Program-made: the position numbers and the translations under genes | Shown here: positions 1 through 64,000 of the stretch, one piece after another | How the letters are laid out: every line of letters starts with the position of its first letter | Position numbering within the stretch: the stretch's first letter is position 1 | The notes under the pieces: model-generated | Database searches by the model: none | Seen by the model: only the letters and a program-made list of their open reading frames with translations | Told to the model about the DNA's origin: nothing | Assembly: GCA_024137785.1 (NCBI GenBank) | Contig: JAHRHZ010000095.1 | Span: forward strand, 1,645,851-1,709,850 | Direction: 5' to 3' | Source of the DNA: Ginglymostoma cirratum | Lineage: Eukaryota | DNA: 64,000 nt

Positions 1-164
1 AATTAAGCAGCACCTCAAGCGAATAATTAATGGGTAGGTGACCTAATTTTAATACCCAGAGGGAAAAAGATGTGGAATAAAAAATCGTAATACTTGGAAA
101 TGAATATACTGGTTGTCCATTTTGGGATATACAGAGAAGTCAGACCAATTAACCGATCTCCTTA

Positions 165-352
165 GTTCCATGACTAGGCAGCTGGTTTGTGGCAGAGTGA
201 GGTGGTGAGCAGAGCATGGGTTCAATTCCTGCACCAGGCAAGATTACCATGAAGCACTCTCCTTCTCAACCTCTCCCCTTGCCTGAGGCATGGTGACCTT
301 CAGGTGAGAGAGCAGCCCTATGGATTGGTATGACTATAGCGACCTTACCTTT
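165..352 (+). mobile_element. tRNA-derived SINE-like repeat
   Basis: B-box-like GGTTCAATTCC followed by ttaccatgaagcactctccttctcaac; a reverse-strand relative lies at about 31300-31450. Confidence 0.55.
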
Positions 353-1229
353 TTTCTGCATTTAATACATTGTCTTTCTACTAAGTTTCATCTGAGAACT
401 GCAGTAGAAGTTAAAACCATTGTCATTATTCAACTAACAAGTATCCATCACACAAAATACTTCACTTCATATAGGAAATAAGATTTTTCACTAATTATGT
501 GGTTTAGACTCTGAGAGCATTCGAGGTCCATCATACCATGACAGTTTGCTCTTGCTTTCTGGCATTTTCTACAATGATCACTCAAATTATAGTTTCCTAT
601 TTGAAAAGATTTTTCTTAGTTCCCTGCCTTCACCTTTAAGCACCCATGCGCTGTTACAATAATATATCCAAACAGCTAATTGATGAAGAATACTATTGGA
701 GCCAAACTTTTATAAATATGTATACACAGAGTTTCACATTACAATCCCTTGTTATCCAACACCATAGTTTTATTCTGGGCTGAATTTTAACACATATTGG
801 ATGTGTAAATTATAGCGAGTTTCATGAAAGATTTTTCTTCATAAGCCCTAGTACGTTTTCGCACATAATTCTCACAACTCACCTCATTAGTTATTACCAT
901 GTCTTTATAGTACCCTGCACACGCCATCATCTGATTAGCAATGGTAGAGGTCCATTAAGTTCTGTTTGCCTTGTTACACTGGCTGTTATAGTATTCTTTC
1001 ATGCAGAAGGTGATGTTCTTCCTGCTCAATGCCCTCTTCTTCCTTCTCAAAAGACTGCTGCTGTTCTCCCAGCTCTTTAGCATCCATCATATGTCAACTT
1101 TAGCTGCTCCATTTGTCCAAACTGGAATTGCAAAGCATTTTGTGGGTTATGTAACACACTCCATCTGGACCGTACTACAAGGTCTCCCTCCATCCGCCCC
1201 CACTCTGACCAGTCCAAGAATTACAAGGT

Positions 1230-2970
1230 TCCTTTGGAGTTTACAAAAATGAGAGGCAATCTTATTGAAACGTATCAGATCCTGAGAGATCTTCACAGAC
1301 TAGGTGCCGAAAGTATTCTTCCCTTTGTTGGAGAGACCAGACCTAGGGGACACAGTTTAAAAATAAGCTGTCTCTGATTTAAGATGGATACGAACAGAAA
1401 TGTTTGCTCCCAGAGAGGAAAATCAAAGAATTACAGACCAGTTGGCGTAACATCTGTGGTGGGGAAATCGTTGGAGTGCAAAATCAAGCATGGATTTCAT
1501 GACCAGTAGGTCATGCCTGATGAACCTCATTGAATTTTTTTAATGAGGTGAGTAAGGTTGTGGACAGGGGAATGTCTGTGGATGTTATTTATATGGACTT
1601 CTAGAAAGCATTGCATAAAGTCCTACATAAGAGACTATAAATTAAGATTGATGTCTGCAGAATTGAGGACAAATAACTGACATAGTTGGGAAATTGGTTG
1701 AATAGCAGGTGACAGAAGGTAAGTGTAACAGGTAGGTACTCAAATTGATAGGATGTGACCAGTGATGTTCCACAAGGATCTGTGTTGGGGCCTCAGTTAT
1801 TCACATTATTTATTAACGACTTAAATAATGATACAGAAAGTCATGTATCCAAATTTGCTGATGACATAAATTTAGGCAATATTGTAGACAGTGGAAATGA
1901 TAACGTAAAATTACAAAGGGACAGTGATAGACTAAGTAAACAGACAAAACTGTGGCAGGTGGAGTTCAATGTAAGCAAATATGAAATTATCCATTTTGAA
2001 CTGAAAAAGGATAGATCAGAGTACTTTCTAGATTGTATGAAGTTAAATACAGTGGATGTCCTAAAGAGACTTGAGGGTTCAGGTGCTTAGATCTTTAAAA
2101 TGTCATGAGCTGGTGCACAAAATACTCAAGAAATCAGGTAGAATGCTGATATTTATATCTAGAGGACTGGAGTACAAGGATGCAGAAGTTATCCTACAGT
2201 TATACAGAACCCTAGTTAGATCCAACTTGGAGTACTGTGAGCAGGTGTGGGCACCACACTATAGGAAGGATATACTGGCTTTGGAGAGAGTATGACATAG
2301 ATTTTCAAGAATGATATGTGGACTTAAGGGGTTATGCTATGAGGAGAGATAATGCAAATTATGCCTGTTTTTTCTAGAATTTAGAAGGTGATCTGATTGA
2401 AGTCTTCAAGATATTAACAGGAAAAGACAACGTAGATAAGATAAACTATTTCAACTGGTTGGTGATTCTATAAGTAGGGGACTTAGTCTGAGAATTGGGG
2501 CCAGGCCGTTCAGGAGATGTAGGAAAGCGCTTCTGAACACAAAGGATGAGTGATTCCGCAAATGGCAGTGGATGCTTGATAATTTTATTTATTATTAATT
2601 TTAAATCTGACAGATAAATTCTTGTTAAGCAAATGTATTAAAGGATATGGGCCAAAGGCAGGGATATAGAGTTAGGCCACAGATCAACTGTGGTCTAACC
2701 GATTCATGGTACGGCTCGAGAGGCTGAATGGCCTACTCCTGTTCCTATGTTGAGAGTTTGTGGAACTCTGTTCCCAATAAAACAGTGAAAGGAGGGTCAT
2801 CAATTTTTTTTAAGGCAACACTTATGAAATTCTTGACTAACAAGGTACTTATTGGTGATAGGTAGAAAAATAGACTTAGGGTCACCATTCAATCAGCCAT
2901 GATATTACTGAATGGCAGAACAGACTGAATGGTTTGAATGGCTTGAACTTCTTCATTTATATGTTAGTAT
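1230..2970 (+). mobile_element. Degenerate CR1 RT fragment (about 1417-2750) nested in the 3' end of another CR1
   Basis: ORFs with VPQGSVLGP, KFADD and LEYCEQVWAPHY. The outer pieces rejoin colinearly with the uninterrupted copy at about 27700-28090. Confidence 0.85.
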
Positions 2971-3391
2971 ATATGTTTCTGCTACGCAAGTAATCCATGC
3001 TTGCTAAGAAAGTATTGCCAGAGTATCACTGGGGAAACCTTTTGGTAGCAAATCTGTTCTGTAAGCTTAACTATGTTCAAAGTAGTAATCAGGATCTATA
3101 TGTTCAAAGTCGTCATCAGGATCTATTTTGTGAGACATTTCCCCTTGCTATTTTTGCTATTGTGTATGACCTGAGCTAATGCCATATTACACAAACTCTA
3201 TGTAAGAGGTGGGAATTAATGGTTCTCAATTTTTCATGCGATCTTAAAAATTACTAAGTGAGATTTGAACAGCTTACATTTTATTGAATTATTTAAGGAG
3301 TGCCAGGAATGAAGCAAAGCTGTTTTCTGTATAATGTTACCCATTCCATGGCCTCTGTTTTGTATAACTTGTTAATTCTTTGTCATTGCAG

Positions 3392-3427
3392 GTGGATATG
3401 CAGCAGCTAAAGCTGCTAAATACGGAG
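3392..3427 (+). CDS. eln: Elastin exon A, KA cross-link domain [12 protein letters not shown]
   Basis: tctttgtcattgcag|GTGGATATGCAGCAGCTAAAGCTGCTAAATACGGAG|gtaaat; 36 nt. Confidence 0.92.
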
Positions 3428-6400
3428 GTAAATCTTCCTATTTTGTAATAACATCAAACTATTACTGTACCAGTAAGCATGGGTTGTTAATAAAATCAAT
3501 AAGAACAATTTTCTTGTTAAATAGAGAACATATATAAATTTTAATCTGTGATCAAGTAAAAAAAAAAACTTCAAGCAGTGTTACATCACTTTCCTGAAGT
3601 TAAACAGATGTGTACAAATATGACTTGTCACTCTCCATTTTAATATCCAGTTGCCAGGAATTTAAGTTTGTATCTGAGAAGCTTTCCCTCATACTAAACT
3701 GGTGACGTTGTAACTAAATAATATCCATTAACATAATGTGCAGAGAATTTGAAGTATGAGGCAGAAGTTTTGCAAAGCAGAATAGTCTTTATTACAGGGA
3801 GAATCGACGAAGTATCTTGCTAGATGAAGAACAAGAATGAAAGGCACAATTCCAGACATATATCTATATGAAATATTTAATGAGCAATCTCTAAGTACTT
3901 GATGAGGGTCCTATATTTGGGAAGTATGGAAGTAGCAAGGTTTACTAGCCAGACTCAGGGACCTTGAGCCAATGCTGGTCAGGGAATATCAGAATCACAA
4001 ACTATTCAATATTCCATTCCTTTCACAGTCTTTCTCCATAATTACTTTATGTTCACTCGATTATTTTCAAATATTGCTTTAAACTGAAGTAGGAAAACAC
4101 TCAATTATTGAAATTAAATCTGAAATTAAGATCTGAGTTGCAATACAATGGTAGTAGTTACCTTGTTAAAATGTTGCAGATTTGTGCAGATATCATAAAA
4201 ATACATTAGCTGCGACTTCAGCATTCTGCGGATGCTGTGTTTAGAGCGATGGCATTTTGTGCGTAGAGTAGAAATGCATGTCATTTATTTTGAAAAGAAC
4301 TTTTGTTAACTCATTGTCTTTTTTTTGTTCTAATTTGAATAATGGTGTTGTCCAGGACATTAATGTTTCCCGTGTATGTTGTGGTTATAATATTAACAGA
4401 CGATTGATTATAATGAAGTACACTAATAAATTTTGCTACTACTGTTTCTGTATGGTCCAAATAGCTATATGACAAATACCAAAGATATTATTAATACATG
4501 GTTATATCACCTAATTAGTAAGTTAGAGAGAAAGATTAAGTAGCCACTGAAAACCAAAAAGTGGCCACCAAAAATCCAAGAAGTACCCCCAGAGAAAATC
4601 TAAAAAAGATCCTCAGAAAGGAAATGAATTTTGACCTGAGACTCACGTTCAAATCAAAAATGATGGCAGAATGATCAGGAGTCAAGCAACACTTGAAGCA
4701 ACAGGAAAGCTCGAGGGAGACAGATTGTTAGGCAGAGCTGAGAAAAGCAGTTATTGTCTTCTTCACAGACATCCCAAACTCCTTTTCAATGATATTAGTC
4801 TCCAAACCTTCCAGCCCGGGGTGGGGTTGAGTGAGTGATGGCAGGATACCAATTTGTAGTTTATAGAAAGAGGCAGAGTCTGAGTGGATACAGTTCAATA
4901 TAGGAAAATATGCTGTGATGGAGATTGAAAGTAAGTAGAGGAAAAGGAAATAACAACCTAACAGATATTAAATGTGAAAAAGCAAGAGAATGAGAATGAC
5001 TATGAAGTATATTGGAGATATTAGATCAGATGACTAAAATCTTCAAGAAAGTGGCGGGGGCGGTGGGGAAATGTCTGAAAGGAAGAAAGTGTTAAGTCCA
5101 GATGTAAGGAGGGAATTTCAGAGGTTGCAGCATACGTAACAGAGGACATTGCAGCCATGGTGAAGAAACTATGATTGGGAATGCACAAGAGGTCAGAATT
5201 AGATGAACGCAGATCTCTGGAGGATTGAGGGGTTGGAGGAATTAATCTTGTCATCCTTTAAAACAGTTCTGAAGTAGGGTGACTGGACTCAAAATATTAA
5301 CTGTACTTTCTCTCACAGATGCTGCCAAAGCTGCTGAGTTCCTCCGAGCAAATTCTGTTTTTGTTTTGGGTTTCCAGCGTCTGCAGTTATTTGTTTAGTT
5401 ATAGGAATCAAAGAACAGATCAATAACCATGGTGATAGGTGAAAAGGGATTTATGCAAATTAAAACGCAGGCAGCAGAGCTTTGAATTTGTGGAGGATGG
5501 AATGTTGGTAATGAGCCAGGAGAACATTGAATTCACTAAATCAAGAATTAGCAATGATAGGAATCAGGGTTTCAACAGCAAATTAACTAGGGTAGGGGCA
5601 AAGTTCAGTGATATTTCTCACATAGAAAAAGCTTGTCTTTAACATAATTAGAAGATCATAAACTGATTGCAGGATTGATTGTGACACCAAACTTGCTGAT
5701 GCAACCTTTGCTGAAGATTCCCTAGGGATCTCTCTACTGCAATTTGTCTCCTATTTAATCTCCACTATTTAGCTTTACTATGTCCAGTCCTATTATAATG
5801 CAAGCAAGTTATTTTCTTTACATCATATTTGAGTTCTTGCCTTCCCCCATTATTACTTTGGCGTCATTCTATTTATTCTTTTAAGCTAATACTACTTCCA
5901 TTTGCAGATTTTCTATTTCTCCAGTTTCCTTGTGAATTCCCATTTGACCATTTCTCCACATGTAATTGTGTGAAAGGGGATAACTACCTGACCTACAGCA
6001 TCTTATATCTTTGATACTTGATGTTCATCTAAAAAAATTTAAGATTTACTAGAATACTATTATTGAATTTAGGTTTCTCACCTTGTAACTCTAAATTTTA
6101 ATTAATATCTTTCAGGGACATGCTTAAAAGCATTAGGTGTTTTCTTTGACAGTTTCATAGTTTGCATGTTGTTCTTCTGACAAACTGACATGCACATGAT
6201 TTTCTGATGAAGGGTTTAGGCCCGAAACGTCAAGTTTTCCTGCTCCTATGATGCTGCTTGACCTGCTGTGTTCATCCAGCCCCATGCTTGTTATCTTGGA
6301 TTCTCCAGCATCTGCAGTACCTTTTATCTCTGATGCACATTCATTGCTGTGTTTGTCAAAACACACTATGATAAAATCCAAAAGTCTTTTGGCCATTATG

Positions 6401-9400
6401 TCTGCCACCTGCTTTTTCAAATGAGGTGAAATAGCTTTCAACCGCACCCTCTGTACATTTTAGGCACTAAGCATAGATTTTTAGTCAAGACGAATCCGTC
6501 CAATTTCCATTTACCTTTTACTTTATTCTCTTCTCTCACAAGTCTTCTTTTTATTTCTAACTGAATCTGAGCCAATTCTAGGTATTTTCAGGTTTTCTCA
6601 ATTCAGTTTTCCTTCCTTTTGTTCTAAATGCTGGGTAATCACTTTAAGGATCTCATCTACTTTCAGTATATCTGCTAAATTCCTCCATTTAGCCTGAATT
6701 AAAGATGTCAAATAATACAATCTTTTGGTCCCAGGATTATCTGAGTTCCAAGTAGGTCATACTGGACTCAAAATGTTAATTTTGTTTCTGTCTCCATAGA
6801 TGCTACTAGACCTGCTGAGTTTCTCCAACATATTCTACTTTTATTTCACAACACAGCTGTTTTATGTCCTGTGCTTGTATGTATCCATTTCTTTACAAGA
6901 GACATAAATCCCTTTTAAATTACAAACATATAAACAAGCATAAATTATGAGCAGAAGCAGACGATTCAATAATACAATGGCTGATCAGTTTGTGGTGCTC
7001 CAAATTTCACATTCACAACTATTCTTGATAACCTTCAAATCCCTTGCCTAACAAGAATTGATCTACTGCCACCTTAAATATTTAATGATCCATCTCTAAG
7101 GCAGAGAGTTCCAAAGTTGCACAGCCCTAAGAAAAAAACAACCCTCATCCTTTCCTAAAAGGATGACGCCTAAGCTTAAAAAAGTATCTACTAATTCTGG
7201 ACTTACCCACAACATTATTTCCACATCCACCTCTCCAAGACTGCTTAGAAGCCAGCATAATCTATCTTTCCTCATAAGAAAACCCACTTATTCCAGGTGT
7301 CAATCTAGTAAACCTTCTCTGAACCACCTCTAGTGTATTTACATCCTTCCTTACATAAGAAGACCAAAACTGCAGGTAGTCTGACCAATGATGTGAGCAA
7401 CACCACAGGACAGGGGAGAAAATTAGTGTGGGTAGTTTAGTATGACAGGGTGAGAAATCTCACTTGCCCTCTCCGCAAGAAACTCTCCAACTACTTGACA
7501 CATCTTGAATTTAACCAAAAAGAACATGAGAATCAGCCTTATATTATTTCATTTTTTCAGTTCCTCAATCTCCTTCATATCCATTCTGATGATGCCACAT
7601 TCCATAATGCTTCCAATATCACATTATTTTCCCTCAATCAAAGATTCCTCCACTGTAGGTGACAATACCAAGAATGACTTCTCTCCTATTTCTTGCACTT
7701 TTAATGTCACTCCTACCCCTGCCCCCACCACCTTCCAGAGTTACAATAATCTTTCCCCTGTGCTCACTTTGCACCACAGCATTCTTCACATAACGTTTTT
7801 TCCTCACAATTTCTTCCATGTTTATAGCAATACTACTACCAAGCACAAATGCCCCTACCTTCCATTTCAGAACTCTGAAGGGACCAATCAGTACAGAACA
7901 TCATAGCTCATTCTATCACAACACTTTTTCTGCAAGAGTGGGAGATGCACCATTTGGCTTTTCACCTCTTCCCATCATCCAAGGTTTCAAACTTGCCTTT
8001 CAGGTGAAACAGCAGTACTCTTGTACTTCCAGTTTGGTAAATTGCATTCTGTACATTAAGGATACCAAACTGAGATTTCCTGATTGATTTGTTGAGCAGT
8101 ACCGTTTATTACAAAAGTCATATCTTGAGCTTACATCACGGACCATTTTTATTCTCCATATCACCCTCACTTCAACTTCTCTTTCCTTGTCTTCCCACAA
8201 GTGTATCTATGGTGGAGGAGGATGAGATTGATGTTCACTCATGACAACAACCTGCATGCAGAGATTTTTTGAGTTGTGATGTTATTTCGTTGCAACTACC
8301 AATTAATTGTGGCCAACCAAGAAGATCTCCCACTCCGACCATCTGCCACAAACGTTTAGGAAGAGTTTACAGATTGATAATGAAACTGATGGGACATACC
8401 TTCTGTGGCCATAAAGTTCAGAGGTCATATTTGAACCCTGAGTGCCTGGCTCAGACATAGAATGCTACCATTACACCATGACATCTGCTATTCCTACCAA
8501 TGATGTAAATGGAAGCTTAAGGAACACATCTCATTTTAGTTAGCTCTTTCTGGACTTAACATTAGGTTCAATAATTTCAGAATGTACCTACTGCTCCCAT
8601 TTTGTTTTAGATGATAGATGTACTTAATGATTCCATTGTTACCATTTACAGTGCTTTTTCATACCTCTTTTGTTGCTTTGCTTGTCCCATTGCCATTCCT
8701 TTACTTAGCACTTTTATTCCTTTCCTTAAATCAATCCAGCCATCTAACCTTTCATAACTTCCCATTTTGTTCTTTCCATCATCACCCTCTCTTTCCCTGC
8801 CAATGAGCTTGTGTAAAACTTGTTACATTTGTAATGTTTTCCAATTCTAATGGAAGGCCACGTTACCTGAGACTTTACCTATGCTTTGTTCTCCAGAGAT
8901 GCAGTCTGACTCTGCTGAGTATTTCAAGTAATTTTGCTTTATATTTAAAGAAAGACTTCTCAGCTTCAGGAGACCAAATTAGATAAAGACAATGAGAATG
9001 TGGTAGAATTGCAGTTGACAAGTCCCTTGGTTTACTTATCAGTCCTGTATCCAATTTTCACCCATCCTGGGCATATGCGTTCAATGTCAGTGATACAGCT
9101 GTGTCATAAAGGGCACAAGGTATTGAAAAGTGGATCCAAGCTTGATGCTGAATCAAGAGCTTTTTCTTTCACACTAATTTATTCACATGAATACAGTCTT
9201 ACAGCTTTCCAGATTATACATGTCAATGTCCCAGTTGGTCCTTTATTTATATATCTCAGCTTAGATATTTTCTAATCAACCTGTTCAGCAATGTTATTAC
9301 ACACTTCTAGAGAAAGTGGGTTTTAGCTTAGGCCTCCAATTAACACACATCACTTGTTTATTCTTAACCATGTCTTGACATTAACAGATGTTAGCATTGC

Positions 9401-12400
9401 AATTATTCACTCAAACAGAACTGTACGAGCTATCATCATATCGTCCTGATGATTCTGATAAAGGAAATGTTAGACCTTGCACTGGCATTAGTTTTGTATG
9501 TAACTTTACTGGACAGATTTTGTATTACAGTCTTATTTCCTTGTGCTGTTAATACAGGAGCGATTCCAGGAGCTGTTCCAGGGGCTATAGCATGTACAGT
9601 TATTTTTTACTTAGTTTAACATTAGATTGATCTGTTATTCTGACATTGGTTACATATTTTCATTTTATTGACTCATTTTTGGTGACAATGTCATAAGGCC
9701 AACTGACGGAGGTTTAAACTTAATTTCGCTATATTAATGATCTAATTGATTTCAATAGTACATTATTCAGCTGTCTAGGCTTTAGAACTCTTGTTGATTC
9801 TTTGCTAGGAGCTCATTTATATTGATTACTACTATCCAGTGTTGTTACTGGCAGGAAGTTTCATATTTGACGTAGATTTGCCTGCAACACCACTGTTGCA
9901 TATTACTGCTTGTACCAATCATTTGATGTACAGTAAGATATGACTGTGGTAGATTTTTTTTAACCTATGATACCTCAACGTCAGTGCTTTCCTTCTGTTT
10001 CCAGCAGTAATTCAGTTATGTTGCTGTTTATAATATTGCATTGTTGGACTGGGTGTACTTAAAATAACTGTCAAAAATTACTAGTTATAAAACATGCTAA
10101 CTTTATTTTAACACATTTGCAGTTGTGAGAACATTCCCATAAACTATTTCCATGCTACTTTCTCGTGAGTCATTGTGAAACCAAGTCACTTCCTTCTACA
10201 AATCAGATACTGTTACAGCAAATGCTTTATGGACATAGTTTGACATATTACATTATGCTATCTCCCACCAATCTCACAAGTCAAACTTCAACCTTTAACC
10301 TTTTCTAATGTTCCTGGAAACATACAGCTTCTGTCTCCTAGTCATTCTGAGACTTCTGAGATAGATTCAGTGCTTTGAATTCTTGTAGGAAATGTAACTT
10401 CTTTGTGCTGTCTCAAGTAAATAAAAAATAGATTGACTCCATGGAAGGAAGACTGTGAACGTAGATTCCTACTTATCCACATACATTTTAATATCACAGG
10501 TCGAAGGTATTAACGTAGGGACAGAATAAGAAATAGAGGAAACTTACCAAAGCAGATGAAACACTATGACATTGATTGCAGTGCAAGAATATCATCAGAT
10601 CTTCAACAATAAGGTCAGGTTTGGATCAGAAATCAACGAAGTTTGGAGAAACAGTGGAGAGATCATCACACCTGAGATCTTGTATTTTTCAGATGGAACA
10701 GGACATGTCGCAAAAAGCATGCAGAACTTCGATTGCATTTAAGCAACACAGTAAAAAGCAGAGACCCTGGGGTCAAACCCCAAACCATCTACGAGTGCAA
10801 ATTCTGTTTGGAGGACCAACAGCAGAATGAGAATGCTTTATTGCCAATAAGAGCTGAATGAGAAACAGTAAATGAGTTAAAAACAGCACAATGCTTATTG
10901 TAGTAAGAAAATTGAGAATCTCAAAAAAAACTGGAGATAGGAGAAGAGAGGACAGGAAAAGAATAGAAAGAAAAGAAAGGTGTGATGATCTTTCCACTGT
11001 TTCTCCAAACTTCGTTGATTTCTTTCTTTTCTTTCTATTCTTTTCCTGTCCTCTCTTCTCCTATCTCCAGTTTTTTTTGAGATTCTCAATTTTATTGCTT
11101 CGATAAGCATTGTGCTGTCTCTGAGGAGACCAGTGTGGTAAGAGACCAGCTGACCATCCAGGGAGAGAGGAAGAGAGAAAGCAGCTTCGAAGACCCAGAG
11201 ACAGGCAGAGAGAGAGACAGAAATTGCGTTAATCCACAAGAAACTTGGGAAGTATTAATTGGCATGGCGGTCTCTCGGCCCGACATTGCAGTCTCTTTGC
11301 GCAGTGTTGTGACCTCTTGGCCCGGTGTGGTGGTCCCGGAGCCCAGTGTGGTGGTCTCTCAGCCCAGCGTGGCCTCAGCATGGACATCTGGCCTCAAGGT
11401 AATTCCAAAGCAGTCTCCCAGCCTTGAGAGCCTTGAGGTGAAGCACAGCATGACCTGGAGTCAAGGCCTGATGAGGACAGGCAACCAGGTACCAGTGTAG
11501 AATGGGTTGGAAGGACTGTTGTTCTGAACTTATTTTTCTGTATTTTCAAATTTATTCCTACAGTCTGAAATGCTGGACTTTTTTTCCTATTTTTCTAAAT
11601 TTTTTTTCCTAACAGCTTGTACTGAAGAATCTGTACCTAGGTAACTTGTATCAAAGATAGTGCCATAAGTGGCACCTTGTAAACTTCTCACTCTTTTCAT
11701 TTGAATACGTGTGACAATAAAGCTAATTCAGTTCAATTCCATATTAGTTGAACATCTTCATTCTTTATCAGTAATACCTTTATATTTCTGACATCTCTCT
11801 GAGCTTCTCACTTAGCCTGAAGAAACCTTAATGGGCTTATATGAACAAACTCAAATGAACCCATAAACTCTTGAAACTTTATTCTCTCAAACTGTGGGCT
11901 TTTGCCTGCCATCACAGTATCAGGAATCCCATGGACTGCAAGAAATTCTTTCAATGACTTTTTCACTGCTCTGCTGTGTGAGCGTATTACTGTTTCACTT
12001 TTATCTACCTCAAGTAGTAATCTACTACTATTATAAGCCTCTTTCCTCTTTTATGTGTGCATCAATTCCAGGTGTTTCCATGGCTTTGTCAGAGTAGGCG
12101 ATGGCATCAGTGGTCCTTCGATTCCTATTATACATGTGATACATTTGGATATCATTTCTTCCACTGACTTTGAGACCTGCCAACAAACTAAATATCGTAC
12201 TCTGGCTCTGTACTTGTGCCTAAATTACCTCAATGTAGGCATTAAAATTTCACACTTCAAATGATTTTATGATTACTAATCTATCATCAAAACCTCATTT
12301 ACTGTCAGATGTGCTCTCTGCTCAAAAATACGGTCTCAAAGTAGGAATATATGGGATATATGTTGGCTTTCTGTCATAAAATTCTTGCAAAGTCTCACAT

Positions 12401-15400
12401 TCTTTATTTTATTTTTGTGCCTCTGATTTCAGTGAATCGTTTTGTAGTCTCCAGTAATGTATGAAGCATCATCATAGCAAACTTCTCAACATTTTCTACA
12501 ACTTCACTGTCACATTTTTCTGGAGTCTTTGCTTTAACATATGGTGATGCATCTCCTATGTTGCATCATTTCCCTTGAATGTATAACATAAGAGTAATAA
12601 ATCTCATAAAACTTAATTGAAACATTTAAAGTTTTGATGGTATCACTTCAACTTCTTTGGAATACAGCGGTGTGACTGAGATCTACTTCTGTGATAGTGT
12701 GAAGACCAAGACATAGTCAGTAAATTTCTTACATGCCCCCATAGCTGCTGAAGTTTCCTTCTCAATTAATGTATATTTTCCTCTGTATCTGGTAATGATA
12801 GGAGATATTGTAGATAGATCTGCATTTTCGTCTCTTGTGTACCTGAAATAGTATTGCCCCAATCCTGTACAGGATGTGTCTGCTGCTATTATTTCAGATA
12901 ATTCTAAATCATAACATGCTAAAACTTCTGATGACAGCACCCAACCATTGATGTTTTGATAATTTCTGATGTGTTTCTTCCCAAAATCTATTCATCATCA
13001 TGATGTAGCAACTGGTGCAGTGGCTCTTAGAGCTATGTTGCATTTTTTTTCACAACTTTGCCACATGATTGACCATTCCCATTAACCTTTATAATGGTTG
13101 TTGGAGCTGAAAATTCTTTTATGATTCTAGTCTTCAATGGATAAACTTGTGTTACTCGTGCACTCTCTATGTGACCAAGAATCTTGATTGTTGGTTGTCA
13201 AAACTTGTTGAGTGTCATTGTTGTCCATTGTAGACTTCACAGCATTGCTTTCATTCTCTTGCCATTCTCAGCCTGAGTAGAGTCATTTTTCAGTGTAAGG
13301 CCTCTTAAAATATTTGACATTTGTTCTTTTAAAGATCTCTGGTGCTTGTATTGTTCCAAAGGGTAACCTGTTGAAAGTTGTGAGAAGCTTGGACTGCTCT
13401 TCTAGCAGTATGTACTAAAATGTGCTGTTACTATCTAATTTAAAGATTATTAAACCCTTCCCTAACTTTGATAAACTTCCATTTACTACTACCATTGGAT
13501 TGACTTTTCATAATTTTATTGAGTCAAATGAAATCAGTACACATTTTTATATACACATTTGGTCTCACAACTGATATAATCCCGAATCACCAACTTGATG
13601 GCCCTTTTTATGGGGGAAATATATCTTATCTGACCATTTGAGTTGCTCACCTCTTGCCCTTTGGAAGTTAAGAGTGTGGGCTGTTTCTTGGTGCATTTAA
13701 GTACATTGCACAAAATTCAGAAATGAAATCAATGTGGCATGCCATTTTAGCTTTCCCAATCCCGTAAGTGACTCTGCTTTAAAGTATCTTCGCTGACCTT
13801 CATCACTGTTTGATTATTCTATTCTGTGAATTAGGTTCAATTATACACATGCCTTCTTGCTTAACAACTCTGATTTTGAATTATCTACATTACTCAGTAA
13901 TTGTATTTTCTCTGTGCTTTAAAATAGCTGATCTCCTAGAACCTTCCATCATGTTCCTCCTTGCTCATGCAGCTTTTTACAAGATGGGTGAAGATTTTTC
14001 TTGTTTAACGATGGTTCAGTATCTGAAAAAACTGAAAGTGCTGCGCTGTACCTAAAGTATGTCCAGTGACTTTCCACCAGTTTCTCTGTGCTCCAAAAAT
14101 TTCGATTTTAGTCTCTCCTAAGAAGGATATATCAATATCTTGTGAATATTTTCTTTCATGAACTCTTTCTTTTTAAAACATTGGAATATCAGTGATTAAT
14201 TAAGCTAATAGATTTAAAAATATTAAATCGTGAAACTTCAGGCTTGCTCATGTAAAAAATTTCCACTCACATTACATATTCACAGAGCTTGATTTTATTG
14301 CTGTATAGTGACTTCTGCTTTTAGGGGCATTATTATGGACTTTGCTCACTTTGATCTGAACTTTCCTCCTGCCAGCCTTCACTACAATAATGGAAAATCA
14401 CATAAGAAAATCACACAGAACAGAGGGAGAGGAGATTTGGCAAATGTACACAAAATCATGGGTCTGTACAGAGTAGTTAAGAAAAATGGTTCCCATTGGT
14501 GAAAGAATCAAAAACATAAGGACGCAGGTTTAAGGTAATTGGCAAAAGAAGTAAAGGGAGACATGAAATGTGAGAGTGTGGTAAAGACAGACACAGTTGA
14601 AGCTTTCTAAAGGAAACTGATTCTTATCTGCAAAAGGAAGATGTGGGGGAAAAGGGAAAATGCAGTTGAGTAGCACTAAGTGAACTGTTCTTTCAAAGGA
14701 CCATTCCAGTCACGATAGGTCAAAAGGCTTATTTCTTTGCTATAACAATTCTGTGATGCTATGAGTGTTGTTTCCATTTTAATGCTGACAAGCAATTGTT
14801 AGAAGAGCTATTCTCGGAACTATAAGGGTCAAAATTCACAAAAGCTCCTTGGATAACACTTTCCAAACTCATGACTACCATCTAGAAAACAAGGATAACA
14901 GATACATTGGAACACCATTACTTGTAAGTTCCCCTCTAAGCCACTCACCATTCTGACGTAGTAATATATCACAATTCCTTTTATGTCAGTCAAAATCCTG
15001 AAGTCCCTCCCTATGACAGCATATGACAACAAATTCACTGCAGTGGTTCAAGAAGGCAGTTCACCACCACCACCTTAAAAGGTAACTAGGGATGAGAAAT
15101 AAATGCTTGCCCAGCCAATGATGCGAACCTCACATCTGTTCACTCTGTGTTTAATGCCATCCTGATGTTGTTTAAGAATTCCCAATTTATTACAACTTCT
15201 TCTCACCCACCACCCCCCTGATAGTGATGGCAATGAAATACAGCCAAGCTTGGTTCATTTTAGTATTTAAGCCTGGAATTGCAAACAGTACCATGCAATA
15301 CACTGCTGCTAACTATTCAATGATGTTTCTGCCATTTTACTGAAGACACTAATGAATGTAACTCTCTGCCTGATATTGCAGGTGGTCCAGGAGCTGTACC

Positions 15401-18400
15401 TGGAGCTCAGCCAGGTGTTGTACCCGGTAAGTTTTTTTTTTCCAGAAGTTAGATGGAAAACCTGTTTAGAGTCCACTGTAAGAATGTTCCAGCTGGATCT
15501 TAACCTTTTAACATGCCTTTGGAAATTAGGCACTGTAAAATAATTCCAAAATGAATACTTTGAAATTCAACAAATATAAACATACTTCAGTACAAAATTG
15601 GAAAAAGTGAATGGTAAATGCTATTATCCTTTATTAATCATCTTTTACAAATTACAAGAAAATGACATAACTTGTTTACTTCCAAGAAACACAGTTTAAT
15701 TTGCAAATAAATTATTGTCTGGTCATTATAAATGGATTAGCAGAGCTAATTCCTTTGCCTATAAAACCGTAGCATCCTCACCATAGCAGCAGTTCACTAT
15801 TTTCCATAGCTATAAAAATTTGGCTTGCTAGTCTTTGCATAAAATTGGGACAAGATTTTATCCTTTGCAAAGGTGCAATTTAGATTTAAATGCTCATCCG
15901 TCTAACGCCTGTGGTGGTAAAACAGGAAGAGACTATATATTTGGACAAGATCATTCCTTGGATAAATATGGCTAAATAAATGATACCCAATGCAGATTTA
16001 TGAAAGATGTTAAAGTTTTGGCTGCTAATTTTAGTTGACTTTTTTTTAATGAAATAAAAAAGAGAATTGATGGATTTAGGGAAATTAGTGTTGTGTATGG
16101 ACTTCAATAAATACTTGATTAAAAATGTGATCAGTATTATCAAAAAAGAATGTAAGAGAGGAAACAGGAGTGAGAGTAGGCAATAAAGGCCAAAATTCTA
16201 TTTGCCTGCTTAAGTACTTGCTGCACCTTCTTGCTAAAACTTTGTGTTTCATATTCGAGAATACCAAAGTCCCTCTATGTTGCCCTTTATTGAAATTTTT
16301 CTCCATTTAAATAATAGCCTACCTTTTAACTCAAAAGTGCAAGACTTCACAATTTGCTACAAAAATTTCATGTGCCAACATTTTGCCCACTCACTCAACT
16401 TATTTATATACCCTTTAAGATTCCTTACATTCTCATCACAGTATGTCATTCCACCTATTTTTATATCATCAGCAAATATGGATACATTATACTCTGATCC
16501 CTCCTCTAAGTCTTTAATATAGGTAATAAATATTTGAGGCCATCGGACATGCTTATGGCATTCCACTAATTAATCTTTCCAACCTGAAAAACACCCATTA
16601 ATGTCAACCCTGTGTCTTCTGTGTGTTAATCCTCAATTCTTGCTCAAATATTAACCACAATATTCTGAACTTTATCGTATGCAATGACGTTTTATGTAGC
16701 ACTTTATCAAATGTATTCTGGTAACCCAAATACACTACACCTACCGGTTGTCCTTTATCAACTCTGCTTGGTATATCCCCAATGAATTCTTGCAAATTTG
16801 TTGAACATGATTTCCTTTTCATAAAACCATGTTGACTCTCTTTAACTATGGCAAATTTTTCCAAATGTTTTGCTATTTCTTCCCCAATAGTGGACTGTAG
16901 CATTTTCCAAACAAAAGATGTTAAGCTTATTGTTTCCTGCTTTCTTTCTCTCCTATCACCCTCCTCTCCCCAACTTTCATGAACGGGGATGTCATGTTGG
17001 TGGTTTTCCGATTCTGTATTGGCTCAAATTATCTGCCATTTTCTTGTTCCCTCCTAACAATTTACGAGTCACATCCTCCAAGGGTCACACACTGAGTTAA
17101 CTATTCTCTTTAATTTAATAAACTTGTAGAAGCTCTTGGTGTTTGTTTTTATATGTCTTTCAAATTTATTTCCAAAATAAGTTTTCACCCTTTTTATTAG
17201 ATTTTTAGCCATCTACCACTGGTTCCTAAAACAAACTCAATCCTATGATAACAAGCATGGGGCTGGATGAACACAGCAGGTCAAGCAGCATCATAGGAGC
17301 AGGAAAACTTGACGTTTCGGGCCTAAACCCTTCATCACTAGCTTTTGCCGCTTTGTATACTTTAATTTTTGGTTGGGCTACCTTCTTGACTACCTTTTTT
17401 AATGACAGGTAGTTCAAGCTTCTTGCCTTGAGTACATCTTTGCTGAGTGTTATGAAATATCTCTTTAAATGGTTCACGATTTATTCTATGGAAAGTTAAC
17501 TCTTTGGAATTTGCAAAAGACTTCCACTCATGACCTTTTTCCTTGCTGTTCCTTATTTCTACCCAAACTAGTTCCTCATTGTGATCTATTACATCTATAT
17601 CATTACTCAGCATTGCACTGACACCTTCCTTTATTAACAATGATACCTCAGCTCTTGTCTATTGTTTTTCCAGAACATCAAATGCCTTTGAATATTGAGT
17701 TCCCATCCTGGTGACCCTGCAACCACAACTCCATAAAAGTTAGCAAATGATAATCTTTCATTTTTAACCATGCTGTAAGTTCATCAAATCTGTTACAAAT
17801 GTTGTGTTCATTCAGATAAAGAGCTTTTAGCTTGGACTTTTTACTATTATTCCTTATTCTGGTTCTAATTTCTACTGGACCATTCTATTTATGTTTTCTG
17901 TCCCTTCCTGTCACCCTTTGATTATCATTCACCTCTTCACTACCTTGCACCTCTACTCTTCCATTTATTTTTTATTTTTTAGGCTTTGCTTCAGTTGAAA
18001 TCTCCACCTGCTAATTCATTTAAAACCATCTTCAAACCTAATTATATGAATTTCAGGCACACTGGTCCCAGCATGAAGCCCACCCCAATAGAACAGCTCT
18101 CTCTTTCCCCAATACTGTTGCCAATGCCACCTGATTCAGAATCCATTTCTCCCACACTAATCTTTCAGCTATAAATTTACTTCACTAACCTTACTTATCC
18201 CATATCAATTTGCAAGTGTCTCAAGTAGAGAACCTTTGTGATTTTGCTTTCTCATTTAGGCCCAAACTGCTCATAATCCCTCAACAGAACCTCTTTCATA
18301 GTCCTACCTTTGTTGATAGTACCTTCATGGACCATGACAATTGGATCCTTCTTCTCCAACTCTAAGTTCTTATCCAGCATAGATGACATGCACCTTGGCA

Positions 18401-21400
18401 TCGGATAGGCAACTCAGCTTTCAGAACTCCTCTATCTTTTAAGAGCTGAAAAATTTTCAGAGCTAAATATTCCAGAGCTGGGTCACGGAGTGCTAGCAAT
18501 ATAAATGACTTCTAACTAGGTACATCATTACCAAACTGTAGCCATCTCTCCAGCATTGAGTTTGTTGATCTCTGACTAAGAATGAAAGAAACTTAACTTT
18601 ACTGGTAAATTGCAGTTCAAAGTTAAATAAAAACTTGGTCAACACAGTGTAGACCTGGATAAACACAGCTGGTCTGGCAGCATCAGAGGAGCAGAAGAGT
18701 CGACATTTTGGATCAGGGCCCTTCATCAAGACTGGGTAAGGGGAAGGAAGCTGGGAAATAAATAGAGGGAGGAGGCGTTGGACTCCGGGAACGTAGGTAG
18801 AATGGCGATGGGTGGATCCGATGTGGCTTCCTGTACATCAGTGACACTCAGCGCAGACTCGGTGAATGATTCGTGGAGCATCTGTGCTCCATACACTATA
18901 ATCATCAACACCTTCTGGTTGCTAACCATTTCAACACCCCCTCCCACTCCCTGGGTGACATGTCCGTCCTGGGCCTCATCCAGTGCCATGACGCCTCTTG
19001 CAAACTGGAGGAGCAACACCTCATATTCCGCCTCGGGAGCCTACAGCCCAATGGCCTTAACATAGAGATCACCAGTTTTAAAATCTCCCCAGCCCTCCTT
19101 CTCATCCCCGCCTCCTTGACCTGACACAACTTTTCCATCTTCTCCCCCACCTATCTGCCCCATTCTTGCCACTGACCAATCCCTACCTAATCCACCTATC
19201 ACCATCCCACCTACCTTCTCCCAGCCCAACCCTTCCTCCCTGTATTTATTTCCCAGCTCCCTTCCTCCTCCCCTACTCCTGATGAAAAGTCCCGACCCGA
19301 AATGTCAACTCTCCTGCTCCTCTGATGCTGCCTGACCTGCTCTGTTCCTCCAGCTCCCTACTCTGTTGACTCTGATTCCAGCACCTGCAGTTATTGCTAT
19401 TTCTAAATACAAACTTGACTGGATTTCAGAATAAAAATCCCTCAGTTACCAAATTTGCAAGCTCACAACCTGTCTTGGTTCATAGTTATAAACTGCCACA
19501 TTTGGGGTTGTTTATTTATGTGCTTAGCAAGAAACGTTGATTTATACAAGCTGAAATTCTACAAAATTCAGCTAAGCATTGCCTTAGGCAAGGTGGATCT
19601 GAATTAATCAAAAACAGCTGGAATCTCCAAGGAATAAGCTATACGGTTTCTAGCTTTGTCTCCTCAACTGAACAGTGCTCAACAAAAAGTGAAAAATCAT
19701 CACAGTTCTATTGATAACTCATAGTAGTAGTCCAGCTGTAGCATAAGTTAAAAATATAAAAAGTAAACCCTTTCAAACAGGAAGTGAGAGGGCTACTAAA
19801 GCTAAAATTGCTATAAAAAGTATTTGTTAGCTGCACTAATTTTTATTGTCACTGCCTGATGCCCTGAAGAGGTTAGAATCAAAAATAAGTTATATGAGAA
19901 TGATTACATCATCTGTGGTATCATCTTCTTTGTGAGGTATCCATTGATTTCTTTGAGGAAGAGGTGGCAATTTTGGATGCTTTCGATAAATAGTAAATTT
20001 GCTGTGTATAGTGCTTGAAAATTGCTGAAAAGCAAAGTGCTGGTTCGGTGTCATGTCGGTATGCTATACATCCAAAAGTTGGTGGTTCACATCATGAGTG
20101 CAAGATGAAATAATTTGACAAAATGTTTCTTTTTACAGCTTTCCAGGATGATGTAACTTACTGTTTGATTGCCACTACTTCTTGGTTCCTGCAGCTTTTA
20201 TGTAATTGGTGGATTCCTCATTACTACACAATTAGAGTAATGTTTCAGTACCACCTTAACAGTCCAAACATTGAGCGTCTTCATACCTAATACGACCTTC
20301 TTCTCAGAAATAGAGATGTTCCTCTGAATTTCACAAAGGTTAATCTGCTGAACCTAAAGGTCTTCTGAGGTTGGTTGGCTCGCCAAACTGGTTTCTTGTA
20401 TTGCAGATGTTTTGTTACCATGCTTGGTAACATCCTCAGTGCAGCCTCCGATGAAGTGTCGGTGTGTTTTCCCGCCTGGCTTTTAAATTCTGGAGTCCTT
20501 TGAGCTGGATTGCCTCACTTCCGGTTTTCCTTCGTAGTGGAATGTATATGGGGTCGAGTTCAATGTGTTTATTAATAGCATACTTCGTGGAGTGCTAGGC
20601 TTCTAGGAATTCTCGTGCCTGTCTGTGCCCAGCTTGTCCCAGGGTTTTAGTGCTGTCCCAGTCAAAATGGTAGTTCTCCTTGTCCATGTGGATTGAGATG
20701 AGTGAGTATTGGTCGTGTTGTTTTGTAGCCAGTTGGTGTTCATGTACCCTTGTTGTTAGTTTCCTTCCTGTTTGTCTGATGTAGTGTTTCTCACAGTCTC
20801 TGCAGGAGATCTTGTAGATGACATTGGTCCTGTCCATGGCGGGGAGTGGGTCTTTAGTGCAAGTGAGCAGTTGTCGTAGGGTTGACGTAGGCTTGTGTGC
20901 CACTCTGATGCCCAACGGTCGCAGGAGTCTTGTGGTGAGTTCCGATGTGTTCCTGATGTAGGGTAGTGTGATGAGTGTGTTGGGACGTGTAGTATCTTCC
21001 TAATGTTGTTTGTGTAGGCATCTTCTGACCCAGTTTTTTGGATATCCATTATCCCTGAAAACCTGGAAGAGGTATTCTTCTTCCTCTTGGCATAGCTCCG
21101 TGTTGCTGCAGTGTGTTGTTGCCCTTTTAAACAGTGTTCGCATGCAGCTTCGTTTGTGCGTGCTGAGATGGTGTTGAAGTTCAGTACCTGGTCTGTGTGT
21201 GTGACTTTTCTGTGTACTTTCATTTGCAGTTCCCTATTTGTCTTACGCTCTGCCATGACATCCAGGAATGGGAGCTGTTTATTTTTCTCTTCCTCTCTGG
21301 TGAATTTTATTCCGGTGAAGGTGTTGTTTATAAGTTTGTGTGTTTCCTCTAATTTGGTCTTCTTGAAGGTCTTCTTATGCTTCTTTGTTCAAATCACAAC

Positions 21401-24400
21401 CTAGTAGTTTCAACCAGAACTGATAAACATAGACAATATATGCAAAGTTCAGCAATCAATCCAGCAGGAAGTATATAGTTGTAAATTTGTTATGACAAAG
21501 CCACATGCACAGGAGATGAATCAGCACCCTCTTTTCCCTCTATCCTATCCTGATAGTTGTGAGTTCATCTTTTTGGACCATATCAATCACTGTGTCTTTT
21601 TGCAAGATCACCCAAATTTGAATAATTGCAGTTTAACAAACTGGCTGTTTTTTGTCATTCTTTCGAGGATGAGCATTTTGTAAATGATCAAATTTCTTTC
21701 ATTCTTTTTGAACTTCATAATAGAACTCTTACTATGTTGTTGATGCTTCACTGATAGCTATAGTGGTAAATTTCATGCATGCCTCGTGCAGAACCATCAT
21801 CAGCAATCAATCATTTATTTTAATAAGTCTGTCAATTCTTTGTCATTTCAGGTGCAGCTGCTGCAGCCAAAGCTGCAAAATATGGAGGTAAATTTTAATA
21901 CTTGATATATCATATTTAGTTGTTAGCTTATAAAAACATTAAATATTATACAGGCTTTGAAGGTGGAATAAAGTTGTGTTCAAATTAAAATGAATAAATA
22001 TCCCTGGTCTGTAGCATGTACAATATATCATCAAAAGTCTGCCTTCATCTAAATAATAATGTTATGAACGTGTTTCTTCATTAATGATGTGTGATTCGTA
22101 TAATTCTCTATTTTTAGAATAAACACTTTTCTGTTTTAAAAAGAAGCCCTTTGGCCAATTGTGTTTGTGCCAGTCATCAATAATCTATCTATTATAATCC
22201 AATTTTCCAGAACTTGACCTATAGCCTTGCATGCTATGGCATTTCAAATTCTCATCAAAAGATTACTTAAATATCTTGAGGGTTCCCACCTTGACCACCA
22301 TTCTAGACATAGAGTTCCAGATATCCAACACAATCTGGGTGGAAAAGTTTTTCCTCAAAAACCCTCTAAACACCTGCTCCTTTGTTTAAAACTGTGCTTC
22401 TGGTTATAGACTTCTTCACTAAGGGAAAAAGTTTATCATTATCCACTCTGTCTATGCCCCTCGTAACTTTGTGCACCTCAGTCAGGTCCTCTCTCAGCCA
22501 TCTGTGCTCTGAGGCAAATAAATCTAACATCGAGTCTATCGTCAAAGCTGAATTGCTTCAGCTTTAGGCATCATATTGGTGAATCACCTCTGCACCATCT
22601 CTAGTGCAGTCACACCCTTCCTATAATTTGGTGACCAGAACTGCACAGTATTTCAATTGCTGCCTAACTAACATTATACGTACAGCTCCATCATAACATC
22701 CTTGTGATCTCAATACAATCAGCTTTAATGAAACCAATTGACTAATTTATTAGAATTCTTTAGGGATGTACATTCATTGCCAAAAAGTATTTGACAAAGT
22801 TCCATAACATTGGATTCTACAAAAATTAAGATCTTCTAATGGAGGGGGTATGATATTAGCATGGATAGAAGATTGGTTAGCTAGCATGGAAATGATAATA
22901 GGCATAAAATTGCAATTTGTGGTTTGGCGAGATGTAATGTGTAGAGTACCACACAATCAGTTTTACTGCCTCAGCTGTTTACAAGCCAAATCAATGACTT
23001 CCATGAAGGGGATGAATGTTGTAAGATTTGCTGATGAGATGAAGATAGGTGAGAAAGCAAGTTGTGAAGAAGACATGAGAGGAGTCTGCAAAGGGATATA
23101 GATAGCTTAAGTGAGTGGACAAAAAAATTGGGCAAGTGAAATATGATATGGCAAAATTTGAACTTATCCACTGGCAGGAAGAATTGAAAAAAGCATATTA
23201 TTTAAATGAAGAGAGATTGCAGAGCACTGCAGTTTAGAGTGATATAGGTGTCCTGGCAGAAGAATTTTAAAAAGTGTTAAATGCAGGGACAAGTGTTTAG
23301 TGAAGAAAATGGATTTTTCTTATTCTTCATTCACTGGATGCAGTCATCAGTGGCTAGGCCAGCATTTACTGCCAATCTCTAATTGCCTAAGAGAAGGTGG
23401 TGTTCAGCTACCATCTTGAACTGCTGCTGTTCATGTGGTGTAGGCAAACCCACAGTGGTATCAGGGCAGAAATTCCAGCAACAGTGAGGGAACAGCACTA
23501 TAGTTGCAAGTCATGGTGGTACATGACTTGAAGGGGAACTTGTAAGTGTTGACATACACTTTTCCTTCTGGGTGGTAGAGTTGCTGGTTTGAAAGGTTGT
23601 GTTTAAGGAGCCTTGGTGTTTTGTTACAGGCATCTTGTAGACATTAGATGGGGTGAGAATCAAATGGGCTGCTGTGTCCTGTGTGATGTTGGAGTTGGAG
23701 TTGGAGTTGTTGGAGTTACCGTCCTCCAAGCAAGTAGATAGCATTCCATCACATTTCTGACTTGTGCCTTGTTGATGGTAAACTGACTTTACGGAGTCAG
23801 GAGGTAAGTTACTAAGCTGCAGAATTCCAAGCCTGTGCTTTGCTTTTAAAATCACAGTATTTAAATGGCTAGTCCAGTTCAGTTTCTGGTTGCTGGTACC
23901 CCTAGGATGTTAATGGTAGGAGATTCAGTGATGGTAATGCCATTGAATGTCAAGGAACAATGCTTAGATTCTCTCCTGATGGAGATGGTCATTGTCTGGC
24001 ACATATTTGGTAAGAATGTTGCTAGCTGCCTATTAGGCTGGGCTCAAATGTCGTCAGGATCTTGCTGCATGTGCTTCAGTATCTGAAGAGTCATGAATAC
24101 TACTGAATATTGTGCAATCATCAACAAATACAGCTGAACATCATGCAGTCATCAAAGAACATCCCTACTTCTGACCTGACAGTGAATGGAAGGTCATTGA
24201 TGAAGCAACCGAAGGTGGTCGGGCATAGGCCACCAGCCTATCTCTTGCAGTGATATCCTATCGCTGAGATTATTGGCATCTAACAACCACTATCATTTTC
24301 CTTTGTTCTACGTTTGACTGCCCCAGCAAAGATTTTCCCCTGATTCACATTGACTTCATTTCACACAGGGACCTTGATGCCACAATCAGTGAAATGCTGC

Positions 24401-27400
24401 CTTGCTGTAAAAGGCAGTCACCCTTGCTTCATCTCTTTGAGTTCTGCTCTTTTTTCCATATTTTGACTAAGACTGTGGTGAGCTTAGGAATTGATTTGAA
24501 CAAACGGAACCTAACTGAGTGTCAAGAAACAGATTATTGTTGCGTAAATGCTACTTGAATGCACTATTAACTACAACTTGCATCACCTTTCTGATAAGAG
24601 CGAACTAATAATGTGGTAATTAGCTGTGTGAGATTGGTCCTGCTTTTTATCGATTGATCAAAACTGAAAATTTTCATATTGTAAGGTAACTACTATTTTA
24701 ACTGTGCTGAAACAGCTTGTCTAATGGTGTGGCTAGTCCAGGGGCCTCAAGCCATCAGTGGTATTAATGGAGTGTTGTCAGCATCCATTGCCTTTACAAC
24801 ATCCCGTGCCATCAGCTGTTTTTTGATATTACATGGAGTGAATAAGATTGGCTGAAGGCTGGCATCTGTGATGCTGGGCCCTAGGAAGAGAGTGAAGTGA
24901 ATTGTCAGCACAGCACTTTTGACTGAAGATTAATGCTTCAGCTTTGTCTTTTGCACTGGTGTGCTGGGACCCATCATGGAGCATGGCGATATTTGTGAAA
25001 CATCCTCCTTCAATGAGTTGTTAATTGTCCAACCTAATTCGTGACTGGATGTAGCAGGACACAAGGCTTAGACCTGATTCATTGCTTGTGAGGTCACTTG
25101 AATAGATCTGTCGATAAGCTGCTGCAAGTGGTCCTGTGTTATGTCTTCACTAGCCTGACAGCTGCCTGAAACCTGTGGGCCTGTAGTTGTAATCAACAGG
25201 AGGTTTTCTTATCCATGTTTGACCTGATGCCATAGACTCTGTGGGGTCCAGAGTCAATGTTAGAACTCTTAGTAAAATCTTTCCCAACTGTAACCACTCT
25301 GATAGATCCAACCTGCAGTGAAATGATGTGTTGCTCTCTGCAACATAGTCATTCTCACAGAATCAGACACTACAATATCAGACTGTTGCTTGACTAGTCA
25401 GTGGAACAGCTCTCCCAAGTTTGACACAAGCCAAAGAAAGGAATACTTTGCAGGGTTGGCAGAGCTGGTTGTGTCTTGGGTGTTTCTGGTGCCGTGATCC
25501 ATGGCAGCTGGCCTGCTCAGTTTCATTTACATGATCAAACTTTACCACCAGTGGTTAGATTCAACTCTGGCTTGCTGGGCCCTTTCAGAGAGCATTTAAG
25601 ACTCAATCAGATTACTATGGATCCGAACCATGTAGGCCACACCAGATGAGGATGGAAGATTTTCCTTTCCTAAGGGGCAACAGTGAAACAATGTTTTTTT
25701 ACAGAAACCAGCAATGGTTTTGTGGTCATAATCCGACTTACTTTTTTAATTCCATATTTATTAATTGAATTCAAATTTGACGATCTGCCATGTTGGAATT
25801 CAAGCCAATGTTCCCAGAACTTTTGCGGGGTTCACTGGAACACTAGTCCACTTAGGATGCAGAATCCACATTTAACAATTCCACATTGAGCTTTCTTTTA
25901 CTTTAACATTAAGTTATTGGATTCTGAAGCCTAGTTGCACATCATGAGATAGATTTGTTTTAACATTGTTTACTGTAGTACCTGACACAATGCACACCAC
26001 TTTAGCGCAAATACTCCTATTCACTGATATGGCCTATGCCCAATGCCTGCTTTAGGGCTGCACCAAGGAATGCCCAGCCACCAGGCCCCACAAAATTACT
26101 TGATGGAACAGCCACCAAACCGTGGTCATATTGCACCTGCAGCCCAACAGCATCCACCCCGAGAGGCTGTCATGCTTTCCACTACCAAACCAACACACTT
26201 GTAAGTATCAGCCCAGGACCCTCTCAGACACAACAGATTGCCACTCCTTGCCAGCTGGTGATCATCTGCAGAGAATCTGCTTGAATCAGATTGGAAGACC
26301 CCATTCTAGCCACCTGCCCATCTGACCCCTGTCCCCCATAGCTCCAAAGCACAAGCTATAATGGAGCTCCACAGTCTACTTGAGCCATTCCTTCTCCCCA
26401 AGGCACTAAACTTACAGTCAGTAAAACAGTGCAGTGATGTGCTCAAATTTCATTGGATTAGAGAACACTTCAGCAGGGGGTGGTGATGGCCTACTGGTAT
26501 TATCGCTGGACTGTTAATCCAGAGATCCAGATAATGTTCTGGGGACCTGGGTTTGAATCCACGGCAGATGGTGGAATTTGAATTCAATAAAAATATCTGG
26601 AATTAAGAATCTAATGATGACCATGAATCCATTGCCAATTATCTGAAAAACCCATCTGGTTCACTAATGCCCTTTAGGGAAGGAAACTGCCATCCTTACC
26701 TGGCCTGGCCTGGCCTACATGTGACTCCAGACCCACAGCAATGTGGTTGATTCTGAACTGCCCTCTGGGCAATTAGGGATGGATAATAAATGCTGCCTAG
26801 CCAATGACGCCCTCATCCCCTTAAAGAAGAATAAAAAGACACTTCCGACTTGTAGCATGAGCAAAGTCAATGTTGCCTACCAGCCATAAGTCACAATCTA
26901 ATCCCAGCCACAGTTCAAACCCCACCAGGAGGTTAGGGAGGAAGGTCAAGGTCCCACAACCAGCCAAGAGGAGCAACTCAACTAAAGGTGTGTCGAGTGG
27001 ACCCCAGAGGTGGTGGCAGCTAGCAAAAAGGAGCAACACAGATCTGAAAAACTGTGCCAAAGGCAACAACTATGTTGGAGCCAGGAATGAGCAATAACCC
27101 CAACAGGTGGCTCAGACCCTGATGAACAAAGGAGCCCCAGTGCAGGCCCTGGGCAGTGGTGCTTCAATCTTCATTCTCAGATGTTCCACTGCAGGAGGTT
27201 CTGTTTATTAAATGTTACATTTTTATAAATTTGTTATTTTAACAGGAAATTTAAATCACCAAATGGGTATTTAGCCATTTAACATATTGTATTTCAATTT
27301 TGATTCAACAAATATAACGCTTTGAATTTTTTTTCTGCCAAGGAAGTCAAAATGGAACCTAACTCCAGTTTAAACATTGAGTCCTATGGGAAACAATGCT

Positions 27401-30400
27401 TCACGTAAAATCATTTCACTTAAGATTGCAATTTTCAGGAATACAAACTATTTTTAAGTGAGGACTTCCAGCTATATCATTACCTCTTCCATGTTAATTA
27501 CAAGGGAAATGAAATATAACAGTACAGATCATTTGCTACACTTATACAGGGCTTTGGTGAAACTGTATTGTATACAGTTTGTGTCTCCTTATTTAAGTAA
27601 GGACATAGTTGCATTAGGAGCAGTTCAGAGAGTGTTCACTCAACTAATTTCTGTGATGAGGGTCTACCTTATGAGAAATGATTAAATGGGTTAAGCCTGT
27701 ATCCATTGGAGTTCATAAGGATGAGAGGTAATCTTATTGAAACATAAAAGGTGAGGAGATTTGATAGGGCATATGCTGAAAGAGTGTTTCCCCTTCTGGG
27801 ACAGACTAAAACTAAGGGACGTAGTTTATAAATAAGGGGTTTCTCATTTAAAATGGAGATGAGAAGAATTTTTTTCCCCCTGAGGATTGGGAGTCCATGG
27901 AACTTTCTGCCCTAAAAGAAGTGGGTTGGTTGAATATTTTTAAAGCAGATAGATTCTTGGCGAACACAAGATTCAAAGGCTATAGAGGATAGGCAGGAAA
28001 GGGCATGTTGAGGCCATAATCAGATCAGCCTTGATCTTATTCAGTATCGGAGCAGGCTTGAGGAACCAAATGGCCTGTTCCTGTTGCTAATGTATAAGCT
28101 TGTGTTAATATTTATATATATATCAGAAATTAATGATGCATTTCCAAAATGAAATTGAATCAGCTTTGACCACAATAAACTGTTAAAAGAAAGTTGACTG
28201 CTGTATTATTGTAAGAGGAAAAACTATTACTAATCTGTTCAACAAAATATAATCAACCGGAACAACTAGTTAAGAGAACCGTTGGTTACTAAAATCGTCC
28301 TTGCCCTGTTACATGCTAATTAAGCAATATATATATTTCTTACAAGTTTATTGTTTATGAGTATAAGATCGTGTAGTGCTTTAAGTGCAAAGTACTTCTA
28401 AACTTTTCAGTTCTCTTAAGGAACCATCAATCATTGCAATGACCTCCTCCACATCTGCCCCACCCACCCATATATAGTTTTGTACTAATGAAATGGATCA
28501 GTTTGGTATTCTAATGTATTCTTTCTTGTGCTATTAATTTAGGTGCTCCAGGAGGTATAACAGGTACAATAATTTGTTCTTGATTTACTAGACTTATGTT
28601 ATGATTATTGATCAGTTATTACCATTTCACCAAACATCATATTCTAGTTGGTGAGATCAATCATTGTAAATCTCCAGTGAGTATGTAGCCTTAAGTATAC
28701 CAGGCAGTTTCATCTTTGAACAAAGAAGTTTTAGATTTGTTGGGAATGCACAGGCCACAATGGGCCAATTGGTCTCTCTCTTTATTTTGATTTTATGGGA
28801 CTGAAATTCCTGGATGTTGGAGAAGATAAAAAGTCTGTTATTTATGACAAAAAGAAGTGAAATTTGGTATGGAACATTATATTAGGAGTTTTATCACTGA
28901 CGGTAAAATCATGAACAATAAAATTGAAATAGAACAACTGATTAATGTTTTAGATAGAACCCGGATATAATTTATAAAATATTATTGCAACATTTTCTTT
29001 TACATCTGTTGTACTTGCTGGTAACCTTGCTAACCATTTCCATCACCTTCTGCTTGGTTTCAAATTTCTAGTATTTTTGCTTTTTTTCATATAATACCTA
29101 ATAAATCTTACTTTTCTGACTATTACTGTGTACTTAGCAATGAAATTCAGTATTTTCAGAAACATGATCCTATGGCATACTTGCTGCACAGAACTGCAGT
29201 GTGAGAAGCCTCTATCCAGTATCCAGGCTGTGGCTCAGTGGATGTAACTGCATCTGGTGGTTGGGTTCAGAGCGAAGGAATAGGAATAAAAACAGAGTTC
29301 TTCAAATATGTGGAGACAGTATTAAAAATCTAACTATCTTTCTCCTAAACTATAATTAAAAGAATGGGCCTGTCTGCTGTGCAATTCATTAATCCACTAG
29401 TGAAACATCGGAAGGGAAAAAGTTGGTATATCATATGGCACATAAAATTTTTAGCGTATGATAAATGTTTTAACGAAATGGATAGGTCTTGATGGAATGT
29501 GTAACTAGACATAACTGGAAAAATAGTAAATGTATAATAGAGACACGAGGTATGAAGAATGAATTTTAAAGCTAAATAGCACAGTCTAAAGAATCTTCAT
29601 TTTAAACTATTGTATAATTTTAAGTCTAATTATTACCAGATTACTGTTGGAATGTTTCTTTGTAAGTAAAATCCAGTAATTAAATACTAATGAATGGTAT
29701 GTTTTACTTTTTATTTGTGTCTTTCTGCTTTTCAAATGGAATATTCCCACAATTTCTTGAATTCATTCAGTTTGTTCAATCTTTATTTAGCTGTATAATC
29801 AATAGTGTGAGGTGAGGTTTGCCTGGGAATGGGGGTAGCAAGTAAAAGCATGATGGTCGAACATTGCTACTATAAGCTAATAGTTGTCAGATATTGTATG
29901 CTCTCATTCTGCCAAGCCACCTCATATGTTGCTGTTTTGGAAAATAAAAGCCCTTTTGGGCACAAGCAAAAGCACGTGATTACATTTCACTCAGTTCCTT
30001 CGTGATTTAGCCTTCTCCAGCAGTGAAAATCAGTCACCATTTACCAACCATTGTGCTGCCATTTGGATAACAGTGCATAAGCGAAGACATCCATAAGACA
30101 GGCACTGAAACCATGCATAAGAATATGTATTGTTAAAATCACTGTAGGGACTGATAACTTTTAAAAAGATACCTGAATTTCCAATGGCCAGTTCAAAGGA
30201 ATCACATGATATGGTGTTGTGTGACTTTTGACTTTACCCACCCCAGTCCAACACGGCACTTCCACATCATAACATTTGATACATTCAGCAAATTCCACCT
30301 GAATATCAGAGATAAAAGGTACTGCAGATGCTGGAGAATCCGAGATAACAAGCATGGGTCTGGATGAACACAGCAGGTCAAGCAGCATCATAGGAGCAGG

Positions 30401-33400
30401 AAAACTTGACGTTTCGGGCCTAAACCCTTCATCAGAAATGGGGGAGGGGAAGAGGGTTCTGAAATAAATAGGGAGAGGGGGGAGGCGAATAGAGGATGGA
30501 TAGAGGAGAGGATAGGTGGAGAGGAGGCAGACAAGTCGAAGAGGCGGGGATGGAGCCAGTAAAGGTGAGTGTAGGTAGGGGGGTAGGGAGGAGATAGGTC
30601 AGTCCAGGGAGGACGGACAGGTCAAGGGGGCGGGATGATGCCATTGGGCTGCAGGGTTCCCAGGCTGAATATGATTTGCTGTTCCTGCAGCCTTCGGGTG
30701 GCATCACTGTGGCATTGCAGGAGGCCAAGGATGGACATGTCATCTGAGGAATGGGAGGGGGAGTTGAAATGGTTCGCGACTGGGAGGTGCAGTTGTTTGT
30801 TGCGAACTGAGCGCAGGTGTTCTGCAAAGCGGTCCCCAAGCCTCCGCTTGGTTTCCCCGATGTAGAGGAAGCCACAACGGGTACAGCGGATGCAGTATAC
30901 CACATTGGCAGATGTGCATCCGCCATCCCCTCTCTCCCTATTTATTTCAGAACCCTCTTCCCCTCCCCCATTTCTGATGAAGGGTTTAGGCCCGAAACGT
31001 CAAGTTTTCCTGCTCCTATGATGCTACTTGACCTGCTGTGTTCATCCAGCCCCATGCTTGTTATCCCTTCCACCTGAATATGTTGTTTTTTACCTAAGTG
31101 AGTGACCACTTTGGACAAAATTTAACCATTACAAATCCCCCAGTCCAGTACACTCATACAACTTACCATTCCAGTCATAGGCAGTGTTTAAATGAGCCAA
31201 CTCAATGTCTTTGTGTCTTTAATACAGGTGCTGAAGGAGCTGTTCAGCCTGGAGTTCCGGGAGGTAAGGACATTGGTAAGTTAAAGTCAGCACAGTTGTA
31301 CCTCATTAGAAAGAGATGACTGGTAGTGGTTTAACCTGAGGAAAAGTGAGAAGTTAAGAAGGGGAGTCCTTCATGGTAACCTCACTAGAGTGTGAATTGA
31401 ACTCATGCTGTTGGCATCATTCTGCATTGCCACCAAGCCAACTGAACTTTCAGTAACAGGTCGACAAGAACATCCAGGTCCCTCTGGACATCAACATTTT
31501 TCATTCTATCACCATGTAATATTACTCTGCTATTTTGTTATGCCTGCCAAAATCAAGAACTTCACACATATCCCCAGTAAATTTGTCAAACACAATTTTC
31601 CATTGATACATCCATGTTGAATTTGCATTATCCTATTGGTATTTTCTAAGTGCCTGTTATCAAAGAACAAAGAACAAAGAAAATTACAGCACAGGAACAG
31701 GCCCTTCGGCCCTCCAAGCTTGCGCTAATCCAGATCCTCTATCTAAACCTGTCGCCTATTTTCCAAGGATCTGTATCCCTCTGCTCCCTGCCCATTCATG
31801 TATCTGTCTAGATACATCTTAAATGACGCTATCGTGCCCGCCTCTACCGCCTCCGCTGGCAACGCGTTCCAGGCAACCACCACCCTCTGCGTAAAGAACT
31901 TTCCACGCATATCTTCCTTAAACTTTTCCCGTCTCACCTTGAAATCTTGACCCCTAGTAATTGAGTCCCCCATTCTGGGAAAAAGCTTCTTGCTATCCAC
32001 CCTGTCTATACATCTCATGATTTTGTAGACCTCAGTCACGTCCCCCCTCAACCTCCGTCTTTCTAATGTAAATAATCCTAATCTACTCGACCTCTCTTCA
32101 TAGTTAGTACCCTCCATATCTGGCAACATCCTGGCGAACCTCCTCTGCACCCTCTCCAAAGCATCCGCATCCTTTTGGTAATGTGGCAACCAGAACTGTA
32201 GGTAGTATTCCAAATGTGGTCGAACCAAAGTCCTATACAGCTGTAACATGACCTGCCAACTCTTGTACTCAATACCCTGTCCAATGAATGAAAGCATGCC
32301 GTATGCCTTCTTGACCACTCTATTGACCTGCATTGCCACTTTCAGGGTACAATGGACCTGAACACCCAGATCTCTCTGTGCATCAATTTTCCTCAGGGCT
32401 TTTCCATTTACTGTATAGTTCGCTCTTGAATTGGATCTTCCAAAATGCATCACCTCGCATTTGCCTGGATTGAAGTCCATCTGCCATTTCTCCACCCATC
32501 TCTCCAATCTATCTATATTCTGCTGCATTCTCCGACAGTCCCCTTCACTATCTGCTACTCCACCAATCTTAGTGTCATCTGCAAACTTGCTAATCAGACC
32601 GTCTGTACCTTCCTCCAGATCATTTATGTATATCACAAATAACAGTCATCCCAACACAGATCCCTGTGAAACACCACTGGTCACAGTTCTCCATTTTGAG
32701 AAACTCCCTTCCACTACAACTGTCTGTCTGCTGTTGGCCAGCCAGTTCTCTATCCATCTAGCTAGTACACCCTGGACCCCATGCGACTTCACTTTCTCCG
32801 TCAGCCTACCATGGGGAACCTTATCAAAGGCCTTACTGAAGTCCATGTAAATGACATCCACAGCCTTTCCCTCATCTGTCGACTTTGTCACTTCCTCAAA
32901 GAATTCTATCAAGTTGGTAAGACATGACCTTCTCTGACATGACCTTCCCTGCACAAAACCATGCTGCCTATCACTAATAAGCCCATTTTCTTCCAAATGT
33001 AAATAGATCCTATCCCTCAGTATCTTCTCCAGCAGCTTCCCCACCACTGACGTCAGGCTCACCAGTCTATAATTCCTTGGATTATCCTTGCTACCCTTCT
33101 TAAACATGGGGGCAACATTAGCAATTCTCCAGTCCTCCGGGACCTCACCCGTGCTCAAGGATGCTGCAAAGATATCTGTTAAGGCCCCAGCTATTTCCTG
33201 TCTCGCTTCTCCCAGTAACCTGGGATAGATCCCATACGGACCTGGGGACTTGTCCACCCTAATGCCTTTTAGAATACCCAACACTTCCCCCCTCCTTATG
33301 CCATCTTGACCTAGAGTAATCAAACATCTATCCCTAACCTCAACATACGTTATGTCCCTCTCCTCATTGAATACCGACGCAAAGTACTCATTAAGAATCT

Positions 33401-36400
33401 CACTCATTTTCTCTGACTCCTCGTGTAACTTCCCTCCTTTGTCCTTGAGTGGGCCAACCCTTTCTCTGGTTACCCTCTTGCTCCTTATGTACGAATAAAA
33501 GGCTTTGGGATTTTCCTTAACCCTGTTTGCTAAAGATATTTCATGACCCTTTTTAGCCCTCTTAATTCCTCCTTTCAGATTGGTCCTACTTTCCCGATAT
33601 TCTTCCAAAGCTTCGTCTGTTTTCAGTCGCCTAGACCTTATGTAAGCTTCCTTTTTCCTCTTTGCTAGTTTCTCAATTTTGCCTGCATTCCATGGCTCCC
33701 TAATCTTGCCCTTCCTGTCCCTCATTTTCAAAGGGACATGTCTGTCCTGCACTCTAATCAACCTCTCTTTAAAAGCCTCCCACATATCAAATGTGGATTT
33801 ACCCTCAAACAGCTGCTCCCAATCCACATTCCCCAGCTCCTGCAGAATTTTGCTATAGTTGGCCTTCCCCCACTTCAGCACTCTTCCTTTCGGACCACTC
33901 TCGTCTTTGTCCATCAGTATTCTAAAACTTACACATCCTTTACATCCTATCACATCCTTTACTTCTTTACATTTCCCTACTGCCGGCAGATAACCTGATT
34001 GTAAGTCCAGGTTTTCTTTCTCCGTACTTTTTTAATGAGTGGTATTAAATTGCTACTGTCCAATCTGCTGGGACTGTTCCAGAGCCATATGCTGTCATGT
34101 CTTTCCAAAATTAATGTTAAGTTAAGTGAGATGCGGTGAGAGTGACAGCCCTTGACATCAAGGCTGCATTTGATTGAGTGTGGCATCAAGGTGCCCTAGC
34201 AAAACCAGAATCAATGGGTATCAGAGGGCAAACTCTCCACAGGTTGGATTCATACCTGGCACATAGGAAAATGGTCATAGTTGTTGAAGGTCAGTCATCT
34301 CAGCTCCAGAACACCTCTGCAGGAGTTCCTCAGGGTGGTGTCCTAAGCCCAACCATCTTCAGCTGATTTGTCAATGACTTTCCCTCCATTATAATGTCAG
34401 AAGTAAGGATATTCGCTAATGATTGCACAATGTTTGGCACCATTTGCAACTTCTCAGATACTGAAGCAGTCCATGTTCAAATGCGACAGGATCTGGACAA
34501 TATCCAAGCTTGGGCTGATAAGTGGCAAGTAAAATTCGTGCCACGCAATGCCAGGCTGTAACCATCACCAATAACAGACAATCTAACCACCACCCTTAAT
34601 ATTCAGTGGTGTTTCCATCACTGTATCTCCCACTGTCAACATCCTGGGGGTTATCATTGACCAGAAACTCAACTGGACTCGCCACATAAAAGCAGTGGCT
34701 ACAAGAGCAGGTCAGAGGCTAGGAATGCTGTGGCCAGTAACTCACCTCCTGACTTCCCAAAGCCTGCCTATCATCTACAAGGCACAAGTCAGGAGTGTGA
34801 TGGAATGCTTCCCACTTGCGTGGATGAGTGCAGCTCCAACAACACTCAAGAAGCTTGACACCGTCCAGGACAAAGCAGCCTGCTTGAGTGGCACTACATC
34901 TACAATCATCCATTCCCTCCACCACCGAAGTGTATAATGCTGCTACTGAGCTGTCTATAAGATGCGCTGCAAAAATTCACCAAAGATCCTCAGATAGCAT
35001 CTTCCAACCCACGACCATTTCCATCTAGAAGGACAAGGGCAGCAGATACATGAGAACACTGCCACCTTCAATTTCCCCTCCAAGTCACTCATTATGCTGA
35101 CTTGAAAATATAATGCCATTCCTTTGCTATCGCTGGATCAAAATCCTGGAATTCCTTCCCTAATGGCATTGTGGGTCAACTCATAGCAGGTAGACTTCAG
35201 TGGTTCAAGAACAGAACTCATCACCACCTTCTCAAGGGCACCTACGGTTGGGCAATAAATACTGGCCAGCCAGTGATTCCCACATACCACAAAAATGAAT
35301 TGTAAAAAAGTGCATTTTTAAAGTTAATATATTTTGATACTTTAATACATTTGGATAACCTAATCAAAAGCCAAATAGAATAAAACATATTTTTCATTAA
35401 TTGCATTAATGTTCTTTCTTTACCGCAGAATCCAAAACTGTTTCACTGCTGAAGGAGGCCATTGTGTCTTCAAATGAGCATCTTGGTCTCAATCCTCTGC
35501 CTTCTTCTCATAGCTCTTCACATTGTTACTTTTCAAATAACTATCTAATTTTGCTTTTGAATGCCTAAATTAAACCTGCCTGCACCACCCAGCATTACAT
35601 TCCAGAACCTAATTGCTCACTGCGTGGAAACATTTTTTGCTCATATCACTTTCACTTTCACTAATTACTTCAAATTTGTGCCCTATCATTCTTGTTCTTT
35701 TCATGAGAGGGAGCAATTTCTCCAAATTTAATCTGCCTAGACCTCTTTTGATTCTGAATACTTCAAAACAGATCTTCTCTTCTCCAAGGAAAACAATCCC
35801 AGCTTCTTCAATCTGTCCTCATAACTAAATTTCTCAACTCTGGAATATTTGCTTCAGTCGGTAATTGATATGTCATCTCCAGATTTTTCTTTTATTAATT
35901 TCAGACTATGGGACAGCCTGAAGTGCTTTCTAGCAATTATTTACTTTTTGGAGTGGCATTACTGTTGCTATGTTGATGACCGCAGGAACAAATTGGCATT
36001 AGGAACTAGTCATGCATATAGCAAATACTATAGAGAGTAAAACAATTCTACTGGTTATTCAAGAGTTGAACAAGGTAATTAGGAAAGTTCCTTACCCTTG
36101 GTGGATAGTGCCTTAGAAGCACCCTGTCCCACAGAGTTTGGCTTTAAGTTTAACATCTCATCCAGTAGATATGATATCTAACAATCCAGCACTGCCTCCA
36201 ACTTGCATGGAAGGAGACTAGTTAGGACGAATAACAGCTCACCTTGAGGTGTTGAAATGAACGTCTAGAATTAAAAAGTGAACATGGATCAAGGTTCACA
36301 TTATTCGTATCGCTGTCAAACACTGTTGGCCAAAAACCCCTTAACTTGCACTATTTTGTAAATAAATCATTTACTGTTTCTAATTATTAAATTCTTGTTA

Positions 36401-39400
36401 TCTTAATATAGGTGTTGGAGTAGGAGTGCAGCGGGGCGCTGGAGTAGGTGTGAAGCCAGGCGCTGGAGTTGTTCAACCTGGTATTGGAGTTGGTAATTTG
36501 CTGTCTTCTGAAAGATATTTTGCTCCATTTTACTTTGTTTATAGCCGATGTAATTCTGTTCTGCGCTATTTCTGTATGTGGTGTTACCACGTTATGCAAT
36601 GAAATGTCACAACTAACTGAACATTGCTACAATCATAGAATACCAGAGTCTCTTGATAATTTCATAGTTACAATTTTTTAGATGAGCATTTGCCCAATAG
36701 AGTTCAGAAATTGATCTGAGTAATTTTTGTTATTGTGGAATGTTTCTGACTCATATTTCCCAGGAATGCTGTGCGGTTGTAATCTTCCGTATTTCATGAT
36801 CAATGACATTTTTGTCATATCTATGTAGAGACAGACTTAGCTGTATTATTACAATAAATTTACTTTTCCATTTCATTCTAGGCGGAGCTGCTGCATCTAA
36901 AGCTGCCAAATATGGAGGTAAAACTACAGTTGCTAACATATATTCACTGGTCAATGTAATGATCAAATTATTATCCTTGAAGATCAAGGTAAAGCCAATT
37001 AAATGTGAAAGAGAAAAGAATTTAAATGGTGAATGTAATGGCTATGTGAGACGCATTTCCACATTAGTAACCTATACTCTGATCATTCTTGCAACATCAA
37101 AACAAAGCAAAGCTTGTGGATGCTGACAATCTGAAATTCACGAGAACAAAAAATGTTGGAGAAACTCAGCAAGTCTGGCAGCATATGTGATCTGCTTAGT
37201 TTCTCCAACAGTTTTTGTTTTCATATATTTCAGATCGCCAGCATCCACAATGTTTTGTTTTGATGTTGCAAATCTGGCAGCATATGTGATCTGCTAAGTT
37301 TCTTCAACCATTTCAGTTTTTGTGTCTTGCAATGTCAAAGTCGGTCAGATGATCTGGTGCAACCGTTAAATTGAAGCAGAAAACACCATCAAGTACTCAA
37401 TGATGTGTTTTGAAGCTTTTAGCATATTTTTTCTTTTATTTTGAAAACTGATTCTTACTAGTAACCAATTTATAAATAAATTGTTATGCTAGTTTAGTGA
37501 TTGTCAAGACACCAGAAAGCCTCATCCTTTGGATAATGTAATATCTTCTTAGATAGCTTTAATAAACCTACTCAGGCATGTTATGACACTCATCTGGAGC
37601 AGGTGGGACTTAACTCTGGGCCAGGAGGTTTAGGTTTAAGAGCACTACCACTGCACCTAATATTCCCAGTTGGTCTCCCATCCAAGCACTAACAAGGCAT
37701 AGGTCTGCTTAGTTTTTGAGATTAGGCTTTTTTAGACTAGTATGGCCATCAGTTTATTGCAGCTTTTCAGATCAATGATAACAGACAGATTGCCTCATCA
37801 AAAAGACAGCAGCTCTGAAAAATGCTGCATTTTTCCATCCCACATCTAAGAATAATACTTAGTAGCATAAGATCTTAGTTTAAACGTTGAAGTGCTGGAA
37901 TTAAAAAGGCAGCAGATTTCCTGGGGCAATTTTATTTCACTGTGTGCCACAATAGACCAAAAAAACCTTAATTTTTTTTTGCTTTAATGTTCTAAAATAA
38001 CAAGTCACTATTTTGGAATATCACATTCTTTTTTGATCTCAATGTAGGTCTTGGAGTGGGTGTGCAGCCTGGCGTTGGAGTGGGTGTGCAGCCTGGCGTT
38101 GGAGTGGGTGTGCAACCTGGCGTTGGAGTGGGTGTGCAACCTGGTGTTGGAGTGGGTGTCCCGGCTGGCATCGGAGTAGGTAAATTACTGTCTTTTGGAT
38201 GACATTGTTCTCCATTCTATTTTACAAAGAGTATATAACTCTACTTCATCCCAATTCTGTGCAAATGGAGATATCTGACTCACTTTGAAATTAATATCAA
38301 AAGCGAAAGAAAAAAGCAACAGCTGGATGCATTCATCAAGGACATTGTATGAAGAGTTATTGGATTGCCAAGAGAGTGTGCAAGTTTTCTGAATGGCTGA
38401 GATTGTACATTCTAGCAATGTCAGCCTGTGATATACCTGTCAACCAAAATTAATTGGATGGACATCATTGGTTATTGTCTGTATGGCCAAAAAATACAGT
38501 AACAGGACTATGATATCATTTATAATGGCACTCAGGGAGTTATCACACATTTAGCACAATCATTCAATGTTACTTAAAACTAAATGATCTATGTCTTCTG
38601 CAGTTAAGCAATTTAGGCACTTCCATCAACGATTAATACTTGAAGTGCCAGCATTGGACTTTGTTTTGGCATTGCTCTAGTCACCATTCACATGGGAAAA
38701 CTTTTCTGCAACTCATGCCAGTATCTTTTCCTTCTCTTTAACTTCAGTTAGACTTTCTATGGTTCTAGGCAAAGCAATAAATTTAGTTACTCCACCTAAA
38801 TCATTACCTAGAAGTAAGTCAATTCCATCCACAGGTAACTTCTGAAAATTCCTACTACCAGTGTTTCAGATGGTAGGTCACATTCTGTGTGAACTTTGTA
38901 CATAGAAACAGGTAAGTATTTTCCACCTACCCTGTTTATTAAAACATTCAATTTTTATTAAAACTGCTTTCAAATCAGTCTCTCGGAAGGAGAAATAAAG
39001 CCCTTCTCTTGCAAAACTGATGCATAACTTCTGTATCCCTTAATGTAGTTTTGGCTTTAGCTGTATCATTTGAATAAAGGATTACTTTGCCTTTCATCAA
39101 AAATCTATTATATCACTCTCCTATCCTTCACCCCTCCTGCACTCAGCGGTATTTAACTTCGGTTTCACAGTTGCAGTCAAAGCTACGATTTGGTCCGTGG
39201 TACTTACCTTGTGAGTTCCCTTTTCAGATTCTCACTTATGAAACACAGTCAGTCTTACGTGCATTTGTTGCAACTTCCAGCATTTTGAATGAAAATGTTC
39301 TACTTTGTGACAATGGAAACAATTAAGCAAATGATTCTCTGAGCCCTTACTTTCTCGTCTCAGCATGAAATCCCGGAGCATTCCCAGCTGTTTCTTCTCT

Positions 39401-42400
39401 ACTGTGACTACTTACCTTCTTTCACCCTCTCACTTCTTATCCATTTCAGGTCTATGGAGTTGAAAGAAAAAATGATTTCCTTTATGATCCACCAGTTAAA
39501 TTTATTATGCTTTACCCTTTCAAATTCACATTAGGTTTGAAGTTATTTCCTTAAATTTTGAAACTTTTGTCTTTATGCTTCAGGAACTAACTCAAAAAAC
39601 CCAGAATTGCCTTTAATACAGCATCATAATCCAAAAGAATTCCTGTGACAGTGATGCATAAATTTATAACAAATTTATCCTCTAACATTTGGCAAAATCA
39701 AAATACTAATTACTAGAAGGCAAATTTAAAATATACCAACTTTAAATTCAAAAGCACATACATAGGACAGACAGACACAAAAGTTATCTTAGAAATATTG
39801 TGTGGTAAATGTAGGCAAAAACGACACTGTCTACAGATCAAAGTCCAAACCAAAAGGGGTGGAATGAGTAGAGTTTCTTCACAGTTCGTTTTTGAATTGC
39901 AGCTAGTTGTTGTTAACTGCGGCTGGCTTCAATTTGGTAGTCGGTCAGTTAGATTTAGATCTTGGCTGAAATTGGAAGTTGTTTTTCTTTTTGTGAGGAC
40001 AATTTTATTTCTTTTCCAACTGAAAAGAGAGCGTAAAAGAAGGATCTAACATGCGTTCAAGCTTTATGGAAGTCTCTGTTCCAATTGCACCTCAGGCCTA
40101 TGACAAGCTGTACTTTATCCAAATCCTGTTGCTGGATTGCTTTTTGAAAGATGCATGATGCCATTGCGTCTCAAAAGTATCAAAATCCAGCCTCCAACAC
40201 CAAAAAAGTTAAATGTTATTGTGTAACCATTAAATGTCTACACAGTTGCACTTTTGAGTTATGAGGTAAAACTGACTCATTCATTCTCTACAACAGAGTA
40301 GTCCAAATTTCTGTTTTCCAGTTCATATTTCCAAACAAAATATCTGTGGTCATTAGAGCTTAACCTGACTTACTTAGAGCTCAATTTCTGAATAGACTCA
40401 ATGCTTGTTAGGAACAGCTCCAAGTATATTATTGTAAATACCAGGGTAAATTCAAGTCAGGATGCCCAAGTTTACATGTTTATGGGTAATGAAACACCGT
40501 CAGCAAGAGTTCCAATGGAATAGTAGCAATATTTTTTAAAAAGTATTCTCTGACGGTTTTTGACATCATTGGCAAGGCCAGCATTTGTTGCCTGTCCCTA
40601 ATCATTCATGAACTGAGCTGCACACAAGACCATTTCAGACAGCTCTTAAGAGTCAACCACATGGCTGTGGATCTAGAGCCACATGTAGACCAGACTGAAT
40701 GAGGATGACAGATTCCCTAAAAAGACATTAGTGACCAGAAATAACAGCCGATGATAATCTCATGGCCGCCAATGCTGAGATTACCTTTCATTTCTGGATT
40801 TTATTAATTGAATTTAAATTCCACCAGTTGCCATAGTAAAATTTGAACCTATACCTCAAAGCATTAGCATAGATCTCCAGATTACTGGATGAGTGCTATT
40901 ACTACCACCATCATCAGAAGATATAATTTAAGATTTTACTTCCAGCATAAATTGGTACCCAGAACATCTGATGCCATTCTAATCCTCAATAACAACAAAC
41001 ACTTTAGTATTCACTGCTGCTTGTATCAGAAGATCAGAGTCCATTTTTCTTCTTGTCAGGGAGTCAAAAGTTAGAGGCAATAACCATAAAACAGTGGCCA
41101 ATAAATCCAATAGAGAATTCAGAATATGACCTTTTACCCAAGGAGTGACTAGAATGTGGAACTGCCCCATACAATTATTTGTTGAATCAATTAACATGCA
41201 TGGATTTAAGGTAAAAATAGATAAAACAAAACACACGGGAGAAAATCAAGAATACCTTTACATGGTATAATTAAGCGCAAGCTTTTTAGACATACAGTAT
41301 ATTCACCGGTCTCTGCTTGTACAGAGAATGTTCTCATGTATGGGACATGTTCGCTATGCAGAATGGCTATATGACAATTGACTGATTTTAGGGCAGGTGA
41401 ACAACCAAAGTAATAGCAGTACTACCACTTTTAGTAAGATGTTTAGGTAGGTTGTACAGGTCAGGAGAGAATATCAAGAAGAATGTCAGGACCTTGATTT
41501 GGAAGCTATTATTGAATGTTTCTTCTTCAGCTGTAGGACCTATACACACATACTATGAGTAAGATAAGGAAGCAGATTCTAATCCATCACAACTAGAATG
41601 GAGTTCTATCCCAGTTGAGCCACACCACCCATTCAGCAAACTAATCTAACTGGTTCCTCATGATGTCCATGCACTTTCCATGCATGCTGTAGATCAGAAC
41701 AAAGAATGAAGATGGTAGAGTCTGTCATTTTCTTTTTATCACATATCTGACCAAGAATCTCACTCACTCTTATTGCCTGTCATTGGCAGGTTTGGAATGA
41801 TTGGAAGGTTTACAGGTTGATAGTATGAATGTAGCTTCCTTGGCCATCAATCCTACAGTAGGACTTGAACTCAGAGCCCAGTGAACAGCAGGAACACTAC
41901 CCACTATGCCACGATTCCTCCCATCTATTCAATATATTCATATAAGGTTTTTTTTTAAATCTGTTTGGTAATTAAATGTAAACCAAGCTCAGCACACTTC
42001 TTGAAACATTTGAGAACATCGACCTAATTCTAATGTGTTAATTAAACTTGACAAGAACTGTCTGAATTTGGAAAGAAATGCTTCATCACAAAGTTGATAT
42101 TCACCCAATGGAATTCAGGTTAACATCAGTTCAACTTGGACAATTCATTTTAATGAGCAAGATTTCAGAGAATCTATTTTTCAGGAATGTTGTGTTGCTG
42201 TAATCTTCAGAATGCTTCTTGTTATGCATATATGAGGACACTGTAGCTGTAACTGTATCAAAACTTACTGATTTTTCTGTCACTGCAGGTGCAGCTGCTC
42301 CATCTAAAGCTGCTAAATATCAAGGTAAGTCCACCATCTGCTAACAGATTCGCTGGTCTAAATAATTGTCAAATCATTATTTTTGAGGATTAAAAAAAGT

Positions 42401-45400
42401 TTATTGTAAAAGAGAGAGGAATTTTCCTGATCCATGTTATAACTAAATGAGAAGCATTTTAATGTTGCTAACCTATACTCTGAAAAATCATGCAACATCA
42501 CATTGGCAGGATTATCCAGCACAACCACTAATATGAGACAGAAAATAATATCGGCATTCAATAATGGGATGTGAACTTTTACCAATGCTGATTTTTTTTT
42601 CCAAAACTGCCATTGACGGAGAGCAGTTTCTAAATACACAGTTAAATGATTTTAGTGAATGCTAATGTTGGCAAGAACACCAGAATGCCTCATTCTAGTT
42701 TGGGTAGTATCATCAGACCGTTTCTTTTTATCCATATAAACAGGTAGATTGGCATCTATTGTCTCATCCAAAATATGGCACCTCTGACAAAGCAATGCTT
42801 TCTCCCTCTGACATTGAAGAATAATAGTTAGGGACAATAACATTTTAACTTAACTTCTGAAATCAATGTCTGGATATATAAACAGGATTTCGAATTTGCT
42901 TTTTTTCCACCATTGGCAATAATTAGCTGAAAAAATCTATAAGGTCGCATTGCTTTATGTAAAGCCTTTCACTATTTCTAATTATTAAATTCATTCTATC
43001 TGATTTAGGCCTTGGAGTGGGTGTGCGGCCTGGTGTTGGAGTAGGAGTCCAGCCTGGCGCAGGAGTTGGCCAGCCTGGCATCGGAGTGGGTAATTTACTG
43101 TTTCTTCAGATACATTTTCTTCTATTATACTTTTCATAAAGTGTGTAAATCAGTCTTATACCATTTCTGTGCAAATGGAGGTACCCGATACAAGACAAAA
43201 TTAATTTCTGAAGCAAAAGAAAAGAACTGCGCATTGATGCTTTCATCACTGATGCAGTGTGGAAATGTTCATGCCTTGCCACTCATAAGTCTGTTAAAAG
43301 AACATGTACATGTTCTGAGTAGCTGAGGTTTTCCACTCCCATTTTACTATCCTGGCATATTCCTTTCTGCTAAAATTGTTTGGACAACATCATGCATTGT
43401 TGATTGTAAAAATAAAACGGGCTTCATGACTGCATCAGAAAGTACAAGTCTTCTGCAATCCATTGAAATGGTCTTGTTAATCCCCAAATGTCTCTTGAAT
43501 GAAGAATATTTGCATTTTTTGATTTGACTCACTTCAATCAAAACATTCCCACTTGCAGGATCTAGGCTGATTATCGTCCATTAAAAGACCAAAATTTGGA
43601 TTTTGTCTTGTGTCTGGAGGATAGCCCATAGTGATTTATGAGAAACTTGATAAACATGATATATTCAAGTGCAAATAAGTTGGATGTGAATATAGGTGAC
43701 ATGGTTAGTAAGTTTGCAGATGACACCAAAGGCCGACGAGTGGCAGATGAAGTTTGATTTAGATAAACGTGAGGTTTGCATTTTGGTAAGGCAAATCAGA
43801 GCAGGACTTACACATTTAATGATAGAGCCCTAGGGAGAGTTGCCTAACGAGACCTAGGAATGCAGGTGCATAGTTCCTTGAAAGTGGAGTCATAGGTAGA
43901 CAGGGTGATGAAGAAGCAGTTTGCACGCTTGCCTTCATTGGTAAGTGCATTGAGTATAGGAGTTAGAATGTCATGTTGCGGCTATACAGGACATTGGTGA
44001 GACCACTTTTAGAATACTGCATACACTTGTGGTTGCCCATCTAAAGGAAAGATGTTGTTAAACTTGAGAGGGTTCAGAAAGGATTTACAAGGATGTTGCC
44101 AGGACAGGAGGGTTTGAGTTATTGGGACAAGCTAAACAACTGGGGCTTTTCTCCCTGGAGCATCTGAGGCTGAGGGGTAATAATATATAGATTTATAAAA
44201 TCATGAGGGACATGGATAGAGTGAATAACCAAGGTCCTTTTCCCCTAGGTGGTGAAGTCCAAAACTACAGGGCATAACGTTTACAGTGAGAGGGCAAAGA
44301 TTTTAAAAGGACCTTAGGGATAACATTTTCATGCAGAGGGTGGTGAATGTATGAAACAAACTGCTCAAGAAAGTGGTGGGGTACAATTACAACATTTAAA
44401 AGGCATCTGGGTGGGTATATGAATAGGAAGGGTTTGAAGGAATATGAGCCAAATGCTGGCAAATGAGACTAGGTCAGATTGGGATATCTGGTCAGTGTGG
44501 ACGAGTTGGTCCGAAGGGCCTGTTTCCGTGCTGTATGCCTCTATGACCCTATACTTGTACTTATATAGGAAGTTCCCCAAGAGGCTTTAGAGTTTTCAGA
44601 TTCAACTTAAGTTGTTCACTTAAGACTGATAGCTTCCCATTTAGTTCTTTTTCAGTGTTGTAATCTTCTGTTTGAATCTTTTATGATTGGAGGCATTACA
44701 AATGTCAGATTTGTGTTTGCCTACGATTAGTTCAGATGTCCTCAGCGCAATTTGAGCAAAACAATGCCATTACCATTGCACATATCCACACATTACGGTT
44801 TCCAAATAATTAATTTACTTGGCGGTTCGAGTGCGCAGAGTTGGTAGTGATATGGCAGTTAGCTGTATCATCATGGGGTGAGGCTTCATCAGAAGATAGA
44901 TGAGCATTTTCAACAAAATGGTCAGCATTATCGGGAAGGAGTGGTGAGTTATGTCAGCAAGGTGAGCTGTGAGGAAGGGCCGTGAGGAGGCTGGTGTATA
45001 ATGTGGTTTCAGTTGGAGATGCAGTGCTTTGATACTCCACTCTATTTACTTTGAGGTGCACTTCTGATCAGGCTTTATGCTGCAAAATCAGTGTAAAACC
45101 AGGGTGAGTATAAGGAACCCTGTCCAGGTCTGCATGTTTTTAGGCTCTGGGGAGGCTCGCACTAAGGCCTTCCAGCTGCCCACAAAGCCATTCCTAGAAT
45201 GGAAGCCCCTAGTTCCAATGTAAAGTGGTTCCCTGAAACATCTGATCAGATTGAGACCGTCTATCTCAGTGATCATCTTTTCATTCGCTAATGATGGGGT
45301 TTGGAAGATCTGGACAATTTTTTGGGCAGTCCAAAGTTGTAGACCATAAATCTAAAAGTGACACCAATTACACTAAGAATAGTTAAAATATGAGTAGTTG

Positions 45401-48400
45401 AGGCAATTAGCATCATGCATTTAAGGAAAAACAAACACAAAAAGCGGAAGAATATCTGGGCATATTGAAGTTAAACAAGAGTTTTAAGTGAGTTCTCGTA
45501 AATCAGGCTGTCTTATTTTGCACGATGTCAGGTAAAATCTGACAGACTTTGGGATGGATAAAAATAATGCCATTATCAGAACTTTAAATGAAATGCTTAG
45601 TCAAATTCTATGTGTTAGCAGAGAGTATCAAGAAAAGTGTAAGAAAACCTGACTTCAAAAGCTATGTTACGTTCTTCCAAAGCAGAAAACCGTTCTTACG
45701 ATATTTTATAAGGATTGAGTCAAGTTCACCACACGTCTTGGAATATTTTGAGAGTTCACAAATGTTAATTTAGTTAAAGAAATATAAGACAGACTTGCCA
45801 CAGACACACAAGAGAAACTCTTAAGTTCTTAATCACAATTTTCAGCAGTTGGACATTCACCCAATGGATTTTAGAAGTTAATATTCACATAATTTGAGCA
45901 ACTTGCATTAATAAGCATAATTTCAGAGAACTTGCTTCCCGAGAGTGCTGTGATTTTGTAATCTTCAGGAATATGTGTTATTATACCTGTATACAGACTA
46001 ACTTGCCTGGACTAATACCTTTTCTGATTTGCTCTCATTACAGGTGGAGTTGCTGCATCTAAAGCTGCTAAATATGGAGGTATATCTGACCACTACTGAC
46101 CTATACACTGGTCAACGTGGCTGTTAAGTTATTATCTTTGAGGATTGAGAAAAGCCACTTCAGTTTTAAAAAGAAAGAAATTTTCCTGCTATGTGTAATG
46201 GCTATATGTGAGAACTATTTCCAAGTTAATGACCTATTATCGCTGATTCTTGTAACATCACATTGATCAATTGGTGTTGATTAGCAGCAAGTTCATAAAT
46301 ACACAGTCAAGTCATTTTAGTGATGTTAATGTTGGCAAGAACACTAGAATGCCTCACTCTTCTTTGAATAGTGGTGTTGAACCTTTTATATCCATATAAG
46401 CAGGCATATTGACATCTATTGTCTTGTCTAAACGAGAGTACCTCTGGCAATGAAGCATTTTCTCCATCAGACATGGAAAATAATGATTAGAGAGAATAGC
46501 ATTGCATCTTAATTACTGAAATTAATGTCTGGAATTAATAAAGAATGAATTCTGTGTTCACATTACTTCATTGTTGGTCACAAATTGGCCAATAAATCCA
46601 AAGGTTGCATTAAAGTTTATAAAATGTTTTAATTACTTGTAATTTTTATTTCCTTATTATCTCAAACTAGGTCTTGGAGTAGGGGTGCAGCCTGGAGTTG
46701 GAGTGGGAGTCCAGCCTGGAGTTGGAGTGGGGGTGCAGCCTGGCGTTGGAGTGGGTGTAAAGCCTGGCGTTGGAGTGGGTGTGCAGCCTGGCGTTGGAGT
46801 GGGTGTGCAGCCTGGCGTTGGAGTGGGTGTGCAGCCTGGCATCGGAGTGGGCGTGCAGCCTGGCATCGGAGTGGGTAAATTATTGTCTTTTGAAAGACAT
46901 TTTCGTCCACTATATTCTTTTTGTAAAGTGTATAAACCTATCTGATTCCGATTCTGTGCAAATTGAGATATCAACACAAATTGAAATTAATATAAAATAT
47001 AAAATAAAAGTAACTGCAGCTGGGTACATTCAGTATGCAAAGGTTGATGGATTAAAGCTTATAAGTCTACAAAAGAACATATTCGTGTTCTGAATGGCTG
47101 AGGTTTTCCACTCTTGAATATTTCTTTCCATGAGAATGAATTGAAAGTAGAGTAATATAATTGCAATGTCAGGTATGGTGGTACTTTAGATCGCTCAATT
47201 AATAACACTGTAAGGGTACAAAAACTGGGTTTTAAGAAGAATTCTTTCATTTTCTGCAATCAATCAAAGCAGACACTTTGTCAATCCCTAAAGGTCTCTT
47301 CCGTGTAGAATATTTGTATCTGGCGATTCACTCACATTACTCAAAAATTCACATTTGCGATTAAAGAATTAAGAATTTGGATTTTGTGCTGAAGCCAATA
47401 GATCCCAAACATGGAAATAAAAGACTTCCCATATTGAGTTGATAGATCCTTGATGTCTATGATAAATTCAAGTGAAGGAAGATCCCTAAAATACTTCAGG
47501 GTTTTCAAAGTTCCTTGTTCATAGAAGATTGATAGCATTTCTTTTTTTGTGTTATGATAATCATAAGTTTGAATTAGTTAAGTTTGAATATATAAACAAA
47601 TTTAAAATTTCAGTGTTATTTTCATCCACTAGTTTCATCTTCCTACATCAGGGTGTATGCAAGACGATGCTATCCCATTTTACTCTACAATGGATATGAA
47701 TATCACTGGAATAAAGGAAGATAGGTGTACGAGCTAGCACTTTGAGGTAGCTAAAATATTCTAGATTATGGCTGATCACCTTTCCCAATAACCTGGATGT
47801 TGTTAGTACCTAGAAATCTATCAAAATCTCTGTCTTCAGTATGCTTAATGTCAAAGTTTCATCAGCCCTCTTTTGGAATAGAGATTTACCATTCTTAGTG
47901 AAGAAATTCCTTCTCATCTCAATTGCAAAGGCCTGCCCTATATGCTGATATAGTGTCTCCTGGTTGTAAACTCCTTTTCCTCCCACCCCACCACCCCACC
48001 TAAATTCCAGGGAAACATTCTTATTGCGTCCAAACTTTATTGAATTTTATCTGTTTCAGTGGGCTTATCTGTCATTTTTCTTTACTCTAGTCAATACAAG
48101 CCTATCTCCTCAATCACTTTTCTAAGGGCAGTTCTACCACTCACGTATTAATCTAGCGAACAATTGCTACAAACCCTCCATACCAATATATCCTTCCTTA
48201 CATAAGAGGGTTCTAAACTGTACACAATATTCCAAATGCAGTCTAACCAAGGGACTGTACAACTGCAACAAGACATCTTTATTCCTGTACTCAAATACTG
48301 TTGTGATAAATGCCTGTTTACTACTTGTGTTTCTAATTGCATATCACAGCTACATTTTAGCTTTCAATGACTTATGGAACAAGTACAACAAAGGTCATTG

Positions 48401-51400
48401 GACATAACACTTCGTAATTTCTCACGAGGTCTGTTGCTTTGTTCCTCCCACCAAAATGAATACATGTGTTATCTACATTATATTCCATCTTCTACATATA
48501 TTCATCTAAATTTTCCAAATTTGATGCTTCCAAAGCCATGGGATACTATCATCAAGGGCTTCACCAGAGCCATTTAAGGGAACTTTCAATATCACTGTGA
48601 TCCTCAACACCAGTGTTTTCTAGTATTGGAAGATGTAGACCAATATTTACATTTGTGGGAGAGTCCAAAATTATAGAGCATAAAAATAAAATCGTCCCTA
48701 ATGAGTCCAATAGGGAATTCAGGATTTTACCTAAAGCATGGTCAAAATGTAAATATCGATCCCATAGTAAATTGTTGCGGAAATTCATTTAAATCCATTT
48801 AAGGAAAATAAAAAGTTATAATCAGGGAAGGAGGGGTCAGATAGATACCCTGTTTTCCTACCCACATTTGACTCTAAGAGTTTTTTTTGAATAGGATAAA
48901 CTTTACAATTCATTGAGTATTTGTCTATTTATGCACTGTGATCATAAAATAAAAAGAAAGGATTTATTCCATTCTTTTAAAGGGAATTCTTTTATTATAC
49001 TTGTCCTAAGAAAAATAATGAATATGTTCCCACTATCATATTTGCTATAGTCTAATCAGTTGTTTAGTTGATAGTTTAGCAAGATCTCCCTATTTTTGTA
49101 CTCCATTCCTCTGATATAAAAGCCAACATTAATTTGCTTTCCTTGTTACTTGCTGAACTTAAATGCTAACTTTTGTGATTCATGCATGAGTGCCCCGAAG
49201 TCCCTCTGTGCTGCAGCTTTCTACAGTCTTTCTCCATTTAAATGATATTCAGGCTTTGTATTCTTCCTGTGTAGTTGCTTGATCCCACATTTATCTGATC
49301 AAACTGCCAATTTTTACCCACCGGCTAAACCTGTCTTTAGCCCTTTGTAAGTTTCATGTATCATCCTCACTACTTGGCTTCCCACCTATTTTGGTGTCAT
49401 CCATAAACTTAGCAATAGTACATTCACTTCTGTCATACAATTGTAAGTAATTGTGGCCCTAACACTAATCCCTGTGGCATTATACTAATTACAGGTTGTC
49501 ATCCTGAAAATGCCACAATCAGCCCAACTTGAGGGGGTAATTGTGGGAGATACAGGGAGGTAGTCACACCTCAGATACAGGGAAAAGGTAGATGGATTAC
49601 ACTCAGGGGACGGAAAGGGAACAGGCAGACAATGCGGGCATACCCTATGGCCATTCCCCTCAGTAACAAGTATACCATTTTGGATACTGTTGGGGGTGAC
49701 GACTTAACAGGGGTAAGCCATGGGGTACAGGTCTCTGGCACAGAGTCTGTCCTTGTTGCTCAGAAGGGAAGTGGGGAGAGGAGGAGAGATTTAGTCATTG
49801 GGGACAACATAGTTAGGGGGACAGATAGGAGATTCTGTGGGAACGAGAGAGACTTACGGTTGGTGTGTTGCCTCCCAGGTGCCAGGGTCCATGATGTCTC
49901 GGATCGTGTTTTCGGGATCCTTAAAGGAGAGGGGGAGCAGCCCCAAGTCGTGGTCCACATAGGCACCAACGACATAGGTAGGAAAAGGGATGGGGGTGTA
50001 AGGCAGAAATTCAAGGAGCTAGGGTGGAAGCTTAGAGCTAGAACAAGCAGAGTTGTTATCTCTGGTCTGTTACCCGTGCCACGTGCTAGCGAGGCGAGGA
50101 ATAGGGAGAGAGCAGTTGAACACGTGGCTACAGGGATGGTGCAGGAGGGAGGGATTCAGATACCTGGATAATTGGAGTTCATTCTGGGGTAGGTGGGACC
50201 TCTACAAAAGGGATGGTTTACACCTGAACCAGAGGGGTACCAATATCCTGGGGGGGAAATTAGCTAATGTTCTTAGGGAGGGTTTAAACTAATTCAGCAG
50301 GGAGGTGGGAACCTGAATTGTAGCTCCAGTGAACAGGAGGTTGAGAGTAGTGAGGTCATGAATAAGGTTTCAAGGTCGCAGGAGTGTACCGGCAGGCAGG
50401 AAGGTGGTTTGAAGTGTGTCTACTTCAACGCCAGGAGCATCCGGAATAAGGTGGGTGAACTTGCAGCACGGGCTGGTACCTGGGACTTCGATGTTGTGGC
50501 CATTTCGGAGACATGGATAGAGCAGGGACAGGAATGATTGTTGCAGGTTCCGGGGTTTAGATGTTTCAGTCAGATCAGGGAAGGTGTTAAAAGAGGGGGG
50601 AGGTGTGGCATTGTTAGTCAAGGACAGTATTACGGTGGCAGAAAGGACGTTTGATGAGGACTCGTCTATTGAGGTAGTATGGGCTGAGGTTAGAAACAGG
50701 AAAGGAGAGGTCACCCTGTTGGGAGTTCTGTACAGGCCTCCAAAAAGTTCCAGGGATGTAGAGGAAAGGATTGCAAAGATGATTCTGGATAGGAGCGAAA
50801 GTAACAGGGTAGTTGTTATGGGGGATTTTAACTTTCCAAATATTGAGTGGAAATGCTATAGTTCGAGTTCTTTAGATGGGTCAGTTTTTGTCCAATGTGT
50901 GCAGGAGGGTTTCCTGACACAGTATGTAGATAGGCCAACAAGAGGCGAGGCAACATTGGATTTGGTACTGGGTAATGAACCAGGCCAGGTGTTAGAATTG
51001 GAGGTCGGTGAGCACTTCAGTGATAGTGACCACAATTCGGTTACGTTTACTTTAGCGATGGAAAGGGATAGGTATATATCGCAGGGCAAGAGTTATAGCT
51101 GGGGGAAAGGCAATTATGAGGCGATTAGGCAAGATTTAGGATGCATAGGATGGGGAAGGAAACTGCCAGGGCTGGGCACAATTGAAATATGGAGCTTGTT
51201 CAAGGAAAAGCTACTGCGTGTCCTTGATAAATATGTACCTGTCAGGCAGGGAGGAAGTGGTCGAGCGAGGGAACCGTGGTTTACTGAAGAAGTTGAATCT
51301 CTTGTCAAGTGGAAGAAGGAGGCTTATGTAAAGGTGAGGCCTGAAGGCTCCGTTAGGGCGCTTGAGAGTTACAAGTTAGCCAGGAAGGGCCTAAAGAGAG

Positions 51401-54400
51401 AGCTAAGAATAGCCAGGAGGGGACATGAGAAGTCTTTGGCAGGTTGGAAAACCCTAAAGCTTTCTATAGGTATGTCAGGAACAAAAGAATGACTAGAGTA
51501 AGATTAGGGCCAGTCAAGGACAGTAGTGGGAAGTTGTGCGTGGAGTCTGAAGAGATAGGAGAGGCGCTAAATGAATATTTTTCGTCAGTATTCACACATG
51601 AAAAAGACAGTGTTGTCGAGGAGAATGCTGCGATACAGGCTGTTAGACAAGACAGGATTGAGGTTCACAAGGAGGCGGTGTTAGCAATTCTGGAAAGTGT
51701 GAAAATAGATAAGTCCCTTGGGCCGGATGGGATTTATCCTAGGATTCTCTGGGAAGCTAGGGAGGAGATTGCAGAGCCTTTGGCTTTGATCTTTATGTCG
51801 TCATTGTCTACAAGAATAGTTCCAGAAGACTGGAGGATAGCAAATGTTGTCCCCTTGTTCAAGAAGGGGAGTAGAGACAATCCTGGTAATTATAGACCAG
51901 TGAGCCTTACTTCGGTTGTGGGTAAAGTGTTGGAAAGGATTATAAGAGATAGGATTTATAATCATCTAGAAAGGAATAATTTGATTAGGGATAGTCAACA
52001 CGGTTTAGTGAAGTGTAGGTCGTGCCTCACAAACCTTATTGAGTTCTTTGAGAAGGTGACGAAACAGGTGGATGAGGGTAAAGCGGTTGATGTGGTGTAT
52101 ATGGATTTCAGTAAAGCATTTGATAAGGTTCCCCACGGTAGGCTATTGCAGAAAATATGGAGGCATGGGATTGAGGGTGATTTAGCGGTTTGGATCAGAA
52201 ATTGGCTAGCTGGAAGAAGACAGAGGGTGGTGGTTGATGGGAAATGTTTATCCTGGAGTTCAGTTACTAGTGGTGTATCGCAAGGGTCTGTTCTGGGGCC
52301 ACTGCTGTTTGTCATTTTTATAAATGACCTGGATGAGGGCGTAGAAGGATGGGTTGGTAAATTTGCGGATGACACAAAAGTCGGTGGAGTTGTGGATAGT
52401 GCGGAAAGCTGTTGCAGGTTACAGAGGGACATAGATAAGCTGCAGAGCTGGGCTGAGAGGTGGCAAATGGAGTTTCATGTGGAAAAGTGTGAGGTGATTC
52501 ACTTTGGAAGGAGTAACAGGAATACAGAGTACAGGGCTAATGGTAAGATTCTTGGTAGTGTGGATGAGCAGAGAGATCTCGGTGTCCATGTGCATAGATC
52601 CCTGAACGTTGCCACCCAGGTTGACAGGGTTGTTAGGAAGGCATACAGTGTGTTAGGTTTTATTGGTAGAGGGATTGAGTTTCGGAGCCGTGAGGTCATG
52701 TTGCAGCTGTACAAAACTCTGGTGCAGCCGCACCTGGAGTATTGTGTGAAATTCTGGTCGCCGCATTATAGGAAGGTTCTGGAAGCATTGGAAAGGGTGC
52801 AGAGGAGATTTACCAGAACGTTGCCTGGTATGGAGGGAAGGTCTTATGAGGAAAGGCTGAGGGACTTGAGGCTGTTTTCGTTAGAGAGAGGAAGGTTAAG
52901 AGGTGACTTAATAGAGACACACAAGATGATCAGAGAATTCGATAGGGTGGACAGTGAGAGCCTTTTTCCTCGGATGGTGACGGCTAGCAAGAGGGGACAT
53001 AGCTTTAAATTGAGGCGTGATAGATATAGGATAGGTAGGTTCTTTACTCAGAGAGTAGTAAGGGCATGGAATGCCCTGCCTGCAACAGTAGTAGAGTCGC
53101 CAACTTTAAGGGCATTTAAATGGTCACTGGATAAACATATGAATGATAAGGGAATAGTGTAGGTTAGATGGGCTTCAGATTGGTTTCACAGGTCGGCGCA
53201 ACATCGAGGGCCGAAGGGCCTGTACTGCGCTGTAATGTTCTGTGTTCTCTGTGTTAAATTAGTTAGCCAGTCCTCCATTTATGAAAATATACTACCTCTA
53301 ACACCATGGAATCTTAGTTCATTAAATACCCCTATGTGCAGTACTGTTCAAATGTCTTTTGGAAGTTCAAATATATTACATATATTGGTTCCCCTTTATT
53401 TACTTTGCTTGTTACCTCCTGGAAGGAATTGTCATAAAATTGTCAAGCGTGATTTTTCCTTTATTAATTCCCTTGCCTGATTATTATTGTGTGTTCCTGA
53501 CTGCTCTGCTATTATATTCTTTATAATAGATTAATATTTTCCCAATAACGAATGTTAAGCAAAGTGGCCTACAGCTACCTGTTTCTTTTTTCCTTTCCTT
53601 TTCAGATAAAAATGTTACATTGGCAGTTTTTCAATCCTCTGGGTCTTTTCCACAACATAGGCAATCCTGGAAGATTATTGCCAGTGCTTCCACTATCTGT
53701 GTAGCTACTTTCTTTAAAATCCTAGGATGCCCACCAAGTCCAGCGGACTTATAAGCCTTTAGCACCATTATTTTCCCAGTACATTTTCTCTGGTGATGGT
53801 TATTATGTTTCTTTCATTACCCCTGCAGCTTCATTACTTAGTATTATTGTATTGTTATTACTAGTTTTCACCATGAAGACTAACACAGTGTTTGTTCATA
53901 TCCTTTACCATTTCCTGGATGCACAACCTCATTCTCTAAAGCATCCATATTCACTGTTGCTTCTCTTTTCATTTTTAAAGAAGCTCTTAATATCTGTTTA
54001 TTTCTATGATACTTGCTGGTTTGTACCCGTGGTTTATTCCCCCTTCTTTATTACATTCAATAGTCACCTATTTTTGGCTATCAGACTTTCCCAATCCTCT
54101 GAAATTACCATTGATCTGTGCAGCATTGTATACTCTTTCTTTCCTTATGATATTGTCTTTAACTTCTCTGGTTATCTGTGATTAGCTCATCCTGTTCCTA
54201 AAATCATTCTTCCTTACTGGTAAATATCTCTTTCTTTGAGTCATGAAGTTTAAAAAAAATGTCATTATTCATCAACCATCTTTCCTGCTGAACCCCTCTC
54301 CAGTCCACTCCAGCCAACTCTGCATTCGTGCCCATTGTCATTGTCTTTATTTAAATTTAGCACAGTTGTTCCTGTTCCACATTTCTCACTCTCACACTGA

Positions 54401-57400
54401 ATCTAAATTCTACAGTGTTATTATTAGACCATTTATTAAACCTGCTTCATTACACATTACCAGATTCAAAATAGCCTGATTGCTGATTGCATCCAAAGTC
54501 ATTGTACTAGAAAATTATCCCGAACATGCTGTATCAATTCTTCCTCATGGCTACCTGTGCCCACTGATTTACCAGAAATATATGAAGATTGAAGTCACCC
54601 ATGATTCATGTTTTACCTTTTTTTACATGCCCTCATTATTTTCTGATCTATTCTGTATCAGTCCAGTTGTTGTTAAGGGGCCTGTACACTACTCTCACCA
54701 ATGTCTTCAGCCCCTTGTTATTTGTTACTTCCAACCACAAAGATTCTACATCGTCCAATCCAAGATCATTTCTAACATCAAGGAGATGTATTGCAAATTA
54801 AGCACAAACTTTATTAAATTTCAAGCCTATATGTCAGTCCCCACCACATAAATGGGGCATGTTCTTGTGAATGATACCTGTCCACCCCACAGTGCTTGAT
54901 GTGACAGCTGGCAGACATTACGGCAAGTGAGCACGCGTTGTAATGCCTGTGTTGCCACTTTTAGTGCTTAAGAACTTCTTTGGGTCAGCTACAATGTCAG
55001 GGAAGATGTAAAAGACTTTGATTTGGAAACTACTAGTAAGTGCTTGTAATATTTTTAAAATGCAGTTCTTATTTTGAATAGATTCAGAGATGGTAGGAAC
55101 TGCCGATGCTGGAGAATCTGAGATAACAAGGTGTAGAGCTGGATGAACANNNNNNNNNNNNNNNNNNNNNNNNNNNNNNNNNNNNNNNNNNNNNNNNNNN
55201 NNNNNNNNNNNNNNNNNNNNNNNNNNNNNNNNNNNNNNNNNNNNNNNNNNNNNNNNNNNNNNNNNNNNNNNNNNNNNNNNNNNNNNNNNNNNNNNNNNNN
55301 NNNNNNNNNNNNNNNNNNNNNNNNNNNNNNNNNNNNNNNNNNNNNNNNNNNNNNNNNNNNNNNNNNNNNNNNNNNNNNNNNNNNNNNNNNNNNNNNNNNN
55401 NNNNNNNNNNNNNNNNNNNNNNNNNNNNNNNNNNNNNNNNNNNNNNNNNNNNNNNNNNNNNNNNNNNNNNNNNNNNNNNNNNNNNNNNNNNNNNNNNNNN
55501 NNNNNNNNNNNNNNNNNNNNNNNNNNNNNNNNNNNNNNNNNNNNNNNNNTGCTGCTTGGCCTGCTGTGTTCATCCAGCTCTACACCTTGTTATCTCTTAC
55601 TTTTAATACTTCTTTTTGATATTAAAACTGAACTAAGCTTCTCATCTTCCTACCTTCAAAATCCTTCCCCTCAAGCATATCTGAAGTCAGAGATCACTTT
55701 CTTAAATCTTACATCTAGAGATTGGGTATCATTCAAGTCCATTTGGACTGCACCTCTCCTACATTGGATGAGCAATCTAATCCATTCTACCCAAGATCAA
55801 CTACCATTCTCACCACCACCCTCAAACCAAGAAACCACTTTGAGCTGTGACCTAGTCCCAATCCTTACCACCCAACTGGAAGCAAAGCCTGTCAGTCAGA
55901 TGGACATCCGGATAATGGGTCTGATCAGGACAAGATGCATGTTGTGGACACTGTTATGTAAGGGCTTCAGAACTCTGGCATAACCTTGTGGTGATGTCAT
56001 TGAGCTGCGCATCGCTCAGCTTAAATAACAAGTTTGGGTAGAGTTTGGCTGTAGCAGCATACACTACATTTAGAATGAGAGAGACTTGAGTACATATGAA
56101 CATAAACACAGAAAGAATCAAAACAGCCCCATTTGCATTTTTTGTAGCCTGATACTCTCAATTAATTAAAATTTAGAATTTTGTGATGAGTTTTGAGAGT
56201 TACCAATAGTTCTCAAAATATGGAAATGGAGGATTGCTTATAACTTACTACAGTTTTGATATACCATAACTACAAGTTCAAGAAGATCTAAAAGACTAAA
56301 GTCCAAAAAACTAAAGACAAAAGATTAAGATTCATGGTTAACTTAAAACTGGTAATTACAACATTCTGCATTACTCGCCTTTGTCTTGTTGCATTCATCT
56401 ATTGGAATTTGATGAGTCCAAAGGTACAACAAATGGAACATGTCCATGATTGTCCCTCATTAGATCAAACTTTCATTTTCAGCTCCACTGACTATGTCCT
56501 AGCAAACCAGTTTCAAAGTCTTCATCTTCATTTTCAAAAGCCTCTTGCAATAATGATTCATATGAAGTTCCCCCGGCGTAAATGTTGAAATCCCAGAATG
56601 TAATTTTGAAAATCAAATCTGATTTTAAAAATTTGGACTTGTTCCAAAAACACAACAGGTTCACTGCTGTCTTTCAGAGAAATAAACCCGATTTTATTCC
56701 TGATCTGCTAAAATATGATTCCAGTCCCACTCCAGTTTCATTCATAAATTACCTAGCAAGCCATTCAATTCTGCTGGTACCTTCTCTCGGCCACAAGGTA
56801 GAAGCAATAAGTTTTGGCTTTCAGTTTCATCCATCATCAACAACCAATAATGAATAATCATACTCTGCACTTTAAGAATTCTTTCCAAGCCACTCAGACT
56901 TGTTATCCAAATTGGGTTCTGGGTACCAACTACTGGCAGCTGTTATTTGCTGTTCACTGTAATCACTGTTTCCTTCTATGTTGATTCTGTGCCACTGTCT
57001 AATTACCAGTGATAGGTGATAGATCACCAGAGAGCCTTAACCAATAAAGGTGTTTATTTTGGCAAACAAAGTATAGGTTATTGCATGAGAACAATGGATA
57101 CAATTAACATTAACCAGTCAGACATAGTTATAACCATCAGGAACCAGTTATGTACACGTAAAAACAAAACGCTGCGGATGCTGGAAATCTGAAATAAAAA
57201 CAAAGTGCTGGAGAAACTCAGCAGGGGTTCTGGTGGCATCTGTAGAGAGAGAAATAGTGTTAATGTTTCAAGCCTGATGTGACTTTTCCAGAACTGTAGG
57301 TTTAATTGTCACATAACATAGTTTGATATATCTGACAACGTTTAATCTAAAAGTTCTGACCATAGCAGGTAAGACTGATCTGTTCTAGAATTCCTGCAAC

Positions 57401-60400
57401 AATCAAGCAATTTTTGCAGCAGTGGTTATTCTGCTAATCAAACAAAGTTTGAAGCTTTTGTTTTCAAAGCCTGTTTATTTTCTTTACTATTGGGATGTGA
57501 TGAGACTGACAAACTAGTATTATTAATCAAGCACAATTAGGGATGTAAAATGATTGCCTTGCCTGCGATGTTTACGCCACATGGGCAGAATAAATTTCAG
57601 TAGTATTCAGTATCAAATGTGTAGAGCTTGACTGGATCTTCTGACAAAGACAATTAGTATCAATTACCTTTCTCCTAACTATCACATTAATAAGTACCAT
57701 GAAAAGACATTTAGAGATTATTTTCTTTAAATTCAAACTTGGTTCAACTTTCCAAATTAATTTTTAACAAAAAGTCTGTTTTACCTTTGTTGATTCACAT
57801 AATACACCCATTAAAGACAGAAGAAAAGGGATTTGTTGAGCAATGCTGCCTACAAGCTAATGAATTAAAAAGCAATTAAAGAAAATTCATGTTGTCTAAA
57901 TTTTTATCATGGTATATTTCATGTTCTCATCATAACACAAATGGCCCTCCTGAAGGACAGCTAATTTTTTTTTGGGCAGGCATTTCTCTTTGTAACACTG
58001 TTTGACATTTGGTGACTTGATTCAATGATTTTATTTTTTAAAAATTATCTGGGAAATAATTCCACAGAGGCCAGTATTTCATCACCAAGTCAGCCTTTAT
58101 TTAAACATGGAGAATCTTTGACAATGACCCAGCTTCCTCAGAGCCAGCTCTCAGAGTGAACAGAACTTCTGACAGTCCTTATCAGTCAGCCAAGGCTCCC
58201 AGACTGGACCAGATTAACAGCCCTTAACAATCAGAGAACTCATATTCTATGAGGTCCACCTAGCTGACCTCATTACAGTCACTTCAATTTACTTTTGAAC
58301 TCCACTCCCTTTCCATACTGTATGCATCTATGACTCTATATGGGACTAGTTCAGTTTTGGAAACTTGTTCGGCATGGACAAGTTGGGCCAAAGAGCCTGT
58401 TTCCATTCTGCAAGCTTCTATGACTCTACAACTAGTTTGGTCAATTCTCAACCTTTTCTCTGCGATACAATTTATTGAATGAACAACTGTCCCGCAGAGA
58501 ACAGTTAACCATATAATATTCTATGTGCACATTTTTTGTATCAGATTTCCTTCAGAATATTAGACATGTACACCTGCATATTTATTGTTTCTATTTATAT
58601 CAGTGTTACAACATCTAGGGTACTTTTAACTACTTTTTTAAAAATTTTATTTGTTTCCCAGGCAACATGCATTATCATTTCCTGTCAAAAATATGACAAA
58701 CTCTGATGCACTAAAATGCTTCCCTGGATGACTGGCAGATTAAACATTGCTGAAAATAAGTAATTTCTCATGTGTGGATCACCTAAGATAGGAAATGTGA
58801 TGCACTTATCTGAATTTAACTTCTTTAATATTTTACTTGTTTTCAGAACATCCTCAAATGTACCCTATTTTAAGATGATGCACAGCTCTGTTAGGTTATA
58901 ACTGAGATTGGGTCTAGTCTGAGGGCAGACTGACCCATTCCATTTCTGATTTGCTTTGTTTCAACCTGTCTTGTAAATTAGTCAGTCGCCACAAAAACTT
59001 CTCAACCATAAGGGTTTCTAATTCTCATTCTCTCCTTCCATGCCTTGCCAAGTAATTCCAATTGAAATTTTCTGTCTGAAAGAAATCTTAATTTCCAATC
59101 TCTGCCTTCAGGCAACCTTTCTATGTTATCACAATTAATGGAATCCTAGCTGGGATGGAAAATAGCAACAAGATTTACCTTTTCTTTGTGGAAATTGATT
59201 ATTCATTCCTACAGTTTTCATCCAACATTCCATTGTCTTAACTGATTCGAATTTTAAGTTCTTACGGGCAATTAATGTCAACCACCTGTTTCTTTTAACC
59301 TTAACAATGCCATGAACAAAACTTAACAACATGATTGACAAGACACAAACAAGCAAGAGCATAAGGAGTGTTTACTGGGGGCCTTTTTGTGGTGCAGTAG
59401 TAGTGTCCTGTCCCCTGGGCCAAGAGACCCAGGTTCAAATTCCACCTTCTCTAGAGGTGTCTAGTTACATCTCTGAACAGGTTGTTCTCGGGGGGAGAAA
59501 ATAAAGGACTGCTGGCTTTGTATATGGCACCTGCAACTCCAGAGGTTCTACATTGCTAATATCACACCTTGATCCTTCCAGTTCTTATATTTGAAAATAT
59601 GAGGTAATTTCTTTGTTCATTTGGAAGTAAATCAATAAGGTCCATCATCTTGATCAAATCTAGAAATCAGCCAATATTTAAAGAATGAGTATCATACACT
59701 ATTTGGACACATAAATTCTTGAACATTTAGGAGTATTTACAAAATATTAATGTATCACACACTGATGATTAAATTTCACTTTATTGCATCACACATTGCA
59801 GAATTTTGTGCGTAAACATGAAGATAAACTCACTGCCCTTGAAGTTTAACTATTGCGTGACCAGCTTTTCTTAGAAACCTGGATAGCTTGTTGCCCTCAA
59901 ATTGAAAATTATGGAGACAATAAATGGATCAATTTCTTCCATTTTGCTTCAAACTTCAAAAGGTCCAATTGGGATGAACTTCATGCTGCAACCATAAAGC
60001 AGAATTCTTTTAATTTAAAAGGGAGATAGAGCAAACCCAGGAACTATAGACAACTTAATTTAACATGGATTATAGGAAACAGAATTAAATCTTTACTCAG
60101 AAGATATAATAAGAAAAACATTTAGAAACAGAAAGAGATAATAATGAATGTTCAGTACAGCTTTCAAATAGTAGATCATGTTTGAACAACATTGAGGATT
60201 ATTTGAATAAGTAACAGAAAGACCAGACAAGAATAATACAGTAGATATAATGTACATATATTTTCAAGGTTTTTGCTAAGGTAATGCATTGTAGACACGT
60301 GAGTAAGATTGAATGACGCAGAATTGGAAAAATAATAGATAATACTGGAGACAAAGTTGAAAGTAGACTGTAGGGGTTAATGTTGTTGCTGAAACTGAAA

Positions 60401-62591
60401 AAAGTGTCAAATGATATTCCACAAGTCTCATCATTGGGAACAGTGTTCATGTTTTACATGAACAATTTGGAGTCAGGAAACAGGAGTGGACATCACTGAA
60501 TCAGAGATTTATATTAATATTGAGGAACACTGTGACAAATTGTAAATCAATGTTAATAAACTTACAAAAAGGGCATGTCATTGTGAAATTGATTTCAGTT
60601 AAGATAAATGGAAGGTCACTCAGTAAGAAGAATATAGAGGTCACTCTCTGGAAATAAGAATACAAGTGGGTTAGAAAGCAGAAGGATCTAAAGGTACAGA
60701 TGAGCAAATCACTAACGATAATGATACAGACTATCAAAAGGGGAAAATAGCATTGGGTTTCATTTCCATAGGGAGAGGATGGAATAACGGACCTTTGTAT
60801 TAAACACAGTTGAACCTTGTTGAGCCCACATGGTCACGGTTCTGCTCTCCGTACAGTATATGCAAGCATTGGAGAAGATGCAAATAGTAACTAAAAAGGG
60901 TGACGCCAGAAATAAAATGAGAAACTTATCAGGTAAAACTCAACAAACCAGGGCTGTCCTCTCTAGGGAAAGGAAAGTTGAGGGATAACCTGGTTTTGGT
61001 CTTAAAGATCATGAAAGGAATTGTTAGGGTTGTAGAAAGAGGGCAATGGATTGTTTTCAACATAATGTAATTTTGATTGGAGTAACCAGAAGTGTGTGCA
61101 TCATTCCTGCATTCATCCTTTTTCCCAAACAGTTGCAATTAAAATTTCAAATGCCAGCAACATGCATAAGAGATACTTGCAATGATGTGAGAGCTGAAGC
61201 CTTTGAATGGCTGAATGCACTATCAGTTGACAATTCTGCAGCTACAGATGGGCTGTAAGAGGAACCTGCTGGCAAAATTGCATCACTGTCAAAACTTCTA
61301 TACCAACTTCGCTGCTATTAACATAAGTTTTGATAGGTCAAATGTTGCAGGGATGATTTTCATAGTTAACTTGTAAGCTGCAACATGTTACTTGTAAATA
61401 TTTAGCATTACATTAGTTTCACTTTATTCGTGTATGTAATAGATGTTAATGATAGAAGTTTCAGGGAAGAAAATTGCTGTTAATCTTTTGAATGCCTCTT
61501 GTCATGTCTGTATACAGATAGTCTGTTGATTCTGTACCATTGCAGGTGGACTTGCCCCATCTAAAGCTGCTAAGTATAGAGGTAAATATTCCTACTTCTG
61601 ATATAATCATTAATCTGTATAATCATCAAATTATTGTTTTACATTTGAGAGTGTAATGTAGTTTTATTCTGTTAAAGAGATTAATGATATTTGTAAATTA
61701 ATGATTTACTGGGTGAAATTTAATGTCCTTCTCTTTGAGGAGTTTGGCAGTTGAGGGTGGGGAGGCTTTTGACTCTGAATGGAGAGTGGTGATTGGCTTC
61801 CCATCTCCATCATAATTAAGTTCATCGTGTGAAGATCTGTGGGTGTACGCAGCCTCTAAATTTAACCAAATGATGAACAGGGCTCAGCATGTGAGGGGTA
61901 TAATAATCAAACTCATAGATGGTTGATGGGAGGACTGTAGTGGTGCAATGGTCGTGTGCCTACTTCTGAACCAGGAGGGCTGAATTCAATTCCCATCTGC
62001 TTCAGATGTGTGGAATAATATCTCTGAGCAGATTGATTGGAAAGTACCTGATTGCTTGTATGCTTTCGGGTAGAGGGGGCATCACTAAAAGGTACTCAAT
62101 GCCTGACCAAGGAACCCAGCATTTAGGATTGGAGATTGTTGCCGAGAGCCGCCTCCCTGCTTTTGCTGTTGATCTGTATTCATATCTCCATGATCAGACT
62201 CCACAATCCCTTCTTGCCATCACTCACCACATTTAGCCAAGCCTTGGATGTGTGCCCTATCAGCAACAATCACTGCCTCTCCATTGGTACTGCTCTTCAA
62301 ATAACCTGCTGTTCCCGGATTGACTGGAGAAACCTAGTGGGTGCGACCTCTGCCCACAGGATCCTTGAATCCAGGGAAAGCTTGACACTGTCCGCTTAAG
62401 TGCATGAGAATGCCTCTTTTGTGGAAGGCTATGTGGATCTCTCACTGGCTCTTCAGCCAGTGGGCAAGAATCACATCTTTAAAAACTGTCCAATATTTCT
62501 GATTATTAAATTCTTGTAATCTCAATTGCAGGCCTGGGATTGGGTGTGCAACCTGGCGTAGGAGTAGGTGTTCTGCCTGACATCGGAGTGG
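3392..62591 (+). CDS. eln: Tropoelastin-like (elastin) gene, internal 15-exon portion; both ends lie outside the window
   Basis: 15 AG/GT-flanked phase-1 exons total 912 nt and join in frame without stops. KAAKY cross-link exons alternate with G/V/P hydrophobic exons, the established tropoelastin architecture. Exon letters below are local to this window. Confidence 0.9.
6198..6332 (+). mobile_element. Solo Penelope-like terminal repeat with hammerhead motif
   Basis: Near-identical to the arms of the element at 30307-31067; flanked by the direct repeat atgcacat (6190-6197 and 6333-6340). Confidence 0.8.
6204..6231 (+). ncRNA. Minimal type I hammerhead ribozyme motif
   Basis: CUGAUGA-A-GGGU(UUAG)GCCC-GAAA-C-GUC; short helix I AUUU/AAGU. 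Confidence 0.65.
6925..7385 (-). mobile_element. Degenerate CR1 3' fragment
   Basis: Minus ORF ends [13 protein letters not shown], the typical CR1 ORF2 C-terminus. Confidence 0.7.
7560..8940 (+). mobile_element. Highly degenerate Penelope-like element with an internal insertion
   Basis: [17 protein letters not shown] leads into a decayed GIY-YIG region; ends in a degenerate terminal repeat near 8850-8940. Confidence 0.5.
9558..9593 (+). CDS. eln: Elastin exon B, hydrophobic [12 protein letters not shown]
   Basis: ttgtgctgttaatacag|GAGCGATTCCAGGAGCTGTTCCAGGGGCTATAGCAT|gtacag; 36 nt; weak donor; flanks resemble exon E. Confidence 0.7.
10883..11118. repeat. Long near-perfect inverted repeat
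   Basis: 10908-10979 is the reverse complement of 11022-11093; outer extension acagcacaatgcttat/ataagcattgtgctgt. Confidence 0.9.
11120..11740 (+). mobile_element. Non-autonomous retroposon-like repeat
   Basis: GC-rich body; ends gtgacaataaagctaattcagttcaattc (polyA signal plus short-repeat tail). Confidence 0.45.
11890..14100 (-). mobile_element. Decayed Gypsy-type LTR retrotransposon pol remnant
   Basis: ORF 12683..12940 has ADTSCTGLG and YTLIEKE (RNase H-like). The minus strand near 13330-13377 reads FNRLPFG..APEIF. Confidence 0.75.
14830..15130 (+). mobile_element. 3' tail of a CR1/L2-group LINE
   Basis: Colinear with 34980-35290, ending aactagggatgagaaataaatgcttgcccagcc. Confidence 0.7.
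15382..15426 (+). CDS. eln: Elastin exon C, hydrophobic (G/C)[14 protein letters not shown]
   Basis: atattgcag|GTGGTCCAGGAGCT...GTTGTACCCG|gtaagt; 45 nt. Confidence 0.88.
16190..18430 (-). mobile_element. Degenerate CR1 LINE
   Basis: Minus ORFs with [21 protein letters not shown] and endonuclease-like [10 protein letters not shown]. Confidence 0.8.
17247..17337 (-). mobile_element. Truncated Penelope-like terminal repeat inserted in the CR1
   Basis: Reverse-complement match to 6205-6295; first C of CUGAUGA lost at the junction. Confidence 0.8.
18638..19405 (+). mobile_element. Penelope-like element 3' fragment with inverted terminal repeats
   Basis: EHLCSI...[36 protein letters not shown] (GIY-YIG C-terminus); 18638-18790 is an inverted copy of the 3' end. 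Confidence 0.85.
20364..21360 (-). mobile_element. Penelope-like element of a second family (RT C-terminus plus GIY-YIG), frameshifted
   Basis: [15 protein letters not shown]; [30 protein letters not shown]; REFLEA. Confidence 0.9.
20402..20443 (-). ncRNA. Mutated hammerhead ribozyme motif
   Basis: Minus strand UGCA-CUGAGGA-U-GUUACCA(AGCA)UGGUAAC-AAAA-C-AUC-UGCA; GAAA box reads AAAA. Confidence 0.65.
21852..21887 (+). CDS. eln: Elastin exon D, KA domain [12 protein letters not shown]
   Basis: tctttgtcatttcag|GTGCAGCTGCTGCAGCCAAAGCTGCAAAATATGGAG|gtaaat; 36 nt. Confidence 0.92.
22135..22700 (-). mobile_element. CR1 3' fragment
   Basis: Colinear with 31680-32250. Confidence 0.7.
22720..23300 (+). 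mobile_element. Degenerate CR1 RT fragment
   Basis: ILAWIEDWL and RFADEMKIG motifs. Confidence 0.7.
23320..25500 (-). mobile_element. Degenerate CR1/L2-group LINE, same family as 34140-35310
   Basis: Reverse-complement colinearity, e.g. ccttgatgccaca versus tgtggcatcaagg; shared 3' tail. Confidence 0.75.
26476..26838 (+). mobile_element. tRNA-derived SINE with LINE-derived tail
   Basis: A/B-box-like head (tggcctactgg...ggtttgaatcc); tail gggcaattagggatggataataaatgctg shared with the LINE end at about 35235-35290. Related minus-strand copies at about 25560-25860 and 40545-40910. Confidence 0.75.
27480..28100 (+). mobile_element. CR1 3' fragment
   Basis: LYRALVK...[19 protein letters not shown]. 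Confidence 0.75.
28543..28563 (+). CDS. eln: Elastin microexon E, GAPGGIT
   Basis: ttgtgctattaatttag|GTGCTCCAGGAGGTATAACAG|gtacaa; 21 nt; an alternative in-frame donor follows 28554 (gtataa). Confidence 0.7.
30408..30435 (-). ncRNA. Minimal hammerhead motif, antisense arm
   Basis: gacgtttcgggcctaaacccttcatcag, reverse complement of the 6204-6231 motif. Confidence 0.65.
30974..31001 (+). ncRNA. Minimal hammerhead motif, sense arm
   Basis: ctgatgaagggtttaggcccgaaacgtc. Confidence 0.65.
31228..31263 (+). CDS. eln: Elastin exon [13 protein letters not shown]
   Basis: ttgtgtctttaatacag|GTGCTGAAGGAGCTGTTCAGCCTGGAGTTCCGGGAG|gtaagg; 36 nt. Confidence 0.87.
31662..33930 (-). mobile_element. 5'-truncated young CR1 LINE (RT)
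   Basis: ORFs 32646..33953 and 31743..32636 ([26 protein letters not shown]) separated by one stop; short-repeat tail (aaagaac)n. Confidence 0.95.
34140..35310 (+). mobile_element. CR1/L2-group LINE 3' fragment
   Basis: [14 protein letters not shown]; [17 protein letters not shown]. Confidence 0.85.
35425..35850 (-). mobile_element. Degenerate CR1 3' fragment
   Basis: Colinear with other minus-strand CR1 tails (gaaggaggccatt..., ttctccaaggaaaacaatcccagc). Confidence 0.6.
35900..36225 (-). mobile_element. Deu-domain SINE-like remnant (AmnSINE1/SacSINE1 group)
   Basis: gtttaacatctcatcc...cagcactgcctc and tacttttggagtggcattactgttg resemble the reverse complement of the Deu consensus as recalled from memory. 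Paralogous copies at about 37490-37860, 42620-42830 and 46280-46490. Confidence 0.6.
36412..36492 (+). CDS. eln: Elastin exon [28 protein letters not shown]
   Basis: atcttaatatag|GTGTTGGA...ATTGGAGTTG|gtaatt; 81 nt. Confidence 0.9.
36882..36917 (+). CDS. eln: Elastin exon H, KA domain [12 protein letters not shown]
   Basis: tttcattctag|GCGGAGCTGCTGCATCTAAAGCTGCCAAATATGGAG|gtaaaa; 36 nt. Confidence 0.92.
37661..37748 (-). pseudogene. Degenerate 5S rRNA-derived sequence
   Basis: Minus strand ggccatactagtct...ctaagcag...ttagtgcttggatgggagaccaactgggaata follows 5S rRNA including its C box. Confidence 0.8.
38048..38179 (+). CDS. eln: Elastin exon I, GLGVGVQP(GVGVGVQP)3[12 protein letters not shown]
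   Basis: atctcaatgtag|GTCTTGGA...ATCGGAGTAG|gtaaat; 132 nt; 24-nt coding tandem repeat. Confidence 0.92.
42289..42324 (+). CDS. eln: Elastin exon J, KA domain [12 protein letters not shown]
   Basis: tttctgtcactgcag|GTGCAGCTGCTCCATCTAAAGCTGCTAAATATCAAG|gtaagt; 36 nt. Confidence 0.92.
43009..43089 (+). CDS. eln: Elastin exon [28 protein letters not shown]
   Basis: atctgatttag|GCCTTGGA...ATCGGAGTGG|gtaatt; 81 nt. Confidence 0.9.
43670..44547 (+). mobile_element. CR1 3' fragment
   Basis: aagtttgcagatgacaccaaa (KFADDTK); 3' UTR ending gggcctgtttccgtgctgtatgcctctatgac. Confidence 0.85.
46044..46079 (+). CDS. eln: Elastin exon L, KA domain [12 protein letters not shown]
   Basis: ctctcattacag|GTGGAGTTGCTGCATCTAAAGCTGCTAAATATGGAG|gtatat; 36 nt. 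Confidence 0.9.
46671..46874 (+). CDS. eln: Elastin exon M, 8.5 copies of G[LVI]GVGV[QK]P
   Basis: atctcaaactag|GTCTTGGA...ATCGGAGTGG|gtaaat; 204 nt; overlaps ORF 46685..46945. Confidence 0.93.
47750..54850 (-). mobile_element. Older minus-strand CR1 fragments, split by the plus-strand CR1 at 49531-53248
   Basis: The two sides join as ...cccaact|ctgtgttaaattagttagccag; ttggtgtcatccataaactt is the FADD-equivalent on the minus strand. Probably more than one element. Confidence 0.65.
49531..53248 (+). mobile_element. Near-full-length CR1 LINE: ORF1 SGNH-esterase, ORF2 APE endonuclease plus RT; disrupted
   Basis: ORF1 [27 protein letters not shown]; endonuclease FNARS, YRPP, MGDFN, SDH; 572-aa RT ORF with KFADD. 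Frameshifts near 50110, 50590 and 51445 and a stop near 50535. Confidence 0.96.
55084..55596. mobile_element. Penelope-like insertion with inverted termini spanning the assembly gap
   Basis: gagataacaaggtgtagagctggatgaaca left of the gap and its reverse complement right of the gap. Confidence 0.75.
55150..55549. other. Assembly gap (400 N)
   Basis: Run of N. Confidence 1.
57160..57296 (-). mobile_element. Degenerate Penelope-derived short repeat
   Basis: gctgcggatgctggaaatctgaaataaaaacaaagtgctggagaaactcagc; relatives at about 5265-5395, 6745-6850 and 37110-37320. Confidence 0.6.
58050..58287 (-). mobile_element. Solo-LTR-like repeat
   Basis: TG...CA termini, minus-strand AATAAA (ctttatt at about 58095), about 240 bp; family recognised from memory only. 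Confidence 0.5.
59376..59485 (+). mobile_element. Short tRNA-derived SINE
   Basis: tggtgcagtagtagtgt...ggttcaaattcc; relatives at about 61930-62040 (+) and 37570-37660 (-). Confidence 0.65.
59990..61080 (+). mobile_element. Very old CR1 RT remnant
   Basis: aacccaggaactataga (NPGNYR); attccacaag...ttggga (PQG-like); no intact ORF. Confidence 0.55.
61546..61581 (+). CDS. eln: Elastin exon N, KA domain [12 protein letters not shown]
   Basis: ctgtaccattgcag|GTGGACTTGCCCCATCTAAAGCTGCTAAGTATAGAG|gtaaat; 36 nt. Confidence 0.9.
62532..62591 (+). CDS. eln: Elastin exon [21 protein letters not shown]
   Basis: atctcaattgcag|GCCTGGGA...ATCGGAGTGG|gtaatt; 60 nt. Confidence 0.88.
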
Positions 62592-63799
62592 GTAATTTAC
62601 TGAAAAACATTTTCATCTATTAATATTAAAATTTATCTTACTATTATTCTGTGTAAATGATGCTGTCTGGGCACACTTTCAAATTAACACCAAAGGCAGA
62701 AGGAAAATTGTAACTGTAGATTATTGCCATTGTGAAGGATGCTGTAAGGGAAGGTTAATAAATTCAGTTTATAAGTAAATGAACATTTATCATTTAATGT
62801 GCTGAATGGCTGAAGTTTTACATCGTTGTGACACCAGCCTGGGATACTCCTACCCATTGTAATTAATCAAAAGAAAATCACAAGGTTGAGGTGGCACAAA
62901 CAAAATTTCGGAATTAATGATGAGTAACCTCAGTTATAGTGGGAATCAGAGAACTAACATAGCTTAAGTAACACTGTAAGAGTGCATTAAAAGCAGTCGA
63001 TTTAGGGTTTCAGCAGGTAGAAAGAGAAACAATCAATTAGTGCCTAAGGAAAGTATCAACCCAGACCAGGTTTCACCCACAAGTTTGATGTGTTTCTGTG
63101 CAGGTATGGAGCAAATAAGCTTTAATTGTCAACATGTTGTGAAACCAGCAAAAACCAAACGGACTTTGGTTTTTTGAGCTGTATGTATTCTTTAGTCAGT
63201 GGAAAACTCCTTGACACAAGGGTCTTCCACTAAAAATATATTAAACCTAAGATTCTGATTTTTTACTATGTTCATGTTCTTCCTGGAACTCACCAGATAT
63301 CACAAGGAAAAAGGATAACAGAATCTGATGAGGCTGAATAATTGGGAAGCCAAAATCTGAAAATTGCTTTCTTGCCAAAGGTCTTGATCTGAGAGTATGC
63401 TTTCTTTGCTTTCAAGGTTTCTCAAGATTTTGACAGTAATTTCTGAAATTTGAAATTTCCTTTTGATCTTCTCTTCCAAGTTGCCTGGCTTCCCAGCAGC
63501 ATGGCATCCATATCTTTAGCTCTGCTCTGGACCACTGATAAGGAGAAAAGGGAGCAGCAAAGCAGCAGAACCATGACAAGGAAGAACAATAGTAACCTTT
63601 TCCTCAACCACCCATGCTGGGGTACCAGCTGAGGAGGCAATAACTCCAACAGAATAAATATATAAGCAGAAAATTCACTCCCTGAAAATGATTGAGAACT
63701 ATTGCCTCAGGTCGCTCATGAAGCTGATTGCAGTCTATTGATCAGATAACATTCTCTGATATTACTATGATTTTTAAGGAACAAAGCATTGAAATCAGG

Positions 63800-64000
63800 A
63801 TGATGGAGTGTGAAATATTAGATTTAAGTATGTTCGGAAATATTAAGAAGTTTGATATCTTTGAACATGGATATGTTCCCAGGTGCAAATAATATGTAGA
63901 AAAGGCTATTAAGGAAAATAGGAGAAGGAAAATAGGATGCTCTTGCCATCATTTTCCAGCCTTCTCTGGCCATAAGAGTAGTACCAAAGGGCAGGAGGGC
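63800..64000 (+). mobile_element. CR1 fragment cut by the window end
   Basis: ctattaaggaaaataggagaaggaaaataggatgctcttgccatcattttccag resembles the pre-RT LxExxxEIAxAL region. Confidence 0.5.

Follow-up and report, generated by a model that had tools for sequence, protein, structure and literature searches.

Tropoelastin genes of cartilaginous fishes are already on record. A 2025 survey of 51 fishes (PMC12733013) gives, in the sections drawn on here, ten chondrichthyan tropoelastins of 797-1226 aa with NCBI protein ids (Table S1), notes an eln-limk1-septin4/5 block throughout, and describes repeated 36-nt cross-link exons in Mobula; it also finds some eln genes misannotated, which fits the worry about mis-annotation voiced in the original prediction for the present locus. 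In teleosts, limk1 synteny is described in PMC4735684, and the features of amniote ELN, where skipped and degenerate exons are common and exon 1 ends in (T/S)QQG-G and S(W/R)QG-G, are defined in PMC12554196 (both cited for the parts used here). The stretch of DNA analysed here (the window; 64,000 nt, C95:1645851-1709850, + strand, where C95 is contig JAHRHZ010000095.1 of the 4.36-Gb assembly G000) is almost certainly the replicated centre of a tropoelastin (ELN) gene. This gene is likely a shark's only copy, and its exons would be cassette-spliced into the mRNA of an elastic-fibre protein. The gene is a true ELN orthologue and an ordinary one, with the window as its middle, so that calling it 'cryptic' and expecting it to inform the early evolution of elastin, as the original prediction did, overstated the case: ten chondrichthyan tropoelastins with the same synteny are already described in PMC12733013, in the sections we used.

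Exons were detected by a six-frame motif search and a phase-1 exon scan (AG ... GT, open frame, G/A/V/P-rich) in the window, with 400 kb on either side also examined; because the scan was restricted to phase-1 exons, phase uniformity is partly built in. The 15 tiny exons first proposed were all recovered in place on the + strand, flanked by AG and GT and with lengths that are multiples of 3, and they amount to 912 nt or 1.54% of 3392-62591, matching the coding share of about 1.5% claimed for them. Splice sites are strong in 14 of the 15, the exception being 9558-9593, which is skipped (see below), leaving 14 small phase-1 ELN exons in the window. The proposed alternation of KA and hydrophobic phase-1 exons was borne out, with six KA cross-link exons, all of exactly 36 nt and each followed by one to three Gly/Val/Pro-rich hydrophobic exons. 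The features of the window, all on the + strand, are as follows.

3392-3427, +: ELN KA exon, 36 nt (AG/GT, phase 1; donor used in joint 3427>15382)
9558-9593, +: skipped, likely decayed hydrophobic exon (donor score 1.4; skipped in transcript data)
15382-15426, +: ELN hydrophobic exon, 45 nt (both ends in GT..AG joints)
21852-21887, +: ELN KA exon, 36 nt (acceptor used in joint 15426>21852)
28543-28563, +: ELN short hydrophobic exon, 21 nt, core APGGIT (predicted, splice-site scores only)
31228-31263, +: ELN hydrophobic exon, 36 nt (predicted, scan and splice-site scores)
36412-36492, +: ELN hydrophobic exon, 81 nt (motif search, scan)
36882-36917, +: ELN KA exon, 36 nt (scan; intron flanks 74% like those of 46044)
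38048-38179, +: ELN hydrophobic exon, 132 nt, 24-nt tandem unit encoding the octapeptide GVGVQPGV (motif search, scan)
42289-42324, +: ELN KA exon, 36 nt (scan)
43009-43089, +: ELN hydrophobic exon, 81 nt (motif search, scan)
46044-46079, +: ELN KA exon, 36 nt (scan)
46671-46874, +: ELN hydrophobic exon, 204 nt, 8.5 copies of the 24-nt unit (motif search, scan)
61546-61581, +: ELN KA exon, 36 nt (scan, catshark protein comparison)
62532-62591, +: ELN hydrophobic exon, 60 nt (scan, catshark protein comparison)

The octapeptide repeats of the hydrophobic exons contain Gln. Alternative donors occur at 28554 in exon 28543-28563 and, with a score equal to that of the listed one, at 31275, 12 nt downstream of exon 31228-31263; use of the latter would append GKDI, and hence one lysine, to that hydrophobic exon. 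A run of 400 Ns at 55150-55549, in an intron of 14.7 kb, could conceal exons; the KA/hydrophobic alternation is unbroken across it.

The composition-plus-splice scan returned 15 rows (12 distinct donors) on the + strand of the window and none on the - strand; over 464 kb it gave 43 matches on +, of which 32 were kept, and 8 on -. Donor scores of the 32 exons training the splice matrix range from 7.9 to 13.5. Eleven + strand composition matches were dropped for weak donors, three of them within the gene span (34323 and two upstream positions) and eight outside it. Since the latter score up to 22, composition alone is unspecific. These eight matches, together with the 24-nt tandem arrays that make up the long hydrophobic exons, could suggest that minisatellite or repeat fragments resemble exons by chance. 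We consider the probability of this vanishingly small, because all 13 occurrences of the [AS]KAAK motif in 864 kb are on + and none on - (12 of them within modelled exons), the six KA exons of the window share one exact length, and joints seen in the sequencing runs land on the predicted GT and AG, which already refutes such a reading.

Extended in both directions as an ELN gene, and without 9558-9593, the model comprises 36 exons (16 upstream of the window and six downstream) with 2070 nt, one stop and 689 aa, spread over 227.6 kb (0.91% coding). Its 34 internal exons are all AG/GT-flanked, multiples of 3 in length and of phase 1:1. The mature part of 668 residues is 70.5% G/A/V/P (29.8% Gly, 14.7% Val, 14.5% Ala, 11.5% Pro) and 5.2% Gln, with 34 Lys, 12 KAAK, four Asp+Glu and, once 9558-9593 is skipped, two Cys, both in the last exon; one His and two Trp fall in predicted exons. 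An upstream signal-peptide exon was looked for and a predicted exon 1 found at C95:1516781-1516844, 129 kb upstream of the window and 7.9 kb before exon 2. It reads MATTLLQGYLLMVLIKTSLQG plus one G before GTGAG, contains ACAACATGG, a hydrophobic core and the end TSLQG-G/GT, and its ATG, preceded by A at -3 and followed by G at +4, lies in a CpG-enriched stretch. It was one of six candidates of a hydrophobic-stretch scan, chosen by its start context and SLQG-G end; another candidate, 138 kb upstream, had a poor donor and a worse Kozak purine-G context than this exon 9 kb nearer, and was rejected. At the other end, the search for a basic, Cys-containing last exon led to C95:1744320-1744366, 34 kb downstream, which reads PPCAMGKYCGRRRK-stop and carries a Cys pair and an RRRK end. 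Exon 1 and the exons outside 3392-21887 are predicted from sequence, and the model may lack some exons: three 400-base N runs sit in its introns, and for a 19-residue stretch of a catshark protein fragment described below no counterpart was found. Upstream, at 55-66 kb from the window, four predicted exons may resemble the central conserved region (amniote domains 8-14). A predicted 96-nt elastin exon 4465-4560 bases before the window has two Trp-Arg pairs, unusual for tropoelastin.

Like the chondrichthyan tropoelastins in the sections of PMC12733013 consulted, the gene is likely single, stands beside limk1 and a septin, and has KAAK motifs and repeated 36-nt cross-link exons; its model of 36 exons, 689 aa and 12 KAAK is, however, smaller than Mobula eln (70 exons, 1081 aa, 24 KAAK) and shorter than all ten of these proteins (797-1226 aa). 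With amniote ELN, as portrayed in the parts of PMC12554196 used here, it shares a predicted exon-1 signal peptide with Gly at its end, intron borders of phase 1:1, replicated pairs of exons, Cys in the last exon only, a tetrabasic end, a position upstream of LIMK1, a proximal 3' UTR miR-29 site and skipped exons with mutated splice sites. By the same source it differs in its extent (0.9% of its 228 kb is coding, where amniotes have about 6%), in intron 1 (7.9 kb) not being the largest, in ending in RRRK rather than RKRK, in 5% Gln, in its one His and two Trp, residues which amniote tropoelastins lack but whose absence is not a condition for ELN membership, and in a miR-181 site of the weaker 7mer-A1 form with no predicted counterpart of the amniote 3' UTR stem-loop.

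A protein search with the 204-nt exon gave 11 matches, one of them a tropoelastin with 64% identity (P0002), a Scyliorhinus torazame fragment (GCB73870.1; UniRef100_A0A401PL76, UniRef name Tropoelastin), the other matches examined being unrelated low-complexity proteins. The catshark fragment matches the ELN 3' exons in order, agrees with the final two at 17 of 18 and at 14 of 15 positions, and has VQPG/VRPG repeats similar to the GVGVQPGV repeat here; because of this closeness the gene belongs to a cartilaginous fish, likely a shark. A second protein search for full-length elastin found none among 206 candidates, and in a third, with 43 matches, only the catshark fragment itself had KAAK and a Cys/basic tail; no full-length vertebrate elastin was retrieved by any of these protein searches. 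Pfam has no family for the 204-nt exon or the fragment, and an Atlas search with the exon gave bacterial clusters only, under 0.9. With the fragment as query, Atlas ranked 'glycine-rich extracellular protein 1-like' first (0.92, 197 shared features) and 'Elastin' next (0.92, 165 shared features). That ranking and the low-complexity repeats without a Pfam family speak for a locus that encodes, in place of ELN, a look-alike of elastin from among the glycine-rich extracellular proteins, for instance a GREP1-like cluster member. Against such a look-alike, which we regard as very unlikely, stand several features described for ELN and present here: the KAAK exons, the Cys pair with tetrabasic tail, a place immediately before LIMK1 with a septin farther on, and the miR-29 site. 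The identity first proposed, a cartilaginous-fish tropoelastin, holds, carried by the signal exon, the basic last exon with its Cys pair, the LIMK1 neighbour and the spliced joints.

LIMK1 synteny, for which the flanks were searched, is indeed present, with LIMK1-like kinase exons adjoining ELN downstream. LIM kinase exons occupy the stretch 37-64 kb past the ELN stop, in the orientation of ELN, and two kinase exons score higher with LIMK1 than with LIMK2 (77.9 vs 63.3 bits and 91.1 vs 86.1); the PDZ exon of this gene matched LIMK2 chains only, and its LIM exons were not found on C95 among the 150 of 245 candidates scored. Septin exons follow at C95:1936564-1954846, ~190 kb after the ELN stop. 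No second LIMK gene was found among the best candidates (one match of six), in a search whose pattern variant missed the known locus too. In the whole genome, a DNA search gave six matches among the best candidates scored, all in the present ELN gene, and a search with the catshark fragment gave, again among the best candidates, one match elsewhere with E < 0.001, 38% identical and with a stop. A second elastin locus was not seen among the best candidates of the genome DNA and protein-query searches. Further out, an exon of a Mod(r)/VPS37-family gene lies ~264 kb after the ELN stop (L050:8860-9456, +); VPS37D is near ELN in the human Williams-Beuren region. Elsewhere in the assembly, G000:C99:1761025-2079283 holds two septin genes separated by ~250 kb and, past them, a LIM-domain gene, possibly a paralogous block.

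Spliced reads over the predicted junctions were sought in four sequencing runs (X1, X17, X21 and X22), placed on 3300-22000 of the window only, which covers two of the 35 model junctions. None of the runs listed as matching the locus, X1 and X17 among them, is registered as RNA; X1 covers introns too, and contigs lose rare forms. Among the 15 strongest joints, which were examined (94 weaker joints are also present), two are GT..AG and coincide with predicted phase-1 sites, 3427>15382 and 15426>21852, in three of the four runs. The former was found in an X1 contig of depth 53, an X17 contig of depth 515 and one raw read of X21; the latter in X1 (contig, 53), X17 (contig, 515) and three raw reads of X21 from two starts. 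In X22, ten reads aligned in 3300-22000, none informative on joints. An X17 row 'going back' over 3389-3429 is, we infer, a paralogous KA exon of the same contig placed there.

None of the 15 strongest joints touches 9558-9593, whose acceptor is good (17.3) but whose donor, CAT/GTACAG, is poor (1.4 vs 7.9-13.5). The X17 bin with this exon has a depth of 1.18, against about 30 expected if it were included, and the bins with exons 3392 and 21852 have depths of 35 and 34. Because of this bin depth and the direct joining of 3427 to 15382, exon 9558-9593 is skipped in the vast majority, if not all, of these transcripts. The codon at the 3427>15382 junction is Gly and not Cys, so that this joint rules out an internal Cys from 9558-9593 in the main transcript, and the spliced segment with an internal Cys put forward in the original prediction is not the main splice form. 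Among eight exons compared, the flanks of 9558-9593 best match those of 28543-28563, its paralogue, and the ends of the two are near-identical save for T in place of G at donor position -1. One exon without a good donor, and a model shorter than other chondrichthyan elastins, might also be taken as signs of a decaying ELN duplicate or pseudogene. We hold this to be extremely unlikely, given that the frame is open through 36 exons, spliced contigs reach a depth of 515 in X17, and the genome searches, among the best candidates scored, showed no second locus.

Between modules of this ELN gene, exons together with their intron flanks align at 69-82% identity over 220-480 nt, and 42092-43338 resembles 45847-47113, introns included. 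The central region has likely expanded through the copying of modules, each a KA exon together with the adjacent hydrophobic exon and intron. With all borders in phase 1, a copy such as 9558-9593 may lose its donor and drop out without a frameshift. The introns also hold mobile elements. A long LINE at 49533-53159 (+) has three open stretches with GDSL esterase-like (below the cut-off), endonuclease and reverse transcriptase matches, and a second LINE at 31746-34031 (-), its reverse transcriptase split by one stop, is 66% like the element at 51420-52977. A young short repeat, with copies 97-99% alike at 6201-6334, 17239-17337, 30305-30490 and 30918-31065, shows very high read depth in the aligned runs, and 30344-30490 and 30918-31065 form an inverted pair of it; it may resemble the shark HE1 SINE / HER1 LINE tail.

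The small phase-1 exons would be spliced as in-frame cassettes, as seen for two joints and predicted for the rest, into an mRNA whose predicted product is a secreted protein of some 690 residues. By analogy with tropoelastin biology, as given in the parts of PMC12733013 and PMC12554196 used here, the signal peptide would be cut at the end of exon 1, the Gly/Val/Pro hydrophobic domains would drive coacervation and self-assembly, lysyl oxidase would cross-link the paired KAAK lysines into the elastic fibre, and the Cys/basic tail would bind matrix partners.

The 3' UTR carries a miR-29 8-mer site, TGGTGCTA, at +36 after the stop, complementary to an arm of all three own-genome mir-29 hairpins examined (four were found). 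By background, an 8-mer in 80 nt has P about 0.001, a value which, as the UTR motifs were preselected from the amniote description, applies to five motifs listed beforehand. At +56, GAATGTA matches mir-181 arms at positions 2-7 plus A (7mer-A1), and GTACTGT, which presumably fits the miR-101 seed, lies at +369, with a second miR-29 7-mer at +430; all these sites precede the first AATAAA. A stem-loop pairing both miRNA sites in the first 80 nt was not predicted (z -0.57), the sites falling in different hairpins. The predicted sites of the shark UTR would be the set described for amniotes, and we tentatively suggest, with slightly more doubt than confidence, that the miRNA brake on elastin mRNA could be as old as elastin itself. 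A literature search on miR-29 and shark tropoelastin found nothing related. According to the parts of PMC12554196 used here, a previous survey of wider scope (Keeley 2013) had remarked on conservation of the ELN 3' UTR, and given that survey even the point raised here may already be in print.

Beyond annotation the locus adds little, namely the exon map, checked by hand, of a further chondrichthyan elastin in which the duplication of exon pairs and the loss of an exon can be read. With its miR-29 site where amniotes have theirs, the gene bears on the age of elastin's post-transcriptional control: if the brake is as old as suggested, the post-development shut-off of elastin would predate the split of sharks and bony fishes.

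Follow-up and report, generated by a model that had tools for sequence, protein, structure and literature searches.

The results of our analysis prove that a unit of two exons is repeated, together with its introns, in the window (the whole stretch of 64,000 nucleotides analysed). The nine exons G to O and the exons upstream of them are, to judge from their sequence, probably part of the replicated region of a tropoelastin (eln) gene, probably that of a shark. We think it probable that the array grew by several near-simultaneous duplications of the exon pair, followed by changes private to each copy, a four-exon (tetrad) step being without support.

The exon array and its repeat unit

Scanning the window for motifs in six frames and for splice sites placed all nine exons on the + strand, at the coordinates given in the original prediction. 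The upstream exons were lettered A, C, D and E in this analysis.

Exon A: 3392..3427, + strand, an older KA exon (36 nt) of this gene, serving as outgroup
Exon C: 15382-15426, upstream exon of the same style
Exon D: 21852..21887, + strand, an older KA exon (36 nt) of this gene, serving as outgroup
Exon E: 31228..31275, + strand, 48-nt hydrophobic exon spliced directly to G (joint 31275>36412)
Region upstream of G: 36156..36411, + strand, full extent of the homology to introns J-K and L-M, whose 3' ends it matches
Exon G: 36412..36492, + strand, 81-nt hydrophobic exon of 8+8+7+4 codons, both ends supported by RNA
Exon H: 36882..36917, + strand, 36-nt KA-type cross-link exon, G>H joint found in RNA
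Intron H-I: 36918..38047, + strand, homologous from end to end to J-K and L-M, with three private insertions
Exon I: 38048..38179, + strand, 132-nt hydrophobic exon of 5 octamers + 4 codons, predicted
Intron I-J: 38180..42288, + strand, piecewise collinear with K-L and M-N
Exon J: 42289..42324, + strand, 36-nt cross-link exon, J>K joint found in RNA
Intron J-K: 42325..43008, + strand, nearest to intron L-M
Exon K: 43009..43089, + strand, 81-nt hydrophobic exon of 8+8+7+4 codons, acceptor supported by RNA
Exon L: 46044..46079, + strand, 36-nt cross-link exon, predicted
Exon M: 46671..46874, + strand, 204-nt hydrophobic exon of 8 octamers + 4 codons, best named match catshark tropoelastin, predicted
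Intron M-N: 46875..61545, + strand, 14.7 kb, its unit-derived blocks split by a LINE, other insertions and a 400-N gap at 55150-55549
Unit-derived blocks in intron M-N: 46875-47689, 48620-48821, 54796-55045 and 61400-61539, + strand
Exon N: 61546..61581, + strand, 36-nt cross-link exon ending in KYR, with the most diverged flanks of H, J, L and N, predicted
Intron N-O: 61582..62531, + strand, like the other short introns only at its ends
Exon O: 62532..62591, + strand, 60-nt hydrophobic exon of 2 octamers + 4 codons, predicted

All ten of exons E and G to O have AG/GT ends, a length divisible by three and an open reading in phase 1. Hydrophobic and cross-link exons alternate strictly from G to O, with one domain per exon. 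KAAKY is encoded by each of the six 36-nt exons found (A, D, H, J, L and N), and the peptides of H, J, L and N read as had been predicted. The Gly/Val/Pro-rich domains are arrays with a 24-nt period in G, I, K and M, and the codon view extends this pattern to O.

The earlier claim that a two-exon unit had been duplicated repeatedly was borne out by the homology of flanks and introns. The flanks of G, I, K and M resembled one another with z up to 13 over shuffles and those of H, J and L with z up to 16, whereas comparison of the flanks of G, I, K, M and O with those of H, J, L and N gave z < 3.6. Introns H-I, J-K and L-M could be aligned from donor to acceptor. In the long introns I-J, K-L and M-N, collinear blocks occur at the two ends and centrally, with private insertions between them, and in intron M-N a LINE with endonuclease and RT domains lies at 50521-53159. 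Only the two ends were kept in intron G-H. The region 36156..36411 upstream of G matched introns J-K and L-M at 62-65% over 239-250 columns (blastn), and 300-430 bp downstream of exon O are homologous to the sequence downstream of I, K and M. From this intron and flank homology, the unit starts with a hydrophobic exon, followed by a long intron, then by a KA exon and by an intron of about 0.6 kb. Three-way site counts for units H-I, J-K and L-M over eight segments were star-like (209:222:240), and the segments h1 and h2 of this count, which have guessed boundaries and opposite directions, carry little weight.

Transcripts and the reality of the array

Reads or contigs of four of the 24 runs were aligned to positions 31100-47200, exons N and O lying outside that stretch. 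The polyA run X22 contained GT-AG joints for E>G (4 reads), G>H (5 reads) and J>K (7 reads) among the 15 joints listed of 2254, and the same three joints were present in contigs of run X1. Run X23 placed 92 reads on 31100-47200, with no exon joint. Contigs of X3, which carry a second organism label, were collinear with the array from G to M and differed from it in about 3-4% of their letters (76 in 1948; 99 in 2476). Since these contigs are collinear at about 96-97% identity, the array from G to M did not arise as an artefact in the present assembly.

The table of joints as a whole was dominated by LINE reads, which come from the LINE-rich introns of the aligned stretch, and four of the seven joints within it (H-I, I-J, K-L and L-M) did not figure among the 15 listed.

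There is a negligible probability that misassembly produced the repeats or that they only look like coding exons. The 400-N gap inside intron M-N and the contigs that break within the arrays of I and M could be read in this way, but the copies, at about 35% divergence, are too different to be collapsed or doubled reads, splicing at three joints is seen in RNA, and the contigs of the second label follow the same order over G-M. Pseudo-exon and artefact readings were rejected on the basis of copy divergence, RNA joints and collinear contigs.

Identity of the gene

A search with exon M against longer proteins returned five matches, among which the only named one (by its UniRef name) was the tropoelastin of the catshark Scyliorhinus torazame, with an E of 1.4e-9, 64% identity and 88% covered, in a match to low-complexity sequence. 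Because a nameless repeat protein without KAAK scored higher than this tropoelastin, the match of exon M alone is weak. We assigned the array to eln because the catshark match is combined with an architecture of alternating single-exon hydrophobic and KAAK domains, all of phase 1-1. It is the catshark match that points to a cartilaginous fish. The 36-nt exons (A, D, H, J, L and N) have 9-11 of 12 residues identical to the catshark KA domain. No Pfam family was above the cut-off, exons I and M giving sub-threshold repeat families only, and neither a signal-peptide exon 1 nor a terminal exon with the Cys pair and tetrabasic motif was present among the exon candidates of the 64-kb window. The neighbours expected of an eln gene, limk1 and septin 4/5, would lie beyond it.

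The S. torazame sequence (GCB73870.1 / UniRef100_A0A401PL76) is a C-terminal fragment in which a SKAAKYR domain, an octamer domain, a GAKAAKL domain and a C-terminus with a Cys pair and basic residues follow one another. It is like the array in having a SKAAKY domain and then a domain of 8-residue period (G-x-G-x-G-x-x-P) that ends in GIG, whereas it differs in its length of 154 residues, in having one such pair and in its more varied octamers. As a query, the fragment retrieved no full-length shark elastin among the longer proteins and only itself at similar length. A HMMER search gave 43 matches, the 42 others being without an elastin C-terminus, which says nothing about absence. The order of domains in this one predicted protein suggests that N-O may close the array rather than open a third round, and that the exon after O would be of a type other than the SKAAKYG type that had been predicted. 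No candidate for the exon after O was found in 62592-64000, the remainder of the window.

Hydrophobic domains of the VGVQPG type provide self-assembly and recoil, and the lysines of KAAK domains are cross-linked by lysyl oxidase, roles that we transfer to these exons from their sequence only. With every extra exon pair the protein would gain an elastic segment and a pair of lysines. The roles of hydrophobic and cross-link domains in elastin are described in the available parts of PMC3291537 and PMC12733013.

Closeness of the predicted partners

The original prediction held that the two-exon unit was duplicated and diverged, that the resulting tetrad G-H-I-J was then duplicated as K-L-M-N, and that a third round started at O. 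Comparison of the flanks of the hydrophobic exons showed an identity (gap-free columns) of 0.64 for G-K, 0.64-0.65 for I-M and 0.67-0.68 for K-M, the last being the closest pair in all three alignments. For the KA exons, flank identity was 0.58-0.66 for J-N, 0.64-0.66 for H-J and 0.62-0.67 for H-L; J-N was below H-J in two of the three alignments and equal to it in one. The downstream flanks of J and N were 0.535 identical, compared with 0.67-0.72 among H, J and L. The predicted partners were no closer than other pairs, and the expectation that a later four-exon duplication would leave partners closest is not supported by these sequences.

Among the introns, J-K and its neighbour L-M matched best, at 71% over 383 columns with an E of 1.5e-56. 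Intron N-O matched J-K over only 99 and 46 columns, and nothing was found between L-M and N-O at E<=0.01 (blastn); the global score was -25 for J-K and N-O versus 338 for J-K and L-M. As N-O and J-K would be sister introns if a third round had started at O, this near lack of a match argues against such a round. Over the central and 3' portions of the short intron, J-K agreed with L-M at 75 sites versus 30 for H-I and L-M (p 1.3e-5), an excess to which faster evolution of H-I could contribute. The comparison downstream of the hydrophobic exons gave scores of 302 for K-M, 202 for I-M and 188 for I-K, with shuffle maxima of 55-78. No insertion common only to tetrad partners was found when introns H-I to N-O were compared.

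Trees, site patterns and simulation

In the joint unit alignments, the tree that groups alternate units had the highest likelihood in all three cases, as had been predicted, with an advantage in lnL of 0.14, 4.2 and 0.40 over the neighbour tree (1-2|3-4). This advantage was never significant: the neighbour tree had p-AU values of 0.51, 0.14 and 0.49, the rivals as a whole ranged from 0.07 to 0.51, and the informative sites were divided 20:19:13, 24:17:13 and 19:19:16 in the three alignments. No quartet topology was rejected by the AU test in the 18 exon-class tests or the three joint tests, and none of the 15 five-taxon trees (G, I, K, M and O) was rejected with any of four alignments. With A and D as the root of the KA exons, N fell outside (H,J,L) in the best trees, as (N,(J,(H,L))) or its equivalent in both alignments. 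(H,L) was the maximum likelihood pair (SH-aLRT 88 and UFBoot 78-84, one alignment), and ((H,L),(J,N)) had a p-AU of 0.08-0.40.

The site patterns differed between segments (chi-square p 3.5e-4). The first 100 bp after the donor favoured GK|IM by 6:3:1 sites, while the 250 bp upstream favoured GI|KM (9:6:6, 9:6:6 and 7:4:6). Because of this disagreement a single simple history does not fit, and the pattern fits a mosaic history.

The simulations (570 columns, 2000 replicates, Jukes-Cantor, no rate variation or alignment error) showed that an internal branch of 0.10 gives a tetrad excess as small as that observed with P of 0.003, 0.023 and <0.001, and branches of at least 0.10 are thus disfavoured, although the simulated data contained about 10 background sites versus 13-19 observed, which overstates the power. 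Branches of 0.05 or less were largely compatible with the data (P 0.04-0.40 at 0.05). If a tetrad step occurred, it follows from the simulation that there was hardly any divergence between the units beforehand, which goes against the 'duplicated and diverged' sequence of events first proposed.

Marks of the individual exons

The marks on which the predicted pairing was based are present in the sequence, and most of them look ancestral or rest on one base. G and K both have 81 nt and a 7-residue unit. The acceptor motif common to G, K and O occurs three times on the + strand of the window, at 36377, 42975 and 62496, exactly upstream of these exons, and never on the - strand; it includes, 28-30 nt before the exon, what we take to be a branch-point-like YTRAY. 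I and M each differ from this motif at 6 of 18 positions and have no new base in common (by eye). As I and M lost it through different changes, the acceptor of G, K and O is most likely the ancestral one, and the motif was rejected as a synapomorphy of the three exons. The donors read gtaattt at G, K and O and gtaaatta at I and M, as described, but these words are short and are also found elsewhere on the + strand (12 and 5 times, respectively).

Among the KA exons, J and N have one derived exon base in common (the Ala to Pro change), as have L and N, and the states common to H and L are also present in A and D. The peptides of J and N do end in YQ and YR, but these endings arose by different codon changes (CAA and AGA) and are not a shared state.

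The one good mark is the 7-codon unit with Ala that G and K share, although it may be ancestral and have been lost when I and M expanded; exon O is without it. I and M have the donor +5 base and long octamer arrays in common. A codon pair in the second octamer is common to K and M, and the first octamer of G resembles the second of K (both by eye), so the equal length of the two 81-nt exons may be partly coincidence.

Probable history of the duplications

Because every exon is of phase 1-1, the block can be duplicated without breaking the frame, and unequal crossing-over between the long homologous introns would be the likely route. The pair block would have been duplicated at least four times, close in time, to leave a near-star tree and about 35% intron divergence; these rounds, whose order we infer, would have given G-H, I-J, K-L and M-N, with N-O as an older or faster-changing end unit. 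Private changes would then have followed, namely the LINE and other insertions, the deletion in G-H and the octamer expansions in I and M. The four-exon rhythm would mostly consist of shared ancestral states and the expansions of I and M.

An unlikely alternative is a two-unit duplication in a shifted frame, soon after the first pair duplication, in which a lost KA exon with G-H-I would have given J-K-L-M, N-O would be older, and conversion or crossover between neighbours would later have made J-K and L-M alike. This would account for the 7-codon unit of G and K, for the long arrays and donor base +5 of I and M, for the 6:3:1 preference for GK|IM in the donor flank, for the rooted trees with N outside, and for the different signals carried by the segments. 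It would also explain why the homology upstream of G stops after about 255 bp and why exon E is joined directly to G, as would follow from the loss of a KA exon. However, an extra event is needed for the likeness of J-K to L-M (75 versus 30 sites) and for the best downstream match being K-M, the flanks of G-K and I-M are not closer than those of K-M, no common intron insertion was found, and the codon pair in the second octamer joins K to M. The duplication of G-H-I-J to K-L-M-N after divergence, with a third round from O, is improbable. It draws on the highest likelihood in the three joint alignments, on the look-alike exons (G/K, I/M, H/L and J/N) and on the absence of rejection by any AU test, but the youngest copies should then be the most alike, and the downstream flanks of J and N are on the contrary less alike than those of H, J and L are among themselves. 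The poor match of N-O to J-K and L-M, the absence of the 7-codon unit from O, the simulated limit on divergence before a tetrad step and the catshark order, which suggests that N-O is the end unit, count against it as well.

The broader proposition that a record of a two-unit (four-exon) duplication can still be read, most likely in the shifted frame and partly overwritten by conversion between neighbouring introns, is in our view doubtful. If it were true, elastin arrays would grow by multi-unit steps and homogenise in patches, and not only by single pair duplications.

Comparison with other elastin genes

The replication of exon pairs in elastins has already been published for amniotes and for a ray (available parts of PMC12554196 and PMC12733013), and the locus is a fresh example of a known process. 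Its value is modest because the mechanism is known. It is nevertheless a clean case, in which the copying of elastin exon pairs along with their introns is evident from intron sequence and not only from the style of the peptides. Together with other shark genomes, the locus could be used to date the expansion and to tell single-unit from multi-unit duplication. A tetrad step, if proven, would refine the exon-pair model rather than overturn it. Our search by title and abstract start, whose coverage left out most subscription papers, found no published account of a four-exon duplication in elastin, and the available part of PMC8875079 contained nothing further on growth by exon pairs. Elongation of elastin by exon-pair duplication is mentioned in the available part of PMC3291537, which cites Chung et al. 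2006.

According to the accessible text of PMC12554196, the replicated region of amniote tropoelastin (exons 15-29b) is a replication of cross-link/hydrophobic exon pairs, the old part of which was inferred mainly from domain sequence, and recent 4- to 8-fold repeats of exon pairs are present in passerines, with further repeats in turtles. That region resembles the array described here in its alternating single-exon hydrophobic and KA domains, its phase 1:1 borders and its growth by exon pairs. In birds and turtles the repeats are recent and almost identical, whereas the copies here are old, their introns being about 35% diverged and kilobases long but of still readable homology. The eln gene of the lesser devil ray has 70 exons, 24 KAAK and many copies of 36 nt and 48 nt, as reported in the part of PMC12733013 available. 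Its 36-nt KAAK exons alternate with hydrophobic exons as they do here, and exon E of the window also has 48 nt. The ray copies are uniform, at 36 or 48 nt, whereas the hydrophobic exons of the array vary from 60 to 204 nt through internal expansion of the octamers.

A probable older duplication of KA exons

Comparison of exon A and its flanks (3296-3460) with the region of exon N (61454-61684), A and N both being 36-nt cross-link (KA) exons, showed 69% identity over 169 columns, and comparison of the KA exon D and its flanks (21826-21997) with the same region showed 67% over 172 columns, the exon being counted in both times. The resemblance of A and D to N, flanks included, suggests that KA exons were also duplicated in an earlier phase of the gene's growth. 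When codons for the same residue were compared among the KA exons A, D, H, J, L, and N, 101 of the 135 comparisons (75%; the pairs are not independent) agreed at the third position, which is somewhat higher than the identity of the flanks; this agreement could result from a splice-enhancer constraint or from base composition.

Introns E-G and M-N

RNA reads showed that the hydrophobic exon E (31228-31275) is spliced to the hydrophobic exon G without an intervening KA exon (intron 31276-36411); one that once lay between them has possibly disappeared. The unit homology of G stops about 255 bp upstream of G, close to LINE insertions. The donor used in the RNA is at 31275, and a GTAAG is present inside exon E at 31264. 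Pfam endonuclease and reverse-transcriptase domains marked two LINE remnants, presumably CR1-type, in introns E-G and M-N, and many shorter related pieces are spread over the window. Pieces of a short dispersed repeat lie on both sides of an assembly gap in intron M-N, which may hide an exon.

31746-34031, - strand, LINE remnant, intron E-G
50521-53159, + strand, LINE remnant, intron M-N
55150-55549, assembly gap of 400 N, intron M-N

Candidate exons and charged residues

Splice-site scans gave two candidates upstream of G, the second under relaxed settings.

9558-9593, + strand, elastin-like PGAVPG stretch after a good acceptor
28543-28563, + strand, candidate micro-exon (21 nt, phase 1-1, Gly/Ala/Pro)

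The candidate donor of the former is weak, the base preceding it being T and not G, and its sequence is possibly that of a decayed or skipped exon. In the codon view, arginine and lysine are present in the hydrophobic exon G, and aspartate replaces glycine at 62577-62582, in the last unit of the predicted hydrophobic exon O.

Follow-up and report, generated by a model that had tools for sequence, protein, structure and literature searches.

In the window analysed here, a stretch of 64,000 nucleotides of the Ginglymostoma cirratum contig JAHRHZ010000095.1, several exons repeat an octapeptide of the type GVGVGVQP. The locus raises the question which protein these exons belong to, and whether the glutamine that recurs before the proline of the repeat is special or a trait of one lineage's version of a known domain.

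The repeat unit and its exons

The octapeptide repeat was recovered between positions 36412 and 62591 with a six-frame scan and Tandem Repeats Finder. Its 24-nt unit encodes G-h-G-V-G-V-X-P and was found in five spliced exons of the window and in a sixth beyond the window end; the five in the window have AG..GT flanks and are in phase 1. The exons are listed below with window positions, strand and evidence.

31228..31275, plus strand: eln exon F, upstream of G; 16 aa, already with one VQPG; joint 31275>36412 (4 reads in run X12)
36412..36492, plus strand: hydrophobic exon G; 27 aa, 2 full octamers (X = Q, K) and one 7-residue unit; joints on both sides
36882..36917, plus strand: KA cross-link exon H; 12 aa; exon prediction and read joint 36492>36882
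38048..38179, plus strand: hydrophobic exon I; 44 aa, 5.5 units; joint 38179>42289
42289..42324, plus strand: KA cross-link exon J; 12 aa; exon prediction and read joints
43009..43089, plus strand: hydrophobic exon K; 27 aa, 2 full octamers (X = R, Q) and one 7-residue unit; joint 42324>43009 (7 reads)
46044..46079, plus strand: KA cross-link exon L; 12 aa; joint 46079>46671
46671..46874, plus strand: hydrophobic exon M; 68 aa, 8.5 units (7 Q, 1 K); joints 46079>46671 and 46874>61546
61546..61581, plus strand: KA cross-link exon N; 12 aa; joints 46874>61546 and 61581>62532
62532..62591, plus strand: hydrophobic exon O; 20 aa, 2 full octamers (X = Q, L); joint 61581>62532
66885-66944, window-equivalent positions: sixth octamer exon, just past the window end

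At a period of 24, Tandem Repeats Finder reported 8.5 copies at 46674-46876 and 5.5 copies at 38051-38181. The first-pass annotation had described exons G, I, K, M and O as made of the 24-nt unit, with 8.5 copies in M, and this is borne out by Tandem Repeats Finder, the exon calls and spliced reads. The pattern G[VLIA]G[VLI]G[VL][QKRL]P matched 17 times over the six frames of the window, while the same pattern gave 0 matches in 50/50 simulated windows (order-2 Markov); it had 0 matches in the upstream 200 kb and 0 beyond +70 kb downstream. The six exons hold 21 full units, just two apiece in exons G, K and O, and nine of the 21 read exactly GVGVGVQP. Residue X, before the proline, is Gln in 16 units, Lys in two, and Arg, Leu and Pro in one each, and is polar or basic in 19/21. 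The earlier description of X as Q, K or R thus holds in that all three are present, and has to be widened by the single Leu and Pro.

The host gene and its transcripts

As judged from sequence, the octamer exons belong to the replicated region of an elasmobranch tropoelastin gene (eln). This identity follows from the alternation of KAAK and hydrophobic exons, the match of the terminal exon to catshark, and a LIM-kinase neighbour, as seen in the window and in 200 kb either side of it on the same contig. Five KAAK exons alternate with the six octamer exons, phase-1 symmetric and with their joints in frame. Between about -121 kb and +98.5 kb the exon predictions fit the tropoelastin layout, with VPGAG/VPGVG exons and a pair resembling the central region, besides KAAK exons and the terminal exon; by these predictions eln extends over at least ~190 kb (window-equivalent -94 kb to +98.5 kb), and introns reach 14.7 kb (46875-61545). 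The predicted terminal exon (L010:4471-4515) reads CAMGKYCGRRRK followed by a stop, that is, the C-terminal Cys pair and basic tail, and is identical in 14/15 residues to the end of the catshark (Scyliorhinus torazame) fragment GCB73870.1. The last exons are 87-95% identical to this fragment, whose UniRef entry A0A401PL76 is named Tropoelastin. Predicted upstream exon ends, GYPVLSPKLP and GGYGIPYSA, resemble by eye GYPIKAPKLP and GGYGLPYST of amniote domains 12-13. Furthermore, LIM-kinase exons follow on the same strand, one of them ~63 kb downstream (E 1e-19), with a score that leaves the paralog unseparated (LIMK1 72.4 vs LIMK2 70.5 bits); the accessible parts of PMC12733013 and PMC12554196 describe eln as followed by a LIM kinase in fishes and amniotes.

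A regular-expression search for the septin 4/5 synteny of eln, a weak test, found no septin motif within 200 kb either side. No candidate for an N-terminal signal peptide was found in the 106 kb scanned, which includes a 5-kb N stretch, and eln exon 1 may lie further upstream than this. An exon for catshark residues ~102-118 was not found between the last exons (window-equivalent 86242-95460, L009-L010), possibly through exon loss or as an artefact of the catshark prediction. A predicted 96-nt eln exon at window-equivalent -4560 to -4465 (L027) encodes two Trp (PWRG/PWRV), both of which a shorter acceptor would skip; Trp also occurs in the repeat of the catshark fragment, and is given as absent from amniote tropoelastins in the available text of PMC12554196. 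A second-locus match on contig C133 was rejected as a paralog, being a tandem repeat of high GC content whose three plus-strand frames, as displayed, all contain stops.

Seven of the nine F-to-O junctions occur as GT..AG joints among the matches listed (31275>36412, 36492>36882, 38179>42289, 42324>43009, 46079>46671, 46874>61546 and 61581>62532), H-I and K-L not being among them. The joints come from reads of the polyA run X12 (2-7 per joint) and from contigs of runs X3 and X6, presumed to be RNA; runs X13 and X14 yielded no eln joints. Since the M-to-N joint bridges the assembly gap 55150-55549, these transcripts carry no exon hidden in the gap. Exon O is alternatively joined to a cryptic acceptor at 63481 (window 63481-63632; two reads of X12 and one contig of X6), from which the phase-1 frame, read by eye, gives ~50 non-elastin residues and then a stop; this joint may yield a truncated isoform that lacks the C-terminal Cys domain, or may be splicing noise. 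A 1537-nt contig of X6 runs past KA exon H into the intron (36918-37103), which suggests intron retention or an alternative end. Elastin-like short frames at 9558-9593 and 28543-28563 have AG acceptors and donors that are weak or off-phase, and are possibly minor or decayed exons. Intron stretches at 30900-35200, 43800-44500, 50000-53700 and 55500-55600 are covered very deeply by reads and contigs that show many differences, and are multi-copy interspersed repeats.

Origin of the array and relation to described elastins

Intron sequence flanking the exon pairs can be aligned from pair to pair at 69-82% identity (for example 42092-42505 vs 45847-46265 and 42625-43091 vs 46290-46756), and the splice-site flanks are alike across all six hydrophobic exons, which argues that the six exons derive from one KA/hydrophobic pair. 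Cross-link/hydrophobic exon pairs would have been duplicated, spreading the repeat, and the number of units was probably altered by 24-nt tandem copying. Amniote replicated regions likewise arose by exon-pair replication according to excerpts of PMC12554196, and the same duplication process is described for devil-ray eln, with many 36-nt and 48-nt exons, in those of PMC12733013; a 48-nt exon equals two 24-nt units, a match of length alone.

Within the six exons, 17 of 132 motif triplets are QPG (12.9%). For amniotes, the accessible part of PMC12554196 (Table 4) gives QPG as 0.46% in flanking domains and leaves it outside the top-95% list of the replicated region, and by these counts the enrichment over amniotes is real; Gln is counted there as a permitted 'h' residue. 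Neither GVGVGVQP nor QPGVGVGV matched in the available text of the 86-species amniote set, where line breaks of the PDF may hide some occurrences. VQPGV was present in this text as single copies in domain 8 (14/14 matches), one of them VGVQPGVG. No tandem array of the unit was seen in the 86 amniotes, with the same reservation about line breaks. The VQPGV core of amniote domain 8 is identical to that of the shark and VGVQPGVG is an exact cyclic permutation of the shark octamer, but the amniote copy stands alone in a KP-type domain whereas the shark has an array, and the likeness is one of sequence only.

Other known hydrophobic domains offer partial parallels. The VGVAPG repeat (PGVGVA)n of human domain 24 is, like the shark array, a tandem Pro-Gly-Val-Gly-Val sequence that fits xGxxPG and lies between KA domains in an exon of the replicated region; the shark unit equals VGVAPG with Ala replaced by Gln and an extra VG, which changes the period from 6 to 8, and has lower Pro content and hydropathy. 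The nonapeptide of mammalian domain 26 (PGLGVGAGV / PGLGVGVGV; xGxPGxGxG) shares the long Gly-X alternation after Pro-Gly, but has a period of 9, no polar residue and 2-4 copies in one exon. With known Pro periods of 5, 6 and 9, the 8-residue spacing of the shark falls within the known range, between domains 24 and 26. Engineered (VPGXG)n polymers likewise carry a tunable residue in a Pro-Gly hydrophobic repeat, whereas the shark sequence has its variable residue ahead of Pro and repeats every 8 residues.

The closest known counterpart is the chondrichthyan eln of Scyliorhinus torazame. It is the same gene, in which KAAK and hydrophobic exons also alternate; its last exons are near-identical, and the hydrophobic exon that closes its replicated region keeps the same G-h-G-h-G-h-X-P period of 8 residues. 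The catshark exon at the corresponding position carries six such units in register; they are richer in Ile and Ala and have Q, R, W, W, R and Q at X (Gln in 2/6), whereas Ginglymostoma is homogenised to GVGVGVQP over six exons. Common to both species, in a comparison with a single 154-aa predicted fragment from one species, the sole other elasmobranch sequence compared, is the 8-residue period; near-uniform Gln is not.

Protein-database searches recovered no full-length vertebrate elastin. Exon M gave 56 matches against longer proteins, of which only the Scyliorhinus torazame fragment was identified as elastin and the remainder look compositional; the fragment itself gave 0 matches against longer proteins, and its residues 112-154 none in 12 candidates (0/12). 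HMMER over representatives returned 43 matches, none with elastin features except the same fragment, Pfam gave 0 domains above cut-off for either of 2 proteins, and a metagenome pattern scan gave 0 matches. The ESM Atlas contained chordate clusters, one of them named Elastin at 0.92, which we take as a lead only. A GVGVGVQP motif or polymer was not found by full-text search of an open-access library; the three papers matched were unrelated. Ten chondrichthyan tropoelastins already carry RefSeq ids according to Table S1 in the accessible part of PMC12733013.

The octamer array introduces no new gene, system or chemistry, and lineage-specific repeats are expected in the replicated region of elastin. 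The six shark exons share hPG- and GhG-type motifs with the hPGhGG style of amniotes, PG and GhG being plentiful, but differ by the absence of GG (0/132 triplets). Sharks are the earliest-branching lineage with elastin, and the style of their repeat therefore informs which features of a hydrophobic domain are essential: the shark keeps Gly alternation and an 8-residue Pro period without the hPGhGG style proposed for amniotes.

The residue before proline

Between units of different exons, pN was 0 at Gly1, Gly3, Gly5 and Val6, and pN/pS was 1.0 at position 2, 0.25 at position 4, 0.36 at X and 0.47 at Pro8; these ratios come from 21 units in non-independent pairs and are a rough guide only. To this rough guide, Gln at X is partly constrained, less so than the Gly/Val skeleton. 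A special role of Gln is weakened by the 2/6 Gln in catshark and by the single VQPGV already present in amniote domain 8. Of the lineage-specific repeat that had been proposed, with one Pro per 8 residues and a regularly spaced Gln, the elastin hydrophobic repeat and the 8-residue Pro period have stood, and the special role of Gln has lost ground with the catshark count.

We consider it probable that the octamer is an ordinary lineage variant of the elastin hydrophobic domain, spread by copying of the unit and duplication of exon pairs. From elastin biology, the Pro-Gly at every 8 residues would form transient turns and the Gly-Val chain would stay disordered and hydrated, coacervating and recoiling entropically; lysyl oxidase would cross-link the KAAK exons next to it. 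The position ahead of Pro would tolerate different residues, Gln dominating mainly because the amplified unit happened to carry it; at most, Gln might add some solubility to a unit near the aggregation threshold. In favour of the ordinary variant are the gene identity and the exon-pair duplication, the pN of 0 at the three Gly and Val6, the catshark units with their kept 8-residue period and mixed X, the single VQPGV in amniotes, and a 2P+G of the unit (0.625) slightly over the 0.6 quoted for elastomers. Against it are the pN/pS of 0.36 at X, by which Gln is partly conserved within the gene and not free, the fact that no such tandem array was seen in the 86 amniotes, the lack of GG in the six exons, and the 2P+G below 0.6 in two of the six and at 0.60 in one.

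Other readings give the residue a function of its own. The first-pass annotation had offered the Gln as transglutaminase sites, and one may imagine them as acyl donors joined to the Lys of an occasional VKPG in extra isopeptide cross-links. TG2 does link human tropoelastin to fibrillin-1 (PMC7610145, in part), and Lys occupies X in 2/21 units. However, 17 of the 18 Gln in the six exons stand directly before Pro, the remaining one being in QRGA, and the available text of PMC2193762 reports that tTG never deamidated a Gln preceding Pro, with no exceptions. The context expected of a TG2 substrate is QXP or QXX-hydrophobic, not QP. In the known TG2 link, moreover, it is tropoelastin that supplies the Lys (K38) and fibrillin-1 the Gln669 (excerpts of PMC7610145). 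AAG is one base off CAG and GVKPG is ordinary in the KP-type domain 8 of amniotes (PMC12554196, in part), so that the Lys is accounted for by simple mutation or by a use in lysyl-oxidase cross-linking. As regards TG2, the QP context thus leaves the transglutaminase idea poorly supported, and we regard it as very improbable. Equally remote is a main role in signalling, in which the unit would free VGVQPG for the elastin receptor complex, as an xGxxPG elastokine corresponding to human VGVAPG. The six exons contain 18 xGxxPG hexamers, 13 of them VGVQPG, and elastin peptides that bind the receptor share the consensus xGxxPG (PMC5915158); yet so degenerate a pattern turns up in most GV/PG repeats, and signalling would at best be a side role of a structural domain.

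A further explanation ties X to solubility. The 2P+G value is 0.625 for the unit, 0.52, 0.61, 0.63, 0.62, 0.55 and 0.60 for the six exons (two under 0.6 and one exactly 0.60), and 0.60 for the catshark segment; a boundary between elastomers and amyloids at 0.6 is quoted second-hand in the accessible part of PMC4455251. By composition, the shark octamer domains would lie at this Pro-Gly threshold, the one feature worth a bench test. Hydropathy is 0.79 for the shark unit vs 1.2 for VPGVG and 1.3 for VGVAPG. The earlier suggestion that Gln tunes coacervation for a cool body points in the wrong direction, since a hydrophilic guest residue raises the transition temperature of elastin-like polypeptides (PMC4072924, in part). 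TMAO lowers their collapse temperature (PMC8876568, in part), and an offsetting role of Gln is therefore possible. A non-aliphatic X (Gln, Arg, Lys) might thus have been selected as a solubility gatekeeper that keeps the coacervation of near-amyloid GVGVGV reversible in the TMAO- and salt-rich fluid of elasmobranchs, which would otherwise collapse the chain too early. The 2P+G of 0.52-0.63 over the six exons and 0.60 in catshark, the low hydropathy of the unit, the polar or basic X in 19/21 units, the pN/pS of 0.36 at X and the opposite effects of TMAO and a hydrophilic guest speak for such a gatekeeper, which we nevertheless hold to be unlikely. Against it, X is Trp in 2/6 catshark units and Leu and Pro once each in the Ginglymostoma gene. 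Glutamine itself is not known as an anti-amyloid residue. Chondrichthyan tropoelastins are overall as hydrophobic as those of tetrapods according to the available text of PMC12733013, which likewise argues against a gatekeeper. It seems doubtful that the shark replicated region, as the Pro-sparsest GG-free array among those compared and at the elastomer/amyloid boundary, would owe the reversibility of its assembly in urea/TMAO fluid to a selected polar residue before Pro. If this were true, (GVGVGVXP)n would provide a new elastin-like polymer scaffold of natural origin, its phase transition tuned by osmolytes. The octamer itself offers a cheap entry to the design space of elastin-like polypeptides, at a Pro spacing near the aggregation threshold.
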